Assembly (NCBI GenBank): GCA_046728135.1 | Contig: JBKPDZ010000132.1 | Location: 1-51,553 of the forward strand | DNA from: Gemmatimonadota bacterium | GTDB lineage: Bacteria > Gemmatimonadota > Gemmatimonadetes > Gemmatimonadales > GWC2-71-9 | Length of the DNA stretch: 51,553 nucleotides | Direction: 5' to 3' | Part shown: one piece after another, positions 1 to 51,553 of the stretch | Position numbering within the stretch: the first letter of the stretch is position 1 | How the letters are laid out: every line of letters starts with the position of its first letter | The notes under the pieces: generated by a model | Told to the model about the DNA's origin: nothing | The model's input: the letters and a program-made list of their open reading frames with translations, nothing else | Databases searched by the model: none | Program-made: the position numbers and the translations under genes

Positions 1-2
1 CG

Positions 3-419
3 CTGCAGCTCTCTTACACGCGTCTCATCGCGCCGTCGAACGGCGTCGTGTCGAAGAAGACCGTCGAGATCGGCCAGCTCGTGCAGCCGGGTCAACCGCT
101 GATGAGCGTGGTGCCGCTCGAAGATGTCTGGGTGACAGCGAACCTGAAGGAGACGGAGACGGCTGGGGTCACAGCGGGAGATTCGGCGGATATCACGGTC
201 GACGCGTACAAAGGGCAGCATTTCTGCGGCCATGTCGAGAGTCTTTCACCAGCGACTGGCGCGAAGTTCTCGCTGCTGCCGCCTGACAATGCGACGGGGA
301 ATTTCACGAAGGTCGTGCAACGCATCCCGGTACGGGTTCGCCTGGATTGCACGACGGTGGACGCAGCCCATCCGCTGCGGCCGGGCATGAGCGTCGTCGC
401 GACCATCAAGACACACTAA
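3..419 (+). CDS. HlyD/EmrA-family membrane fusion protein, 5'-truncated by window edge
   Basis: Frame open from base 3 (LQLSYTRLIAPSNGVVSKK). Carries the EmrA-type motif FSLLPPDNATGNFTKVVQRIPV and precedes an EmrB-like gene. Confidence 0.93.
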   Translation: MQLSYTRLIAPSNGVVSKKTVEIGQLVQPGQPLMSVVPLEDVWVTANLKETETAGVTAGDSADITVDAYKGQHFCGHVESLSPATGAKFSLLPPDNATGNFTKVVQRIPVRVRLDCTTVDAAHPLRPGMSVVATIKTH

Positions 420-423
420 CCCG

Positions 424-1998
424 ATGACTGCTGCCGCGTTGCCGCTGTCCACCGCGCCGGATCGCTATCGCTTCAAGTACATCATCGCGATCACGGTGTC
501 GCTCGCGTCGGTGCTGGAGCTGCTCGACACCAGCATCGTCAACGTGGCGATTCCGCATATGATGGGAAACCTGGGCGCGACCCTCGACCAGATCGCCTGG
601 GTCTCGACCGGCTACATCGTCGCGAACGTCATCGTGCTGCCGATTACGGGATGGCTGTCCGCCTATTTTGGCCGGCGGCGCTATTTCGCCGGTTCGATCG
701 CGCTCTTCACGCTCGCGTCGTTCCTGTGTGGAAACGCGCACTCGCTCGAGGCCCTGGTGTTCTGGCGCATCGTGCAGGGGCTGGGCGGCGGCGCGCTGCT
801 TTCCACATCGCAGGCGATCCTGTACGAGGAGTTCCCGCGCGAGGAGTACGGCACGGCGATGGCGATTTTCGGCGTCGGCGTCATGGTGGGCCCGACGCTT
901 GGCCCCACGGTCGGCGGGTGGATCACAGATACGTACGGCTGGCCATGGATCTTCTACATCAACATCCCCTTCGGGATGCTTGCCCTGGCGCTGACGCTGT
1001 CGTTCATCAACGACTCGCTGCATCAGCAGCGTGCCGAGCGAATCGACTTCGTGGGACTCGGGTTGCTGGCGGTGGGGATCGGCGCCTTGCAGACCATGCT
1101 CGAGCGCGGGGAGCGGCTCGATTGGTGGTCTTCGGGGCAGGTCCGGCTGCTCGCGATCACCAGCGCAGTTTCGCTGATCACCTTCATCTGGCACGAGCTG
1201 CGCACCGAGCATCCGGTGGTTGATTTGCGGATTCTCAAGAGCCGCCAGCTCGCCGTGGGCGTGGTTTTTGGACTTGTACTTGGCGTCTGTCTCTATGCCA
1301 CGGTGTTTGTGTTGCCGGTCTATCTCCAGAACATTCGCAACTTCACGGCGAATCAAACCGGTTTGGTGATCCTGCCGGGCGCGCTCGCGAGCGCATTTAC
1401 GATGGCGGTGATGGGCCGAACGACCGGGAAATTTGACGCACGATTGTCGATCACCGCGGGAGTCGGGATTTTCGCGCTCGCGATGTGGAAGCACGCGCAC
1501 TTCACCACCGAAAGCGGCATGTCCGACTTCTTCTGGCCGCTCATTTTCCGCGGCGTGGGACTCGGCCTGATCTTTGTCCCGCTGACAAATCTAGCGCTCG
1601 CCGATCTGCCGATGTCGAAGATCCCGAACGGCACCGGGCTCTTCAATCTGATGCGGCAGCTCGGGGGCAGCGTTGGTATCGCGCTCTCGGCGACGCTGCT
1701 ACAGCGGTTCACCGCCATGCACCGGGCCGATCTCGCGGCCAACGTGACGCCGTACGCCGAAGCCACGCGCGAGCGACTTGGTGCCATTACGCAGGCATTG
1801 ATCGCACGCGGGGAAGTGCCGGCGCTCGCGCAAACCAAGGCGATTGGATTCCTCAACGGCATCGTGACCAGGCAGGCGATGATGCTGTCGTTCGAGCAGC
1901 TCTTCCTCCTGTTTGGGGCGGTGTTCGTCCTCTCCCTGGCGCTGTTGCCGCTCATGCACAAAAGCCGCGGCGTCGGCTCGGCCGGAGCAGCGCACTGA
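424..1998 (+). CDS. DHA2 (EmrB/QacA) family MFS efflux permease
   Basis: LDTSIVNVAIPHM motif, WPWIFYINIPFG and many hydrophobic helices. Confidence 0.95.
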   Translation: MTAAALPLSTAPDRYRFKYIIAITVSLASVLELLDTSIVNVAIPHMMGNLGATLDQIAWVSTGYIVANVIVLPITGWLSAYFGRRRYFAGSIALFTLASFLCGNAHSLEALVFWRIVQGLGGGALLSTSQAILYEEFPREEYGTAMAIFGVGVMVGPTLGPTVGGWITDTYGWPWIFYINIPFGMLALALTLSFINDSLHQQRAERIDFVGLGLLAVGIGALQTMLERGERLDWWSSGQVRLLAITSAVSLITFIWHELRTEHPVVDLRILKSRQLAVGVVFGLVLGVCLYATVFVLPVYLQNIRNFTANQTGLVILPGALASAFTMAVMGRTTGKFDARLSITAGVGIFALAMWKHAHFTTESGMSDFFWPLIFRGVGLGLIFVPLTNLALADLPMSKIPNGTGLFNLMRQLGGSVGIALSATLLQRFTAMHRADLAANVTPYAEATRERLGAITQALIARGEVPALAQTKAIGFLNGIVTRQAMMLSFEQLFLLFGAVFVLSLALLPLMHKSRGVGSAGAAH

Positions 1999-2009
1999 CC
2001 AGGACACAG

Positions 2010-3107
2010 ATGCTCGTGCGGTTGGGCATCGTGGGCGGCCTCTGGACGCTGCTGCACGTCTACGTTGGCGCTCACCTGCTCGGCCCCACGCCCCTCGCGG
2101 GACTGGCACGCATGCTGGCGTGGGCTGGTGTGATTCTCGTGGCCTGGCTGCCGCTCGTCGCGCTCGTCACGGCCCGGCGGGAGCGGGCGTCGGAGCGCGC
2201 TCCGGGATTCGCGATGCGCATGCTCGACTGGGTGGCGTATACGGCGATGGGTCTGTCCTCCCTCCTCATCGTGTCTTTTATCGTCATCGACCTGCTCCGG
2301 CTGCCCGATACGGTCGAGGTCGTCATGCTCGTTGTGAGCGGAGCGGCGTTGCTCACGCTCTGCGGCATCGTAGTCGCACGCCGGCCGCGTGTCGTTCGCG
2401 TGACCGTGCCGATCGCCGATCTGCCCAGCGACCTCGCCGGGTTTCGGATTCTGCAGCTCAGCGATCTGCACATTGGGCCCACGATCCGGCGCCGATTCGT
2501 CGATGCGGTTGTCGACCGCGCGAATGCGTTACGGCCTGATCTCGTGGCGGTGACCGGTGACGTCGCCGACGGGCTGGTCCCGGCGCTGCGCGAGCACGTG
2601 GCGCCACTCGGCCGGCTGCGGGCGCCGCACGGCGCGTACTTCGTCACGGGCAATCACGAGTACTATTGGGATGTCCGCGGGTGGATCGCGGAGCTCGAGC
2701 GACTGGGTATTGACGTGCTGTCGAACGAGCATCGCATCGTGCAGCGGGGCGCGGGGCGGCTGCTCGTTGCGGGCGTGACCGACCTTTCCGCTGCCTCCGA
2801 TCCGGCGGCGGCGGTCGCCGGTGCGCCGCCCAGCGACGTGCGCGTGTTGCTGGCGCACCAGCCGCGCAGTGCCTTCGCCGCACAGGCGGCCGGTTACGAC
2901 CTGCAGCTCTCCGGGCACACACACGGCGGGCAGTATTTCCCCTTCAATCTTCTGGTGCGGCTGTTTCAGCCGTTTGTGGCCGGGCTGCACCGCCTCGAGT
3001 CGATGTGGCTCTACGTGAGTCGCGGTACGGGTTACTGGGGGCCGCCGCTACGGCTCGGCGCGCCGGCGGAGATTACGCTGCTCGAGCTGCAGCCATCGCC
3101 GCGGTGA
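2010..3107 (+). CDS. Membrane-anchored calcineurin-like metallophosphoesterase (YkuE/YaeI type)
   Basis: ATG at 2010 after AGGA. N-terminal TM helices and motifs SDLH, TGD, GNHE, LAHQP, SGHTHGGQ. The ORF-track start at 1485 is an over-extension. Confidence 0.92.
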   Translation: MLVRLGIVGGLWTLLHVYVGAHLLGPTPLAGLARMLAWAGVILVAWLPLVALVTARRERASERAPGFAMRMLDWVAYTAMGLSSLLIVSFIVIDLLRLPDTVEVVMLVVSGAALLTLCGIVVARRPRVVRVTVPIADLPSDLAGFRILQLSDLHIGPTIRRRFVDAVVDRANALRPDLVAVTGDVADGLVPALREHVAPLGRLRAPHGAYFVTGNHEYYWDVRGWIAELERLGIDVLSNEHRIVQRGAGRLLVAGVTDLSAASDPAAAVAGAPPSDVRVLLAHQPRSAFAAQAAGYDLQLSGHTHGGQYFPFNLLVRLFQPFVAGLHRLESMWLYVSRGTGYWGPPLRLGAPAEITLLELQPSPR

Positions 3108-4332
3108 CGAGCAGGGCGCGCACGATGCCGAGCGCGCCTTTTTCATTCTCATACCATTCCGTCGGCAGGTGCGCATCGCCCGCCCGACCACCCGCTCCCA
3201 GCGCGACCGCGGGGACGCCGAGTGCGATGGGGCAATTGGCGTCGGTGGAGGCGCATGCGAGCTGGTGCTCGTGGCCGACGGCGCGGGTCGCCGCGACGGC
3301 GGCCTGCACGAGCGGGTGGCTCCGTGGCGTCAACCCTGAGGGCCGGTCCCCCACGCGCTGAACATCCATCCCCAGGGGCGTGGTACCGGGGAGGCGGTGC
3401 CGGTTTTCTGCATCGCGCGCCTGCGCCACGGCCGCTTGCACCGCCTCGTCGATGCGCTCGAGCGCGCGCGGGTCCTCGCTGCGGAGGTCGACCTCGAACC
3501 AGGCCGTCTGCGGGATCGAGTTGAGACTGGTCCCTCCCCCCAGGCGCACCACGGCGTGCGTCGTGCGTGGCGCGTCGTGCGTGGGCATGTTCGAGATCGC
3601 TGCGACGGCACGACCTACGGCATTGGCCGGGTTCGCGACGCCGAAGGCGGCCCAGGAATGCCCACCGGGTCCCGTGTAGGTGACACGATAGCGCCGGGCG
3701 CCGAGCGCGCGGTGCACGATCCGCTCGATCCCGGCGCCGTCGAGCGCGATGAATGCATAGGGGCGAATGGCCGCGTCGTGTGATCGTTTGCGTAGGGGCG
3801 CAGCATGCTGCGCGCCTACATCGCCACTGATCAGATATCGTACCCCACGCAAGTCTCCCGACCCCTCCTCCCCGACGGTTGCGGCAAAGAGAATTGGTCG
3901 CTCAGTGTGCACGCGGGCGCGCGTGAGCGCCTCGCCAATCGACACGAGCGCGGCGAGCCCACGCGCGTTGTCCGCGATCCCAGGCCCTTCCAGGCGTGGC
4001 CCGCGCCGCGCCACCGAGACGTCCAGCTCGGGGCCAAACACGGTGTCGAGGTGAGCGGAAAGGATCACGCACGCGTCGTGTAGGGGCGCAGCATGCTGCG
4101 CCCCTACGTTGATGTACCATCCCCGCACGTTCCCCACTTCATCCACATGCACGTCCTGCAATCCGATTTCGCCCAACATTTCCGCGACGCGTGCGCCGCG
4201 TGCCGCTTCCGCGCCGGTTGGGGCGGGAATCGCCGACAACGTCGCCTGGCGGGCAAGCGTCGCCTCGTCCGAGCGCTCGATGTGCGCGCGTGCGGCGCGG
4301 ATCCGGTCGTTCGCGAGAAGCGCGGCAATCAC
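3073..4332 (-). CDS. M20/M25/M40 family metallopeptidase/hydrolase carrying in-frame repeat insertions
   Basis: SAHLDTVF, GIADNARG, VGEEGSGDLRG, GGHSW, STDAN and AHLPTEW motifs. Confidence 0.92.
   Translation of the reverse strand: MIAALLANDRIRAARAHIERSDEATLARQATLSAIPAPTGAEAARGARVAEMLGEIGLQDVHVDEVGNVRGWYINVGAQHAAPLHDACVILSAHLDTVFGPELDVSVARRGPRLEGPGIADNARGLAALVSIGEALTRARVHTERPILFAATVGEEGSGDLRGVRYLISGDVGAQHAAPLRKRSHDAAIRPYAFIALDGAGIERIVHRALGARRYRVTYTGPGGHSWAAFGVANPANAVGRAVAAISNMPTHDAPRTTHAVVRLGGGTSLNSIPQTAWFEVDLRSEDPRALERIDEAVQAAVAQARDAENRHRLPGTTPLGMDVQRVGDRPSGLTPRSHPLVQAAVAATRAVGHEHQLACASTDANCPIALGVPAVALGAGGRAGDAHLPTEWYENEKGALGIVRALLVTAAMAAARAA
3552..3586. repeat. Five degenerate tandem heptamers (consensus CGTCGTG) inside the peptidase
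   Basis: CGGCGTG CGTCGTG CGTGGCG CGTCGTG CGTGGGC, encoding PTHDAPRTTHAV on the minus strand. Confidence 0.6.
3757..3772. repeat. Degenerate half REP-like unit
   Basis: ATAGGGGCGAATGGCC resembles the GTAGGGGCG start of the neighbouring palindromes and encodes AIRPY. Confidence 0.5.
3792..3819. repeat. 28-bp GTAG REP-like palindrome, copy 1, in frame in CDS
   Basis: GTAGGGGCGCAGCATGCTGCGCGCCTAC, one mismatch from a perfect palindrome. Encodes VGAQHAAPL. Confidence 0.9.
4080..4107. repeat. 28-bp GTAG REP-like palindrome, copy 2, in frame in CDS
   Basis: GTAGGGGCGCAGCATGCTGCGCCCCTAC, a perfect palindrome. Encodes VGAQHAAPL. Confidence 0.92.
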
Positions 4333-4338
4333 GCAGGC

Positions 4339-4344
4339 AAACTA
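4339..4344 (-). promoter_or_regulatory. Putative -10 element (TAGTTT) of a leaderless peptidase transcript
   Basis: TANNNT 6 nt upstream of the GTG start, with no Shine-Dalgarno. Confidence 0.45.
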
Positions 4345-4404
4345 TGATGACATCTGGCGTGGGTGCAACTTGACCTGGCTAGGAGGGGGGGCGACACTAG
4401 ACCC

Positions 4405-5634
4405 ATGGAGGAGCGGCAGCTCATCTATGACTGGAACAGCGCCGGCGGCGCTGACGGCCACTTCGATTGGACCCAAACCCACGTCGACCTGAACGACGAG
4501 ACGCTGCGCGACGGGCTGCAGTCGCCCTCGGTCACCGACCCCAGCCTCGACGTCAAAAAGCGGCTCCTCCACCTCATGGCCGACCTCGGTATTGTGGCGG
4601 CCGACATTGGGTTGCCGGGCGCCGGTCCGCGGGTCGTGGAACAGGTGCGCGCCTTGGCCAAGGAGATTCGCGATCACAGGCTCCCGATTGCCCCGAACTG
4701 CGCCGCCCGCACGGTTGTAGCCGACATCGAGCCGATCGTCCGCATCGCGGACGAGCTGGGCATCAAGATCGAAGCGGCCACCTTTATCGGCTCCTCACCG
4801 ATTCGCCAATACACGGAAGACTGGACACTCGACCGGATCGTCGCCGCCACTGAGGAGGCCGTGTCGTTTGCCGTGAAGCACGGCTTACCGGTCATGTACG
4901 TCACGGAAGACACGACACGCGCTCGCCCGGAGACTTTGAAGGCGCTCTACGGGGCCGCGATTGACTGCGGCGCTCGTCGAATCTGTCTTGCCGATACGGT
5001 CGGGCACGCGACACCGGACGGCGTAAAGGCGTTGGTCAGATTCGTCAAGCAGGAAATCGTCAAGCAGAACCCCGTAAAGATCGATTGGCATGGGCATCGC
5101 GATCGCGGGATGGGCCTGATCAACTGCCTCGCGGCGATCGAGGCGGGGGTCGACCGCGTGCACGCTACCGCGCTCGGCGTGGGCGAGCGCGTCGGGAACG
5201 CCGAAATGGATCTCCTCATCGTCAACCTGAAGCTGCTGGGCGCGCACCAGGGAGACATTCGCAAGCTGCCAGAGTACTGCCGTCTCGTCGCCGACGCAGT
5301 CGGCGTGCCGATTCCGGTGAACTATCCTGTGGTCGGTCACGACGCATTTCGCACCGGGACCGGCGTGCATGCCGCGGCGATCATCAAGGCGAAAAAGAAG
5401 GGCCACAACTGGCTCGCCGATCGGGTCTACAGCTCCGTCCCGGCCGAGGAGTTCGGTTTCGAGCAGCGCATCGAAATCTCCCCGGTGTCGGGGATCTCGA
5501 ACGTGAAGTACTGGCTCGAGCACCATGGCTATGATCCCAACGACGAAGCCGCGTGCCGCACGCTGTTCGACGCCGCCAAGCGCACCGACCGGGTGTTGTC
5601 CGACGAGGAATGTCACCGGTTGTTGAACGCATGA
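4405..5634 (+). CDS. LeuA/homocitrate synthase-like DRE-TIM metallolyase without C-terminal regulatory domain
   Basis: DETLRDGLQ, HGHRD, GERVGN and GVHAAAI motifs. ATG at 4405. Confidence 0.85.
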   Translation: MEERQLIYDWNSAGGADGHFDWTQTHVDLNDETLRDGLQSPSVTDPSLDVKKRLLHLMADLGIVAADIGLPGAGPRVVEQVRALAKEIRDHRLPIAPNCAARTVVADIEPIVRIADELGIKIEAATFIGSSPIRQYTEDWTLDRIVAATEEAVSFAVKHGLPVMYVTEDTTRARPETLKALYGAAIDCGARRICLADTVGHATPDGVKALVRFVKQEIVKQNPVKIDWHGHRDRGMGLINCLAAIEAGVDRVHATALGVGERVGNAEMDLLIVNLKLLGAHQGDIRKLPEYCRLVADAVGVPIPVNYPVVGHDAFRTGTGVHAAAIIKAKKKGHNWLADRVYSSVPAEEFGFEQRIEISPVSGISNVKYWLEHHGYDPNDEAACRTLFDAAKRTDRVLSDEECHRLLNA

Positions 5635-7238
5635 GTTTCTCGGACGTCGAGAAGTCGTTCTTCGATCTCTACTGGCACATGGATCCGGTCGCGGCGACGC
5701 AGGCCGGCGTACCGGGTCACGATGATCGGTACGGTCGCTTCAGCTCGGGCGCGCTCGCTCCGCACCTCGCCGCCCTCAAATCGATCGCGTCGGCGCTCGA
5801 GGAAGTGAACGCGGCCGACCTCGAAGAGGAGATCGACCGCACGGCGCTGCTCAACGAAATCCGCGTCACGCTGCGCCGTTACGAAAAGCTCAAGCCCCAG
5901 GCCAAGAACCCCGAGTTCTGGCTCTCGCATCTCCTCGGCGGGCTGCACCACCTGCTGCTCTCGGCCGACCGTACGCCCGCAGAGAAGGCGGCGGCGGCGA
6001 TCGGACGGCTGGAAGACATTCCCGGTTTTCTGGAGGATCTGAAGACCGCCCTCGAAGAGCCGGTGCGCGTTTTCGTCGAGACGGCCATGCGCATGACCGA
6101 AGGAGGTCGCCTGCTCATCACGGAGATGGCCGCCGCGCTCTGCGCGCAGGCGCCCATGCACGCCGTCCGGCTCGGCACGGCCGCCGCGCAGGCAAGCGAT
6201 GCACTCCTCAAATTCGATGCGAATCTCGAGCGCTGGCTCGAGATGGGGACGGAGGAATTCGCCATCGGCGAGGACGCGTTCAACTTCCTGCTCCACTACC
6301 AGCACGCCCTGCGCGACACGGCGCCGGAATTGTGGCGCTACGGTCTGCGACTCAAGGAAGAAATCGAGGCGGATCTCGTCCGCATTGCCACGCGGCTCGA
6401 TGGGAAACCTTGGCCCGAGCTGGTCGACAAGCTCCGCGCCGATCATCCGGCCCCCGACGAGCTGGTGGAGGCCTACGCAAAGGAGATGGCGCGGGCACGC
6501 GACTTCGTGGCGCAGCGCAAGCTCGCGCCCATCCCGAAGGCGCCGCTCGGCGTGATTCCCACGCCGGCGTTCATGCGGCCGGTCATTCCGTACGCCGCCT
6601 ACGACAGCCCGGGCGCCTACAGTCGCGACCGCACCGGCTGGTTCTACGTGACGGTGCCCGATGCCCGGTTGCCCGCGGCGCAGCAGGAGCGCATTCTGCG
6701 CGATCACTGTCGCTACGAGCTCGCCGCGACCGCGCTGCACGAGGGCTACCCCGGTCACCATCTGCAGCTCGTCATCGCGAAAGAGTCATCCTCACACGTG
6801 CGGAAGAACCTCTGGACGCCGCTGACCGTCGAGGGCTGGGCGCTCTACTGCGAAGACATGATGGGGGAGGAGGGCTTCTACGCGTCCGACCAGGAGCTGT
6901 TCTTCCAGCGCGTGCATCTGCTGTGGCGCGCGATGCGCATTCTGCTCGACGTCGGCCTGCACACCCGCGGCATGACGCGCGCGCAAGCGGTCGAGCAGAT
7001 GGTGAACGAGCTGCATGTCGAGCGCGGCAATGCCGAGGCCGAGGTGCGGCGCTATTGCGCCTGGCCGGCGTATCAGCTCTGCTACGCCGTCGGGCGGCGT
7101 GAGCTGCTCCGGCTGCGGGACGATTTTCGAAATGCCAAGGGCAGCCACTTTTCGCTCCGCGCCTTCCACGACGCCGTGCTGCCGTACGGCGGACTTCCCG
7201 TCACACTGATCCGCTGGGGACTCGGCTTGGGTGAGTAA
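5631..7238 (+). CDS. DUF885 family protein
   Basis: LHEGYPGHHLQ, EGWALYCE, LDVGLH, AEVRRY and FHDAVL motifs. ATGA overlap with the upstream gene. Confidence 0.9.
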   Translation: MSFSDVEKSFFDLYWHMDPVAATQAGVPGHDDRYGRFSSGALAPHLAALKSIASALEEVNAADLEEEIDRTALLNEIRVTLRRYEKLKPQAKNPEFWLSHLLGGLHHLLLSADRTPAEKAAAAIGRLEDIPGFLEDLKTALEEPVRVFVETAMRMTEGGRLLITEMAAALCAQAPMHAVRLGTAAAQASDALLKFDANLERWLEMGTEEFAIGEDAFNFLLHYQHALRDTAPELWRYGLRLKEEIEADLVRIATRLDGKPWPELVDKLRADHPAPDELVEAYAKEMARARDFVAQRKLAPIPKAPLGVIPTPAFMRPVIPYAAYDSPGAYSRDRTGWFYVTVPDARLPAAQQERILRDHCRYELAATALHEGYPGHHLQLVIAKESSSHVRKNLWTPLTVEGWALYCEDMMGEEGFYASDQELFFQRVHLLWRAMRILLDVGLHTRGMTRAQAVEQMVNELHVERGNAEAEVRRYCAWPAYQLCYAVGRRELLRLRDDFRNAKGSHFSLRAFHDAVLPYGGLPVTLIRWGLGLGE

Positions 7239-8412
7239 TCAGCTTCCCAGGCAGGTCAAGCTGTTCGGTGCAGTCTCCCTTCTCAACGATTTCGCGAGTG
7301 AGATGGTATACCCGCTGCTGCCGGCGTTCGTCATCGGCCTGCTCGGCGGCGGGGCGGCGGCCCTGGGCGCGCTGGATGGGGCTGCGGACGCGGCGGCGGC
7401 GTTCGTCAAGCTGATCGCGGGGCGACTCGCGGACCGTCCATCGCGCCGCGGACCGCTAATCGTTGGCGGGTACTTCGTGGCCGCAGCCGTACGACCCATC
7501 ATCGCGGTCACCGCGGCGGCTTGGCAGGTCATCGCGCTGCGCGTCGTCGACCGCCTAGGGAAGGGCCTGCGGACCCCGCCGCGGGATGCGCTGATCGGGG
7601 ACGTGACACCACCACCCCTGGTGGGGCGGGCGTTCGGATTGCAGCGGGGGCTGGATCACGTCGGCGCGGTAATTGGGCCGCTGGTCGCTTGGGTGGTCTT
7701 GAGTCGCGGTAGGGACGTGCGCACTGTGATCTTGGCGAGCATTGTCCCGGGCGTCCTGGTCACACTGCTGGCGATTTGGACGGTAAGGGACGGTAAGGGA
7801 CGGTATGGGACGGTAAGGGTAAGCGAACCCGTCCAACCCTTACCGTCACTTACCGTCTCTTACCGTCCCTTACCGTCCTCCCTTATCGGCATCGCGATCT
7901 TCTATCTCCTCCGCATGCCCGAGACGCTCATGATTTTCAGGGCCCAGACCTTAGGCATCGCCGTCGCCCTCATCCCCCTCCTCTGGGCGGCGTTGCACGT
8001 CGTCCGATCCTCGACCTCGTTCCTCGGCGGCGCGCTGTCGGATCGGATCGGTCCGGCGCGGACGATGTGGATCGGCTGGCTCAGCTACGTCGTGCTGGCG
8101 GCGGGGATGTGGCTAGCGGCGAGTCCGCTCGCGGCCTGGCTGCTGTTTCTGGCCCTCGGCGTAGTCGCCGGGCTTACGGAAAGTCCGGAGCGGGCGCTTG
8201 TTTCATCGGCGACGGGGGGTCATCGCGGGAGCGGGTTTGGCGTCTACCACGCGTTGACCGGGGGGGCGGCGTTGATCGGCGGGATCGCGCTCGGGGTCAT
8301 TTTTCAGTGCGTGAGTGGGGCGACCGCATTTCTCGTAAGTGCTGTTGGCGCTTTGAGTTTAGTCATCCTCTGGCCTTTCTGGACGCGCTTGCATAGGGTT
8401 CCCCCGCCATGA
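7231..8412 (+). CDS. MFS transporter with a hairpin-repeat insertion in the central loop
   Basis: NDFASEMVYPLLP and DRLGKGLRTPPRDALI motifs, with a 12-TM-like pattern. Confidence 0.9.
   Translation: MSNQLPRQVKLFGAVSLLNDFASEMVYPLLPAFVIGLLGGGAAALGALDGAADAAAAFVKLIAGRLADRPSRRGPLIVGGYFVAAAVRPIIAVTAAAWQVIALRVVDRLGKGLRTPPRDALIGDVTPPPLVGRAFGLQRGLDHVGAVIGPLVAWVVLSRGRDVRTVILASIVPGVLVTLLAIWTVRDGKGRYGTVRVSEPVQPLPSLTVSYRPLPSSLIGIAIFYLLRMPETLMIFRAQTLGIAVALIPLLWAALHVVRSSTSFLGGALSDRIGPARTMWIGWLSYVVLAAGMWLAASPLAAWLLFLALGVVAGLTESPERALVSSATGGHRGSGFGVYHALTGGAALIGGIALGVIFQCVSGATAFLVSAVGALSLVILWPFWTRLHRVPPP
7778..7878. repeat. Inverted array of tandem decamers, (GGACGGTAAG)x4 then (CTTACCGTCC)x4, in frame
   Basis: 43-bp arms at 7778-7820 and 7836-7878 with 3 mismatches and a 15-nt loop. 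Confidence 0.93.
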
Positions 8413-10319
8413 GCGCCCCTGCGGCCACCACCGCCCCTACACAGCACGCAGCACGCGGCCGATACCTACTCCGACTCTCGTTGCTGGCTCTCGGCGTGGT
8501 GTACGGCGATATCGGCACGAGTCCGCTCTACGCGATGCGTGAGGCATTTCATGGGGCTCATGGCATCCCGGTGAGCCCGGCGAATGTGTTGGGCGTGCTG
8601 TCGTTGATCTTCTGGTCGTTGATCATCGTGGTGACGATCAAGTACCACGTCGTGATTATCCGCGCCGACAACAAGGGTGAAGGCGGCGTCCTGGCGCTGA
8701 TGGCCCTTGTGAACGGAAGCCGGGTCGCTCGCGGGTTGTCTCCGCGGCGTCTGATGATTGCGCTCGGCATCTTCGGGGCCGCGTTGCTATACGCCGATGG
8801 CGCGTTGACGCCCGCAATCTCCGTGATGTCCGCCGTCGAGGGCCTCGAGGTGGCCACACCAGCGCTCCATTCCTTCGTTATCCCGGTAACGTTGGCGATT
8901 CTCATCGGGCTCTTCCTGTTTCAGCAACGCGGGACGGCGGGAGTTGGCGCCGTGTTCGGCCCGATCATGCTGGTGTGGTTCGCAGCGCTTGCTGTATTGG
9001 GGCTTCATGGAATCATGCGCCATCCGGCGGTGGTGGCGGCGGTCATGCCACAGCACGGCATTCGATTCTTCGCTGAGGATCCCGCGCGTGGGTTGGTGGT
9101 ACTTGGGGCCGTGTTCCTGGTGGTGACAGGGGGGGAGGCATTGTATGCGGACCTCGGTCATTTCGGCCATAATGCCATCCAGATTGCGTGGTTCAGCATT
9201 CCGCTCCCCTCGCTCTTGTTGAACTATTTCGGCCAGGGGGCGCTGCTGTTGACGCAGCCGGAGGCGGCGGTGAATCCGTTCTACTTGCTCGCCCCATCCG
9301 CACTCCTCTATCCGCTAATTGCCCTTGCAGCAGCTGCGACCATCATTGCGTCGCAAGCGGTGATATCGGGCGCCTTCTCGCTGACTCGGCAAGCGGTGCA
9401 GCTCGGGTACATGCCGCGAATGCAGATCGAGCACACGTCCTCGCGCGAGATCGGGCAGATCTATGTGCCGGCCGTCAACTGGGCGCTCATGGTGCTGACG
9501 TGCGCCTTCGTGCTGGGATTTCAGAACTCGAGCAACATCGCGGGCGCCTATGGTGTGGCCCTGTCGACGCTGATGACGCTCACCACGATCATGTTCTACG
9601 TCATGAGCCGAGAAGTGTGGGGTTGGAGCGTTGCGAAAGCAGCCGCCACCGCCGGCCTCTTTCTCTGGTTGGATCTCACATTCTTGACGGCAAACTTCCT
9701 CAAGATTTGGCACGGCGGCTGGGTACCGCTCGCGATCGCGGTGATCATTTATCTCACGATGACGACGTGGAAGGGCGGACGCGAGATCCTCGCCAAGCGG
9801 ATGATGGAGAAGACGGTCCCGCTGAAGCTGTTGCTCGCCGATCTCGCCGCCGAGCCGCCGGTGCGCGTCCCCGGAACGGCGGTCTTCATGTACGGAAGTT
9901 CGGACGGGACACCGCCTGCCCTGGTGCTCAACCTTACCCACAACAAGGTGCTGCACGAGAAGATCGTGTTTCTCACGATCATCACCGAAGACGTGCCGCA
10001 TGTGGGGGGCGATCAACGCGTCATCGTTAAACGCAGCGGCAAAGGCTTTCACAACGTCACCGCTCGCTATGGATTCATGCAAGATCCCGACATCAATGAA
10101 GTGCTGGCGGCGTGCAAACAGAGCCACCTCGACATTCCGCTCGAGGGGACGACGTTCTTTCTGGGACGCGAAACGCTGATTGCGTCGGATCGGCCGGGAA
10201 TGGCGATGTGGCGCGAGCGGTTGTTTTCGTTCATGTCGCGCAACGCGCTCAGAGCTACGGCGTTCTTCAAGATTCCGCCAAATCAAGTATTTGAGGTGGG
10301 GGCGTACGTGGAGCTGTAG
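8409..10319 (+). CDS. kup: KUP/HAK/KT potassium transporter
   Basis: GVVYGDIGTSPLYA, DNKGEGG, GGEALYADLGHFG, YGFMQ and FFLGRET motifs. Confidence 0.97.
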   Translation: MSAPAATTAPTQHAARGRYLLRLSLLALGVVYGDIGTSPLYAMREAFHGAHGIPVSPANVLGVLSLIFWSLIIVVTIKYHVVIIRADNKGEGGVLALMALVNGSRVARGLSPRRLMIALGIFGAALLYADGALTPAISVMSAVEGLEVATPALHSFVIPVTLAILIGLFLFQQRGTAGVGAVFGPIMLVWFAALAVLGLHGIMRHPAVVAAVMPQHGIRFFAEDPARGLVVLGAVFLVVTGGEALYADLGHFGHNAIQIAWFSIPLPSLLLNYFGQGALLLTQPEAAVNPFYLLAPSALLYPLIALAAAATIIASQAVISGAFSLTRQAVQLGYMPRMQIEHTSSREIGQIYVPAVNWALMVLTCAFVLGFQNSSNIAGAYGVALSTLMTLTTIMFYVMSREVWGWSVAKAAATAGLFLWLDLTFLTANFLKIWHGGWVPLAIAVIIYLTMTTWKGGREILAKRMMEKTVPLKLLLADLAAEPPVRVPGTAVFMYGSSDGTPPALVLNLTHNKVLHEKIVFLTIITEDVPHVGGDQRVIVKRSGKGFHNVTARYGFMQDPDINEVLAACKQSHLDIPLEGTTFFLGRETLIASDRPGMAMWRERLFSFMSRNALRATAFFKIPPNQVFEVGAYVEL

Positions 10320-10329
10320 CACACCGTCT

Positions 10330-11541
10330 TCAGGACACGCCGAAGTCTTCCTCCTGAGGCGCAACAGTCACGCACGCCCGGTACAGCCACACGTCGTAGA
10401 TGATCTTCAACGCCCCTGCGATGAAGAAGGGAAAACTGATCCACGCCGGCCGGGAGAACAGCAGACCGGCAAGCGCGGGAGCGACCGCGGCGCCGGTCGT
10501 GCGCGCGACGCCCGTGACCCCTGCCGCTGCTGACCGCTCCTCGGGGCGAACCACGGCCATGAGGTAGGATTGTCTGGTGGGGACGTCCATCTGGCTGATG
10601 CTGAAGCGCGCGAACAGGACGAGAATCGCCAGCGGCAGCGTCGGCATGAGCGGCACCAAGATGAGCAAGACGTTCGACGGCAGGTGCGTGAAGACCATCG
10701 TGTTGATCAGGCCGAAGCGGGCGGCGAGCCGGGCGGCCCATAACGCCGACACCCCGGCGAGGATATTTGCCCCAAAGAAGATCGCGCCGAGCGTCGCCGG
10801 GCTCACCCCAAAGCGCAGATAGAACCAGTAGGCGGCGAAGCTTTGTACGACGAAGCCCCCCCCAAACGCGTCGAGCGCGAACAGTCCAGACAACGTGAGC
10901 ACGGTGCGGCGCGACGGACCGAGGCCCAAGAATGGTCGTTCCGCAGCGACGCGTACTTCAGCAGCCCGCGACAACTGCGTGAACCAGAAGCAGAGGAGTA
11001 CTCCCACCGCCGCGTACAGCAACACCACGTCACGGTAGTGCGATCCGCGCGAGAGCGCTCCGCCGGCGAGCGATCCGGCGGCAGTCGCGACCGCTCCGAC
11101 CAATGTGTACCAGGCGAATACCGACGTCCTCACGCTTGGCGGGACCACGTGCGCCAATGCCGCTTGCTCGATCGGCAAGAACGGACCGACCTCGCTCCCG
11201 CTCGGGCTGATGATGCCGACGGTTCCCGCGATGACGAGTACCGGGAAGCTGCGCGTGCCGGCGAAGATCAGACCGGCCGCGGTCATCAGGATGGCGCCGA
11301 TCACGAGCATGCGGCGTCGCCCCAGGCGATCGGCGCGGGTCGTCAGGAACAACGACACAACCGTGTCACCCACGAGGGTCAACGTCAGCAGCAGCCCGAC
11401 TTGCACCGCGTCAAAACCGAGACTCGTGAGATAGAGGACCAGGACGACGGACAGTGCCCCGTACGCAAAGAGTCGCGCCGAGCGTGCCACAAACAGCAGC
11501 CGCCCGTCGCGGGTCAGCGAGCGGAGGCCGGTCAGGCTCAA
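10330..11541 (-). CDS. MFS transporter
   Basis: ADRLGRRR motif, NTMVFTHLPSN and SQMDVPTRQSY. Confidence 0.9.
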   Translation of the reverse strand: MSLTGLRSLTRDGRLLFVARSARLFAYGALSVVLVLYLTSLGFDAVQVGLLLTLTLVGDTVVSLFLTTRADRLGRRRMLVIGAILMTAAGLIFAGTRSFPVLVIAGTVGIISPSGSEVGPFLPIEQAALAHVVPPSVRTSVFAWYTLVGAVATAAGSLAGGALSRGSHYRDVVLLYAAVGVLLCFWFTQLSRAAEVRVAAERPFLGLGPSRRTVLTLSGLFALDAFGGGFVVQSFAAYWFYLRFGVSPATLGAIFFGANILAGVSALWAARLAARFGLINTMVFTHLPSNVLLILVPLMPTLPLAILVLFARFSISQMDVPTRQSYLMAVVRPEERSAAAGVTGVARTTGAAVAPALAGLLFSRPAWISFPFFIAGALKIIYDVWLYRACVTVAPQEEDFGVS

Positions 11542-13730
11542 ACGGCGATCCGGTGCACGACCTTAACGACAAACGCCCCATTGAGCTGTCTGCTGAGCGA
11601 TCCAGCGGCGGGGAACCGATAGCGCGCGCTCGGATCAGTCGTGTAGCCTGAGTTCCAAACGACGAACACGTCGTCACCGATCGTCGGAATCCAGTGGAAG
11701 CGCAGGTTAAAGTCCACCCGCCGGTCTTCATTGGTGTACTGGATAAACCCCAGAAAGCTCGTTCGTGTATCGAGGTCGTATTCGATACGGCTGGAGCCCT
11801 GGACTGCCGTGAAACCGCCGCCTGGCAGTCGCGCTGCTGTGCGAGCCAGATTCGCACTCAGGATGAGATGACCGCCGCCGCGCCAGGTTGCCTGGAACTC
11901 CATGTCGGCGCTCCGGCCGCCGTAGAACGCGCCCCAGTTGACAAAAGCGTCAACACTCAGCGGGCGATTGGCGGACATGGAGTATTGCAGCTCATACCGC
12001 GACCACCAGTAGCGGCCGGGGGGGATCGTGACGCCCCGGAAAATGTCAAATGAGTCCGTCGGTGCATCCAGCAAGCGCTGGTAGTTCACCTCGAAGTGAT
12101 CGCCGTTCTCGCGGTCGCCTCCAAACACGCGCCACTCGAACCATGCCGTCTGCCAGTCTCCCGTCCGGCCGAGGGTCCCCGACTCGTTGGCGATGACGTC
12201 CCAGCTCGGGATTGGAAAGGTGAAATCCAGTTGCCGGATGCCCAGCGCGTGAGGTCGCGGCATGAAATCGACGTGACCGGTGGTCTCCCAGATGCCGGTG
12301 CGGCGGACGAACCCAAGCGCCGGCGCAAATCCTTGGTCGATGCGATATACCGAGAAGAAGTTGTCGAACAAGTCGTTCGGGTAATCCGTGGACGCCCGCC
12401 AGGCGAGAGGAACACCCGCAACGCCGGGCGTGCGTGTTCCCGCAATCCAGAATTTCGGCTCGATGTTTTGTCCGTGGACGACGAGCGGCAGGTCTACGTC
12501 GAGTCCTCCAGTCGCCTCGGCCCCTCCCCCACGCGATACGGAGCGCAGGCTGCCAATCGCCCCGATGTAGGAGCGCGCGAACAGATCGTGCTGGAGCCGC
12601 ACGACGCCATCGGTCGCCTGATCGGCGCCCCCAGTACGCGTCCCCAGGATTCCCAGGCGCCAGGCGCCCATTCTGCCGTAAAGGCGACCTCCTGCGATGA
12701 TCGGGACGGCGTTACCACTCGAGTCGAGTCCGATTCGTCGGGAATAGAACACCTGCGTCCGGCCTGGCGTACCGAAGTCGAACAGGCCACTCGACTCGAG
12801 GAGGAATGCCCGCTTCTCAGGGAAGAAGAACGGAAAGCGCGTGAGATTAATGACCTGCTGATCCGCCTCGACCTGTGCAAAGTCGGTGCTCGTCGTGACA
12901 TCGGCCGTGAGCGTAGGTGAGACAGCCAGTTTCGCGTCCAGGCCCGCCTTTCCGCCCACGAAGCCACGTGCGACGCGCGTGCCGCTGCTGTCGTGCTCTG
13001 GCTCGACGACGCGGCCGAGCGTATAGGGTGAGACGTCCATCGCGAGCGATCGACCCAACAGGCCGATGTCGGTGAGCTCGCCTGCCTGGAGTAACTGGTA
13101 CAGCCCTTCGGCACGTCCCCAGGACCGCCACAGATCCTGCTCGTTGCTGCGGCGGATAAAGCGGCGCACGTTGAAGCCAAACCGCATGTCGCCGCGGGGA
13201 TGGAAGCGCAGCGTGCGAAACGGGATGCGGAACTCGGCGGTCCACCCTTGTTGGTCACGCGTCACCGTGACATCCCAGATCCCGTTCCAGTTCTCGTTGA
13301 GGTTGTCGAGATCGGTGAGCTGAGCGTCCCACCGCGCACCGTTCGGATTGGTCCCGAACACGAAGGCGCCGCGTCGATCGTGAAAGCTGTCGATCAGAAT
13401 CTGGACATTGTCATCGCTGGACAGGTCCGCATCGCGTCGCAGTTGGCGCGCGCGCACACGGGACGGGTCGGCGTCGTAGGCTCGCACGCCGATGTAGAGG
13501 GCATCGCCATCGCGGAGCGCCTTGACGACCGTCCGTTGGCTCGCAGGCGCACCCACCACAGGCTCGCGTTGGCGGAAATCGGTGATGGAGTCTGCGATTG
13601 ACCAGTCCGCGCCGTCCAACCGACCATCGAAGCGAATTGGCGCGCGAGCTGCGGTGACGCGAAGCTGGGCCGCTACAGTGGTTGGGAATGCTACTGCGAC
13701 GAGGAGCCAGCGTGCCTTCGAGAGGGTCAG
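11538..13730 (-). CDS. CBM9-like plus DUF5916 outer-membrane protein, probable CTG start at 13730
   Basis: WTAEFRIPF and TDFAQVEADQQVINLTRFPFFFPEKRAF motifs. The frame is open upstream of 13619 and encodes a signal peptide, LTLSKARWLLVAVAFPTTVAAQ. Confidence 0.85.
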   Translation of the reverse strand: MTLSKARWLLVAVAFPTTVAAQLRVTAARAPIRFDGRLDGADWSIADSITDFRQREPVVGAPASQRTVVKALRDGDALYIGVRAYDADPSRVRARQLRRDADLSSDDNVQILIDSFHDRRGAFVFGTNPNGARWDAQLTDLDNLNENWNGIWDVTVTRDQQGWTAEFRIPFRTLRFHPRGDMRFGFNVRRFIRRSNEQDLWRSWGRAEGLYQLLQAGELTDIGLLGRSLAMDVSPYTLGRVVEPEHDSSGTRVARGFVGGKAGLDAKLAVSPTLTADVTTSTDFAQVEADQQVINLTRFPFFFPEKRAFLLESSGLFDFGTPGRTQVFYSRRIGLDSSGNAVPIIAGGRLYGRMGAWRLGILGTRTGGADQATDGVVRLQHDLFARSYIGAIGSLRSVSRGGGAEATGGLDVDLPLVVHGQNIEPKFWIAGTRTPGVAGVPLAWRASTDYPNDLFDNFFSVYRIDQGFAPALGFVRRTGIWETTGHVDFMPRPHALGIRQLDFTFPIPSWDVIANESGTLGRTGDWQTAWFEWRVFGGDRENGDHFEVNYQRLLDAPTDSFDIFRGVTIPPGRYWWSRYELQYSMSANRPLSVDAFVNWGAFYGGRSADMEFQATWRGGGHLILSANLARTAARLPGGGFTAVQGSSRIEYDLDTRTSFLGFIQYTNEDRRVDFNLRFHWIPTIGDDVFVVWNSGYTTDPSARYRFPAAGSLSRQLNGAFVVKVVHRIAV

Positions 13731-13733
13731 TTC

Positions 13734-15767
13734 CTAGTCTCCGGCGACGAGCGTAGTCGGAACAAACGGGGCCTCATGCAGGGCAGCCGGCTTGCGCCGC
13801 GACAGCACGAGCCACCATTCCCGCGCGGAGGTAAACACCAGCATCGCCACGACGGCCACGAAGAACAGCGCGATCGCGGCATCGAGACGGTCGTTGAAGA
13901 TCATGCGGGCGGCATGGGGATCCGTCGAGTGTGCGACCGACACCGCGTGCGCCAGGAAACCAAGCTTCGGGTCACTGGAGAAGACCTTTTGATAGCCCGC
14001 CGTCATCGTCACGGTGATGAGCCAGGCAAGCGGACCGAGCGTGACCCAGGCGTAGCGCTGGCGACCCATCTTGATCAGGATTGTCGTCGCCACGCAGAGC
14101 GCCACGGCCGCGAGCAGCTGGTTCGAGATACCGAATAGCGGCCAGAGCGAGTTGATCCCGCCGAGCGGGTCCACCACGCCTTGATAGAGGAAAAAGCCCC
14201 ATCCTGCACACACCAGGCCGCTCGCGATCACGACGCTCGGCAGCCATGACGTCTGACCAAACTTCGGCCACATGTGACCGACGATCTCCTGCAGCATGAA
14301 CCGTCCCACGCGCGTGCCGGTGTCGATTGTGGTGAGGATGAACAGCGCCTCGAACATGATGGCGAAGTGATACCAGAGCGCAGACAGCGTCTTCCCGCCC
14401 AGGGCGGACGTGAGCCCCGAGAAGATGTGGGCGATGCCGACCGCGAGGGAAGGCGCGCCGCCGGTGCGCGCGATCAGCGTCTGCTCGCCCATCTGCGCCG
14501 CCAGCGCCTGCATGTACTGGGGTGTGACCACGAAGCCCGCCTGGTTCAACACGTCCGACGCGCCGGCCAGCGCCACCGGCGTCGTGTTCATCGCGAAGTA
14601 GACGCCGGGGTCGAGGGTGCAGGCGGCGATCATCGCCATGATGCCGACGAACGACTCCATGATCATGCCGCCGTAGCCGATCATGCGGGCGTCCGTCTCG
14701 CGCGTGATCATCTTCGGCGTCGTCCCCGACGCGACGAGCGAGTGGAAGCCCGAGACAGCACCACACGCGATCGTGATGAACGCAAACGGGAACAGCTTGC
14801 CGGCGAACACGGGGCCCTCACCCGCCGTGGCGAAAGGCGTCAGCGCCGGCATCCGCAGCGGCGGCAGGATGATCAGAATCGCCACGCCCAGCACCAGGAC
14901 CGTCGTGATCTTCAGGAACGTCGAGAGATAGTCGCGGGGGCAGAGCAGCATCCAGACGGGCAACACCGACGCGATGAAGCCGTACGCGATCATCATGACG
15001 GTGAGCGATGTGCCGCTGTGCGTGAACGCAGCGGCGAGACCGGGGTGGCTCGCAACGCTTCCGCCGCCGACCAGCGCAAGCAGCAACAGCAGTGCGCCGA
15101 TGATCGATGCTTCGCCGACTCTGCCGGGACGCCACCGCTTCATCCACCAGCCCATGAGCAGCGCGATCGGAATCGTGCACGCGATCGTGAACAGTCCCCA
15201 CGGTGACGCGCGCAAGGCATTGACGACGATGAGCGCGAGGACGGCGAGCAGGATGATCATGATCGCGAGCACCGCGATCATCGCCGTCACGCCCGTGACC
15301 TTGCTGACCTCCTCCTTGGCCATTTGGCCGAGCGACTTGCCGTCACGCCGCAGCGAGCAGAAGAGAATCGTGAAATCCTGAACCGCACCGCCCAGGACCA
15401 CGCCGATGATGAGCCAGAGCGTCCCGGGGAGAAATCCGAACTGGGCCGCCAGGACCGGGCCCACCAGCGGCCCTGCTCCGGCGATGGCCGCGAAATGGTG
15501 GCCGAACAGCACCCAGCGATTCGTCGGGACGAAGTCGTGGCCGTTGTTGAGTCGCTCGGCGGGTGTGGCGCGACGAGAATCGAGCCCAAAGACCTTGGTG
15601 GCGAGGAACTTCGAGTAGAACCGATAGCCGACGACGTAGGTGCAAACGGCCGCCGTCAGCAACCACGCGGCACTGATGGTCTCGCCCCGGGCCAGCGCCA
15701 ACACCCCGAACGACGCGGCGCCCAGCAGCGAGACCAGAGTCCAGCCGACGACGGACAGCGGTCGCAC
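13734..15767 (-). CDS. cstA: Carbon starvation protein A (CstA) peptide/pyruvate transporter
   Basis: GHHFAAIAGAGPLVGP, ITIACGAVSGFH and LWPLFGISNQLLA motifs. Likely GTG start at 15767. Confidence 0.95.
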   Translation of the reverse strand: MRPLSVVGWTLVSLLGAASFGVLALARGETISAAWLLTAAVCTYVVGYRFYSKFLATKVFGLDSRRATPAERLNNGHDFVPTNRWVLFGHHFAAIAGAGPLVGPVLAAQFGFLPGTLWLIIGVVLGGAVQDFTILFCSLRRDGKSLGQMAKEEVSKVTGVTAMIAVLAIMIILLAVLALIVVNALRASPWGLFTIACTIPIALLMGWWMKRWRPGRVGEASIIGALLLLLALVGGGSVASHPGLAAAFTHSGTSLTVMMIAYGFIASVLPVWMLLCPRDYLSTFLKITTVLVLGVAILIILPPLRMPALTPFATAGEGPVFAGKLFPFAFITIACGAVSGFHSLVASGTTPKMITRETDARMIGYGGMIMESFVGIMAMIAACTLDPGVYFAMNTTPVALAGASDVLNQAGFVVTPQYMQALAAQMGEQTLIARTGGAPSLAVGIAHIFSGLTSALGGKTLSALWYHFAIMFEALFILTTIDTGTRVGRFMLQEIVGHMWPKFGQTSWLPSVVIASGLVCAGWGFFLYQGVVDPLGGINSLWPLFGISNQLLAAVALCVATTILIKMGRQRYAWVTLGPLAWLITVTMTAGYQKVFSSDPKLGFLAHAVSVAHSTDPHAARMIFNDRLDAAIALFFVAVVAMLVFTSAREWWLVLSRRKPAALHEAPFVPTTLVAGD

Positions 15768-15826
15768 GCGGCGTAAGTTGCGATCCCGCTTGCCGATGTT
15801 CAAGTTCGAACATAGGTTCGAACCGC

Positions 15827-16696
15827 TTGAGCCCCTCGAGTTCCTATCCCTGGTCGTCGAGCGGAGAGGGAGGGGGGGGACGCGCAGCCCCCGCCTCCGC
15901 CGTACAGGAGCGACCCCAACCACAACGCCACCCTGAATCGCTGCGGGGTCGCGTCGTCGTGGTCACCGGCGGCGCGACAGGGCTCGGTCGCGCGGTTGCG
16001 CTCGAGTTCGCCCAAGGCGGCTGCGGGGTCGCGTTCAATTACGTCGAGCTGCCGGGCCGGGACGTCGGGGCGCAAGCGTTGCTCACTGAGACGGCGATCA
16101 AAGCGCTGGGCGTCCCGTGCTACGCGGCGGTGTGTGACGTTCGCAAGATGACTTCGGTCGAGCAGTTCGTCGCGGAGGTCCGCGGCAGGCTTGGCGGCAT
16201 CCACTACCTGGTCAACAATGCGGGCGTGACACACGACGGCGCGCTCTGGCGATTGACGGCCGAGGCCTGGCAGGAAGTCATCGACACGAACGTGAGCGGC
16301 GCGTTCAACTGCATTCACGCCGTAGCGCCGCAGCTGCGCGGGCAGCGCTTCGGCAAAATCGTGAACGTCGCCAGCCATCAGGCGTTCCGGCCCGGGTTCG
16401 GCATCGCGAACTACGCCGCCAGTAAGGCGGCACTCATCGGTCTCACGAAAGCCGCCGCCGTCGATCTCGGCTCGGCGGGGATCAACGTGAATGCCGTCGC
16501 GCCGGGATTCGTGAAAACGGAGCTCCTCACGCAGCTTCCACGCGAAGTGCTCGAGCGCGCCGAGCATGAATCGGTGCTCGGCCGCGTTGCGGAGCCGGAA
16601 GATGTCTCACGCGTGATTCTCTTCTTGTGCAGCGAAGCGGCGCGACACATCACCGGACAGGTCATTGTAGTGGACGGGGGATTGACGCTCGCTTAA
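15827..16696 (+). CDS. SDR oxidoreductase (FabG-like). True start may be ATG 15796 via a frameshift at the G8 tract
   Basis: TGGATGLG, NNAG, YAASK, APG and VDGG motifs. Confidence 0.9.
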   Translation: MSPSSSYPWSSSGEGGGGRAAPASAVQERPQPQRHPESLRGRVVVVTGGATGLGRAVALEFAQGGCGVAFNYVELPGRDVGAQALLTETAIKALGVPCYAAVCDVRKMTSVEQFVAEVRGRLGGIHYLVNNAGVTHDGALWRLTAEAWQEVIDTNVSGAFNCIHAVAPQLRGQRFGKIVNVASHQAFRPGFGIANYAASKAALIGLTKAAAVDLGSAGINVNAVAPGFVKTELLTQLPREVLERAEHESVLGRVAEPEDVSRVILFLCSEAARHITGQVIVVDGGLTLA

Positions 16697-16706
16697 ATTG
16701 CGGCGC

Positions 16707-17366
16707 GTGAGTAACCCCTTACAACTCAAATACTTCGTACGTCGTCCGTCGTGCGTCGTCTTGCTCGCCGCAGTGCTGAGCTGTGGCGGCAAGAAATCCG
16801 CACACGAACCGACGCCTGCACCGACTGCGCCGTTGCCCACCGCGGGGCTCGCGGGCCAGCGCGTCGCGCTCACGCCACTTGCTCTGGTTGGTGCAGAAGA
16901 CACGCTCCATTTGGATACGCTCATCGCGGACCGGCGGACGACGCTCGATAAGTGCGACAGCATCCTTGTGACCCTGCTCGGGGCGCGGGCGCCTGAGGTC
17001 ACGTGGGTAGGACCGGTGGAGCTGCGACACATCGCGCGGCGCGCACCCGGCATTGCGGCCGATCCCGACCAGATGGGGACGCCGTTCCTGCGTGCGGCCA
17101 ACGTTGTCGTCGTGCCCGATCCGTTGCGATATCAATTGCGCACGCTGATGGGGCTGGTGGGTGGCCGGTATGTCCTCGTTCCTGCCGGCCTCGTTTTCCG
17201 GCGTCCCACCGACGGATCCACCGGTGCGACCGCGGAGCTCTCGGTCGTCATGATCGACTCGCGGATCGGGAGGGTCGGGTGGCGCACGATCGCCCGCGGT
17301 GAGGGCGCGGATGCCTGGACGGCGCTGACGCGGGCGGTGAAGAGCCTCACGCCGGGCCTGCCGTGA
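16707..17366 (+). CDS. Hypothetical lipoprotein
   Basis: GTG at 16707, 7 nt after TAAATT. Hydrophobic stretch followed by lipobox VLSC. Confidence 0.7.
   Translation: MSNPLQLKYFVRRPSCVVLLAAVLSCGGKKSAHEPTPAPTAPLPTAGLAGQRVALTPLALVGAEDTLHLDTLIADRRTTLDKCDSILVTLLGARAPEVTWVGPVELRHIARRAPGIAADPDQMGTPFLRAANVVVVPDPLRYQLRTLMGLVGGRYVLVPAGLVFRRPTDGSTGATAELSVVMIDSRIGRVGWRTIARGEGADAWTALTRAVKSLTPGLP
16733..16760. repeat. Four tandem heptamers (CGTCGTN) in the lipoprotein signal peptide
   Basis: CTTCGTA CGTCGTC CGTCGTG CGTCGTC. Confidence 0.65.
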
Positions 17367-18385
17367 CGGTCCGGGAAGCCACGCTGATCCCCGGTGACGG
17401 CATCGGACCCGAGATCACCGCGGCGACACTGGAGGTGCTCGACGCCCTCGGCGTCAAGTTCGAGTGGGACGAGGAATACGGCGGCATGGCGGCCGTCGAG
17501 AAAGCCGGCACGCCGCTGCCCAACGCGACCCTCGACTCTATCCGCCGCACGCGACTGTGCCTCAAGGGCCCGCTCACGACTCCGGTGGGCGGCGGCTACC
17601 GGTCGGTCAATGTCGCGATGCGGCAGGAATTCGACCTGTACGCCAACGTGCGACCGACCAAGACGATCGTGCCGGGGGGCCGCTACGAACACGTCGACCT
17701 CGTCATCATCCGGGAGAACACCGAAGGCTTGTACGTCGGGCTCGATCATACTTTCAAGGTCGGTGCCGACCGGCGGGCGATGGCGCAGGCGATGTCGATC
17801 GTTACGCGCGAAGGGAGCGAGCGCATCGCGAATTACGCATTCGAGTATGCCAAGCGCCACGGCCGGAAAAAGGTGACGATCGTCCACAAGGCCAACATCC
17901 TGAAAGCGACGTCGGGTCTCTTTCTCGAGGTCGCCAAGCGCGTCGCCGAGCAGTATGCGGGCGTGATCGCCTGTGACGACAAGATCGTGGACAACACCGC
18001 GATGCAGCTCGTGCTCAAGCCCGAGCAGTTCGATGTCATCGTGACGACGAACCTGTTCGGCGACATCTTGTCCGACGAGGCGGCAGGACTGGTCGGCGGG
18101 CTGGGGCTCGCACCCGGCGCCAATATCGGGACGCATGCGGCCATCTTTGAGCCGGTGCACGGCTCCGCGCCCGACATCGCGGGGAAGGGGATCGCCAATC
18201 CATCGGCCCAGATGCTCGCGGCCGCTATGATGCTCGATCATCTTGAGGAGCTCGAGGCCGCCAAGCGGCTGCGCTGCGCGCTCGAAGCGACGATTGTCCA
18301 GGACAAGATCCGGACGCCGGATTTGGGGGGACGTGCTGCTACGGCCGAGTTCGCCCGCGCCGTGGTTAAGCGGGTTAGGGCCTAA
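17363..18385 (+). CDS. NAD-dependent isocitrate dehydrogenase (isocitrate/isopropylmalate dehydrogenase family)
   Basis: GDGIGPEI, RSVNVAMR, RENTEG, NLFGDILSD and HGSAPDIAG (NAD-type) motifs. Confidence 0.9.
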   Translation: MTVREATLIPGDGIGPEITAATLEVLDALGVKFEWDEEYGGMAAVEKAGTPLPNATLDSIRRTRLCLKGPLTTPVGGGYRSVNVAMRQEFDLYANVRPTKTIVPGGRYEHVDLVIIRENTEGLYVGLDHTFKVGADRRAMAQAMSIVTREGSERIANYAFEYAKRHGRKKVTIVHKANILKATSGLFLEVAKRVAEQYAGVIACDDKIVDNTAMQLVLKPEQFDVIVTTNLFGDILSDEAAGLVGGLGLAPGANIGTHAAIFEPVHGSAPDIAGKGIANPSAQMLAAAMMLDHLEELEAAKRLRCALEATIVQDKIRTPDLGGRAATAEFARAVVKRVRA

Positions 18386-18650
18386 GCATCCGTGCGCGAA
18401 ATGCGGCACGGATACGCCGGGCATCGCCATCGGGGGCCTGTGCCCGAGCTGCACGCGGCTGCTCGAGCGGCGGGCGAGCAAAATCGCCCGGCTGGCGGCC
18501 ATCGGCACGACCGTGCCGTTGGCGGTGTATGTGGCCCTGTCACTGCCCGTGGAGCGGACCGCGCGGCTGGTGGGCGCGGCGAGTGTGCTCCTGTGGTACG
18601 TGTTGACGTTTCTCATAGCAAAACGCGTAACACTGGAGTGGATAAAATGA
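18333..18650 (+). CDS. Small zinc-ribbon protein with two TM helices. Start uncertain, overlaps the 3' end of the IDH gene
   Basis: CAKC...CPSC followed by two hydrophobic helices. Fills the gap between IDH and DUF4139, and its stop overlaps the next ATG. Confidence 0.65.
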   Translation: MLLRPSSPAPWLSGLGPKHPCAKCGTDTPGIAIGGLCPSCTRLLERRASKIARLAAIGTTVPLAVYVALSLPVERTARLVGAASVLLWYVLTFLIAKRVTLEWIK

Positions 18651-20044
18651 CAATGTCGAATGTCCACTGTTCAATGTCCAAGTGGTGCGCATTGGTGGCT
18701 GCGCTCCTCACGCTTCCCGTCGCCGCTCCCGGACAGACATCGCTTTCCATCTATCGAGACGGCCGAGTCGTGGTGCGGCGCGCGCTCCCGCAGGCGCTGC
18801 AGCAGGGCCGAAACAATCTCACTTTGAAGCTGGAGGGCCTCGATCCCGCCACGCTCTTCTCGCCCGACACAGCGGTCTCTGTCCTTTCCGCAACCGTGCG
18901 CCCTGCCAGCACGGGTGAGGACGCGCTTCGCCGGGCAGTCGGGCAAACGCTCTCGTTCGTGCGCGCCAAGGGCGACACGGTGCGCGCGACCGTGCTGAGC
19001 GTGAACCCTCCCCAGTACCGCCTGCCTGACGGCCGGCTCCTGCTCGAGTCCCCCGGTGAGCCCCTCTTTCCGTCCGAGCTCGTGCGCGTCGGCGAAGAGG
19101 CGAGCGTGGTCCTGGAGGCCACCCGTGGGCGGCCGCGGACGGAGCTCGCATATGTTGCAGAGGGAGCGACGTGGCGCGCGACCTACCAGGTCTTGCTGGG
19201 GCAAGACCGCGCCGCCGTGGCGGGCGTCGCCACGGTGACGTCGCAAGTCCAGGTCGACAGCGCCGAGGTGCAGGTCGTAGCTGGGGCAATCCGGGCGGCG
19301 CGTATCCGCGCCGAGAGGGGCCAGTTTGCCATGCCCGCCGCACAGGCGATGGTCCGGGCGGCGGCCGAGGAGCCTCAAGAAGAGGCGGTCGGGGAGGCGC
19401 ATGTGTACACGCTGCCCGGCCGCTTGACCCTGGAGCGCGGCGTGCCGGTCGCCACGGCACTCTTCCCGCGCACCCCAACGACGTTCACGCGTGAGTTTAT
19501 CGCGCGCGGCGCGTTTCCCTTGCAAGGGTTCTACGGGCCCGGTCCCACCGGGCCGACCACCGTGGCGGTCCAGGTGTGGTACACGCTGAAGCGGCCAGCC
19601 CGATCGCCCTTTGGTGACCGGCCACTGCCTGGCGGTGACGTGCAGGTCTACGAGCGAGACTCGACCGGCCACCCCCAGCTTCTGGGCGAGACGACGATCG
19701 ATCACACGCCGGCCGGCGCCGACGTGCGGCTCTATACGGGCGACGCGTTCGACGTGACGAGCGAGTGGTTGCAGACCGACTGGCGGACCGAACCGCTGCA
19801 GCGTCAGCCCATCTCGGGAGCCGTCGGTCCCCAAAAGATTACTGCGTCGTATCGGGTCACGGTCCGCAACGCGAAGAGCGATGCCGTGAGCGTGGACGTG
19901 ATCGAGCGCCATCAGGGGGAGTGGAAGGTGACCGAGAGCAGCATGCCGTCGGAACGCCTCTCAGCTGGCGAAGTGCGCTTTCGGGTTCCCGTCCCCGCCG
20001 GCGGGAGTGTACAGCTGACCTACACGATCGAAGCGAAGTCATGA
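18647..20044 (+). CDS. DUF4139/DUF4140-like secreted protein
   Basis: Signal peptide, then SLSIY, LAYVAEGATWRATY, PLPGGDVQVY, IDHTP and YRVTVRNAK. Confidence 0.8.
   Translation: MTMSNVHCSMSKWCALVAALLTLPVAAPGQTSLSIYRDGRVVVRRALPQALQQGRNNLTLKLEGLDPATLFSPDTAVSVLSATVRPASTGEDALRRAVGQTLSFVRAKGDTVRATVLSVNPPQYRLPDGRLLLESPGEPLFPSELVRVGEEASVVLEATRGRPRTELAYVAEGATWRATYQVLLGQDRAAVAGVATVTSQVQVDSAEVQVVAGAIRAARIRAERGQFAMPAAQAMVRAAAEEPQEEAVGEAHVYTLPGRLTLERGVPVATALFPRTPTTFTREFIARGAFPLQGFYGPGPTGPTTVAVQVWYTLKRPARSPFGDRPLPGGDVQVYERDSTGHPQLLGETTIDHTPAGADVRLYTGDAFDVTSEWLQTDWRTEPLQRQPISGAVGPQKITASYRVTVRNAKSDAVSVDVIERHQGEWKVTESSMPSERLSAGEVRFRVPVPAGGSVQLTYTIEAKS
18651..18678. repeat. Four tandem heptamers (CAATGTC) at the start of the DUF4139 signal peptide
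   Basis: CAATGTC GAATGTC CACTGTT CAATGTC, encoding MSNVHCSMS. Confidence 0.65.
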
Positions 20045-20904
20045 CGGTTCAGATCGCGCACATCGGCGACCTGCACTTCGGCGGCCTCGCCGACATTCCG
20101 GTCGTCGAAGCGCTGGAGCGGATGCTGCCCGATCTCCGTCCCGACGCGATCGTGATCGGCGGCGATCTGTCGCAGCGCGCGCGCCACGGCGAGTTGCAGC
20201 GCGGCCGCGCCTTCGCCAACATCGCGCGCGAGACGGCGCCGGTGCTCGTGATTCCGGGGAATCACGACGTGCAATGGTGGCGCCGGCCGCTGATCCCGTT
20301 CGGCAAAGACGCCATCTACCAGAAATACGGGAGCTATTTCGGCGCCGACCTGACGCCGACGCTGACGATTCCGGGCGGCGCGGTGATCGCATCGGCGCTG
20401 ACGGCGCATGGCGTCGCGTGGGGGTCGCTCACGGCGCGGCTGCGCGATATCGCGGTGAAGGGTCATTTGCCCAAGCGCGAAATGCAGCGCGTGCAGGAGA
20501 CCTTCGCGAAGGCGGAGCCGGGGCTACCGCGCGTGCTCGTCATCCATCACAATCTCTTGCGCGGCAATCTCTCCAAGCGCATGGGACTGGCACGCTGGAG
20601 CCGCGCGCAGCGCCGCATCGTCGAGGCCGGCACCGACGTCGTGCTGTGCGGGCACGACCATGAGGAAGGTGCCGAGCTGCTCGATGGCCGTGTCACCGTG
20701 TCGACCGCCGGTACGCTGTCGACGCGCGCGCGCGGCGGGCGACCAGTGTCATTCAACTTCGTCACGATCGATCCAACAGCTGTGCAAGTCACGTTTTTCA
20801 GGTGGGACGCGGCGAAGCGACGATTCCAACCTTCAGATACGGCGGCGTTTGCCCGGCGCGCGTCTTCGAAAGCGCCTAGTCTCGAGCCACAAGCCGCGCA
20901 GTAG
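20041..20904 (+). CDS. Calcineurin-like metallophosphoesterase (CpdA-like)
   Basis: GDLHFG, GGDLSQ, PGNHD, HHN and GHDH motifs. ATGA overlap. Confidence 0.88.
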   Translation: MTVQIAHIGDLHFGGLADIPVVEALERMLPDLRPDAIVIGGDLSQRARHGELQRGRAFANIARETAPVLVIPGNHDVQWWRRPLIPFGKDAIYQKYGSYFGADLTPTLTIPGGAVIASALTAHGVAWGSLTARLRDIAVKGHLPKREMQRVQETFAKAEPGLPRVLVIHHNLLRGNLSKRMGLARWSRAQRRIVEAGTDVVLCGHDHEEGAELLDGRVTVSTAGTLSTRARGGRPVSFNFVTIDPTAVQVTFFRWDAAKRRFQPSDTAAFARRASSKAPSLEPQAAQ

Positions 20905-20957
20905 AGTGTAGCTTGCTGCTTCGCCGTCTCCGCAACTTTTCTAGGAGCTCGTGACTG

Positions 20958-22145
20958 ATGGCTGCGAAGTTCCAGGGAGTGGATTTCTATCAGACCGAGG
21001 GATTATTGAGTGAGGAAGAGCGCGCCATCCGCGATACGGTGCGCGAATGGGTGGACGACAACGTCATTCCCGTGATCGGCGAAGCCTACGTGGCGGGCAA
21101 GTTCCCCAAACAGCTGGTCCCCGGCATGGCGGAGCTCGGCCTCTTCGGCGCGAACCTGCCCGAAGAATACGGCTGCGCCGGCCTCAACAACGTCGCCTAC
21201 GGGCTCATCATGCAGGAACTCGAGCGCGGCGACTCGGGCGTCCGCTCGTTCGCCTCGGTGCAAGGCGCGCTCGTGATGTATCCGATCTACACCTTCGGCA
21301 CCGAAGAACAAAAGAAGCAGTGGCTGCCGCAGATGGCGAGCGGCAAAGTCATCGGCTGCTTTGGCCTGACGGAGCCGGACTACGGATCCAATCCGGCCGG
21401 CATGATCACCGTGGCCAAGGACACGAAGGACGGCTGGGTCTTGAATGGCGCCAAGATGTGGATCACGAACGGGTCGACGGCGCACGTCTCGATCGTGTGG
21501 GCCAAGACCGGCGGGCTCGATCAGCCCGACTCGATTCGCGGCTTCATCGTCCCCACCGACACCAAGGGGTTTTCCGCCAAAGATCAAAAGGGCAAGCTCT
21601 CGTTGCGCGCCAGCGATACGAGCGAGCTGGTGCTGCAGGATGTCCATCTGCCCAAGGACGCCCTCCTGCCCAAGTCTGGTGGCCTCAAGTCGCCGCTGCT
21701 GTGCCTCACCGCTGCGCGGTACGGCATCGCCTGGGGTGCCGTCGGAGCGGCCATGGCGTGCTATGACGAGGCCGTGAGCTATGCCAAGCAGCGGGTGATG
21801 TTCGGCAAGCCGATCGGCGGGTTCCAGCTGCAACAAGCGCGGCTGGCGGACATGCTAACGGAAATCACGAAGGCCCAGCTGCTCTGCGTCCAGTTGGGTC
21901 GGTTAAAGGATGCAGGTAAATCCACGCCGCAGCAGGTGTCGCTGGCCAAGCGCAACAACGTGAGCATGGCGACCGAGGTGGCGCGCGAAACACGTCGCCT
22001 CCTCGGGGCGAACGGCATTCTCGCCGAATACCAGGCCATGCGTCATCTCGCCAATCTCGAATCGGTGTACACCTACGAAGGGACGCACGACGTCCATACC
22101 CTCATCCTGGGGCAGGAGATTACGGGGCTGAGCGCCTTCAACTAA
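20958..22145 (+). CDS. gcdH: Acyl-CoA dehydrogenase, glutaryl-CoA dehydrogenase-like
   Basis: ELERGDSG, GCFGLTEPDYGS, KMWITNG and YTYEGTHDVHTLILG motifs. AGGAG RBS. Confidence 0.85.
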   Translation: MAAKFQGVDFYQTEGLLSEEERAIRDTVREWVDDNVIPVIGEAYVAGKFPKQLVPGMAELGLFGANLPEEYGCAGLNNVAYGLIMQELERGDSGVRSFASVQGALVMYPIYTFGTEEQKKQWLPQMASGKVIGCFGLTEPDYGSNPAGMITVAKDTKDGWVLNGAKMWITNGSTAHVSIVWAKTGGLDQPDSIRGFIVPTDTKGFSAKDQKGKLSLRASDTSELVLQDVHLPKDALLPKSGGLKSPLLCLTAARYGIAWGAVGAAMACYDEAVSYAKQRVMFGKPIGGFQLQQARLADMLTEITKAQLLCVQLGRLKDAGKSTPQQVSLAKRNNVSMATEVARETRRLLGANGILAEYQAMRHLANLESVYTYEGTHDVHTLILGQEITGLSAFN

Positions 22146-22171
22146 GAAACCGTTGCCGGACGCAGCCCGTT

Positions 22172-23947
22172 ATGTCACCCATGCCATTCATGCTGCTGTT
22201 GTTGTGGGCCCAGACGCAGGGCCCCGCTCCCACGCTGGTCGATATCCATGATCTCAGGCCGCGGGAATACCGCGTCAGCGGCTTCGTGGTGCCCGTGGCG
22301 CAAGACGTCCAGATCACGGCCGTCGGCGCGGAGCCCTGGCCCGACCGGCTACGCCCGCGGGATGAGCAGCATTGGCAGGACGACGACCAGACCACGTGGC
22401 CGGCGGCCGCGTGGATTCTCGACGCGCGCACCCGCGCCGTCGTGTGGGACCTGCGCTCCGCCGACACCCGGCGCGAATCGAATGGACTGCGGCGCTTCTC
22501 CGGTCCCGTGCACCTGCCGGTCGGAACATACGAAGCGCACTACGCCTCCTATGCGGCCTCCTCCGTCTCCTTCAACGGCGATTTCAATCTCAGTTTCAGC
22601 GACATCATTCGACTCGGCCGGCGCGCAAAGTACGGCGGCCCCTACGTCGAGAACGGACTGTACCGCGAGTTCGGACTGACGATCAATGCCGGGGGCCCGG
22701 CGCGTGTCGCGTCACCGGAGGACATCGCCGCCGCGCGGGCCGTCTACACGACGTCGGCAATCGCCAGCGTCGTCCCCGAGCGCAACAGCTCGGCCAGAAA
22801 AGGCTTTGAGATTACGCGACCGACACGGGTGGAGGTCTACGCGATCGGTGAGCTGACGCTGGACGGCGAATTCGACTACGGCTGGATCATGAACGCCGCC
22901 ACCCATGAGCGCGTTTGGTCCATGACGTACGCGACAACCGATCCCGCCGGCGGGGCCGCCAAGAATCGCGTAGCGCACGAGACCATCCTGCTCAAGCCCG
23001 GCCGCTATGTCGCCTACTTCGTCTGCGACGACACCCACAGTCCCGACGACTGGAACAACGTGCCCGCGACCGACCCTGCGTTCTGGGGTCTCACGCTCCG
23101 CGTCACCGATCCCGCAGCCCGCGCCACGGTCAAGCCATTCGACTATGAGCCGGTCCCGCAGGGTCAGACCATCGTCTCGCTCATCGGCATCCACGACGAC
23201 GAGATGCGCTCCGCGGGCTTCACGTTGAAGCGGCCCCTGGACCTCCACATCTACGCACTCGGCGAAGGCTTCAAGGATCGTATGGCGGATTACGCCTGGA
23301 TCGTGGACGCCGAGCAGCACAAGCGGGTCTGGCTGATGAATTATCAGAACACGTCGCATGCGGGCGGTGCGGAAAAGAACCGGCTGTTCGACAGCACGGT
23401 GCATTTCGCGGCGGGCAGCTATCTCGTCTACTACCGCAGCGACGGCTCGCACTCCTACAATGACTGGAATGGCGCGCCACCTGCCGAAGCGCGCTACTGG
23501 GGCGTCAGCGTCTTCCCGGCCAGCGGCCGGCTGAATCCCACGGATGTGGCGCCATTCCAGCGTTCGGGTCGTGGCGACACCCCGCCGCTGGCGCAGCTCA
23601 ATCACATGGGAAACGATCAAGACGCTCGCACGACGTTTGCGTTGACCGGGGAGACGCGGCTGCGCGTGCTTGCGGTCGGCGAAGGTCGCGATGCGGAGAT
23701 GTACGACTACGGATGGATCGAAGACGCCAGCGGCCGCACGGTGTGGGAGATGAAGTACGAGGAGACCGAGCCCGCGGGCGGCGCCGACAAGAATCGCGCG
23801 TACGATGGCGTGATCACGCTTCCTGCCGGCTCGTATGTCCTGCGCTTCCGGTCCGACGGATCGCACTCGTACAACAACTGGAACGACAACCCACCTGACG
23901 ATCCCGAAAGTTGGGGCATCGCCGTGTTCCGAATGGCGAGGCGCTAG
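22172..23947 (+). CDS. Secreted hypothetical protein with four internal repeat domains
   Basis: Short signal peptide. The pattern DY(G/A)WI...VW.M...AGGA.KNR...G.Y....D.(S/T)HS...WN..P...WG occurs three times, plus one degenerate copy. Confidence 0.8.
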   Translation: MSPMPFMLLLLWAQTQGPAPTLVDIHDLRPREYRVSGFVVPVAQDVQITAVGAEPWPDRLRPRDEQHWQDDDQTTWPAAAWILDARTRAVVWDLRSADTRRESNGLRRFSGPVHLPVGTYEAHYASYAASSVSFNGDFNLSFSDIIRLGRRAKYGGPYVENGLYREFGLTINAGGPARVASPEDIAAARAVYTTSAIASVVPERNSSARKGFEITRPTRVEVYAIGELTLDGEFDYGWIMNAATHERVWSMTYATTDPAGGAAKNRVAHETILLKPGRYVAYFVCDDTHSPDDWNNVPATDPAFWGLTLRVTDPAARATVKPFDYEPVPQGQTIVSLIGIHDDEMRSAGFTLKRPLDLHIYALGEGFKDRMADYAWIVDAEQHKRVWLMNYQNTSHAGGAEKNRLFDSTVHFAAGSYLVYYRSDGSHSYNDWNGAPPAEARYWGVSVFPASGRLNPTDVAPFQRSGRGDTPPLAQLNHMGNDQDARTTFALTGETRLRVLAVGEGRDAEMYDYGWIEDASGRTVWEMKYEETEPAGGADKNRAYDGVITLPAGSYVLRFRSDGSHSYNNWNDNPPDDPESWGIAVFRMARR

Positions 23948-23964
23948 CGTAGCTTTCGGTCCTC

Positions 23965-24717
23965 ATGAAAATCGCCGTGTGCATAAAGCGCGTGCCCGAT
24001 TCGGAAACGCGCGTCAAAATCGCGGCCGACGGCTTGAGCCTCGACGAAGCGGGTGTGAAGTTTGTCCTGAACCCCTACGACGAGTTTGCCGTCGAAGAAG
24101 CGCTGCGCCGCAAGGAGCAGGCGGGCGCCGGTGAGGTCGCGGTGTTCTGTCTCGGGCCGGCGGCAGCCCAGGAGACGATCCGTACGGCACTCGCAATGGG
24201 TGCCGATCGCGGTGTGCTGCTCTCGGCGGACAAGATCCCGGCGGATCCGTTCGAATCCGCCAAGGCGATTGCCGCGGAGCTGAGGGGCACGAGTTGGGAT
24301 CTGATTCTCTTCGGGCGCATGGCCATCGATGACTACAACCACCAGGTCGGGTCGCTTGTGGCCGAGCTGCTTGACCTGCCGTGCGTCACCGCCGTCTCGC
24401 ACCTCGAGATCGACGGTACAAAGGGCGTCGCCGAGCGCGAGATCGAAGGCGGCATCGAAGTCGTGGACTTTTCGCTTCCGGCTGTGCTCACCACGGACAA
24501 AGGACTCAACGAGCCGCGCTACCCCGCGCTCAAGGGCATCATGGCCGCGAAAAAGAAGCCGCTCGAAGTGAAACCGGTGCAGCCGGGACGCGGCACCCTG
24601 GAGATCGTCGCCCTCACGCCTCCACCCGAGCGGAAGGAAGGAAAGATTGTGGGGGAGGGAGCAGCGGCTGTCGGTGAGCTGGTGCGGCTGCTGCGCGAAG
24701 AGGCAAAGGTCCTGTGA
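23965..24717 (+). CDS. etfB: Electron transfer flavoprotein beta subunit
   Basis: CIKRVPD, NPYDEFAVEEAL, ALAMGAD and NEPRY motifs. Confidence 0.96.
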   Translation: MKIAVCIKRVPDSETRVKIAADGLSLDEAGVKFVLNPYDEFAVEEALRRKEQAGAGEVAVFCLGPAAAQETIRTALAMGADRGVLLSADKIPADPFESAKAIAAELRGTSWDLILFGRMAIDDYNHQVGSLVAELLDLPCVTAVSHLEIDGTKGVAEREIEGGIEVVDFSLPAVLTTDKGLNEPRYPALKGIMAAKKKPLEVKPVQPGRGTLEIVALTPPPERKEGKIVGEGAAAVGELVRLLREEAKVL

Positions 24718-25679
24718 CGACGCTGGCCGTGCTGGAGCAGCGTGACGGAGCGCTGCGGAAGATTTCGTTCGAGGTCGTCACCGCTGCCCAGCGCTTGGGG
24801 GAGGGCCAACCAGTCGAGGCAGTCGTCTGCAGCGCCGGTGCCGTGCGGGAATTGGAGCAGGTCGGCAAGTTCGGCGCCGACAAGATCATCACACTCACCA
24901 ATCCGGTGTTCGCCAGATACGCGCCCGAGGCCTGTGCGCAGGCCCTCGCGGAGCGTGTGAAGCAAGGTGGACATCACACGATCGTGTTCGCGGCCACCGC
25001 AACGGGAAAAGATCTCGCGCCCCGGGTCGCGGCCAAGCTCGGTGTCGGTGTGGCCGCTGATCTCACAGATCTCGCTGTTGATGGCGACGGTGTGGTGGTC
25101 ACGCGCCCTGTGTATGCGGGCAAGGCATTGCTGAAAGTGAAAGTGGCGTCGCAGCCCGCCGTGCTCTCGCTGCGTCCGAATGTGTTCACACCGGTGGAGC
25201 GCCCGAAACCCGCTGCGAGCGAAACCGTACCGGTCACCGTTCCGGCGGGTCGAGTGACGGTGCGCGAGATCAAGGCGGCGCCGGCCGGCACCCTCGACGT
25301 CGCCGAAGCGCAGGTGATCATTTCAGGCGGGCGGGGCCTCAAAGAGCCGGCCAATTTCAAAGTACTGGAAGAGCTCGCGGGCGCCTTTGGCGGCCGGGCA
25401 GCGGTGGGCGCGTCGCGCGCGGTGGTCGATGCCGGGTGGCGGGCCCACGCCGATCAAGTGGGGCAAACCGGCAAGACGGTGAGCCCGTCGCTGTACATCG
25501 CCGTCGGTATTTCCGGGGCAATCCAACATCTGGCGGGCATGCGGACGTCGAGGGTGATCGTCGCGATCAACAAGGACAAGGATGCGCCGATCTTCAAAGT
25601 CGCGGACTACGGCGTCGTAGGGGACCTGTTCGAGATCGTGCCGAAGCTCACCGAGGAGATCCGCAAGCTCCATGGCTGA
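24714..25679 (+). CDS. etfA: Electron transfer flavoprotein alpha subunit
   Basis: SGGRG and [29 protein letters not shown] motifs. Confidence 0.97.
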
Positions 25680-27318
25680 GATCGTCCCCGCCCAGTATCA
25701 ACCACCGCTTCCACTCGACAAACTGATTCTTCCCGACGGCACCGCAGGTGCCGGCGATCGCATGGAGCTTGACGTTCTCATTGTGGGTGCGGGACCGGCG
25801 GGACTCGCGTGTGCCATCGAGCTCGCCAAACTCGCCAAAGCGGACGGCGGCGAGCTACACATCGGGGTGCTCGAAAAGGCTGACGCGCTCGGCGAGCACT
25901 CGCTCTCAGGTGCGGTCGTGAACCCGCGCGCGTTCCGCGAGCTCTTCCCTGACTTGGCGGACGGGGATTTTCCATTCCGCGCCCCGGTGACGCACGAAGC
26001 GGTCTATCTGCTCACCGCAGGCGGCAAGCTTCGTCTCCCCACGCCGCCGACGATGCACAACCGCAACTTCCATATCGCGTCGTTATGTGAAATCGTGCGC
26101 TGGCTCGGCGCCAAGGCCGAAGCGCTCGGCGTCAATGTGTTCACCGGATTTCCGGCGGCACAGTTGCTCGTGCGGGACGCCGCTGTTGCCGGCGTGCGAA
26201 CGGCGGCCGCCGGTCTCGATCGCGATGGGAAGCCCGCACTCGGAGGAGGAGGTGGGGGGGGGGGCGCAGCGCCGAACGACCTCCTCGCGAAGGTCACGGC
26301 GCTCGCCGAGGGGACGCGCGGCCTGCTCGCGCAAGTGTGGTGTCAATGGCAGCGCGTCCCGTCCGACAACCCACAGATCTTCGCGCTGGGCGTGAAAGAG
26401 CTGTGGGAAACGAAGCGGCCGCTCGATCGTGTGATCCACACGCTCGGGTGGCCGCTGCCGCGCGACGCGTTCGGCGGCAGCTTCGTCTACCCGCTCGAGC
26501 CGAACCTCGTAGCGCTGGGCCTCGTGGTAGGCCTCGACTATCGCGATGCCAATCTCGACGTACACGTCCTGCTGCAGCAGTTCAAGCGGCATCCGCTGCT
26601 CCAGGAGCTCCTGGCCGGCGGCGAATTGGTCGAGTGGGGCGCAAAGACGATTCCCGAGGGCGGATTCTCCTCGCTTCCGCAGCGTCGCTGGGGTGACGGA
26701 GTCGTCCTCCTCGGTGATGCCGCTGGGTTCGTGGACGTGCCGTCGCTCAAAGGCGTGCACTACGCGATGCAATCGGGCATGTTCGCGGCGCGCGCCATCT
26801 TTCAGCACCTGAAGCACGGCGCGTCGCTCGAAGAATACGACCGGGTCGTCAACGCGTCGTACATCGCGACCGACCTCTATCGCACGCGCAACATGCGGCT
26901 CGCGTTCCGGAGCGGATTTTATCTGGGCGGATTCCAGGCTGTGTTGATGACGCTGACGGGTGGGCGATTCCCGGGTGGGCGGTACCGCATGCACGCCGAC
27001 GCCGAGGTCCCGCGCCGTACCGTCACGGGGCTGGGCGCACGCGCTCTCTCCAACGGCATCAGCAAGGTGGACGCGGTGTTCAAGTCGGGGAATGCGACCC
27101 GCGACACGATTCCCAGCCACCTGATTGCGCAGCCGGACGTGCCCGCCGAGGTGGCCCGGTTCTATGCGCACGTCTGCCCCGCCGGCGTCTATGAGGCGAC
27201 CGAAACCGGGCTACGCGTCAATCCGCCGAATTGTGTGGATTGTAAGGCCACCGACGTGCTGGGACCGCGCTGGACCCCGCGCGAGGGAGGTAGCGGGCCG
27301 AAGTACAAACGGATGTAG
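25672..27318 (+). CDS. ETF-ubiquinone oxidoreductase
   Basis: GAGPAG FAD motif, LGVKELWE, IPEGG and C-terminal CPAGVY...NCVDCK. Confidence 0.93.
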   Translation: MAEIVPAQYQPPLPLDKLILPDGTAGAGDRMELDVLIVGAGPAGLACAIELAKLAKADGGELHIGVLEKADALGEHSLSGAVVNPRAFRELFPDLADGDFPFRAPVTHEAVYLLTAGGKLRLPTPPTMHNRNFHIASLCEIVRWLGAKAEALGVNVFTGFPAAQLLVRDAAVAGVRTAAAGLDRDGKPALGGGGGGGGAAPNDLLAKVTALAEGTRGLLAQVWCQWQRVPSDNPQIFALGVKELWETKRPLDRVIHTLGWPLPRDAFGGSFVYPLEPNLVALGLVVGLDYRDANLDVHVLLQQFKRHPLLQELLAGGELVEWGAKTIPEGGFSSLPQRRWGDGVVLLGDAAGFVDVPSLKGVHYAMQSGMFAARAIFQHLKHGASLEEYDRVVNASYIATDLYRTRNMRLAFRSGFYLGGFQAVLMTLTGGRFPGGRYRMHADAEVPRRTVTGLGARALSNGISKVDAVFKSGNATRDTIPSHLIAQPDVPAEVARFYAHVCPAGVYEATETGLRVNPPNCVDCKATDVLGPRWTPREGGSGPKYKRM

Positions 27319-27320
27319 CG

Positions 27321-28124
27321 TTACGGCGCGCGGCTATCTCTGAAGTACTGCCGCGCCTTTTCCGCAAGCTGCGAGCTCGACATCGGCAGATTGCGCTTCA
27401 CCCAGAGCATCGCCCGTTGGCCCGTCGGAAAGCGGCGCGCCCCTTCCTGCCGGGAGATGCTCGCCATCTGCGTGAGCGAAATCCCAAAAATCTCCTTGCT
27501 GGCCCGGTCGAGGGCCATGCCGAACTGCTCGTCGTCCGGCGTTGCCAGGATATCGGAGTGGGTGCGGCCGATGTCCTCGAGCGGGCCCGCGTACGCTTGC
27601 TCGGACTGCGTATCCATCGTGTAGCCACAGTAGAGCGAGAAGGGGTAGGTACGGGCCAGGGCATTCCAGAAGTCCTCGATTTGGATCGCGGCAGCGGTGC
27701 TCCCCTCTTGCCAGAGCGCATTCGCGAGCTCGCTGTAGATCCGAGTGCCGCGGCCTGAGGTCCGGAGGCGCGACAGGAGTGGGGCCAGCGCGTTCCGAAA
27801 CGGTGCCCAGTCCGGCTCACCGCTCGCCATGCATTGCACCATGACTTGTTCCGCATCCAGGACGGACAGTTGTCCCGGGTCGCGCAGCGATTGTGGGCGG
27901 AACTCGCCAGCCGCCAGGCGCTCGAACAACCGATCGCGCTGCTCGGCTGCCGCAATGACCACGACGCTGTCCCCGCGCCGCAAACCCGCCTCAACGAAGG
28001 TGAGCGCCGACTCGGTGAGTGTGTCACGACGACGATCCTGCCCTACGGTATCGCGGTGAAACTGGGCGAAATGACGACCGCTCGGCGCGACCGTCAGTAG
28101 GGTGCTGTCAAAGGGGGCGGTCAC
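27321..28124 (-). CDS. Stand-alone MEDS (DcmR-sensor-like) domain protein, paralog 2
   Basis: HFAQFH, GLRRGDSVVVIA, RIYSELANALW, IEDFWNAL and LYCGY. Confidence 0.75.
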   Translation of the reverse strand: MTAPFDSTLLTVAPSGRHFAQFHRDTVGQDRRRDTLTESALTFVEAGLRRGDSVVVIAAAEQRDRLFERLAAGEFRPQSLRDPGQLSVLDAEQVMVQCMASGEPDWAPFRNALAPLLSRLRTSGRGTRIYSELANALWQEGSTAAAIQIEDFWNALARTYPFSLYCGYTMDTQSEQAYAGPLEDIGRTHSDILATPDDEQFGMALDRASKEIFGISLTQMASISRQEGARRFPTGQRAMLWVKRNLPMSSSQLAEKARQYFRDSRAP

Positions 28125-28127
28125 GCG

Positions 28128-28913
28128 TTACACCGATTGTTCATAGTAGTGACGCGCGCGCTCGAGCACTGCGGCGCTCGCAGTCGGCAGATTGCGCTTG
28201 ACCCACAGCATGGTCCGCTGCCCGCTCGGGAAGCGCTGCTCGCCACTGTCCCGCCGCCGTGAGAAGCCGACCATCTCCGAGAGCGGGACGCCAAACACGT
28301 CGCGGCTCGCCGCGTCCAACGCCGCGCGGAACCGCTCATCGTCAGGGCTAGCCAGAATGTCGGAGTGTGTGCGGCCGATCTCCTCGAGGGGTCCGGCATA
28401 TGCTTGGTCGCGATGCACGTCGAGCATGTAGGTACAGAACATCGAAAACGGATACAGACGCGCGAGCTCGTTCCAGTACTCCTCGAAGCGAATGGCGGCG
28501 AGCGGCTTTCCTTCCTTCCACAGGAGACTCACCATCTCTTCATACGCTCGCGTCGTGCCGCGCCCGAACGCCCGCACCCGTTCGAAGATCGCGGCCATTG
28601 CCCGGCGGAAGTCCTCCCAGTCGGGCATGTCATTGCGCATGCACTTGCGCAACATCAGCTCGGCGTCGTGCAGCTCGAGCTGGCCGGACTTCAAGCACGT
28701 GCTGGGATCGAGGCCGTCAGCACGCAGGCACGTGAGAAAGAGGTCGGTGTGCCTGGGGGAGGCGATGACCACCACGCCGTTGCCGCGCCGCAGACCAGCC
28801 TGCAGATAGATCGTGACGGCATCGGCGAGGGTCTTCGGACTCTGGTGCAGTTGCGCGAAGTGGCGGTGGGCAGGCGCGTCTATCAGCAACGTATTGACGA
28901 GGGGATCAGTCAT
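28128..28913 (-). CDS. Stand-alone MEDS (DcmR-sensor-like) domain protein, paralog 1
   Basis: HFAQLH, GLRRGNGVVVIA, RAYEEMVSLLW, FEEYWNEL and MFCTY. Confidence 0.75.
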   Translation of the reverse strand: MTDPLVNTLLIDAPAHRHFAQLHQSPKTLADAVTIYLQAGLRRGNGVVVIASPRHTDLFLTCLRADGLDPSTCLKSGQLELHDAELMLRKCMRNDMPDWEDFRRAMAAIFERVRAFGRGTTRAYEEMVSLLWKEGKPLAAIRFEEYWNELARLYPFSMFCTYMLDVHRDQAYAGPLEEIGRTHSDILASPDDERFRAALDAASRDVFGVPLSEMVGFSRRRDSGEQRFPSGQRTMLWVKRNLPTASAAVLERARHYYEQSV

Positions 28914-28949
28914 CTATCGACGCACCGGGAAGAAACGGAAAACGGTCAT
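28914..28949 (-). CDS. Candidate leader peptide MTVFRFFPVRR
   Basis: ATG ACC GTT TTC CGT TTC TTC CCG GTG CGT CGA TAG, directly abutting the MEDS ATG, with TATTGT upstream. Confidence 0.35.
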   Translation of the reverse strand: MTVFRFFPVRR

Positions 28950-29053
28950 AGGGCGAAAACAATAGGGAACGCGTATGTCGCCACAATCAGTCCTGGGAGG
29001 GAATTCTCGGCGCAGCGACCTAGACCTGAGGGACTAGTCCTTCGGATGGAACC

Positions 29054-29680
29054 TCACCGAAAGCTCAGTTTGATGCCGTCGATGATGAACTGCACCGCAA
29101 TGGCACACAAGACCAATCCCATCAGGCGGGTCAGAATGCGCATGCCGGTTTGCCCAAGGCGCCGCTCGACCAGGGACGCCGCCGAGAGCACGAGGAACGT
29201 GAGCAACGATGTCAGGACGATCGAGATGTAAACTGCGGCCGTCGCTGCCACGGACTTCGCCCCGAGCGCGAGGACCATGACGGTCGAGATCGCTCCCGGA
29301 CCTGCGAGCATCGGCACGCCGAGCGGCATGATGCCGATGTCGTCTTTCTGGATGCCCTCGGCCTTCTCGACGGGCGTCTCCCGTTGCTGGCTGCGCCGGG
29401 CCTGGACCATGTCGAGCGCGTTGAGTCCGATCAGCACGCCACCCGCGATCTTGAATGCGCCGATGGTGATCCCGAAGATTTTGAAGATGAGGCTCCCGCC
29501 GAGGGCGAACGCGATCAGCGTAATCGCGCACGTCCACGCCCCACGGCGCGCGAGTATCCGGCGTTGCGCCGGTGAGTCGCGCTCAGTCATCGCGAGGAAC
29601 GTCGGAATGACGGCGAAGGGATCCACGATGAACAGGATCGACGTGAAGATGAGCAGCAGCTCCATCACGCGCTGATTCAT
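29054..29680 (-). CDS. marC: MarC family membrane protein
   Basis: FIVDPFAVIP, PLGVPMLAGPGAI and TRLMGL motifs. Confidence 0.95.
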   Translation of the reverse strand: MNQRVMELLLIFTSILFIVDPFAVIPTFLAMTERDSPAQRRILARRGAWTCAITLIAFALGGSLIFKIFGITIGAFKIAGGVLIGLNALDMVQARRSQQRETPVEKAEGIQKDDIGIMPLGVPMLAGPGAISTVMVLALGAKSVAATAAVYISIVLTSLLTFLVLSAASLVERRLGQTGMRILTRLMGLVLCAIAVQFIIDGIKLSFR

Positions 29681-31431
29681 CGCAGCAGCCCTTCACGAAT
29701 ACGGTGCATCTCCAAAGTCTGCACGGGCAGGTCGTGCAGCTCCGCGCGCACGCGTCGATAGCTCCCGGCGCGGAAGCGGAGGGTCAGGAGCCGGCTGTCG
29801 CGCACCACATCGACGGCCACTGCGGCGCCACGACCGAGTGGTCGGACCGCGGCGGCAACATCGGTCGCATCGATGATGTCGCGGCCATTGATGCGGACCA
29901 GCTCATCGCCGGTGCGAAGCCCGGTGCGCCAGGCGGCGCCTTCCACGGGGACGATCGCGCGCCAGCGCCCGCCCTGCACCGTTGGCGGGAGCGCGCCGAT
30001 GCGGACATCCACGGCGGCGACTTCGGTAAAGACGACGCGCCAGCCCGCCGCCTGCAGGTAGTTGTTCCAGGGAATCTCGTTCGCGCCACTCACGTACAAT
30101 CGCCAGAACTCCGTGAAGTCGCAGCCCGTGGCGCTGCGCACGGCGGCCACCAGCTGGTCCCGGGTGAAGCCGTGGTCCCCTGCGTAGTGTTCCAGGAGAT
30201 AGCGCATGACGTCATCGAGCGACTTCGCGTTTTCGGTGGAATCGCGGATCGCGAGATCGAGCAGAAACCCCAGCAGCTCGCCCTGAAGATAGTAGGAGAT
30301 CGTCATGCCATGGTTGACGGCGGGTGCATCCCAGGTCGTCCATGATGCGCGTTCCGGCGAGATCGCGAGCCGGGCCGGATCGCCCTGAAGATTCGCGATC
30401 GACGTCGCGAGCCGGCGCGCGAAGTCGCCGGGGGTGATGAGTCCCGCACGCGCGAGGATCAGGTCGGCGTAGTAATCAGTGACGCCCTCGCTCCACCAGA
30501 GATTGACTGTGCGCACCTCGTGTTCGTAGTCGAACGGCCCGAGCTCGATGGGCCGGATGCGCTTCACGTTCCAGGCGTGGAAGAACTCGTGCGCGCTGAC
30601 GGTCTGCGCGCCGCGGGGGTGCTTCGCGAGCGTTTCGGTCCGGACCCCGATCGTCGTGGAATTGCCGTGCTCGAGTCCGCCGCCGCGGCCGCCGACGAAG
30701 ATGTAGGTGTAGTCCCGATACGGGGCGCCGCCGAAAATGCCGATCGCCGTCGTCGAAATGCGGCGCAGCATGTCGACGAAGGCAGTGGGTGCAGAGGCGC
30801 GGCCGCGGCCGAGATCGACGACCGCGCGGTGTGGCGTCCCCGCGGCCGTGAACGCATACGACAGAAACTTGCCGAGCAGCATCGGCGCGTCCACGAGCGC
30901 ATCATAGTTCGGTGCCGTGAACGTCAGACTGTCGGGCGTCAGCGGCGCGAGACCCGTTGCGACCCGCCATCCTGGCTGAAGCTGGAACGTGACACGCGTC
31001 GGCTGCTGCTGCCAGCCGTCGAGGTACATGAAGGTGCGCGGCCCATCCACCATGCCGGAAGTCGCCCGCAGAAACCAGCGATTGTTGGGCCGGCGCCAGG
31101 CGACTGAATCACGCAGTCCGGCCGCGTAGCGGACGGTGATGACTCGGGTCCCACGCGTGTTGATCACCCACGAGTTCGGCGAATCCTGGTGGACCGGCAG
31201 GCGGTCCTGGGCGGGCGTCACGGCCTCAACATCGCCGATGTTCGTGCCAGAGTTCATCAGCTGATAGGCGCCCGGAGCCCATGCCGGAATCACGAGGCGG
31301 CTCGGATCGGGAGGATTCGCGATTTGGATCTCGATCAAGTACGCGGAACGATTGATCGGTACCTTGAGACTGTAGGCGAGCTGTGGAGTAGAATCTGACG
31401 CGCCGAGCAGCGCGACGAGCAGCAGGATCAA
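29677..31431 (-). CDS. M61 family metallopeptidase with PDZ domain
   Basis: PAWAPGAY, GGLEH, HEFFHAWNVKRIRP, WWSEGVTDYY and a C-terminal PDZ (GLRTGDELVRING). Confidence 0.92.
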   Translation of the reverse strand: MILLLVALLGASDSTPQLAYSLKVPINRSAYLIEIQIANPPDPSRLVIPAWAPGAYQLMNSGTNIGDVEAVTPAQDRLPVHQDSPNSWVINTRGTRVITVRYAAGLRDSVAWRRPNNRWFLRATSGMVDGPRTFMYLDGWQQQPTRVTFQLQPGWRVATGLAPLTPDSLTFTAPNYDALVDAPMLLGKFLSYAFTAAGTPHRAVVDLGRGRASAPTAFVDMLRRISTTAIGIFGGAPYRDYTYIFVGGRGGGLEHGNSTTIGVRTETLAKHPRGAQTVSAHEFFHAWNVKRIRPIELGPFDYEHEVRTVNLWWSEGVTDYYADLILARAGLITPGDFARRLATSIANLQGDPARLAISPERASWTTWDAPAVNHGMTISYYLQGELLGFLLDLAIRDSTENAKSLDDVMRYLLEHYAGDHGFTRDQLVAAVRSATGCDFTEFWRLYVSGANEIPWNNYLQAAGWRVVFTEVAAVDVRIGALPPTVQGGRWRAIVPVEGAAWRTGLRTGDELVRINGRDIIDATDVAAAVRPLGRGAAVAVDVVRDSRLLTLRFRAGSYRRVRAELHDLPVQTLEMHRIREGLLR

Positions 31432-32261
31432 AGCGCGACCTGTACCACCCGGTCCTTGCCCGACTTCTTCGCGTCGTACATCGCCTGATCCGCCCGCCGA
31501 ATCAAATCATCCGTACTGGCATCCGTGGCCGCGCAGGACACGACGCCAATACTTGCGGTCACATTCGGCGTTCCCTTGAACACATTGCGGACTCCCGCGA
31601 TGAGCCGCTTCGCGGCGGCGTCGGCCAGCGCCGCGTCCGTCTCGGGCATGAGCACCGCGAACTCGTCACCGCCGAGCCTGCCGAGGACGTCGGCGTGACG
31701 CACCGACGACCGCATCGCATCCGCGACGAGGCGCAGCACGGCGTCACCCGTATGATGGCCGTGCGTGTCGTTGATGACCTTGAAGTTGTCGAGATCCATG
31801 TACAACAGCGCGAGGGGCCGCGGATAGCGGCGATTGCGGTCGAGCTCCTGCGTCAACCGGTCCACGAAGGCACGCGCGTTCAGCACGTTGGTGAGCTGGT
31901 CTTGCGTGACCAGGCGGGCGAGCTGCGCCTGGCTCCGCCGCAGCGACTGCAGCCCCGCCATCGCGACGCCGAGTACGGCGAGATAGGCCAGCCCGTTTAG
32001 AATGCGCCACGGCAGCGGCGTGTCCGCCGGCATCTGAACCCAGGCGGTCGCTTCCCGGAATACCGTCGTCGCGGCGGCGAAAACGACTCCCCAGGCCAAT
32101 CCCTCCGTCCAGGTGACGAGCAGTACGGGGATGGTATACAGAATGCCGAACCGCGCCGCGGCGGGCGTGACGGTATTGACCCAGTACACGAGGAGCGTGA
32201 GCAGCACGTAGCCGACGAGGCGCAGCGCCTGACGCACCCCCGGTGAACCGAGCGCAGCCAT
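31428..32261 (-). CDS. Membrane-bound diguanylate cyclase (GGDEF)
   Basis: N-terminal TM helices, DLDNFKVINDTHGH, RHAD I-site and RLGGDEF. Confidence 0.93.
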   Translation of the reverse strand: MAALGSPGVRQALRLVGYVLLTLLVYWVNTVTPAAARFGILYTIPVLLVTWTEGLAWGVVFAAATTVFREATAWVQMPADTPLPWRILNGLAYLAVLGVAMAGLQSLRRSQAQLARLVTQDQLTNVLNARAFVDRLTQELDRNRRYPRPLALLYMDLDNFKVINDTHGHHTGDAVLRLVADAMRSSVRHADVLGRLGGDEFAVLMPETDAALADAAAKRLIAGVRNVFKGTPNVTASIGVVSCAATDASTDDLIRRADQAMYDAKKSGKDRVVQVAL

Positions 32262-33484
32262 CAGTAGGCGGGCTCCGCGACATGCCGCGGATCGTCGAGG
32301 ATCAGCGCCTGAAGCTCGGTTCCCACGGGCACCGTGGGCATCTCGGCCGGGACGATTAGCAGGGCGTTCGCGTGCGCCATGCTGGTGAGAATGCCAGACC
32401 CCTGCGGGCCTGTCAAACGCGCCGCTCCTTCCTCTACTATAGCGCGCAGGAAGTGTCGCAGTCTTGGACCGAGCGTGATGGGTTCACGCGTGGTGACCGG
32501 CACCGTTCTGCGAAAGGGCAGGGCATGCCCCTGCAGGCGACGGATGACGGGCCGCACGAAGAGCTCGAAGGTCACCATCGTGCTGACGGGATTGCCGGGC
32601 AGTCCGATCCAGGGAATGCCGTTCAGCAGCCCGAATCCCACCGGCGCGCCGGGCCGCATCGCGATCCGCCAGAGCTTCAGCTCCCCGCCCGATTCCTGCA
32701 GCACGTCGCGGACGAGATCGTGCTCGCCGACGCTGACGCCGGCGGTGGTCACGAGCAAATCGGCGTTCGCCGCGCCGCGCAGGTGCTCGCGCAGGCTCTC
32801 TCGTGTGTCGCGCGCCACGCCGAGGTTGACCGGCGCGGCCGAAGAACGGCGAATGAGGGCATCGAGCGTGTAGGAGTTGGAGGTGGCGATCTTTTTGCCG
32901 GCGAGAATCTCATCTCGCCGGTCCAGGTCGACGATCTCGTCACCCGATCCCATGAACGCCACCCGCGGCATGCGGTGCACGAGCGGCCGGTCGTGCGCGA
33001 TCGAGGCGAGCACGCCGAGCTGTGCCGGGCCGAGCGCCGTGCCCGCGGTGAGAACGACGGCGTCTTTGCGAATGTCCTCGCCGCGTCGCCGGATGTTTTT
33101 CTTCGCGTCGCGCGGATTGTTGATCCTCACGGTTCCGTTGGTCGACTGCTCGGTATCTTCTTGGCGGATCACCGTGTCGGCGCCCTGGGGCAGCGGCGCG
33201 CCCGTGAAGATCCGGACTGCCTGGGCCGGGCCGATGGACTTGCTGGGAAACTGGCCGGCCGGCACGGTCTCGATGACGGCGAGCTCCGTTGCACCGCTCT
33301 CGCGCACGTCTTGGCTCCGCACGGCGTATCCGTCCATCGCCGAGTTGTCCCACGGCGGCAGGTCGATCGGACTGACGACATCCTCCGCGAGCACGAGGTC
33401 CAGCGCCTCGCGCAACGGCCGGCGCTCGGCGGGAAGCGGGCGGACATGGCTGATGATGATTCGCGCGGCCTCGGCGGGAGTCAT
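32261..33484 (-). CDS. moeA: Molybdopterin molybdotransferase
   Basis: NSAMDGYA, IFTGAPLP, GSGDE, GVSVGEHD and LPGNPVS motifs. Start MTPAEA at 33484. Confidence 0.96.
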   Translation of the reverse strand: MTPAEAARIIISHVRPLPAERRPLREALDLVLAEDVVSPIDLPPWDNSAMDGYAVRSQDVRESGATELAVIETVPAGQFPSKSIGPAQAVRIFTGAPLPQGADTVIRQEDTEQSTNGTVRINNPRDAKKNIRRRGEDIRKDAVVLTAGTALGPAQLGVLASIAHDRPLVHRMPRVAFMGSGDEIVDLDRRDEILAGKKIATSNSYTLDALIRRSSAAPVNLGVARDTRESLREHLRGAANADLLVTTAGVSVGEHDLVRDVLQESGGELKLWRIAMRPGAPVGFGLLNGIPWIGLPGNPVSTMVTFELFVRPVIRRLQGHALPFRRTVPVTTREPITLGPRLRHFLRAIVEEGAARLTGPQGSGILTSMAHANALLIVPAEMPTVPVGTELQALILDDPRHVAEPAY

Positions 33485-33999
33485 GGCGGTAGAATCTTGG
33501 CTTGGTCCCAGGCGAGATTCGCGATGGTGACCAGCCACGACGTGTCGCTGAAGCGAAACACGGGGAAAGGTGCCCGCAGCGTGGGGTCGTCGGTCACGAT
33601 CGCGATCCAGTCGGCGGGATCATGCACAGCGGCATCGAACACCGGCTTGGGACCGGCCACTTTGCGATACACTTCGATCTTTGGCAGGGGCGCGCGTTTG
33701 AATCCTTCGACCAGCACAATGTCGGCGTCGCTCAGGTAGCGGCGCGCGAGCGTGATGGGATCGGCTTCGTGCTCCGTGCGTTCGAACAGCACGCGTTGTC
33801 CGGGCGCTTCCATCACCACACGCTCCGCCTTTCCCTCGTGCCAATGGCGCCAGGTGTCCTTGCCCTTTTGATCCATGTCGGCGGGATGCGAGCCGTGCTT
33901 GATCGTCATCACGCGCAGCTTGCGGCGCACCAGCTCGGCCGCGAGCGCGACGAGAAAAGACGTCTTGCCCGCATCCTTGAGCCCGATGATCGAGATCAT
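33481..33999 (-). CDS. mobB: Molybdopterin-guanine dinucleotide biosynthesis protein B
   Basis: GLKDAGKT P-loop, IKH, GKDT and LVEGFK motifs. Confidence 0.92.
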   Translation of the reverse strand: MISIIGLKDAGKTSFLVALAAELVRRKLRVMTIKHGSHPADMDQKGKDTWRHWHEGKAERVVMEAPGQRVLFERTEHEADPITLARRYLSDADIVLVEGFKRAPLPKIEVYRKVAGPKPVFDAAVHDPADWIAIVTDDPTLRAPFPVFRFSDTSWLVTIANLAWDQAKILPP

Positions 34000-34601
34000 C
34001 CGTGTCGCCGGGATAGCGCCTCCGCGCGCGCGAGGTCCGCCGGCGTGTTCACGTTGAAGAACAGCTCGTCGGGATCGCCAAACGCCTGGACCTCCGCGAG
34101 GGGGAGGATACCGACCCGTACGTCGGCGTGGAAGGAGATCGCCTGCAGGTCGCCATGGTCCAGTCGCCGCAAGATCGCGGGGGCGCATGCCGGCCCGTAG
34201 ACCGCACACAGCGGCTCCAGGCCGCGCCGGCCCGAGCTCTCAGGAAGAAAAGCGTCGTAGCCGCCGCCGGCGGCGCCGGCGACCAGCGCGCTGAGCAGCG
34301 CCTCCGGCACGAACGGCATATCCCAGGCGACACAGAGCACGGGCTCGGGACCGGCGCCCACCGCCGTGTAGATCCCGCCGAGACTGCCGCAGCCCGGCCG
34401 GCTGTCGGGAATCGTCCGCAAGTCCGGGCGCCACGAGGCGGCGTCGGGTGCGTTGGCGATCACCAGTGGCGGTGCGGCCGTCGCCGCCTGCACTGCACCA
34501 ACGACATGATCGAGAATGCGGCGAGCGCCGACCGTCAGCAAACCCTTGGGCAATCCACCGTAGCGGCGAGCGCCGCCTCCGGCCAGGACCGCGCCTCGCA
34601 T
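33996..34601 (-). CDS. mobA: Molybdenum cofactor guanylyltransferase
   Basis: LAGGGARRYG, AWDMPF, EPLCAVY and FNVNTP motifs. Confidence 0.93.
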   Translation of the reverse strand: MRGAVLAGGGARRYGGLPKGLLTVGARRILDHVVGAVQAATAAPPLVIANAPDAASWRPDLRTIPDSRPGCGSLGGIYTAVGAGPEPVLCVAWDMPFVPEALLSALVAGAAGGGYDAFLPESSGRRGLEPLCAVYGPACAPAILRRLDHGDLQAISFHADVRVGILPLAEVQAFGDPDELFFNVNTPADLARAEALSRRHG

Positions 34602-34602
34602 G

Positions 34603-35025
34603 CTAGACCTTGAGGTGATCGTGTTCGATGGCGAGGCAGTGATCCATGACGAACGCGATCCCGGCCGCCTCGGCACGCTGGCCGGCGCCTGCATCCACGA
34701 CGCCGAGCTGCAGCCAGATTACCTTGGGCGCCGGCCGCAGCGCGATGGCTTCATCGACGATCGCTCCCACATGCTCGCTGCGCCGAAATACGTTCACCAC
34801 GTCAATCGGATGCTCGCGCGCGGCATCGGCGAGCGTCCGGTAGCTCTTCTCGTGGAGGATTTCGCCGTGACCCGGATTCACCGGCACGATCTTGTAGCCG
34901 GATCGCTGCAAATAGCGGGCGACGGAATTGCTGGGTCGCATCGGGTTGGGCGAGAGTCCCACGACCGCGATGGTGCGGGCGCCCCGGAGCAGGGCGCGGA
35001 GGGTCTCCTCTTCAGACGGCGTCAT
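34603..35025 (-). CDS. CoA-binding protein (YccU-like)
   Basis: IAVVGLS, PVNP, VNVFRR, WLQLG and MDHC motifs. Confidence 0.92.
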   Translation of the reverse strand: MTPSEEETLRALLRGARTIAVVGLSPNPMRPSNSVARYLQRSGYKIVPVNPGHGEILHEKSYRTLADAAREHPIDVVNVFRRSEHVGAIVDEAIALRPAPKVIWLQLGVVDAGAGQRAEAAGIAFVMDHCLAIEHDHLKV

Positions 35026-35744
35026 ACCTCGCGTCTGTGCACGTGCGGTGTCCCACTGACGGCCCGGCCGACGAGCACCATCCCGGAGCGCTCGGCGATG
35101 GTCACCGCGAGTGTGGACGGCACGCTGGGCGTCGCCACCCAGGCGAGTCCCGCGCGCGCCGCCTTGAACGCCAGCTCGGCCGAAATGCGGCCCGTGACGA
35201 GGAGACCGCGGCCCACGATGGGTGTCCGCGCGAGCACCGCTGCACCGATGACCTTGTCTACCGCGTTGTGCCGGCCGATGTCTTCGGCGTGAAACAGCAG
35301 CGTCGTGCTGTCGGTCAATGCGGCGGCATGAATACCGCCCGTTTCGTTGTAACGAGCGCCCGAAGCGAACAACTGCTTGAATAGCTCGCGTAACGTTTCC
35401 GGCGCGGGCGGCTCACCGCGCAGCGGTGCCTTCCGGCTCATGGCTTCCGGGTCCGCGAGCATCGTCGCGACCGCGCCGCACCCTGATGCGAGCACGCGTT
35501 TGCGATTCTCGCCTTTCACCTGGGCGAGTCGCTCGGGTTTGACATCGGCCCAGAAGCCGAGATCGGGAGCGCAGGGACGCAGCTGAACCAGATCGTCGAG
35601 CGACGCGATGTAGCCCTCGCCGTGCAGCCAGCCGACCGCGAGCTCCTCGAGCTGGTCGGGTGTGCACATCCACGTGACTGCGGGCTCGCCGTTCACTCCC
35701 AGCCACACGGGCCACTCCTCGACCACGGCCGAGTCGGCGCGCAT
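35022..35744 (-). CDS. fdhD: Formate dehydrogenase accessory sulfurtransferase
   Basis: MCTP, TGGIHAA, EDIGRHNAVDK and TGRISAE motifs. Single-Cys SGCG loop. Confidence 0.92.
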   Translation of the reverse strand: MRADSAVVEEWPVWLGVNGEPAVTWMCTPDQLEELAVGWLHGEGYIASLDDLVQLRPCAPDLGFWADVKPERLAQVKGENRKRVLASGCGAVATMLADPEAMSRKAPLRGEPPAPETLRELFKQLFASGARYNETGGIHAAALTDSTTLLFHAEDIGRHNAVDKVIGAAVLARTPIVGRGLLVTGRISAELAFKAARAGLAWVATPSVPSTLAVTIAERSGMVLVGRAVSGTPHVHRREV

Positions 35745-35766
35745 GCGGCCGGAGCGATCGCCCGGC

Positions 35767-36168
35767 TTACGATTCGCCGCGGTATTCGGAATAGAGATGG
35801 GGACTCTCCTGGATACGCACACAGTACAGGGTTACGCCCTTTGGCAACGCGCCGGCGAGACGCTCCCAGACATGGACCGCCAGCGCCTCCCCGGTCGCGA
35901 TCCAGCTGCCGCCGGCGAACGGGCTGATATCGTTGTTGATGTGTCGCCCGTCGAACCGCGCCACGACTTCGCGCTGCAGCAACGCCTTGAGTGCCAGCAG
36001 GCTCATGACGCCCCCCCCGCCGCGCGCCGGATCGAACACGCCCTTGACCGTCACGGCGCACTTGTACTGATGACTGTGATCGTCCGTCGCGCCCGAGAAC
36101 TCGGGTGTATTGGGGAAACGATGCGTGGCGGTGAACTCCACGACCCGCGTCAGATACGCTGTCGGCAT
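35767..36168 (-). CDS. 6-pyruvoyl/6-carboxy-tetrahydropterin synthase family (QueD/PTPS-like), divergent
   Basis: FTATH, HSHQY, FDGRHIN, TGEALA and VRIQES pattern. Confidence 0.8.
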   Translation of the reverse strand: MPTAYLTRVVEFTATHRFPNTPEFSGATDDHSHQYKCAVTVKGVFDPARGGGGVMSLLALKALLQREVVARFDGRHINNDISPFAGGSWIATGEALAVHVWERLAGALPKGVTLYCVRIQESPHLYSEYRGES

Positions 36169-36171
36169 TCC

Positions 36172-37179
36172 TTAGAATACCCGGACTGCGGTGGCCTTGA
36201 AAGAGAAGACGACGCTCCCGCCTGGCGCGAGCGCCAGATCGCGCGCGGCTTCCGCCGTCACGGCGGCCACGAGCTCGACCTCGCCCATATCTGCCCGGAC
36301 GTGCACGCCCGCGCCGCGCCGCTCGATTGCCATACCGACCACTCGCCCCTTGAACACGTTGCGGGCGGACGAGGCGAGCGGCTCCCGACTCACAAGGATT
36401 TCTGTCGGCGGGACCGCCAGCACCGCCGGACCCGTACGCTCGGTCATCAGCGCGATTTCGATACCGCCGACGCGGACGCGCTTCACGCCGTCTCCCGGCG
36501 GCAGGTCGACGCGAAACAGATTCTCCGGCGTCACGGGGGAGAAGCGGCCGTCGGCGAGCGCACGGATGTCGTCGGCCCAGCGATACGCATCTTCGAGTTG
36601 ATGCGAGGCAACGCACACCGCAAAGGGGCGGGCGGCGCGCTCGGCTGCGAGCGCGCGGTAGAGCGCGCCCGCGGCCGCGGTGTCGGCTGAGCTCGCAGGC
36701 TCATCGAGCAGCAGCACGTCCGTTCGCAAGGCGAGCGCGCGTGCGACGGCAACCCGCTGGACCTCACCTTCGGACAGCTCGTGGCGCCGGCGACCGAGCA
36801 AAGGCGCGAGGCCCAGTTTGTCCACGACATCCCCGATGATCCCGTTCACCGCTGTGCGTCCAAAACCTCTTACCTCGAGACCATAGACCAGATTGTCCCG
36901 CACCGTCCCGCGAAGCAGCACCGGTCGCTGCTCGACGAGCGTCACGCGACGACGGAGGGCCGGTGCCGGACGCCGCGGCACGACCGTGCCATTCCAGAGT
37001 ACGGATCCTTCCGTCGGACGTTCGAGGAGCGCCAACAGCCGGAGCAGCGTGCTCTTTCCAGAGCCGTTGTGGCCGACCACTGCCACGATCGCGGTAGGCG
37101 GCAGCGCGAAGTGCTCGAAATCGAGCACCACGCGTCCCGCGTAGCGGTGCCGCACCGAGCGCAGTTCAACCACTGCCAC
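36172..37179 (-). CDS. ABC transporter ATPase with TOBE domain (TupC/ModC-like)
   Basis: GHNGSGKS, LSEGE, LLLDEP and a C-terminal SSARN...FKATAV TOBE domain. Confidence 0.88.
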   Translation of the reverse strand: MAVVELRSVRHRYAGRVVLDFEHFALPPTAIVAVVGHNGSGKSTLLRLLALLERPTEGSVLWNGTVVPRRPAPALRRRVTLVEQRPVLLRGTVRDNLVYGLEVRGFGRTAVNGIIGDVVDKLGLAPLLGRRRHELSEGEVQRVAVARALALRTDVLLLDEPASSADTAAAGALYRALAAERAARPFAVCVASHQLEDAYRWADDIRALADGRFSPVTPENLFRVDLPPGDGVKRVRVGGIEIALMTERTGPAVLAVPPTEILVSREPLASSARNVFKGRVVGMAIERRGAGVHVRADMGEVELVAAVTAEAARDLALAPGGSVVFSFKATAVRVF

Positions 37180-37861
37180 GCCCCTGCAGGACCTGCAACG
37201 CGATGTTGATGATGAGCGCCAGCGTCACCAGCACGAGTCCCAGGGCCAGCGCCGTCCCGAAGTCACCCTGGGAAGTGTAGAGCGCGACCGCGGTGGTCAG
37301 CGTGCGGGTGGAGCCGCGGATGTTGCCGCCGAGGATCATCGCCGCCCCGACTTCCGCGACGACTTGGCCAAACGCGGCTGTGATGACCGCGGCGAGCGCA
37401 AAGCGCGCTTCCCGCGCCACGGTCCAGGCTGCCCGCCACGGGCCGGCGCCGAGCGTTTCGGCGGTACGCCGCACGCGCGGATCGACCGCTTGCAACGCGG
37501 CGGCGGACAGGGCCGCGGCGATCGGCAAGGCGAGCAGCACATCGCCTACGACGATGGCCTGCCAGGTGTACAGCCAGCCGAGGCCTCCGAGTGGCCCGCG
37601 GCGCGACAAGAGCCCGTAGAGCAGCAAGCCGACGACGACCGTCGGGAACGCGAGGGCGGTATTGACCACGGTGAGCGCGGCACGCCGGCCCCAGAAGCGG
37701 CGCGTCGCCAGGAAGTACCCGAGCGGCAATCCGACCGTGCAGGCGACGGCGGTTGCGACGACGGCGACCTTGAGCGTGAGCAGCGCGATTCCGAAGACTT
37801 CGGAATCACCCGCGATGAGGAGCCCCCAGGCGCGCCGCACTCCCTCGGCTAGAAAGTCCAT
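37166..37861 (-). CDS. tupB: Tungstate ABC transporter permease (TupB-like)
   Basis: PTVVVGLLLYGLLSRRGPLG and EVGAAMILGGNIRGSTRTLTTA. Confidence 0.88.
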   Translation of the reverse strand: MDFLAEGVRRAWGLLIAGDSEVFGIALLTLKVAVVATAVACTVGLPLGYFLATRRFWGRRAALTVVNTALAFPTVVVGLLLYGLLSRRGPLGGLGWLYTWQAIVVGDVLLALPIAAALSAAALQAVDPRVRRTAETLGAGPWRAAWTVAREARFALAAVITAAFGQVVAEVGAAMILGGNIRGSTRTLTTAVALYTSQGDFGTALALGLVLVTLALIINIALQVLQGRGSG

Positions 37862-38604
37862 CCGAGGCCGAGGGTGACCCAGGGATGCAGCGTCCAGTCA
37901 GTGAGTTTCTCGGTCAGCGGGATCACGCGTGAGCCGTCGGGTGCGAGCGGCGCGTGAAACGACGGCGGATATTTGAGGCGCCAGAACAGCGCGCGGATAT
38001 CGGCATCGAACACCACGCGCCGTGCCGGATACCAGCGCACGCCGGAAGCTAACGCCAGCGTAAACTTCGAGCCAAACCGATAGCCGCTGTTCGTCGTGTC
38101 GCCCGGCGAATTCACGTCGAATGCCAGGCCAAGGCCGGTGCCGACGTACGGCGCGAAGCCATGCCAGGTCTTTCCACCGGTCAGCCGCAGCAGCATCCCG
38201 ATCTCTGCCTGCGCCAGATCGGACTTGACCGGGCCGGTCCGCCGCCCCACGGAATTCGAGTCGGCGTGCGGGTTGAGGATGAAGCGGTCGCCGCGCAGAT
38301 ACGCGCTCGTGAACTGGAACCACAGCGCGCGACCGGCGGGGATCTCCCAGCGCGCGCCAAACGTGAGGGCGTTGCTCGTACCGGCCTGCACGTTGCCGCG
38401 ATCCGCACCGAGGTGACCCATGAAGAACATCGGTCCGGCGTGCAGCGCGATGTCGCGATAGGGGGATGTGCCGGGGTTGTGGCCGACCTGTCCGTCTGAC
38501 CGTCGGACGGTCGGACCGATGGACAGCATGATCACTCCGGCGACCGTCCACCAAACGCGCCTCGACCGTCCAGCCGTCCGACCGTCCAACCGTCCGACAA
38601 TCAT
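37849..38604 (-). CDS. Outer-membrane beta-barrel protein with a repeat-derived signal peptide
   Basis: ATG at 38604 after GAGGGAG, overlapping the gpmI stop. Amphipathic strands, APYVGTGLG and C-terminal GWTF. Confidence 0.75.
   Translation of the reverse strand: MIVGRLDGRTAGRSRRVWWTVAGVIMLSIGPTVRRSDGQVGHNPGTSPYRDIALHAGPMFFMGHLGADRGNVQAGTSNALTFGARWEIPAGRALWFQFTSAYLRGDRFILNPHADSNSVGRRTGPVKSDLAQAEIGMLLRLTGGKTWHGFAPYVGTGLGLAFDVNSPGDTTNSGYRFGSKFTLALASGVRWYPARRVVFDADIRALFWRLKYPPSFHAPLAPDGSRVIPLTEKLTDWTLHPWVTLGLGWTF
38495..38598. repeat. Inverted arrays of tandem octamers (core GGACGGT/ACCGTCC) bracketing the signal-peptide core
   Basis: TCTGACCG TCGGACGG TCGGACCG ATGGACAG ... CGACCGTC CAGCCGTC CGACCGTC CAACCGTC CGAC. 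Confidence 0.85.
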
Positions 38605-40184
38605 GTCTCCCTCAAATCCTTTCCTGTCATTTCCCGCGGTGGCTCGATACCCATGAGCTGCAAGATCGTTGGTCCAACGTCGCGAAGCGAGCCACCGGCG
38701 CGCAACGGTTTCGCCCCGGCACCGGCGCCCACCATGACGAAGGGCACCGGATTCGTCGTGTGCGCGGTGTGCGGGCCACCCGTCGCGGGGTCGATCATCA
38801 GCTCGCAGTTGCCGTGATCCGCGGTCACCAGGACCGTCGCGTTCGCCGCTTCGGCAGTGGTCAGGACGCGCGCCAGACACTGGTCGACGGTTTCGACCGC
38901 CTTGACGGCGGCCGCCAGCACGCCGGAATGTCCGACCATATCGCCGTTCGCGTAGTTGCAGAGGATGAAGTCGTGCTGCTTGGCCGTGATCGCCTTGCAG
39001 AGCACGTCGGTGACACCCGGAGCACTCATCTCCGGCATGAGGTCATAGGTCGCGACTTTCTGCGACGGCACGAGCAGCCGCTCCTCGCCTTTGTAGGGCG
39101 GCTCGTACCCGCCATTAAAGAAGTATGTGACGTGGGCGTATTTTTCGGTCTCGGCGGTACGAAACATCGTCTTGCCGTGGTCTGCCACCACTTCCGCGAC
39201 GATGCGCGACAGCACCATCGGCTCGAAGGCGGCGGGAAAGGGCAGCGTCTCGTCGTAGCGCGTCATCGTCACGAGCCGCACCTTGGGACGGCCCTTCACG
39301 TCGAAGCCGTCGAAGTCGCGGGCGGCGAGCGCGCGCACGATCTGGCGCATGCGATCGGCTCTATAGTTGAAGCAGAAGATGCCGTCGCCCTCGTGCACGA
39401 GCGGGGCGCCGGTGATGACGCGCGGTTTGACAAACTCATCGGTCTCGCCGGCTGCGTACGCCTGCTTGATGGCAGTAATGGGATCAGGCACTTGCACGCC
39501 GATCCCTTTTACCATCGCATCGTACGCGAGCTTGGTGCGATCCCAGCGCTTGTCACGATCCATCGCGTAGTAGCGACCGATCACTGTCGAAACGACGGGA
39601 GTCAGGAGTCGGGAGTCGGGATTCAGGGGTGCCTCCCCAGTCTCCCGGCTCCTGACTCCCAGCTCCTTAAGCAGTTCCTCCATGAATGCCAGTGCAGACT
39701 GCGGCGGAGTATCCCGGCCGTCGAGCCAGGCGTGAATCGCCACCGGGACGCGGGCGCGACGGCCCAGTTCGACCGCGGCAAGGAGATGCTTGTCGAGCGC
39801 GTGTACGCCGCCGGTGCCGATCAGCCCCATCACGTGCAACGTGCCGTCGTGCCGACGTGTGTCTTCCGCCAGTTGGACGAGAGCGGGAATGCGAAAGAAC
39901 TCGCCGGACTCGATCGACTGGGAAATACGAACGATGTCCTGCGGCACGACACGACCCGCGCCGAGGTTCAGGTGGCCGACTTCGCTGTTTCCGATCTGTC
40001 CGTCGGGCAGTCCGACGGCGAGGCCTGAGGCGTCCAGCAGCGTTCGAGCGGGGCGCTGCCACAGCTTGTGCCACACCGGCGTGCTGCCGAGCTCGATCGC
40101 GTTGCCCTCGCGGCCGGGACGAAAGCCCCAGCCGTCGAGCACGATGAGGATGACCGGGGTGCGCGTGCCACGGGTCGTTGTCAT
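38601..40184 (-). CDS. gpmI: 2,3-bisphosphoglycerate-independent phosphoglycerate mutase with an in-frame hairpin insertion
   Basis: LDGWG, GNSEVGH, DGRDTPP, GRYYAMDRD, AETEKYAHVT and ADHGN motifs. Confidence 0.98.
   Translation of the reverse strand: MTTTRGTRTPVILIVLDGWGFRPGREGNAIELGSTPVWHKLWQRPARTLLDASGLAVGLPDGQIGNSEVGHLNLGAGRVVPQDIVRISQSIESGEFFRIPALVQLAEDTRRHDGTLHVMGLIGTGGVHALDKHLLAAVELGRRARVPVAIHAWLDGRDTPPQSALAFMEELLKELGVRSRETGEAPLNPDSRLLTPVVSTVIGRYYAMDRDKRWDRTKLAYDAMVKGIGVQVPDPITAIKQAYAAGETDEFVKPRVITGAPLVHEGDGIFCFNYRADRMRQIVRALAARDFDGFDVKGRPKVRLVTMTRYDETLPFPAAFEPMVLSRIVAEVVADHGKTMFRTAETEKYAHVTYFFNGGYEPPYKGEERLLVPSQKVATYDLMPEMSAPGVTDVLCKAITAKQHDFILCNYANGDMVGHSGVLAAAVKAVETVDQCLARVLTTAEAANATVLVTADHGNCELMIDPATGGPHTAHTTNPVPFVMVGAGAGAKPLRAGGSLRDVGPTILQLMGIEPPREMTGKDLRET
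39597..39660. repeat. Inverted array of tandem heptamers (GGGAGTC/GACTCCC), in frame in gpmI
   Basis: GGGAGTC AGGAGTC GGGAGTC GGGATTC ... CCAGTCTCCCGGCTCCTGACTCCC. The 24-bp arms have 3 mismatches. Confidence 0.9.
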
Positions 40185-40194
40185 ATTGAGGGGG

Positions 40195-41276
40195 ATGCAA
40201 GTTAGCCGGATCGTTCCGAGCCTACTAGCGGTTCTCAGCCTTGCGTCACCCGCGGGTCGAGGGCAGGCGGCCGCCGCGCAGGGTGCCGGCCGCTATCGCG
40301 TGACCGCCGACAATGCCTGGTTCTATCAGGACGTCGCGGGGCGCCGCATCGCGCGTCTCGCGCGTGGCGTCATGCTGACAGCGGGAGGCGCAACCCGAAA
40401 CGATTGGATTCAGGTCACACTCGAGGGGTGGATCTTCGGGCCGTCCGTCGGCCCGAGCGATCGCCCCGACTTCGATCTGCTCGTCACGCGCGCACCCAAC
40501 GAAAACCTGCGCGCCGCGCCCGCGGGCCCGCTCGTCGCCGAGCTCGCTCAGGGATTTGGACTGAAACGCGCGTCACCGGACAGCAGCGGGCGCTGGGTGC
40601 ACGTCACGCGCGACGGCTGGGTACAGCGCAGCGCCCTCGCTCCAGTCGCCGATGTGGTGGCAACGCGCACGGCGGACGCGAGCGACAACGTCGCGGACAC
40701 CGGCAAGGGTGGGCTAACGCCGGGGTCACGCCCTGGGGCCGACACCACGCGCGTGGACAGTACCCGTGCCCAACCCGTGCGGATGACGACGCTCTATCGC
40801 GCCCCTGACGGTCCGGAAGCCGGCACGATCGCGACCGAGACGCCGCTGCGGGTCCTCAGCCGCAACGGCGAATGGACGCGCGTGCAGTTCGAAGGCTGGG
40901 TGAAAGGTGGCGATCTCCAGGCCGCGCCCGCCGGTGTCCAGGTGGGCGTCACCGCCGCAGAGCTGCGCGCCGAGCCGCAGCGCTACGTGGGCCAGGTGTT
41001 GCGCTGGAATCTGGAATTCATCGCAATTCAGAAAGCCGACGAGTTGCGGCCCGACATTCCAAAGGGTGCGTCTTACGTACTCGCGCGCGGGCCGCTCCCG
41101 GAACGCGGCTTCGTGTACATCATCGTGCCGGAGAACAGGTTGGCGGCGTTCCAGGCTCTCACGCCGCTCGCTCCGATACAGGTCATCGCGCGCGTGCGGA
41201 ACGGCCGCAGCCGTTACCTTGGCAACCCCGTCGTAGACCTGATTTCGCTGGAGGGAGGAGGAGGAGCTGGAACGCC

Positions 41277-41280
<4 letters not shown>
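40195..41280 (+). CDS. Secreted hypothetical protein with SH3-like repeats and a possible C-terminal OB-fold
   Basis: Signal peptide MQVSRIVPSLLAVLSLA and three W..V..(E/D)GW segments. Confidence 0.7.
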
Positions 41281-45608
<4,328 letters not shown>

Positions 45609-45621
45609 CAGCCTTCCTCTA

Positions 45622-45650
45622 TTGACAGATCGCCTGCCCCGGCGAACCTT
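45622..45650 (+). promoter_or_regulatory. Putative sigma70 promoter TTGACA-N17-AACCTT upstream of the APC permease
   Basis: Perfect -35, 17-nt spacer and a partial -10. Confidence 0.5.
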
Positions 45651-45699
45651 GGGGCGGTCCGCGCCGTCGATTCGTCACCTCTCGCACCGGGAGTCCTGA

Positions 45700-47196
45700 A
45701 TGAATCTGTTCCGCCGGAAAAGCGTCACCGACCTGCAGGCGGAAGCGCTCAGCGACCATAGCCTGAAACGGGCCCTGGGTGCGCTGAACCTCACGCTGCT
45801 CGGCATCGGCGCGATCATCGGAACCGGCATCTTTGTGCTCACCGGAACGGTCGCCGCGTTGAACTCCGGTCCGGCGGTGGTGCTGTCCTTCACGCTTGCC
45901 GGCATAGCCTCCATCTTCGCCGCGCTCTGCTATTCGGAGTTCGCGTCACTCGTGCCGATGGCCGGAAGCGCCTACACCTACGGGTACGCCACATTGGGAG
46001 AGTTTGTCGCGTGGGTCATCGGCTGGGATCTGGTACTCGAGTACGCACTCGGCGCCGTGACCGTCGCGATCGGCTGGTCAGGGTACGTGGTGTCGTTTCT
46101 GCACGACGTCGGGATCAACGTGCCGTGTGCGTGGTCGGCGGCCCGCGGCACCCTCGCCGCCTGCGCCGACGGTACGCAAGTGACCGCCGTCTTCAATCTG
46201 CCTGCCGTCATCATCATCGCGATCGTGACCACGCTGCTCGTGATCGGCATCAAAGAGTCGGCCAATGTCAATAACGTCATCGTGTTCATCAAGGGCGCGG
46301 TCGTCATCCTCTTCATTATTGCAGCGGCGCACGCGATCAACACCGCGAACTGGCACCCATTCATCCCGCCGTCCGAGGGCGGTAGCAAGTTCGGCTGGAA
46401 CGGCGTCATGGCGGGCGCCGGAATCGTGTTCTTTGCCTACATCGGATTTGACGCCGTCAGCACGGCCGCCCAAGAAGCGAAGAATCCTCAGCACGACATG
46501 CCGATCGGCATCATCGGATCGCTGCTGATCTGCACGGTGCTGTACATCCTCGTGTCCGGAATCGCGACCGGCGTCGTGCCGTTCCGCGACCTCAACGTGC
46601 CGGATCCGATCGCCGTCGCTGCCGATCGCGCCGGCCTCGGCTGGATGGCAACGTTGATCAAGCTCGGAGCCATCGCGGGACTTTCATCCGTGATTCTGGT
46701 CATGCTGCTCGGGCAGTCCCGCGTCTTCTACTCCATGTCGCGCGACGGCCTGCTGCCCCCGTTCATCAACAGGGTCCACCCGAGATTCCAGACGCCGTAC
46801 ATCACGTCGATCGTGACCGGCGTTGTGGTCGCGTTTTTCTCGGCGATTCTGCCGATCCGTGACGCCGCCAGCCTCGTATCGATCGGCACGCTGCTCGCCT
46901 TCGTAATCGTGTCAGTCGGGATTCTCGTCCTCCGGCAGCGCGAGCCTAACCTGCCGCGTGTGTTCCGAACGCCGGCGGTGTGGCTGGTCGCCCCGCTGGG
47001 AGCGTTGTCTGCGCTCTACCTGATGGTGAGCCTGAGCGGCCGCACGTGGGCACGGCTGGGCATCTGGTTCGTGATCGGTCTCTTCGTGTACTTCCTGTAC
47101 GGCATGCGCCACTCGCGGTTGGCGGCGGGGAGCACCGGCGGACGCGCGCAGGCCCCGGGCGCCCCCAACCCTCCGGTCCCGCCACGTCGCTCGTAG
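45700..47196 (+). CDS. APC family amino acid permease (cationic amino acid transporter-like)
   Basis: GAIIGTGIFVL, GSAYTY and FFAYIGFDAVSTAAQE motifs. Confidence 0.96.
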   Translation: MNLFRRKSVTDLQAEALSDHSLKRALGALNLTLLGIGAIIGTGIFVLTGTVAALNSGPAVVLSFTLAGIASIFAALCYSEFASLVPMAGSAYTYGYATLGEFVAWVIGWDLVLEYALGAVTVAIGWSGYVVSFLHDVGINVPCAWSAARGTLAACADGTQVTAVFNLPAVIIIAIVTTLLVIGIKESANVNNVIVFIKGAVVILFIIAAAHAINTANWHPFIPPSEGGSKFGWNGVMAGAGIVFFAYIGFDAVSTAAQEAKNPQHDMPIGIIGSLLICTVLYILVSGIATGVVPFRDLNVPDPIAVAADRAGLGWMATLIKLGAIAGLSSVILVMLLGQSRVFYSMSRDGLLPPFINRVHPRFQTPYITSIVTGVVVAFFSAILPIRDAASLVSIGTLLAFVIVSVGILVLRQREPNLPRVFRTPAVWLVAPLGALSALYLMVSLSGRTWARLGIWFVIGLFVYFLYGMRHSRLAAGSTGGRAQAPGAPNPPVPPRRS

Positions 47197-47276
47197 CGCC
47201 TTCGCGCCTGCCGTAAACCGACCAAAAGAGTTAGATCAAAGGTCCGGTTTCTGGCAGGCCGCGAGGAGAAGGCGGT

Positions 47277-47282
47277 TATCTT
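47277..47282 (+). promoter_or_regulatory. Putative -10 (TATCTT) for the leaderless DHH gene
   Basis: 6 nt before ATG 47289, with no SD. Confidence 0.45.
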
Positions 47283-47288
47283 TTCAAG

Positions 47289-48326
47289 ATGAATCCGAAC
47301 GGCGTTCCCGTTCCGACTGCGCGCGCGCAGGCGGCGCGCGACGTGGCGGTCGCGCTCACCAGCGCCCGGCACGTCGTGCTGACGACACACGTGAACGCCG
47401 ACGGGGACGGCGTCGGGAGCGAGATCGGCCTTTGGTACCTGCTGCGAGGCCGCGGGATTTCGGTCAGCATTGCCAATCCCACCGCCATTCCCGATCGCTT
47501 CCATTTCCTGATTCCCGCAGGAGCAGACGCGAGCGACCGCGCGGCGCGGGAGATCGAGCGCGCCGACGTCGTCGCCTCCCTCGACATCGGCGACCTCAGC
47601 AGGCTGGGCAACCTGGCTGCCGTCATCAGCAAGCGCCAGCCGCCGTTCGTGTGCATCGATCACCACGTCAGCCCGGTCAAGCTGCCGCCCGGGCCCAGTC
47701 TCATTGCCCCCGACGCGACCGCCACGGCCGAGCTCGTGTTCGATCTCGCCACGGTAGCCGAGTGGCAGGTCACGCCGGAAGTCGCGCGAGCGCTCTACGT
47801 CGGATTGCTGACCGATACCGGAGGCTTCCGGTTCTCGAACACCACGGCTCGCGCGCTGCGCGTCGCAGCGGCGCTTCTGGAGCGTGGCGTCGATCCCGAG
47901 GGGATCTATGCCTCGGTATACGCCTCCGCACCGGAAGGGCGTGTGCGCCTGCTCGCTGAAGTGCTGCAGACGCTGGTCGTGGAGCCGGACGTCGGGCTGG
48001 CTTGGGTCAGCGTGCCTGCGGATGCGTTGCGCCGTCACGACGTCACCGCCGATGATCTCGACGGCATCGTGGAATTTCCCCGCTCGATCGCGGGCGTTCG
48101 GATGGCGTTGCTGTTCCGGCATATCGGCAGCGGCCGGATCAAGGTCTCGTTCCGCTCGATGGGTGAGGTCGACGTCGCGGCGCTGGCACACCAATTCGGC
48201 GGCGGTGGTCACCACCGCGCGGCTGGTGCGTCGCTAGCTGGCACGATGGCTGATGTCGAAGAGCAGGTACTGAACGCGGCACGCCGTTTTCTCAAAAACG
48301 GTGGGCGGGGGAGCCAATCCTCGTGA
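47289..48326 (+). CDS. nrnA: DHH/DHHA1 phosphoesterase (bifunctional oligoribonuclease/pAp phosphatase)
   Basis: HVNADGD, IDHH, TDTGGF, KVSFRS and GGGGH motifs. Confidence 0.93.
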   Translation: MNPNGVPVPTARAQAARDVAVALTSARHVVLTTHVNADGDGVGSEIGLWYLLRGRGISVSIANPTAIPDRFHFLIPAGADASDRAAREIERADVVASLDIGDLSRLGNLAAVISKRQPPFVCIDHHVSPVKLPPGPSLIAPDATATAELVFDLATVAEWQVTPEVARALYVGLLTDTGGFRFSNTTARALRVAAALLERGVDPEGIYASVYASAPEGRVRLLAEVLQTLVVEPDVGLAWVSVPADALRRHDVTADDLDGIVEFPRSIAGVRMALLFRHIGSGRIKVSFRSMGEVDVAALAHQFGGGGHHRAAGASLAGTMADVEEQVLNAARRFLKNGGRGSQSS

Positions 48327-49447
48327 GCACCTCCGATCTCAAGGCCCAGGTCGAGCAGGCGCTGGCCGCAGTCACCAACCCGCGCCACGGGCGTGACATC
48401 GTGTCCGCCGGAATGGTGCGCGATGTCACAATCGATCCCTCCGGGGCCGTTACGTTCACGTTCGTGCTCACCAGAGAGGATCCCGGCTCGTTAGCGCGGC
48501 AAGCGCGCAAAGCCGCCGCGGCCGTCCCCGGCGTGAGTGGCGTACAGATGAACGTCGTAGACTCGGCCGGTGCCGGGGGACGCCAGGCCCCCGCAAACGG
48601 ACCGCCCGGCCGCCGCGCCGCTCCGACGCCCCCCCCTCCGCCCACGCCCGACGAGATGCCGTCTCTCGGCAAGGTGCTGGCGATCTCGAGCGGCAAGGGC
48701 GGCGTCGGCAAGTCCACCGTGTCGGCAAATCTCGCCGCCGCGCTGGCTCGCGACGGCTACCGCGTGGCGCTCATGGACGCCGACATCTACGGGCCCAATA
48801 TCCCGCGGATGTTTGGCGCAAACGCCAAGCCCGAAGTCCAAGGCGGCAAGATCCAGCCGCTCGAGGCGCACGGTGTGAAGCTCATGTCGCTCGGGTTTAT
48901 CGTGGAGCGGGATGCGCCCGCGATCTGGCGTGGGCCCATCATCATGAAGATCATCACGCAATTCCTGCGCGACGTGGCCTGGGGCGAGCTGGACTACTTT
49001 CTGGTCGATCTCCCGCCCGGCACCGGTGACGCCCAGCTTTCGCTCACCCAGATCGTGCGCCTGCACGGCGCGATGATCGTGACGACGCCGCAGGAAATGG
49101 CCGTCGGGGATTCGCTCCGCGGCGCGAAAATGTTCGAGCGCGTGGGTGTCGGCGTGGTCGGGATCGTCGAGAACATGAGCTACTTCGTCTGCCCCGATTG
49201 CCACGCGCGGTCCGAGATCTTCCTCGCCGGTGGCGGCAGCCGTCTGGCCGCCGAGCTCGGTGTGCCGCTGCTGGGGCAGATTCCGCTGCAGGCCGGCATG
49301 GCCGAGCTCGCCGATCGCGGCGAGCCGATCGTCGTGAGCCAGCCCGACTCGCCTGCGGGGCTAGCCTTGCGCGATCTCGCCCGGACCGTGGCCGTCCGTA
49401 CGGCGAGCCTGGCTCCCGCGCTTCCGATTACTGCCGCACCTCGCTGA
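48323..49447 (+). CDS. mrp: Mrp/ApbC/NBP35 Fe-S cluster carrier ATPase
   Basis: GKGGVGKST, DADIYGP, DLPPGTGD and ENMS..CPDC motifs. Confidence 0.96.
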   Translation: MSTSDLKAQVEQALAAVTNPRHGRDIVSAGMVRDVTIDPSGAVTFTFVLTREDPGSLARQARKAAAAVPGVSGVQMNVVDSAGAGGRQAPANGPPGRRAAPTPPPPPTPDEMPSLGKVLAISSGKGGVGKSTVSANLAAALARDGYRVALMDADIYGPNIPRMFGANAKPEVQGGKIQPLEAHGVKLMSLGFIVERDAPAIWRGPIIMKIITQFLRDVAWGELDYFLVDLPPGTGDAQLSLTQIVRLHGAMIVTTPQEMAVGDSLRGAKMFERVGVGVVGIVENMSYFVCPDCHARSEIFLAGGGSRLAAELGVPLLGQIPLQAGMAELADRGEPIVVSQPDSPAGLALRDLARTVAVRTASLAPALPITAAPR

Positions 49448-49448
49448 C

Positions 49449-50285
49449 GTGCAGGCGCTCGTCGCGGTGGTGCTGCTTCAGAGCGCGCTCGCTCTTCCGG
49501 GCCCTTCCAACACGCGGGATTCAAACCCCGAGGCGCTGCGCGCGTTGCGCGCGGGATTGGACACGCTCTACAGCGGGGACTTTGCCGGCGCCGCGAGCTA
49601 TTTCGCCGCGTTGGCGGAGCGCGATACCATGGATCCGGGGCCGCTCGTGTTCCAGGCCGGTGCGTACATCTGGTGGGCGTCCGCCAAAGACTCCGTCGAC
49701 TTCGAGCTCCGACGCATCGACTCGCTTCTGGGTGCCGCGCTCGCGCGCGCGCGGGGGGCCGGCAAGCCGGGAGAGTTCTGGCTCGCGACGGCGCTGGGCT
49801 ATCGGGCGCGCCAGCGCGAGGAAAACGGCCATGGCTACAGCGCGGCCAAAGACGCGAAGGCGATGCGCGACATCTATCGTCGCCTACTGGCTGCGGATTC
49901 TACATGTGCCGACTGCTACCTGGGGCTGGGCGTGTACGACTACGGGCTCGCCCGTGCCGGCGCCTTGGCTAGGGTTTTCGCACGCCTCATCGGCCTGGGG
50001 GGCGGCAACGCCGAACGGGGCATCCGGTACATGCGGCGCGTCGCGCATGATGGCGATCTGGCACGGGTCGAGGGCACGTGGGTGCTCGCGGCGGCGTTGA
50101 TGCGCGAAGCGGCGCGCGATCCGGCGGGTCGTGCCGTCCTGGAGCGCGAAGCGCGCGGCTACGTCGAGGGACTCGCGGCGCGTTATCCGCGCAATCCAGT
50201 GTTTCAGCGATTCTTGCGCGAGGTGCTCCCTCCCCGCGCGAATCGCCGTCCTGACACGGGAGCGGGGTTCGCTTGGACCGGTTGA
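49449..50285 (+). CDS. Secreted hypothetical alpha-helical (TPR-like) protein
   Basis: Signal peptide, helical repeats, DCYLGLGVYDY and RYPRNPVF. Confidence 0.65.
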   Translation: MQALVAVVLLQSALALPGPSNTRDSNPEALRALRAGLDTLYSGDFAGAASYFAALAERDTMDPGPLVFQAGAYIWWASAKDSVDFELRRIDSLLGAALARARGAGKPGEFWLATALGYRARQREENGHGYSAAKDAKAMRDIYRRLLAADSTCADCYLGLGVYDYGLARAGALARVFARLIGLGGGNAERGIRYMRRVAHDGDLARVEGTWVLAAALMREAARDPAGRAVLEREARGYVEGLAARYPRNPVFQRFLREVLPPRANRRPDTGAGFAWTG

Positions 50286-51553
50286 GCCAATCCGTACGCC
50301 GTCTGCTCCTGCTGTTCAGCCTGGCTGCGGTCTATTTTTTCGCCGCGAAGCTCGGGTTGCGATTCGCCTACATCAACAGCAGCGTCACCACGGTCTGGCC
50401 CCCGGCCGGCATCGCCCTCGCGGCCTTCGTCCTACTCGGGTACCGCGTGTGGCCCGCGATTCTCGGCGCCGCGTTCCTCGCGAACGTCACGACCACCGGC
50501 GGCGCGCTGCCGTCCATCGGGATCGCGATCGGCAATACCGCTGAGGGACTGCTCGGCTCCTACCTCGTCAACCGGTTCGCGCGGGGCGGGCGCGTCTTCG
50601 ATCGCGTCGGGGACATCCTCCGGTTTACGGCGCTGGCGGCACTCGTCAGTACGACCGTCTCGGCATCCATCGGCGTGACCTCGCTGGCGCTCGGCGGCTT
50701 GATGTCATGGGTCGATGCGCCACGCGTGTGGCTCACGTGGTGGCTGGGCGATGCCGTGGGCGACATCGTCGTCGCGCCCGCGCTGATCCTGTGGATTGGC
50801 GTCAAGCCGGGCCCGCGGTGGAATCGCGCCCAGGTGTTGGAAGCACTCGCGCTCGCTGCCATCACCGCCCTGGTGACGTACGCGATGTACGGCGGCCTGT
50901 TTCCCACGCGCCATTATCCCCTCACGGTGTTGCTCTGGCCGGTGCTGATCTGGGTCGCCTTCCGCTTCAGCCCGCGTGAGACGTCGGCCGCGATCGTCAT
51001 TGTGTCCGCGATCGCCATCGGGCGCACGCTGCAGGGTGTGGGTCCCTTCTCCATCTATAGCGCGAATGAACGGCTGGTGCTGCTTCAGGTCTGGACGGGC
51101 ATCACCGCCGTGACGAGTTTCGTGCTGGCCGCGGTCGTCGCCGTGCAGCGCGAGCTGCAAGGCACGTGGAAAGAGCTTGCCGTGACCGATGCGTTGACCG
51201 GACTCGCCAACCACCGCCACCTGGTGCAGTCGCTCGAGGGCGAAATCAAGCGCTCGCGCCGGACCGGGCAGCCGTTCGCCGTCGTGCTGCTCGACCTCGA
51301 CGGCCTGAAACAGATCAACGACCGCCACGGCCACCTCGCGGGGAGCCTGGCGATCCGGCGTGTCGCCGAGGCGCTGCTCGGCTCCTGCCGGGCGACGGAT
51401 ACCGCGGCGCGCTACGGCGGCGATGAGTTTGCGCTCGTACTGCCGGAGACGGGCGAGGCGGCGGCCTGGCACGTGGCCCGGGGCGTGGCGGACCGGCTGG
51501 CGACCGACGCCGAAAAGCCGAACTTGTCGATCAGTGCAGGGGTAGCAGTGTAC
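50282..51553 (+). CDS. MASE1-domain diguanylate cyclase, 3'-truncated by window edge (absent from the ORF track)
   Basis: TTG at 50282. VWPPAGIALA and WWLGDAVG (MASE1), then DLDGLKQIND, RATD I-site and RYGGDEF in the same frame. Confidence 0.92.
   Translation, partial: MSQSVRRLLLLFSLAAVYFFAAKLGLRFAYINSSVTTVWPPAGIALAAFVLLGYRVWPAILGAAFLANVTTTGGALPSIGIAIGNTAEGLLGSYLVNRFARGGRVFDRVGDILRFTALAALVSTTVSASIGVTSLALGGLMSWVDAPRVWLTWWLGDAVGDIVVAPALILWIGVKPGPRWNRAQVLEALALAAITALVTYAMYGGLFPTRHYPLTVLLWPVLIWVAFRFSPRETSAAIVIVSAIAIGRTLQGVGPFSIYSANERLVLLQVWTGITAVTSFVLAAVVAVQRELQGTWKELAVTDALTGLANHRHLVQSLEGEIKRSRRTGQPFAVVLLDLDGLKQINDRHGHLAGSLAIRRVAEALLGSCRATDTAARYGGDEFALVLPETGEAAAWHVARGVADRLATDAEKPNLSISAGVAVY

Follow-up and report, generated by a model that had tools for sequence, protein, structure and literature searches.

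The eight small repeat elements recognised in the window, i.e. the whole analysed stretch of 51,553 nucleotides, belong to two classes of small, non-autonomous, hairpin-forming repeats that are spread over the whole genome. All eight are present in the window sequence (Table 1): seven were recovered by TRF or by their palindrome sequence, whereas the weak run at 18651 gave no TRF report at score 30 and is visible by eye alone. The GGACGGT core said to be common to the octamer and decamer units is indeed visible in both sequences.

Table 1. Repeat elements of the window and the genes that host them
Feature	Position	Strand	Remarks
M20/M28-family peptidase gene	3073..4332	-	hosts two palindromes and one heptamer array; Pfam Peptidase_M20 2.8e-17, M20_dimer 5.7e-10; orthologs in 25 of 31 relatives
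Solo heptamer array	3555..3584	-	CGTGCGT on the + strand, ACGCACG on the coding strand; encodes THDAPRTTH; 4.0 copies at 3555-3582 (TRF)
GTAG palindrome, 1 mismatch	3792..3819		in-frame peptide VGAQHAAPL
GTAG palindrome, exact	4080..4107		in-frame peptide VGAQHAAPL
MFS transporter gene	7231..8412	+	central loop carries the decamer hairpin; Pfam MFS_1 1.3e-30
Decamer hairpin	7778..7878		GGACGGTAAG x4, spacer, CTTACCGTCC x4; translated as WTVRDGKGRYGTVRVSEPVQPLPSLTVSYRPLPSS; arrays 7778-7819 and 7837-7878 with 4.2 copies each, 93% and 90% matches (TRF)
Short solo heptamer array, CGTCGTS	16735..16760	+	weak; within the signal peptide of a predicted lipoprotein; 3.7 copies, score 38 (TRF)
Weak heptamer run, AATGTCN, about four imperfect units	18651..18680	+	by eye; covers the first codons of a secreted-looking protein (ATG 18648)
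Octamer hairpin	38492..38602		GGACGGTY units, read on the - strand; arrays at 38492-38518 and 38565-38595 (TRF)
iPGM (cofactor-independent phosphoglycerate mutase) gene	38601..40184	-	hosts the heptamer hairpin; Pfam Metalloenzyme 9.4e-76, iPGM_N 1.9e-67
Heptamer hairpin, GGAGTCR units	39598..39669		translated as GVRSRETGEAPLNPDSRLLTP; array 39598-39627 with 4.3 copies (TRF), inverted arm read from the sequence

The first class is a REP-like 28-bp palindrome, GTAG...CTAC, with 57 copies in the genome that carries the window (G000). The second consists of about 90 hairpins, each made of about four tandem 7-10-bp units, a unique spacer and about four inverted units, with arms of about 30-40 nt (4 to 4.5 units), a median length of 77 nt and a median fold energy of -48.6 kcal/mol. 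More than 20 unit families were found among these hairpins in G000, the period of the 90 being 7 (53), 8 (24), 9 (5) or 10 (8), and hundreds of solo arrays exist besides them, including solo four-unit arrays from hairpin unit families. The genome-wide occurrence of such units and hairpins was borne out by a strict array-pair pipeline, which returned 66 hairpins in G000 vs. 0, 0 and 0 in three simulated genomes (5th-order Markov). The ACGCACG/CGTGCGT unit of the M20 array, for instance, recurs in at least eight other solo arrays and one hairpin of G000, and GGAGCAS is found in AlaRS, HADH and M20 genes as well as at seven hairpin loci, four of these intergenic. As a whole, the genome of this soil bacterium holds about 150 tiny hairpin-forming repeats.

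The hairpins have a marked polarity, the G-rich arm being 5' in 82 of 90 and the C-rich arm first in eight. Among same-family inverted pairs, the ratio of G-first to C-first is 50:4 at spacings below 150 bp and 9:0 at 150-500 bp, and orientation is mixed beyond 500 bp. In the AATGCGA family, 34 of 34 arms align to a single 32-nt module with sharp outer ends, and 17 elements have identical arm length. Spacers range from 0 to 69 nt; only three of the 33 with at least 18 nt match elsewhere in the genome, over just 16-18 nt.

Gene 3' ends and stop-start junctions, with their tiny gaps, are the main location of both classes; about a third of the elements are in coding DNA, where in-frame translation makes them part of variable loops and signal peptides. 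With gene positions resting on a crude ORF caller (which gives the genome as 92% coding), 38 of the 90 hairpins follow a gene end by at most 60 bp, 3 lie between convergent genes, 31 are in CDS and 18 elsewhere. As for the 57 palindromes, 35 are intergenic, 4 straddle gene ends and 17 are in CDS; most are found a few bases past stop codons, often between convergent genes. The sequence-only reading, which had seen no intergenic copies of these families, does not hold genome-wide on this point, and the elements are not specific to coding DNA. Its view that the elements keep the reading frame and occupy loops or signal peptides stands for the five ortholog-aligned sites (iPGM, MFS, both M20 sites and the signal peptide encoded downstream of iPGM), with the restriction that the octamer hairpin codes just as a signal peptide. 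This hairpin occupies the gap from the iPGM stop to the conserved mature portion of the protein encoded next and codes solely as the N-terminal signal peptide (MIVGRLDGRTAGRSRR...) of ORF 37849-38880 (-), whose likely ATG is at ~38597. All 17 CDS palindromes are read in the same frame, as VGAQHAAPL.

At the RNA level, no signature was found by comparing sense and antisense folds: the sense strand was the more stable in 22 of 38 hairpins of the 3'-end class (p 0.17) and in 10 of 31 CDS hairpins (p 0.07). Solo arrays downstream of gene ends follow no strong orientation rule (26 G vs. 14 C). In the best public sequencing runs sought for transcripts, just 5-6% of the sampled words were present.

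The sites behave as slots, which persist among congeners as their content turns over to another family, a palindrome or nothing. Twelve G000 hairpin sites were compared with the sister genome G013, where a repeat was present at ten and two were empty: the family was the same at one site, AATGCGR had become ATTGCGG at two, another family or a short array was found at six, and the GTAG palindrome at one. At C113:11532, AATGCGA in G000 corresponds to GGTGTCW in G013. The genus has dispersed families in common, and clean empty sites are known as well, with only 2-12 bp from stop to start at C155:5056 in 14 of the 20 other genomes resolved, and merely 0-20 bp at C69:15317 in 13 further genomes.

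In the one family counted, the arms change in concert within the element and across the genome, and spacers are locus-specific. G000 and G010 have this family as AATGCGR, G013 and G017 as ATTGCGG. Di-unit counts (up to one mismatch, both strands) for ATTGCGG x2 were 1 in G000, 4 in G010, 15 in G136, 39 in G013 and 268 in G017, and those for AATGCGR x2 were 84, 51, 8, 16 (1 exact) and 34, respectively; G013 and G136 also contain mixed arrays. By eye, G000, G010 and G013 have what look like homologous spacers at C69:11435, with an identity of roughly two thirds, but their arms are AATGCGA, AATGCGA and ATTGCGG, respectively. Turnover at fixed sites is fast, and the species-specific variants that one family carries throughout the genome fit some process that repeatedly rewrites the arrays.

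The window sites show the same diversity of content. At 3792..3819, only G009 among the 19 relatives with sequence has the palindrome, in an unpublished, degenerate copy; G013, G010 and G006 have a short sequence, and G016, G004, G011, G001, G002 and G008 octamer arrays. The palindrome at 4080..4107 is common to G000, G009, G013, G016, G006 and G010 (degenerate), the site being filled by a GGGAGCA heptamer array in G001 and G002 and by unrelated short sequence in other relatives. The alignment of 20 MFS orthologs showed a 10-mer hairpin or recognisable arms, of a different unit, in the loop of 10 of the 12 complete congener sequences (degenerate in G015 and G012), and a heptamer hairpin in three of the five aligned f3 genomes. 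For the signal peptide downstream of iPGM, congeners have octamer hairpins of other units and G016 a different repeat, and two outgroup genomes have ordinary signal peptides ahead of the conserved AQVGH. The iPGM heptamer hairpin adds 51 nt vs. the shortest congener (G012). These sites, empty in some congeners and outgroup families and filled differently in others, uphold the proposal that genome-wide families create new peptide segments. An LSCG lipobox was identified by eye in the predicted lipoprotein at 16735..16760.

Some arrays occupy coding stretches of native length, with no indel. In HADH, they form a graded series at constant length: G012 and G011 are periodic in part, G018 throughout. 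The M20 'PRTT' array at 3555..3584, aligned with outgroup families at protein and DNA level, extends conserved PRTT codons. The AlaRS loop, of near-constant length, carries GGAGCAC, GGGGGAM or GCGGGAW arrays depending on the species. The genome-wide writing process put forward earlier is partly supported by the fast turnover and the species-specific variants, but not every case is an insertion.

Concerning the enzymes suspected, a search of G000 (87.6% complete) gave no Y1_Tnp (RAYT) and no RVT_1 (reverse transcriptase) match. Y1_Tnp is present in 31 of the 41 genomes of the genus; contrary to expectation for a RAYT whose presence tracks the repeats, it does not follow the palindrome within the family, with 8 of 10 palindrome-bearing vs. 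22 of 36 palindrome-free f1 genomes (G000 left out). Palindromes occur in G000, G012 and G127 (56, 3 and 20 matches per strand, at most one mismatch) with no Y1_Tnp match. No GTAG palindrome was seen in the flanks of four congener Y1 loci, and the surroundings of 116 palindrome loci revealed no conserved neighbour gene.

We tentatively favour reading the elements as REP/MITE-like 3' stem-loops, with template switching and gene conversion homogenising their arms. This force would be confined to the repeated arms, acting through slipped or fold-back misalignment within an element and through ectopic conversion between dispersed copies, and a dedicated enzyme would be unnecessary. The elements may be tolerated or kept as 3' stem-loops at which mRNAs terminate or have their ends protected, hairpin-plus-T-run terminators not being in excess in this genome (7 found vs. 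7.1 expected at 30000-45000), and the coding copies would be a spill-over tolerated by proteins in loops. Against this reading, neither gene conversion nor hairpin function by itself predicts a near-universal G-first polarity, the exact arm length (4.5 units) suggests copying of a defined module more than slippage, and switches from one unit to an unrelated one within a slot, such as that at C113:11532, cannot be produced by homology-driven conversion and need fresh insertion or another process. At 32 nt, the arms come close to the minimum usually given for RecA-dependent exchange. Polarity (82:8 overall, 50:4 and 9:0 by spacing), resembling that of fused telomeres, and fixed 32-nt arms with sharp ends (34 of 34) point instead to a dedicated trans-acting, templated repeat writer (telomerase-like, target-primed, HUH or other), unlikely as we hold it to be. 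Acting at a break or nick pair, it would use an RNA or DNA template to extend two converging 3' ends by a fixed G-rich module of about 30 nt, end joining would yield head-to-head arrays around a junction or native spacer, and a change of template would rewrite a family genome-wide. Locus-unique spacers, pairs flanking up to about 500 bp, the species-wide AATGCGR to ATTGCGG switch (including one orthologous locus with a homologous spacer), the overwritten native-length patches of HADH and M20, and the four-unit convergent architecture also described in one Xanthomonas family (in the part of Rehm et al. 2015, PLoS One, PMC4692102, used here) are consistent with it; the lack of RVT_1 and Y1_Tnp in the incomplete G000, the many templates needed for more than 20 unit families, the gradual look of mixed arrays and graded series, the missing conserved neighbour gene and the weakly oriented solo arrays count against it.

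Ordinary transposition of the MITE/REPIN type, in which foldback-like miniature elements, with arms as terminal inverted repeats of sub-repeats, would be moved in trans by a transposase encoded elsewhere (e.g. the genus-common Y1/IS200-like genes) and species-specific variants would be recent bursts, is in our view doubtful. The clean empty sites at C155:5056 and C69:15317, the sharp boundaries, the genus-wide dispersed families and Y1_Tnp distribution, and the in-frame gene fusions known for MITE, REP and RPE elements (Delihas 2011, PMC3184786, in part) argue for it, but neither target-site duplication nor conserved flank was seen for the AATGCGA arms and the C155:5056 site, spacers are unrelated within a family, unlike a conserved MITE core, and C69:11435 keeps its spacer and changes its arms. 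Nor does it account for arrays with no length change (HADH, M20), the palindrome-bearing genomes with no Y1_Tnp match, the congener Y1 loci mentioned above, or G-first polarity over more than 20 families. A purely local origin seems highly improbable: slippage and quasi-repeat or quasi-palindrome correction would act on chance periodicity, with arrays retained by selection for hairpins or flexible linkers and no information passing between loci. The HADH series, the continuation of PRTT codons in M20 and the period largely kept per locus in the genus (10-mers in the MFS loop, octamers in the signal peptide except in G016) suit such an origin, whereas identical units at many unrelated loci in many species (e.g. 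GGAGCAS), the 17 AATGCGA elements of identical arm length and the species-specific variant frequencies genome-wide speak against it.

Among known systems, heptamer repeats have been reported in Xanthomonas (GGGAATC) and Nostoc (GGGGAYT) (Rehm et al. 2015, PMC4692102). According to the parts of that paper drawn on here, the dispersed Xanthomonas repeats lie mostly in intergenic DNA, no more than 50 bp from stop codons, and are not associated with IS elements, and 70-75 cases per genome consist of two convergent arrays on opposite strands; convergent heptamer arrays near stop codons are common to both systems. The differences are that one G-tract family per genome, interpreted as G-quadruplex-forming, is described there vs. 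more than 20 families of 7-10-mers in G000, that 7-11% of the Xanthomonas repeats overlap ORFs vs. a CDS share of about a third, and that slot turnover, species-wide variant switching and overwriting with no indel are found on the G000 side and not described in those parts of PMC4692102. G-quadruplex formation was rejected as a common principle, because several families (AATGCGA, GCTATCG) have no G-tracts.

Eukaryotic foldback transposons have sub-repeated inverted termini, and telomere fusions are head-to-head. The G000 hairpins resemble both in their inverted arms of short tandem sub-repeats around a variable centre, with the G-rich strand running 5' to 3' towards the centre on both strands; they differ in their scale of 50-150 bp and bacterial host, no transposase- or telomerase-like gene having been identified, and the analogy is of form only. 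A 5' GTAG is a hallmark of REP elements (SMAG elements of Stenotrophomonas). Like REP/REPIN elements, which are mobilised by RAYT (Bertels and Rainey 2011, PMC3116915, in part), the G000 palindrome is GC-rich, starts with GTAG, has tens of copies per genome and lies mostly just after stop codons, often between convergent genes. Unlike them, it is perfect, with GTAG/CTAC at both ends, neither G000 nor G127 yielded a RAYT, the congener Y1 loci showed no RAYT gene with the palindrome in its flanks, the very same 28-mer is present in MAGs under the labels of many different phyla, and its CDS copies keep to one frame. Small repeats fused in frame to genes include the Rickettsia palindromic elements (Delihas 2011, PMC3184786), which, as described in the portion consulted, are likewise small palindromic repeats translated within genes and adding peptide segments; they are 105-146 bp long and of conserved sequence, in contrast to the tandem 7-10-mer arms, many families and unique spacers of G000, where some arrays replace sequence rather than add to it.

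All eight elements listed by the sequence-only reading are present in the window, contig C132 of the studied genome (G000; 2.64 Mb in 162 contigs, 66% G+C, 87.6% complete), although the heptamer run at 18651 is weak and was not reported by TRF. They comprise a 28-bp GTAG...CTAC palindrome and hairpins in which a tandem array of 7-10-bp units, a spacer and the inverted array follow one another. No Rfam family matched the window at gathering thresholds.

Host genes in the window, with the palindrome and native-length array sites of the peptidase gene
Feature	Coordinates	Strand
M20-family peptidase gene	3073-4332	-
M20 array of native length	3555-3584	
M20 palindrome site 2	3792-3819	
M20 palindrome site 1	4080-4107	
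MFS transporter gene	7231-8412	+
iPGM (cofactor-independent phosphoglycerate mutase) gene	38601-40184	-
Nameless gene immediately downstream of iPGM		
Genes of two secreted-looking proteins		

The expected over-representation of the units beyond the window was confirmed: a strict TRF-based pipeline recovered 66 tandem-spacer-inverted tandem hairpins in G000 vs. none in each of three 5th-order Markov simulations. A more sensitive pass yielded 123 calls, including GC-rich period-6 false positives that were then dropped; the 90 hairpins retained (period of at least 7 and a good inverted alignment) consist of 53 heptamer, 24 octamer, 5 nonamer and 8 decamer hairpins. More than 20 hairpin unit families occur in G000, the largest being AATGCGA (17 elements), GGGGGAC, GGAGCAC, GGTGTCW, GCACGTCG, GGCGGTTG, GCTATCG and GACGGTAAGG. 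Hundreds of solo arrays of about four units belong to the same families, with the proviso that assignment at one mismatch to a family is too lax for heptamers, 49% of random units passing it. Long poly-G or poly-C runs at two contig ends (C20:1-117 and C49:18-81), probably assembly-end artefacts, slightly raise the GGGGGAC-like counts. As for the palindrome, a search allowing up to 4 mismatches gave 57 copies, of which 43 are exact.

Gene positions were taken from our own crude ORF caller (2,381 genes, 92% coding). On this basis, 35 of the 57 palindromes are intergenic, typically 4-30 bp past a stop codon and often between convergent genes, 4 straddle gene ends and 17 lie within genes, all 17 being read in the VGAQHAAPL frame; one further copy, at codon 1 of a crude ORF and with a stop codon in its translation, was excluded from the coding count. 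Among the 90 hairpins, 38 follow a gene end at a distance of up to 60 bp, 31 are located in coding sequences, 3 occupy gaps between convergent genes and 18 have other positions. The claim that these families never occur in intergenic DNA thus holds inside the window but fails at the genome level.

Their in-frame residence in genes was borne out by ortholog alignments at the iPGM, MFS and M20 sites. The heptamer hairpin of iPGM adds 51 nt, between two conserved blocks, to the length of the shortest congener (G012), and the same slot holds a related hairpin in G018 (+63 nt), a different one in the unpublished genome G017 (+45 nt), recognisable octamer arrays of 24-27 nt in eight other congeners and a degenerate stretch in a ninth, the unpublished G009. 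The decamer hairpin of the MFS transporter is located in its central loop, where 10 of the 12 complete congener sequences carry hairpins, or recognisable arms, of 10-mers with another unit (GGACGGTAAG, GGGCGGTAGG, GGGCGGCGAG, GGTTGGTGGA, GGGCGGTCGA); the loop is degenerate in G015 and G012, and it contains a GGGGYTA heptamer hairpin in three genomes of f3, a family of the same order. Both M20 palindromes translate as VGAQHAAPL. Site 1 is common to five congeners, G009, G013, G016, G006 and G010 (degenerate), and is taken by a GGGAGCA array in G001 and G002 and by a short unrelated sequence in the remaining ones; at site 2 the palindrome is otherwise found only in G009, as a degenerate copy, with octamer arrays in six congeners and a short sequence in G013, G010 and G006. 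In the gene following iPGM, the resolved outgroups (G022, G024) have an ordinary signal peptide and then a conserved AQVGH; within the genus the whole signal peptide is encoded by an octamer hairpin, the unit of which varies by species (GGACGGTC, GGAAGGTT, ATGGAATG, ACGGTACG, GGCGGTTN), with a different repeat in G016.

In a three-protein tree, G013 is the sister of G000 (support 0.90, with a weak backbone), and their syntenic DNA is 80-84% identical. Slot contents were tallied at 12 hairpin and 6 palindrome sites of G000, chosen non-randomly by contig, in relatives that are MAGs of varying completeness. At the hairpin sites, G013 has the same family once (C69:15317), ATTGCGG in place of AATGCGR twice (C69:11435, C113:17833), another family or a short array six times (MFS loop, iPGM loop, signal peptide, C69:7114, C113:11532, C36:20872), a GTAG palindrome once (C69:8795, likewise in G010 and G136) and an empty site twice (C155:5056, C36:21484). 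Three of the six palindrome sites resolved in G013 are in common.

The empty sites anticipated in relatives exist. The stop-start junction C155:5056 is empty in 14 of the 20 other genomes resolved: 13 have 2-12 bp there, and for G010 the 0-bp call is doubtful. At this junction, G139 has an AATGCGR hairpin with a spacer resembling that of G000, and the units elsewhere are GTGYGGC (G011, G018), GCGGAAC (G015) and ATTGCGG (G017); put in phase, all of them share the ending GCGG and vary at their first three positions. At the C69:15317 junction, GGTGTCW is present in G000 and five other genomes, GCTATCS in G008 and G018 (C-rich arm first in the latter), GGTCATC in G001 and GGGGCCT in G017, with just 0-20 bp in 13 further genomes.

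The arms can also change while the locus is retained. One example is C69:11435: on visual comparison, G000, G010 and G013 have seemingly homologous spacers there, with about two thirds of positions identical, and the arms are AATGCGA in G000 and G010 and ATTGCGG in G013. Genome-wide counts of the two di-units vary between genomes, and mixed arrays, in which ATTGCGG adjoins AATGCGG, were found in G013 and G136. Taken together, the arm switch, the counts and the mixed arrays indicate a dispersed AATGCGR/ATTGCGG family with a species-specific variant, one orthologous locus included; in this family the spacers evolve as ordinary DNA while the arms vary by species.

Genome-wide di-unit counts (up to 1 mismatch, both strands)
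Genome	ATTGCGG x2	AATGCGR x2
G000	1	84
G010	4	51
G136	15	8
G013	39	16 (1 exact)
G017 (unpublished)	268	34

Arrays were also found where no sequence has been inserted. In 3-hydroxyacyl-CoA dehydrogenase (HADH, C65), both arms are free of indels throughout the order, and two congeners have an unrelated 3-residue insert between the arms. The outgroup stretch KKGALTAEQRDAAL appears in the genus as GGAGCCR or GGAGCAG heptamers, in a graded series from partly to fully periodic; a second stretch, about 100 bp downstream, consists of complementary C-type heptamers in G000, G013 and G005, of 10-mers in five species, of 9-mers in one and of native-like sequence in the remainder. The native-length array of the M20 peptidase extends conserved PRTT codons. 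In the AlaRS loop the length is near constant and the array varies by species: among the 15 genus genomes aligned, a four-unit array of GGAGCAC occurs in 7, an array of GGGGGAM in 1 (G013) and one of GCGGGAW in 4, with no array in 3, and three f3 genomes have 8-mer or 9-mer arrays. The apparent right arm of the AlaRS 'hairpin' of G000 is the native LPxPSVD motif, as known from the E. coli enzyme.

The hairpins have a marked polarity, the G-richer arm coming first in 82 of the 90, and since this property is identical on both strands it represents a real handedness. Inverted array pairs of the same family are G-first vs. C-first in 50:4 cases at a spacing below 150 bp and in 9:0 cases at 150-500 bp; beyond 500 bp the polarity is mixed and direct pairs are equally common. 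Nine G-first pairs (C115:615-1114, C113:16229-16717, C59:5909-6433 and six others) bracket 200-480 bp, and two of them enclose an entire convergent intergenic region. A C-first exception, L287 in contig C15 of G018 (GCTATCC x3 ... GGATAGC x3), lies at the junction orthologous to C69:15317 of G000. The orientation of solo arrays relative to genes is weak (26 G and 14 C after gene ends, 76 and 70 in coding sequences).

The 34 arms of the AATGCGA family can all be aligned to a single 32-nt module, 4.5 units long and with sharp outer ends; hairpin arms in general form terminal inverted repeats of 28-40 nt. Neither a conserved flank nor a target-site duplication was seen by eye at the 34 arm boundaries of this family, and no duplication was seen by eye between filled and empty sites. 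Spacers measure 0-69 nt, are unrelated between copies of a family and are essentially unique in G000; their origin as copies of other DNA was discarded, a second match of 16-18 nt being found for only 3 of the 33 spacers of at least 18 nt. The predicted folds are very stable (median -48.6 kcal/mol), and no significant difference in energy was found between sense and antisense folds, which gave no indication of selection at the RNA level. A periodic mismatch at the variable unit position occurs in some hairpins (e.g. C101:6944) and is not general.

As far as the accessible part of PMC4692102 goes, the closest build is that of the Xanthomonas and Nostoc heptamers, with about four tandem units and convergent inverted pairs near gene ends, all of which the G000 hairpins share; the GGGAATC repeats of Xanthomonas, which have four units and form convergent pairs close to stop codons, are described there as G-quadruplex elements. 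Judged by sequence, families such as AATGCGA, GCTATCG and GCACGTCG lack the G-tracts of such structures, whereas families of the GGGGGAC type have them. The G000 build generalises the Xanthomonas pattern beyond G-tract units. Like MITEs, the hairpins have terminal inverted repeats, but the conserved core between them is replaced by spacers unrelated within a family. As to intrinsic terminators, the hairpins do form stems; no regular T-run was seen in the flanks inspected, and a consensus terminator scan of window positions 30000-45000 gave 7 sites vs. 7.1 expected. Small repeats residing in frame in genes are documented in the part of PMC3184786 available; the Rickettsia palindromic elements (105-146 bp) share this residence but differ from the tandem 7-10-mer build. 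Our literature searches found no paper on these repeats in Gemmatimonadota, PMC4692102 and PMC3184786 being the nearest, and in the papers retrieved we found no description of slot conservation with content turnover, of a genome-wide species-specific switch of a dispersed arm or of native-length coding sequence overwritten by arrays.

The 28-bp palindrome, which is its own reverse complement, resembles REP/REPIN sequences in being short, GC-rich and begun by GTAG, which the tandem hairpins lack, and in its copy number and mostly extragenic location. The cognate RAYT gene, typically flanked by REPs, is missing from this picture: no Y1_Tnp (PF01797) match was found in G000, at its 87.6% completeness, nor in the palindrome-bearing G127 and G012. 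Y1_Tnp is present in 31 of 41 genus genomes and 42 of 121 order genomes, and within family f1, G000 set aside, in 8 of 10 palindrome-bearing vs. 22 of 36 palindrome-free genomes. The idea that RAYT presence tracks the repeats finds no specific link in these figures; searches in G000, the genus and the order, and at four congener Y1 loci, the 1.5-kb flanks of which contain no GTAG palindrome, gave no association with the palindrome beyond shared phylogeny. The 2.9-kb contig L188 (G013:C54) carries an IS200-like Y1 transposase ORF of 160 aa with a larger IS-like ORF on either side; this transposase ORF has no relation to the repeats studied. The proposed reverse transcriptase fared no better, with no RVT_1 match in G000, again at 87.6% completeness. 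ORFs of at least 110 aa clustered from 116 listed palindrome loci of many phyla did not reveal a common neighbour gene, the largest cluster covering 11 of 116. As for a repair defect, MutS_V, the ExoVII large subunit and Ku were all found in G000, with no obvious loss among these. The ExoVII large-subunit match (C134:8140-8874) falls into two pieces, covering profile positions 1-173 and 227-313, whose DNA coordinates overlap; this may reflect an insertion or a divergent middle part.

These observations are consistent with small, non-autonomous hairpin repeats that reside in slots at gene junctions and spill over into coding loops able to tolerate them. The repeated arms would be homogenised within and between loci, and we favour template switching together with gene conversion confined to the arms, carried out by ordinary enzymes, because it would explain the unique yet orthologous spacers, the mixed arrays, the graded series and the appearance of periodicity without indels. 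By their position, and given no excess of canonical terminators, the hairpins may act as 3' stem-loops. Template switching and conversion leave three features unexplained, namely the polarity with the G-rich arm first, arms of exactly 4.5 units and switches between unrelated units at one slot, and on these points two rivals are kept. One is classical transposition of the hairpin repeats. The other, which we consider unlikely, is a templated repeat-writing system of these bacteria, and perhaps of Xanthomonas, Chloroflexota and others as well. It would extend converging 3' ends by one fixed, G-rich module some 30 nt long and could overwrite short patches, so that junctions between genes, loops of proteins and signal peptides would be rewritten continually; if its template changed, the result would be a genome-wide species-specific unit switch such as AATGCGR to ATTGCGG.

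If the pattern holds, the four-unit convergent heptamer pairs of Xanthomonas would be one case of a wider, G-tract-independent architecture, and the origin and upkeep of such pairs would become a question again. Dispersed 30-nt arms changing in step while spacers stay fixed would offer a compact, countable instance of concerted evolution, in which gene conversion vs. a writer enzyme could be tested directly. New peptide segments would have arisen in iPGM, AlaRS, HADH, the M20 peptidase, a transporter loop and a whole signal peptide, giving a concrete route from non-coding repeat dynamics to protein remodelling. In practice, the repeats will mislead gene prediction, protein clustering and the assembly of Gemmatimonadota MAGs. 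The array at C4:15930-15991 of G000, in which GATAGCC units enclose three central GGGAGCC units, resembles an incomplete conversion tract, or nesting, between two unit families.

Tandem arrays were also found in f3 genomes devoid of the palindrome, which indicates that palindrome and hairpins are separate systems. The palindrome is present in 11 of the 121 genomes sampled from the order: in all eight sampled genus genomes, G000 included (3-56 hits per strand), and in three other genera of the same family (4-6 copies); it is absent from the 74 sampled genomes of two other families. Exact 28-mers occur, among the matches listed, on contigs labelled Chloroflexota, Cyanobacteria, Acidobacteriota, Binatia, Myxococcota, Planctomycetota, Bacteroidota and others, and such a patchy spread of an identical sequence across phyla suggests that it moves horizontally or is recognised by a common factor. 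Judged roughly by open frames, 31 copies on these contigs have a long VGAQHAAPL frame, 12 the other open frame and 79 neither. Neither the peptide GAQHAAPL nor the 22-nt palindrome core gave a match in the literature searched. In public sequencing runs of soil metagenomes, the shares of sampled words found were only 0.05-0.06, with no bearing on habitat or polymorphism. Hairpins of the same build were found at 8 places in 836 kb of the palindrome-bearing public contigs listed, one in an Anaerolineales MAG and two in a deltaproteobacterial MAG. Finally, G000 contains a second, minor palindrome family of 25 bp, CCCCCTCTCCC-GAA/AAC-GGGAGAGGGGG, with 4 + 2 copies.
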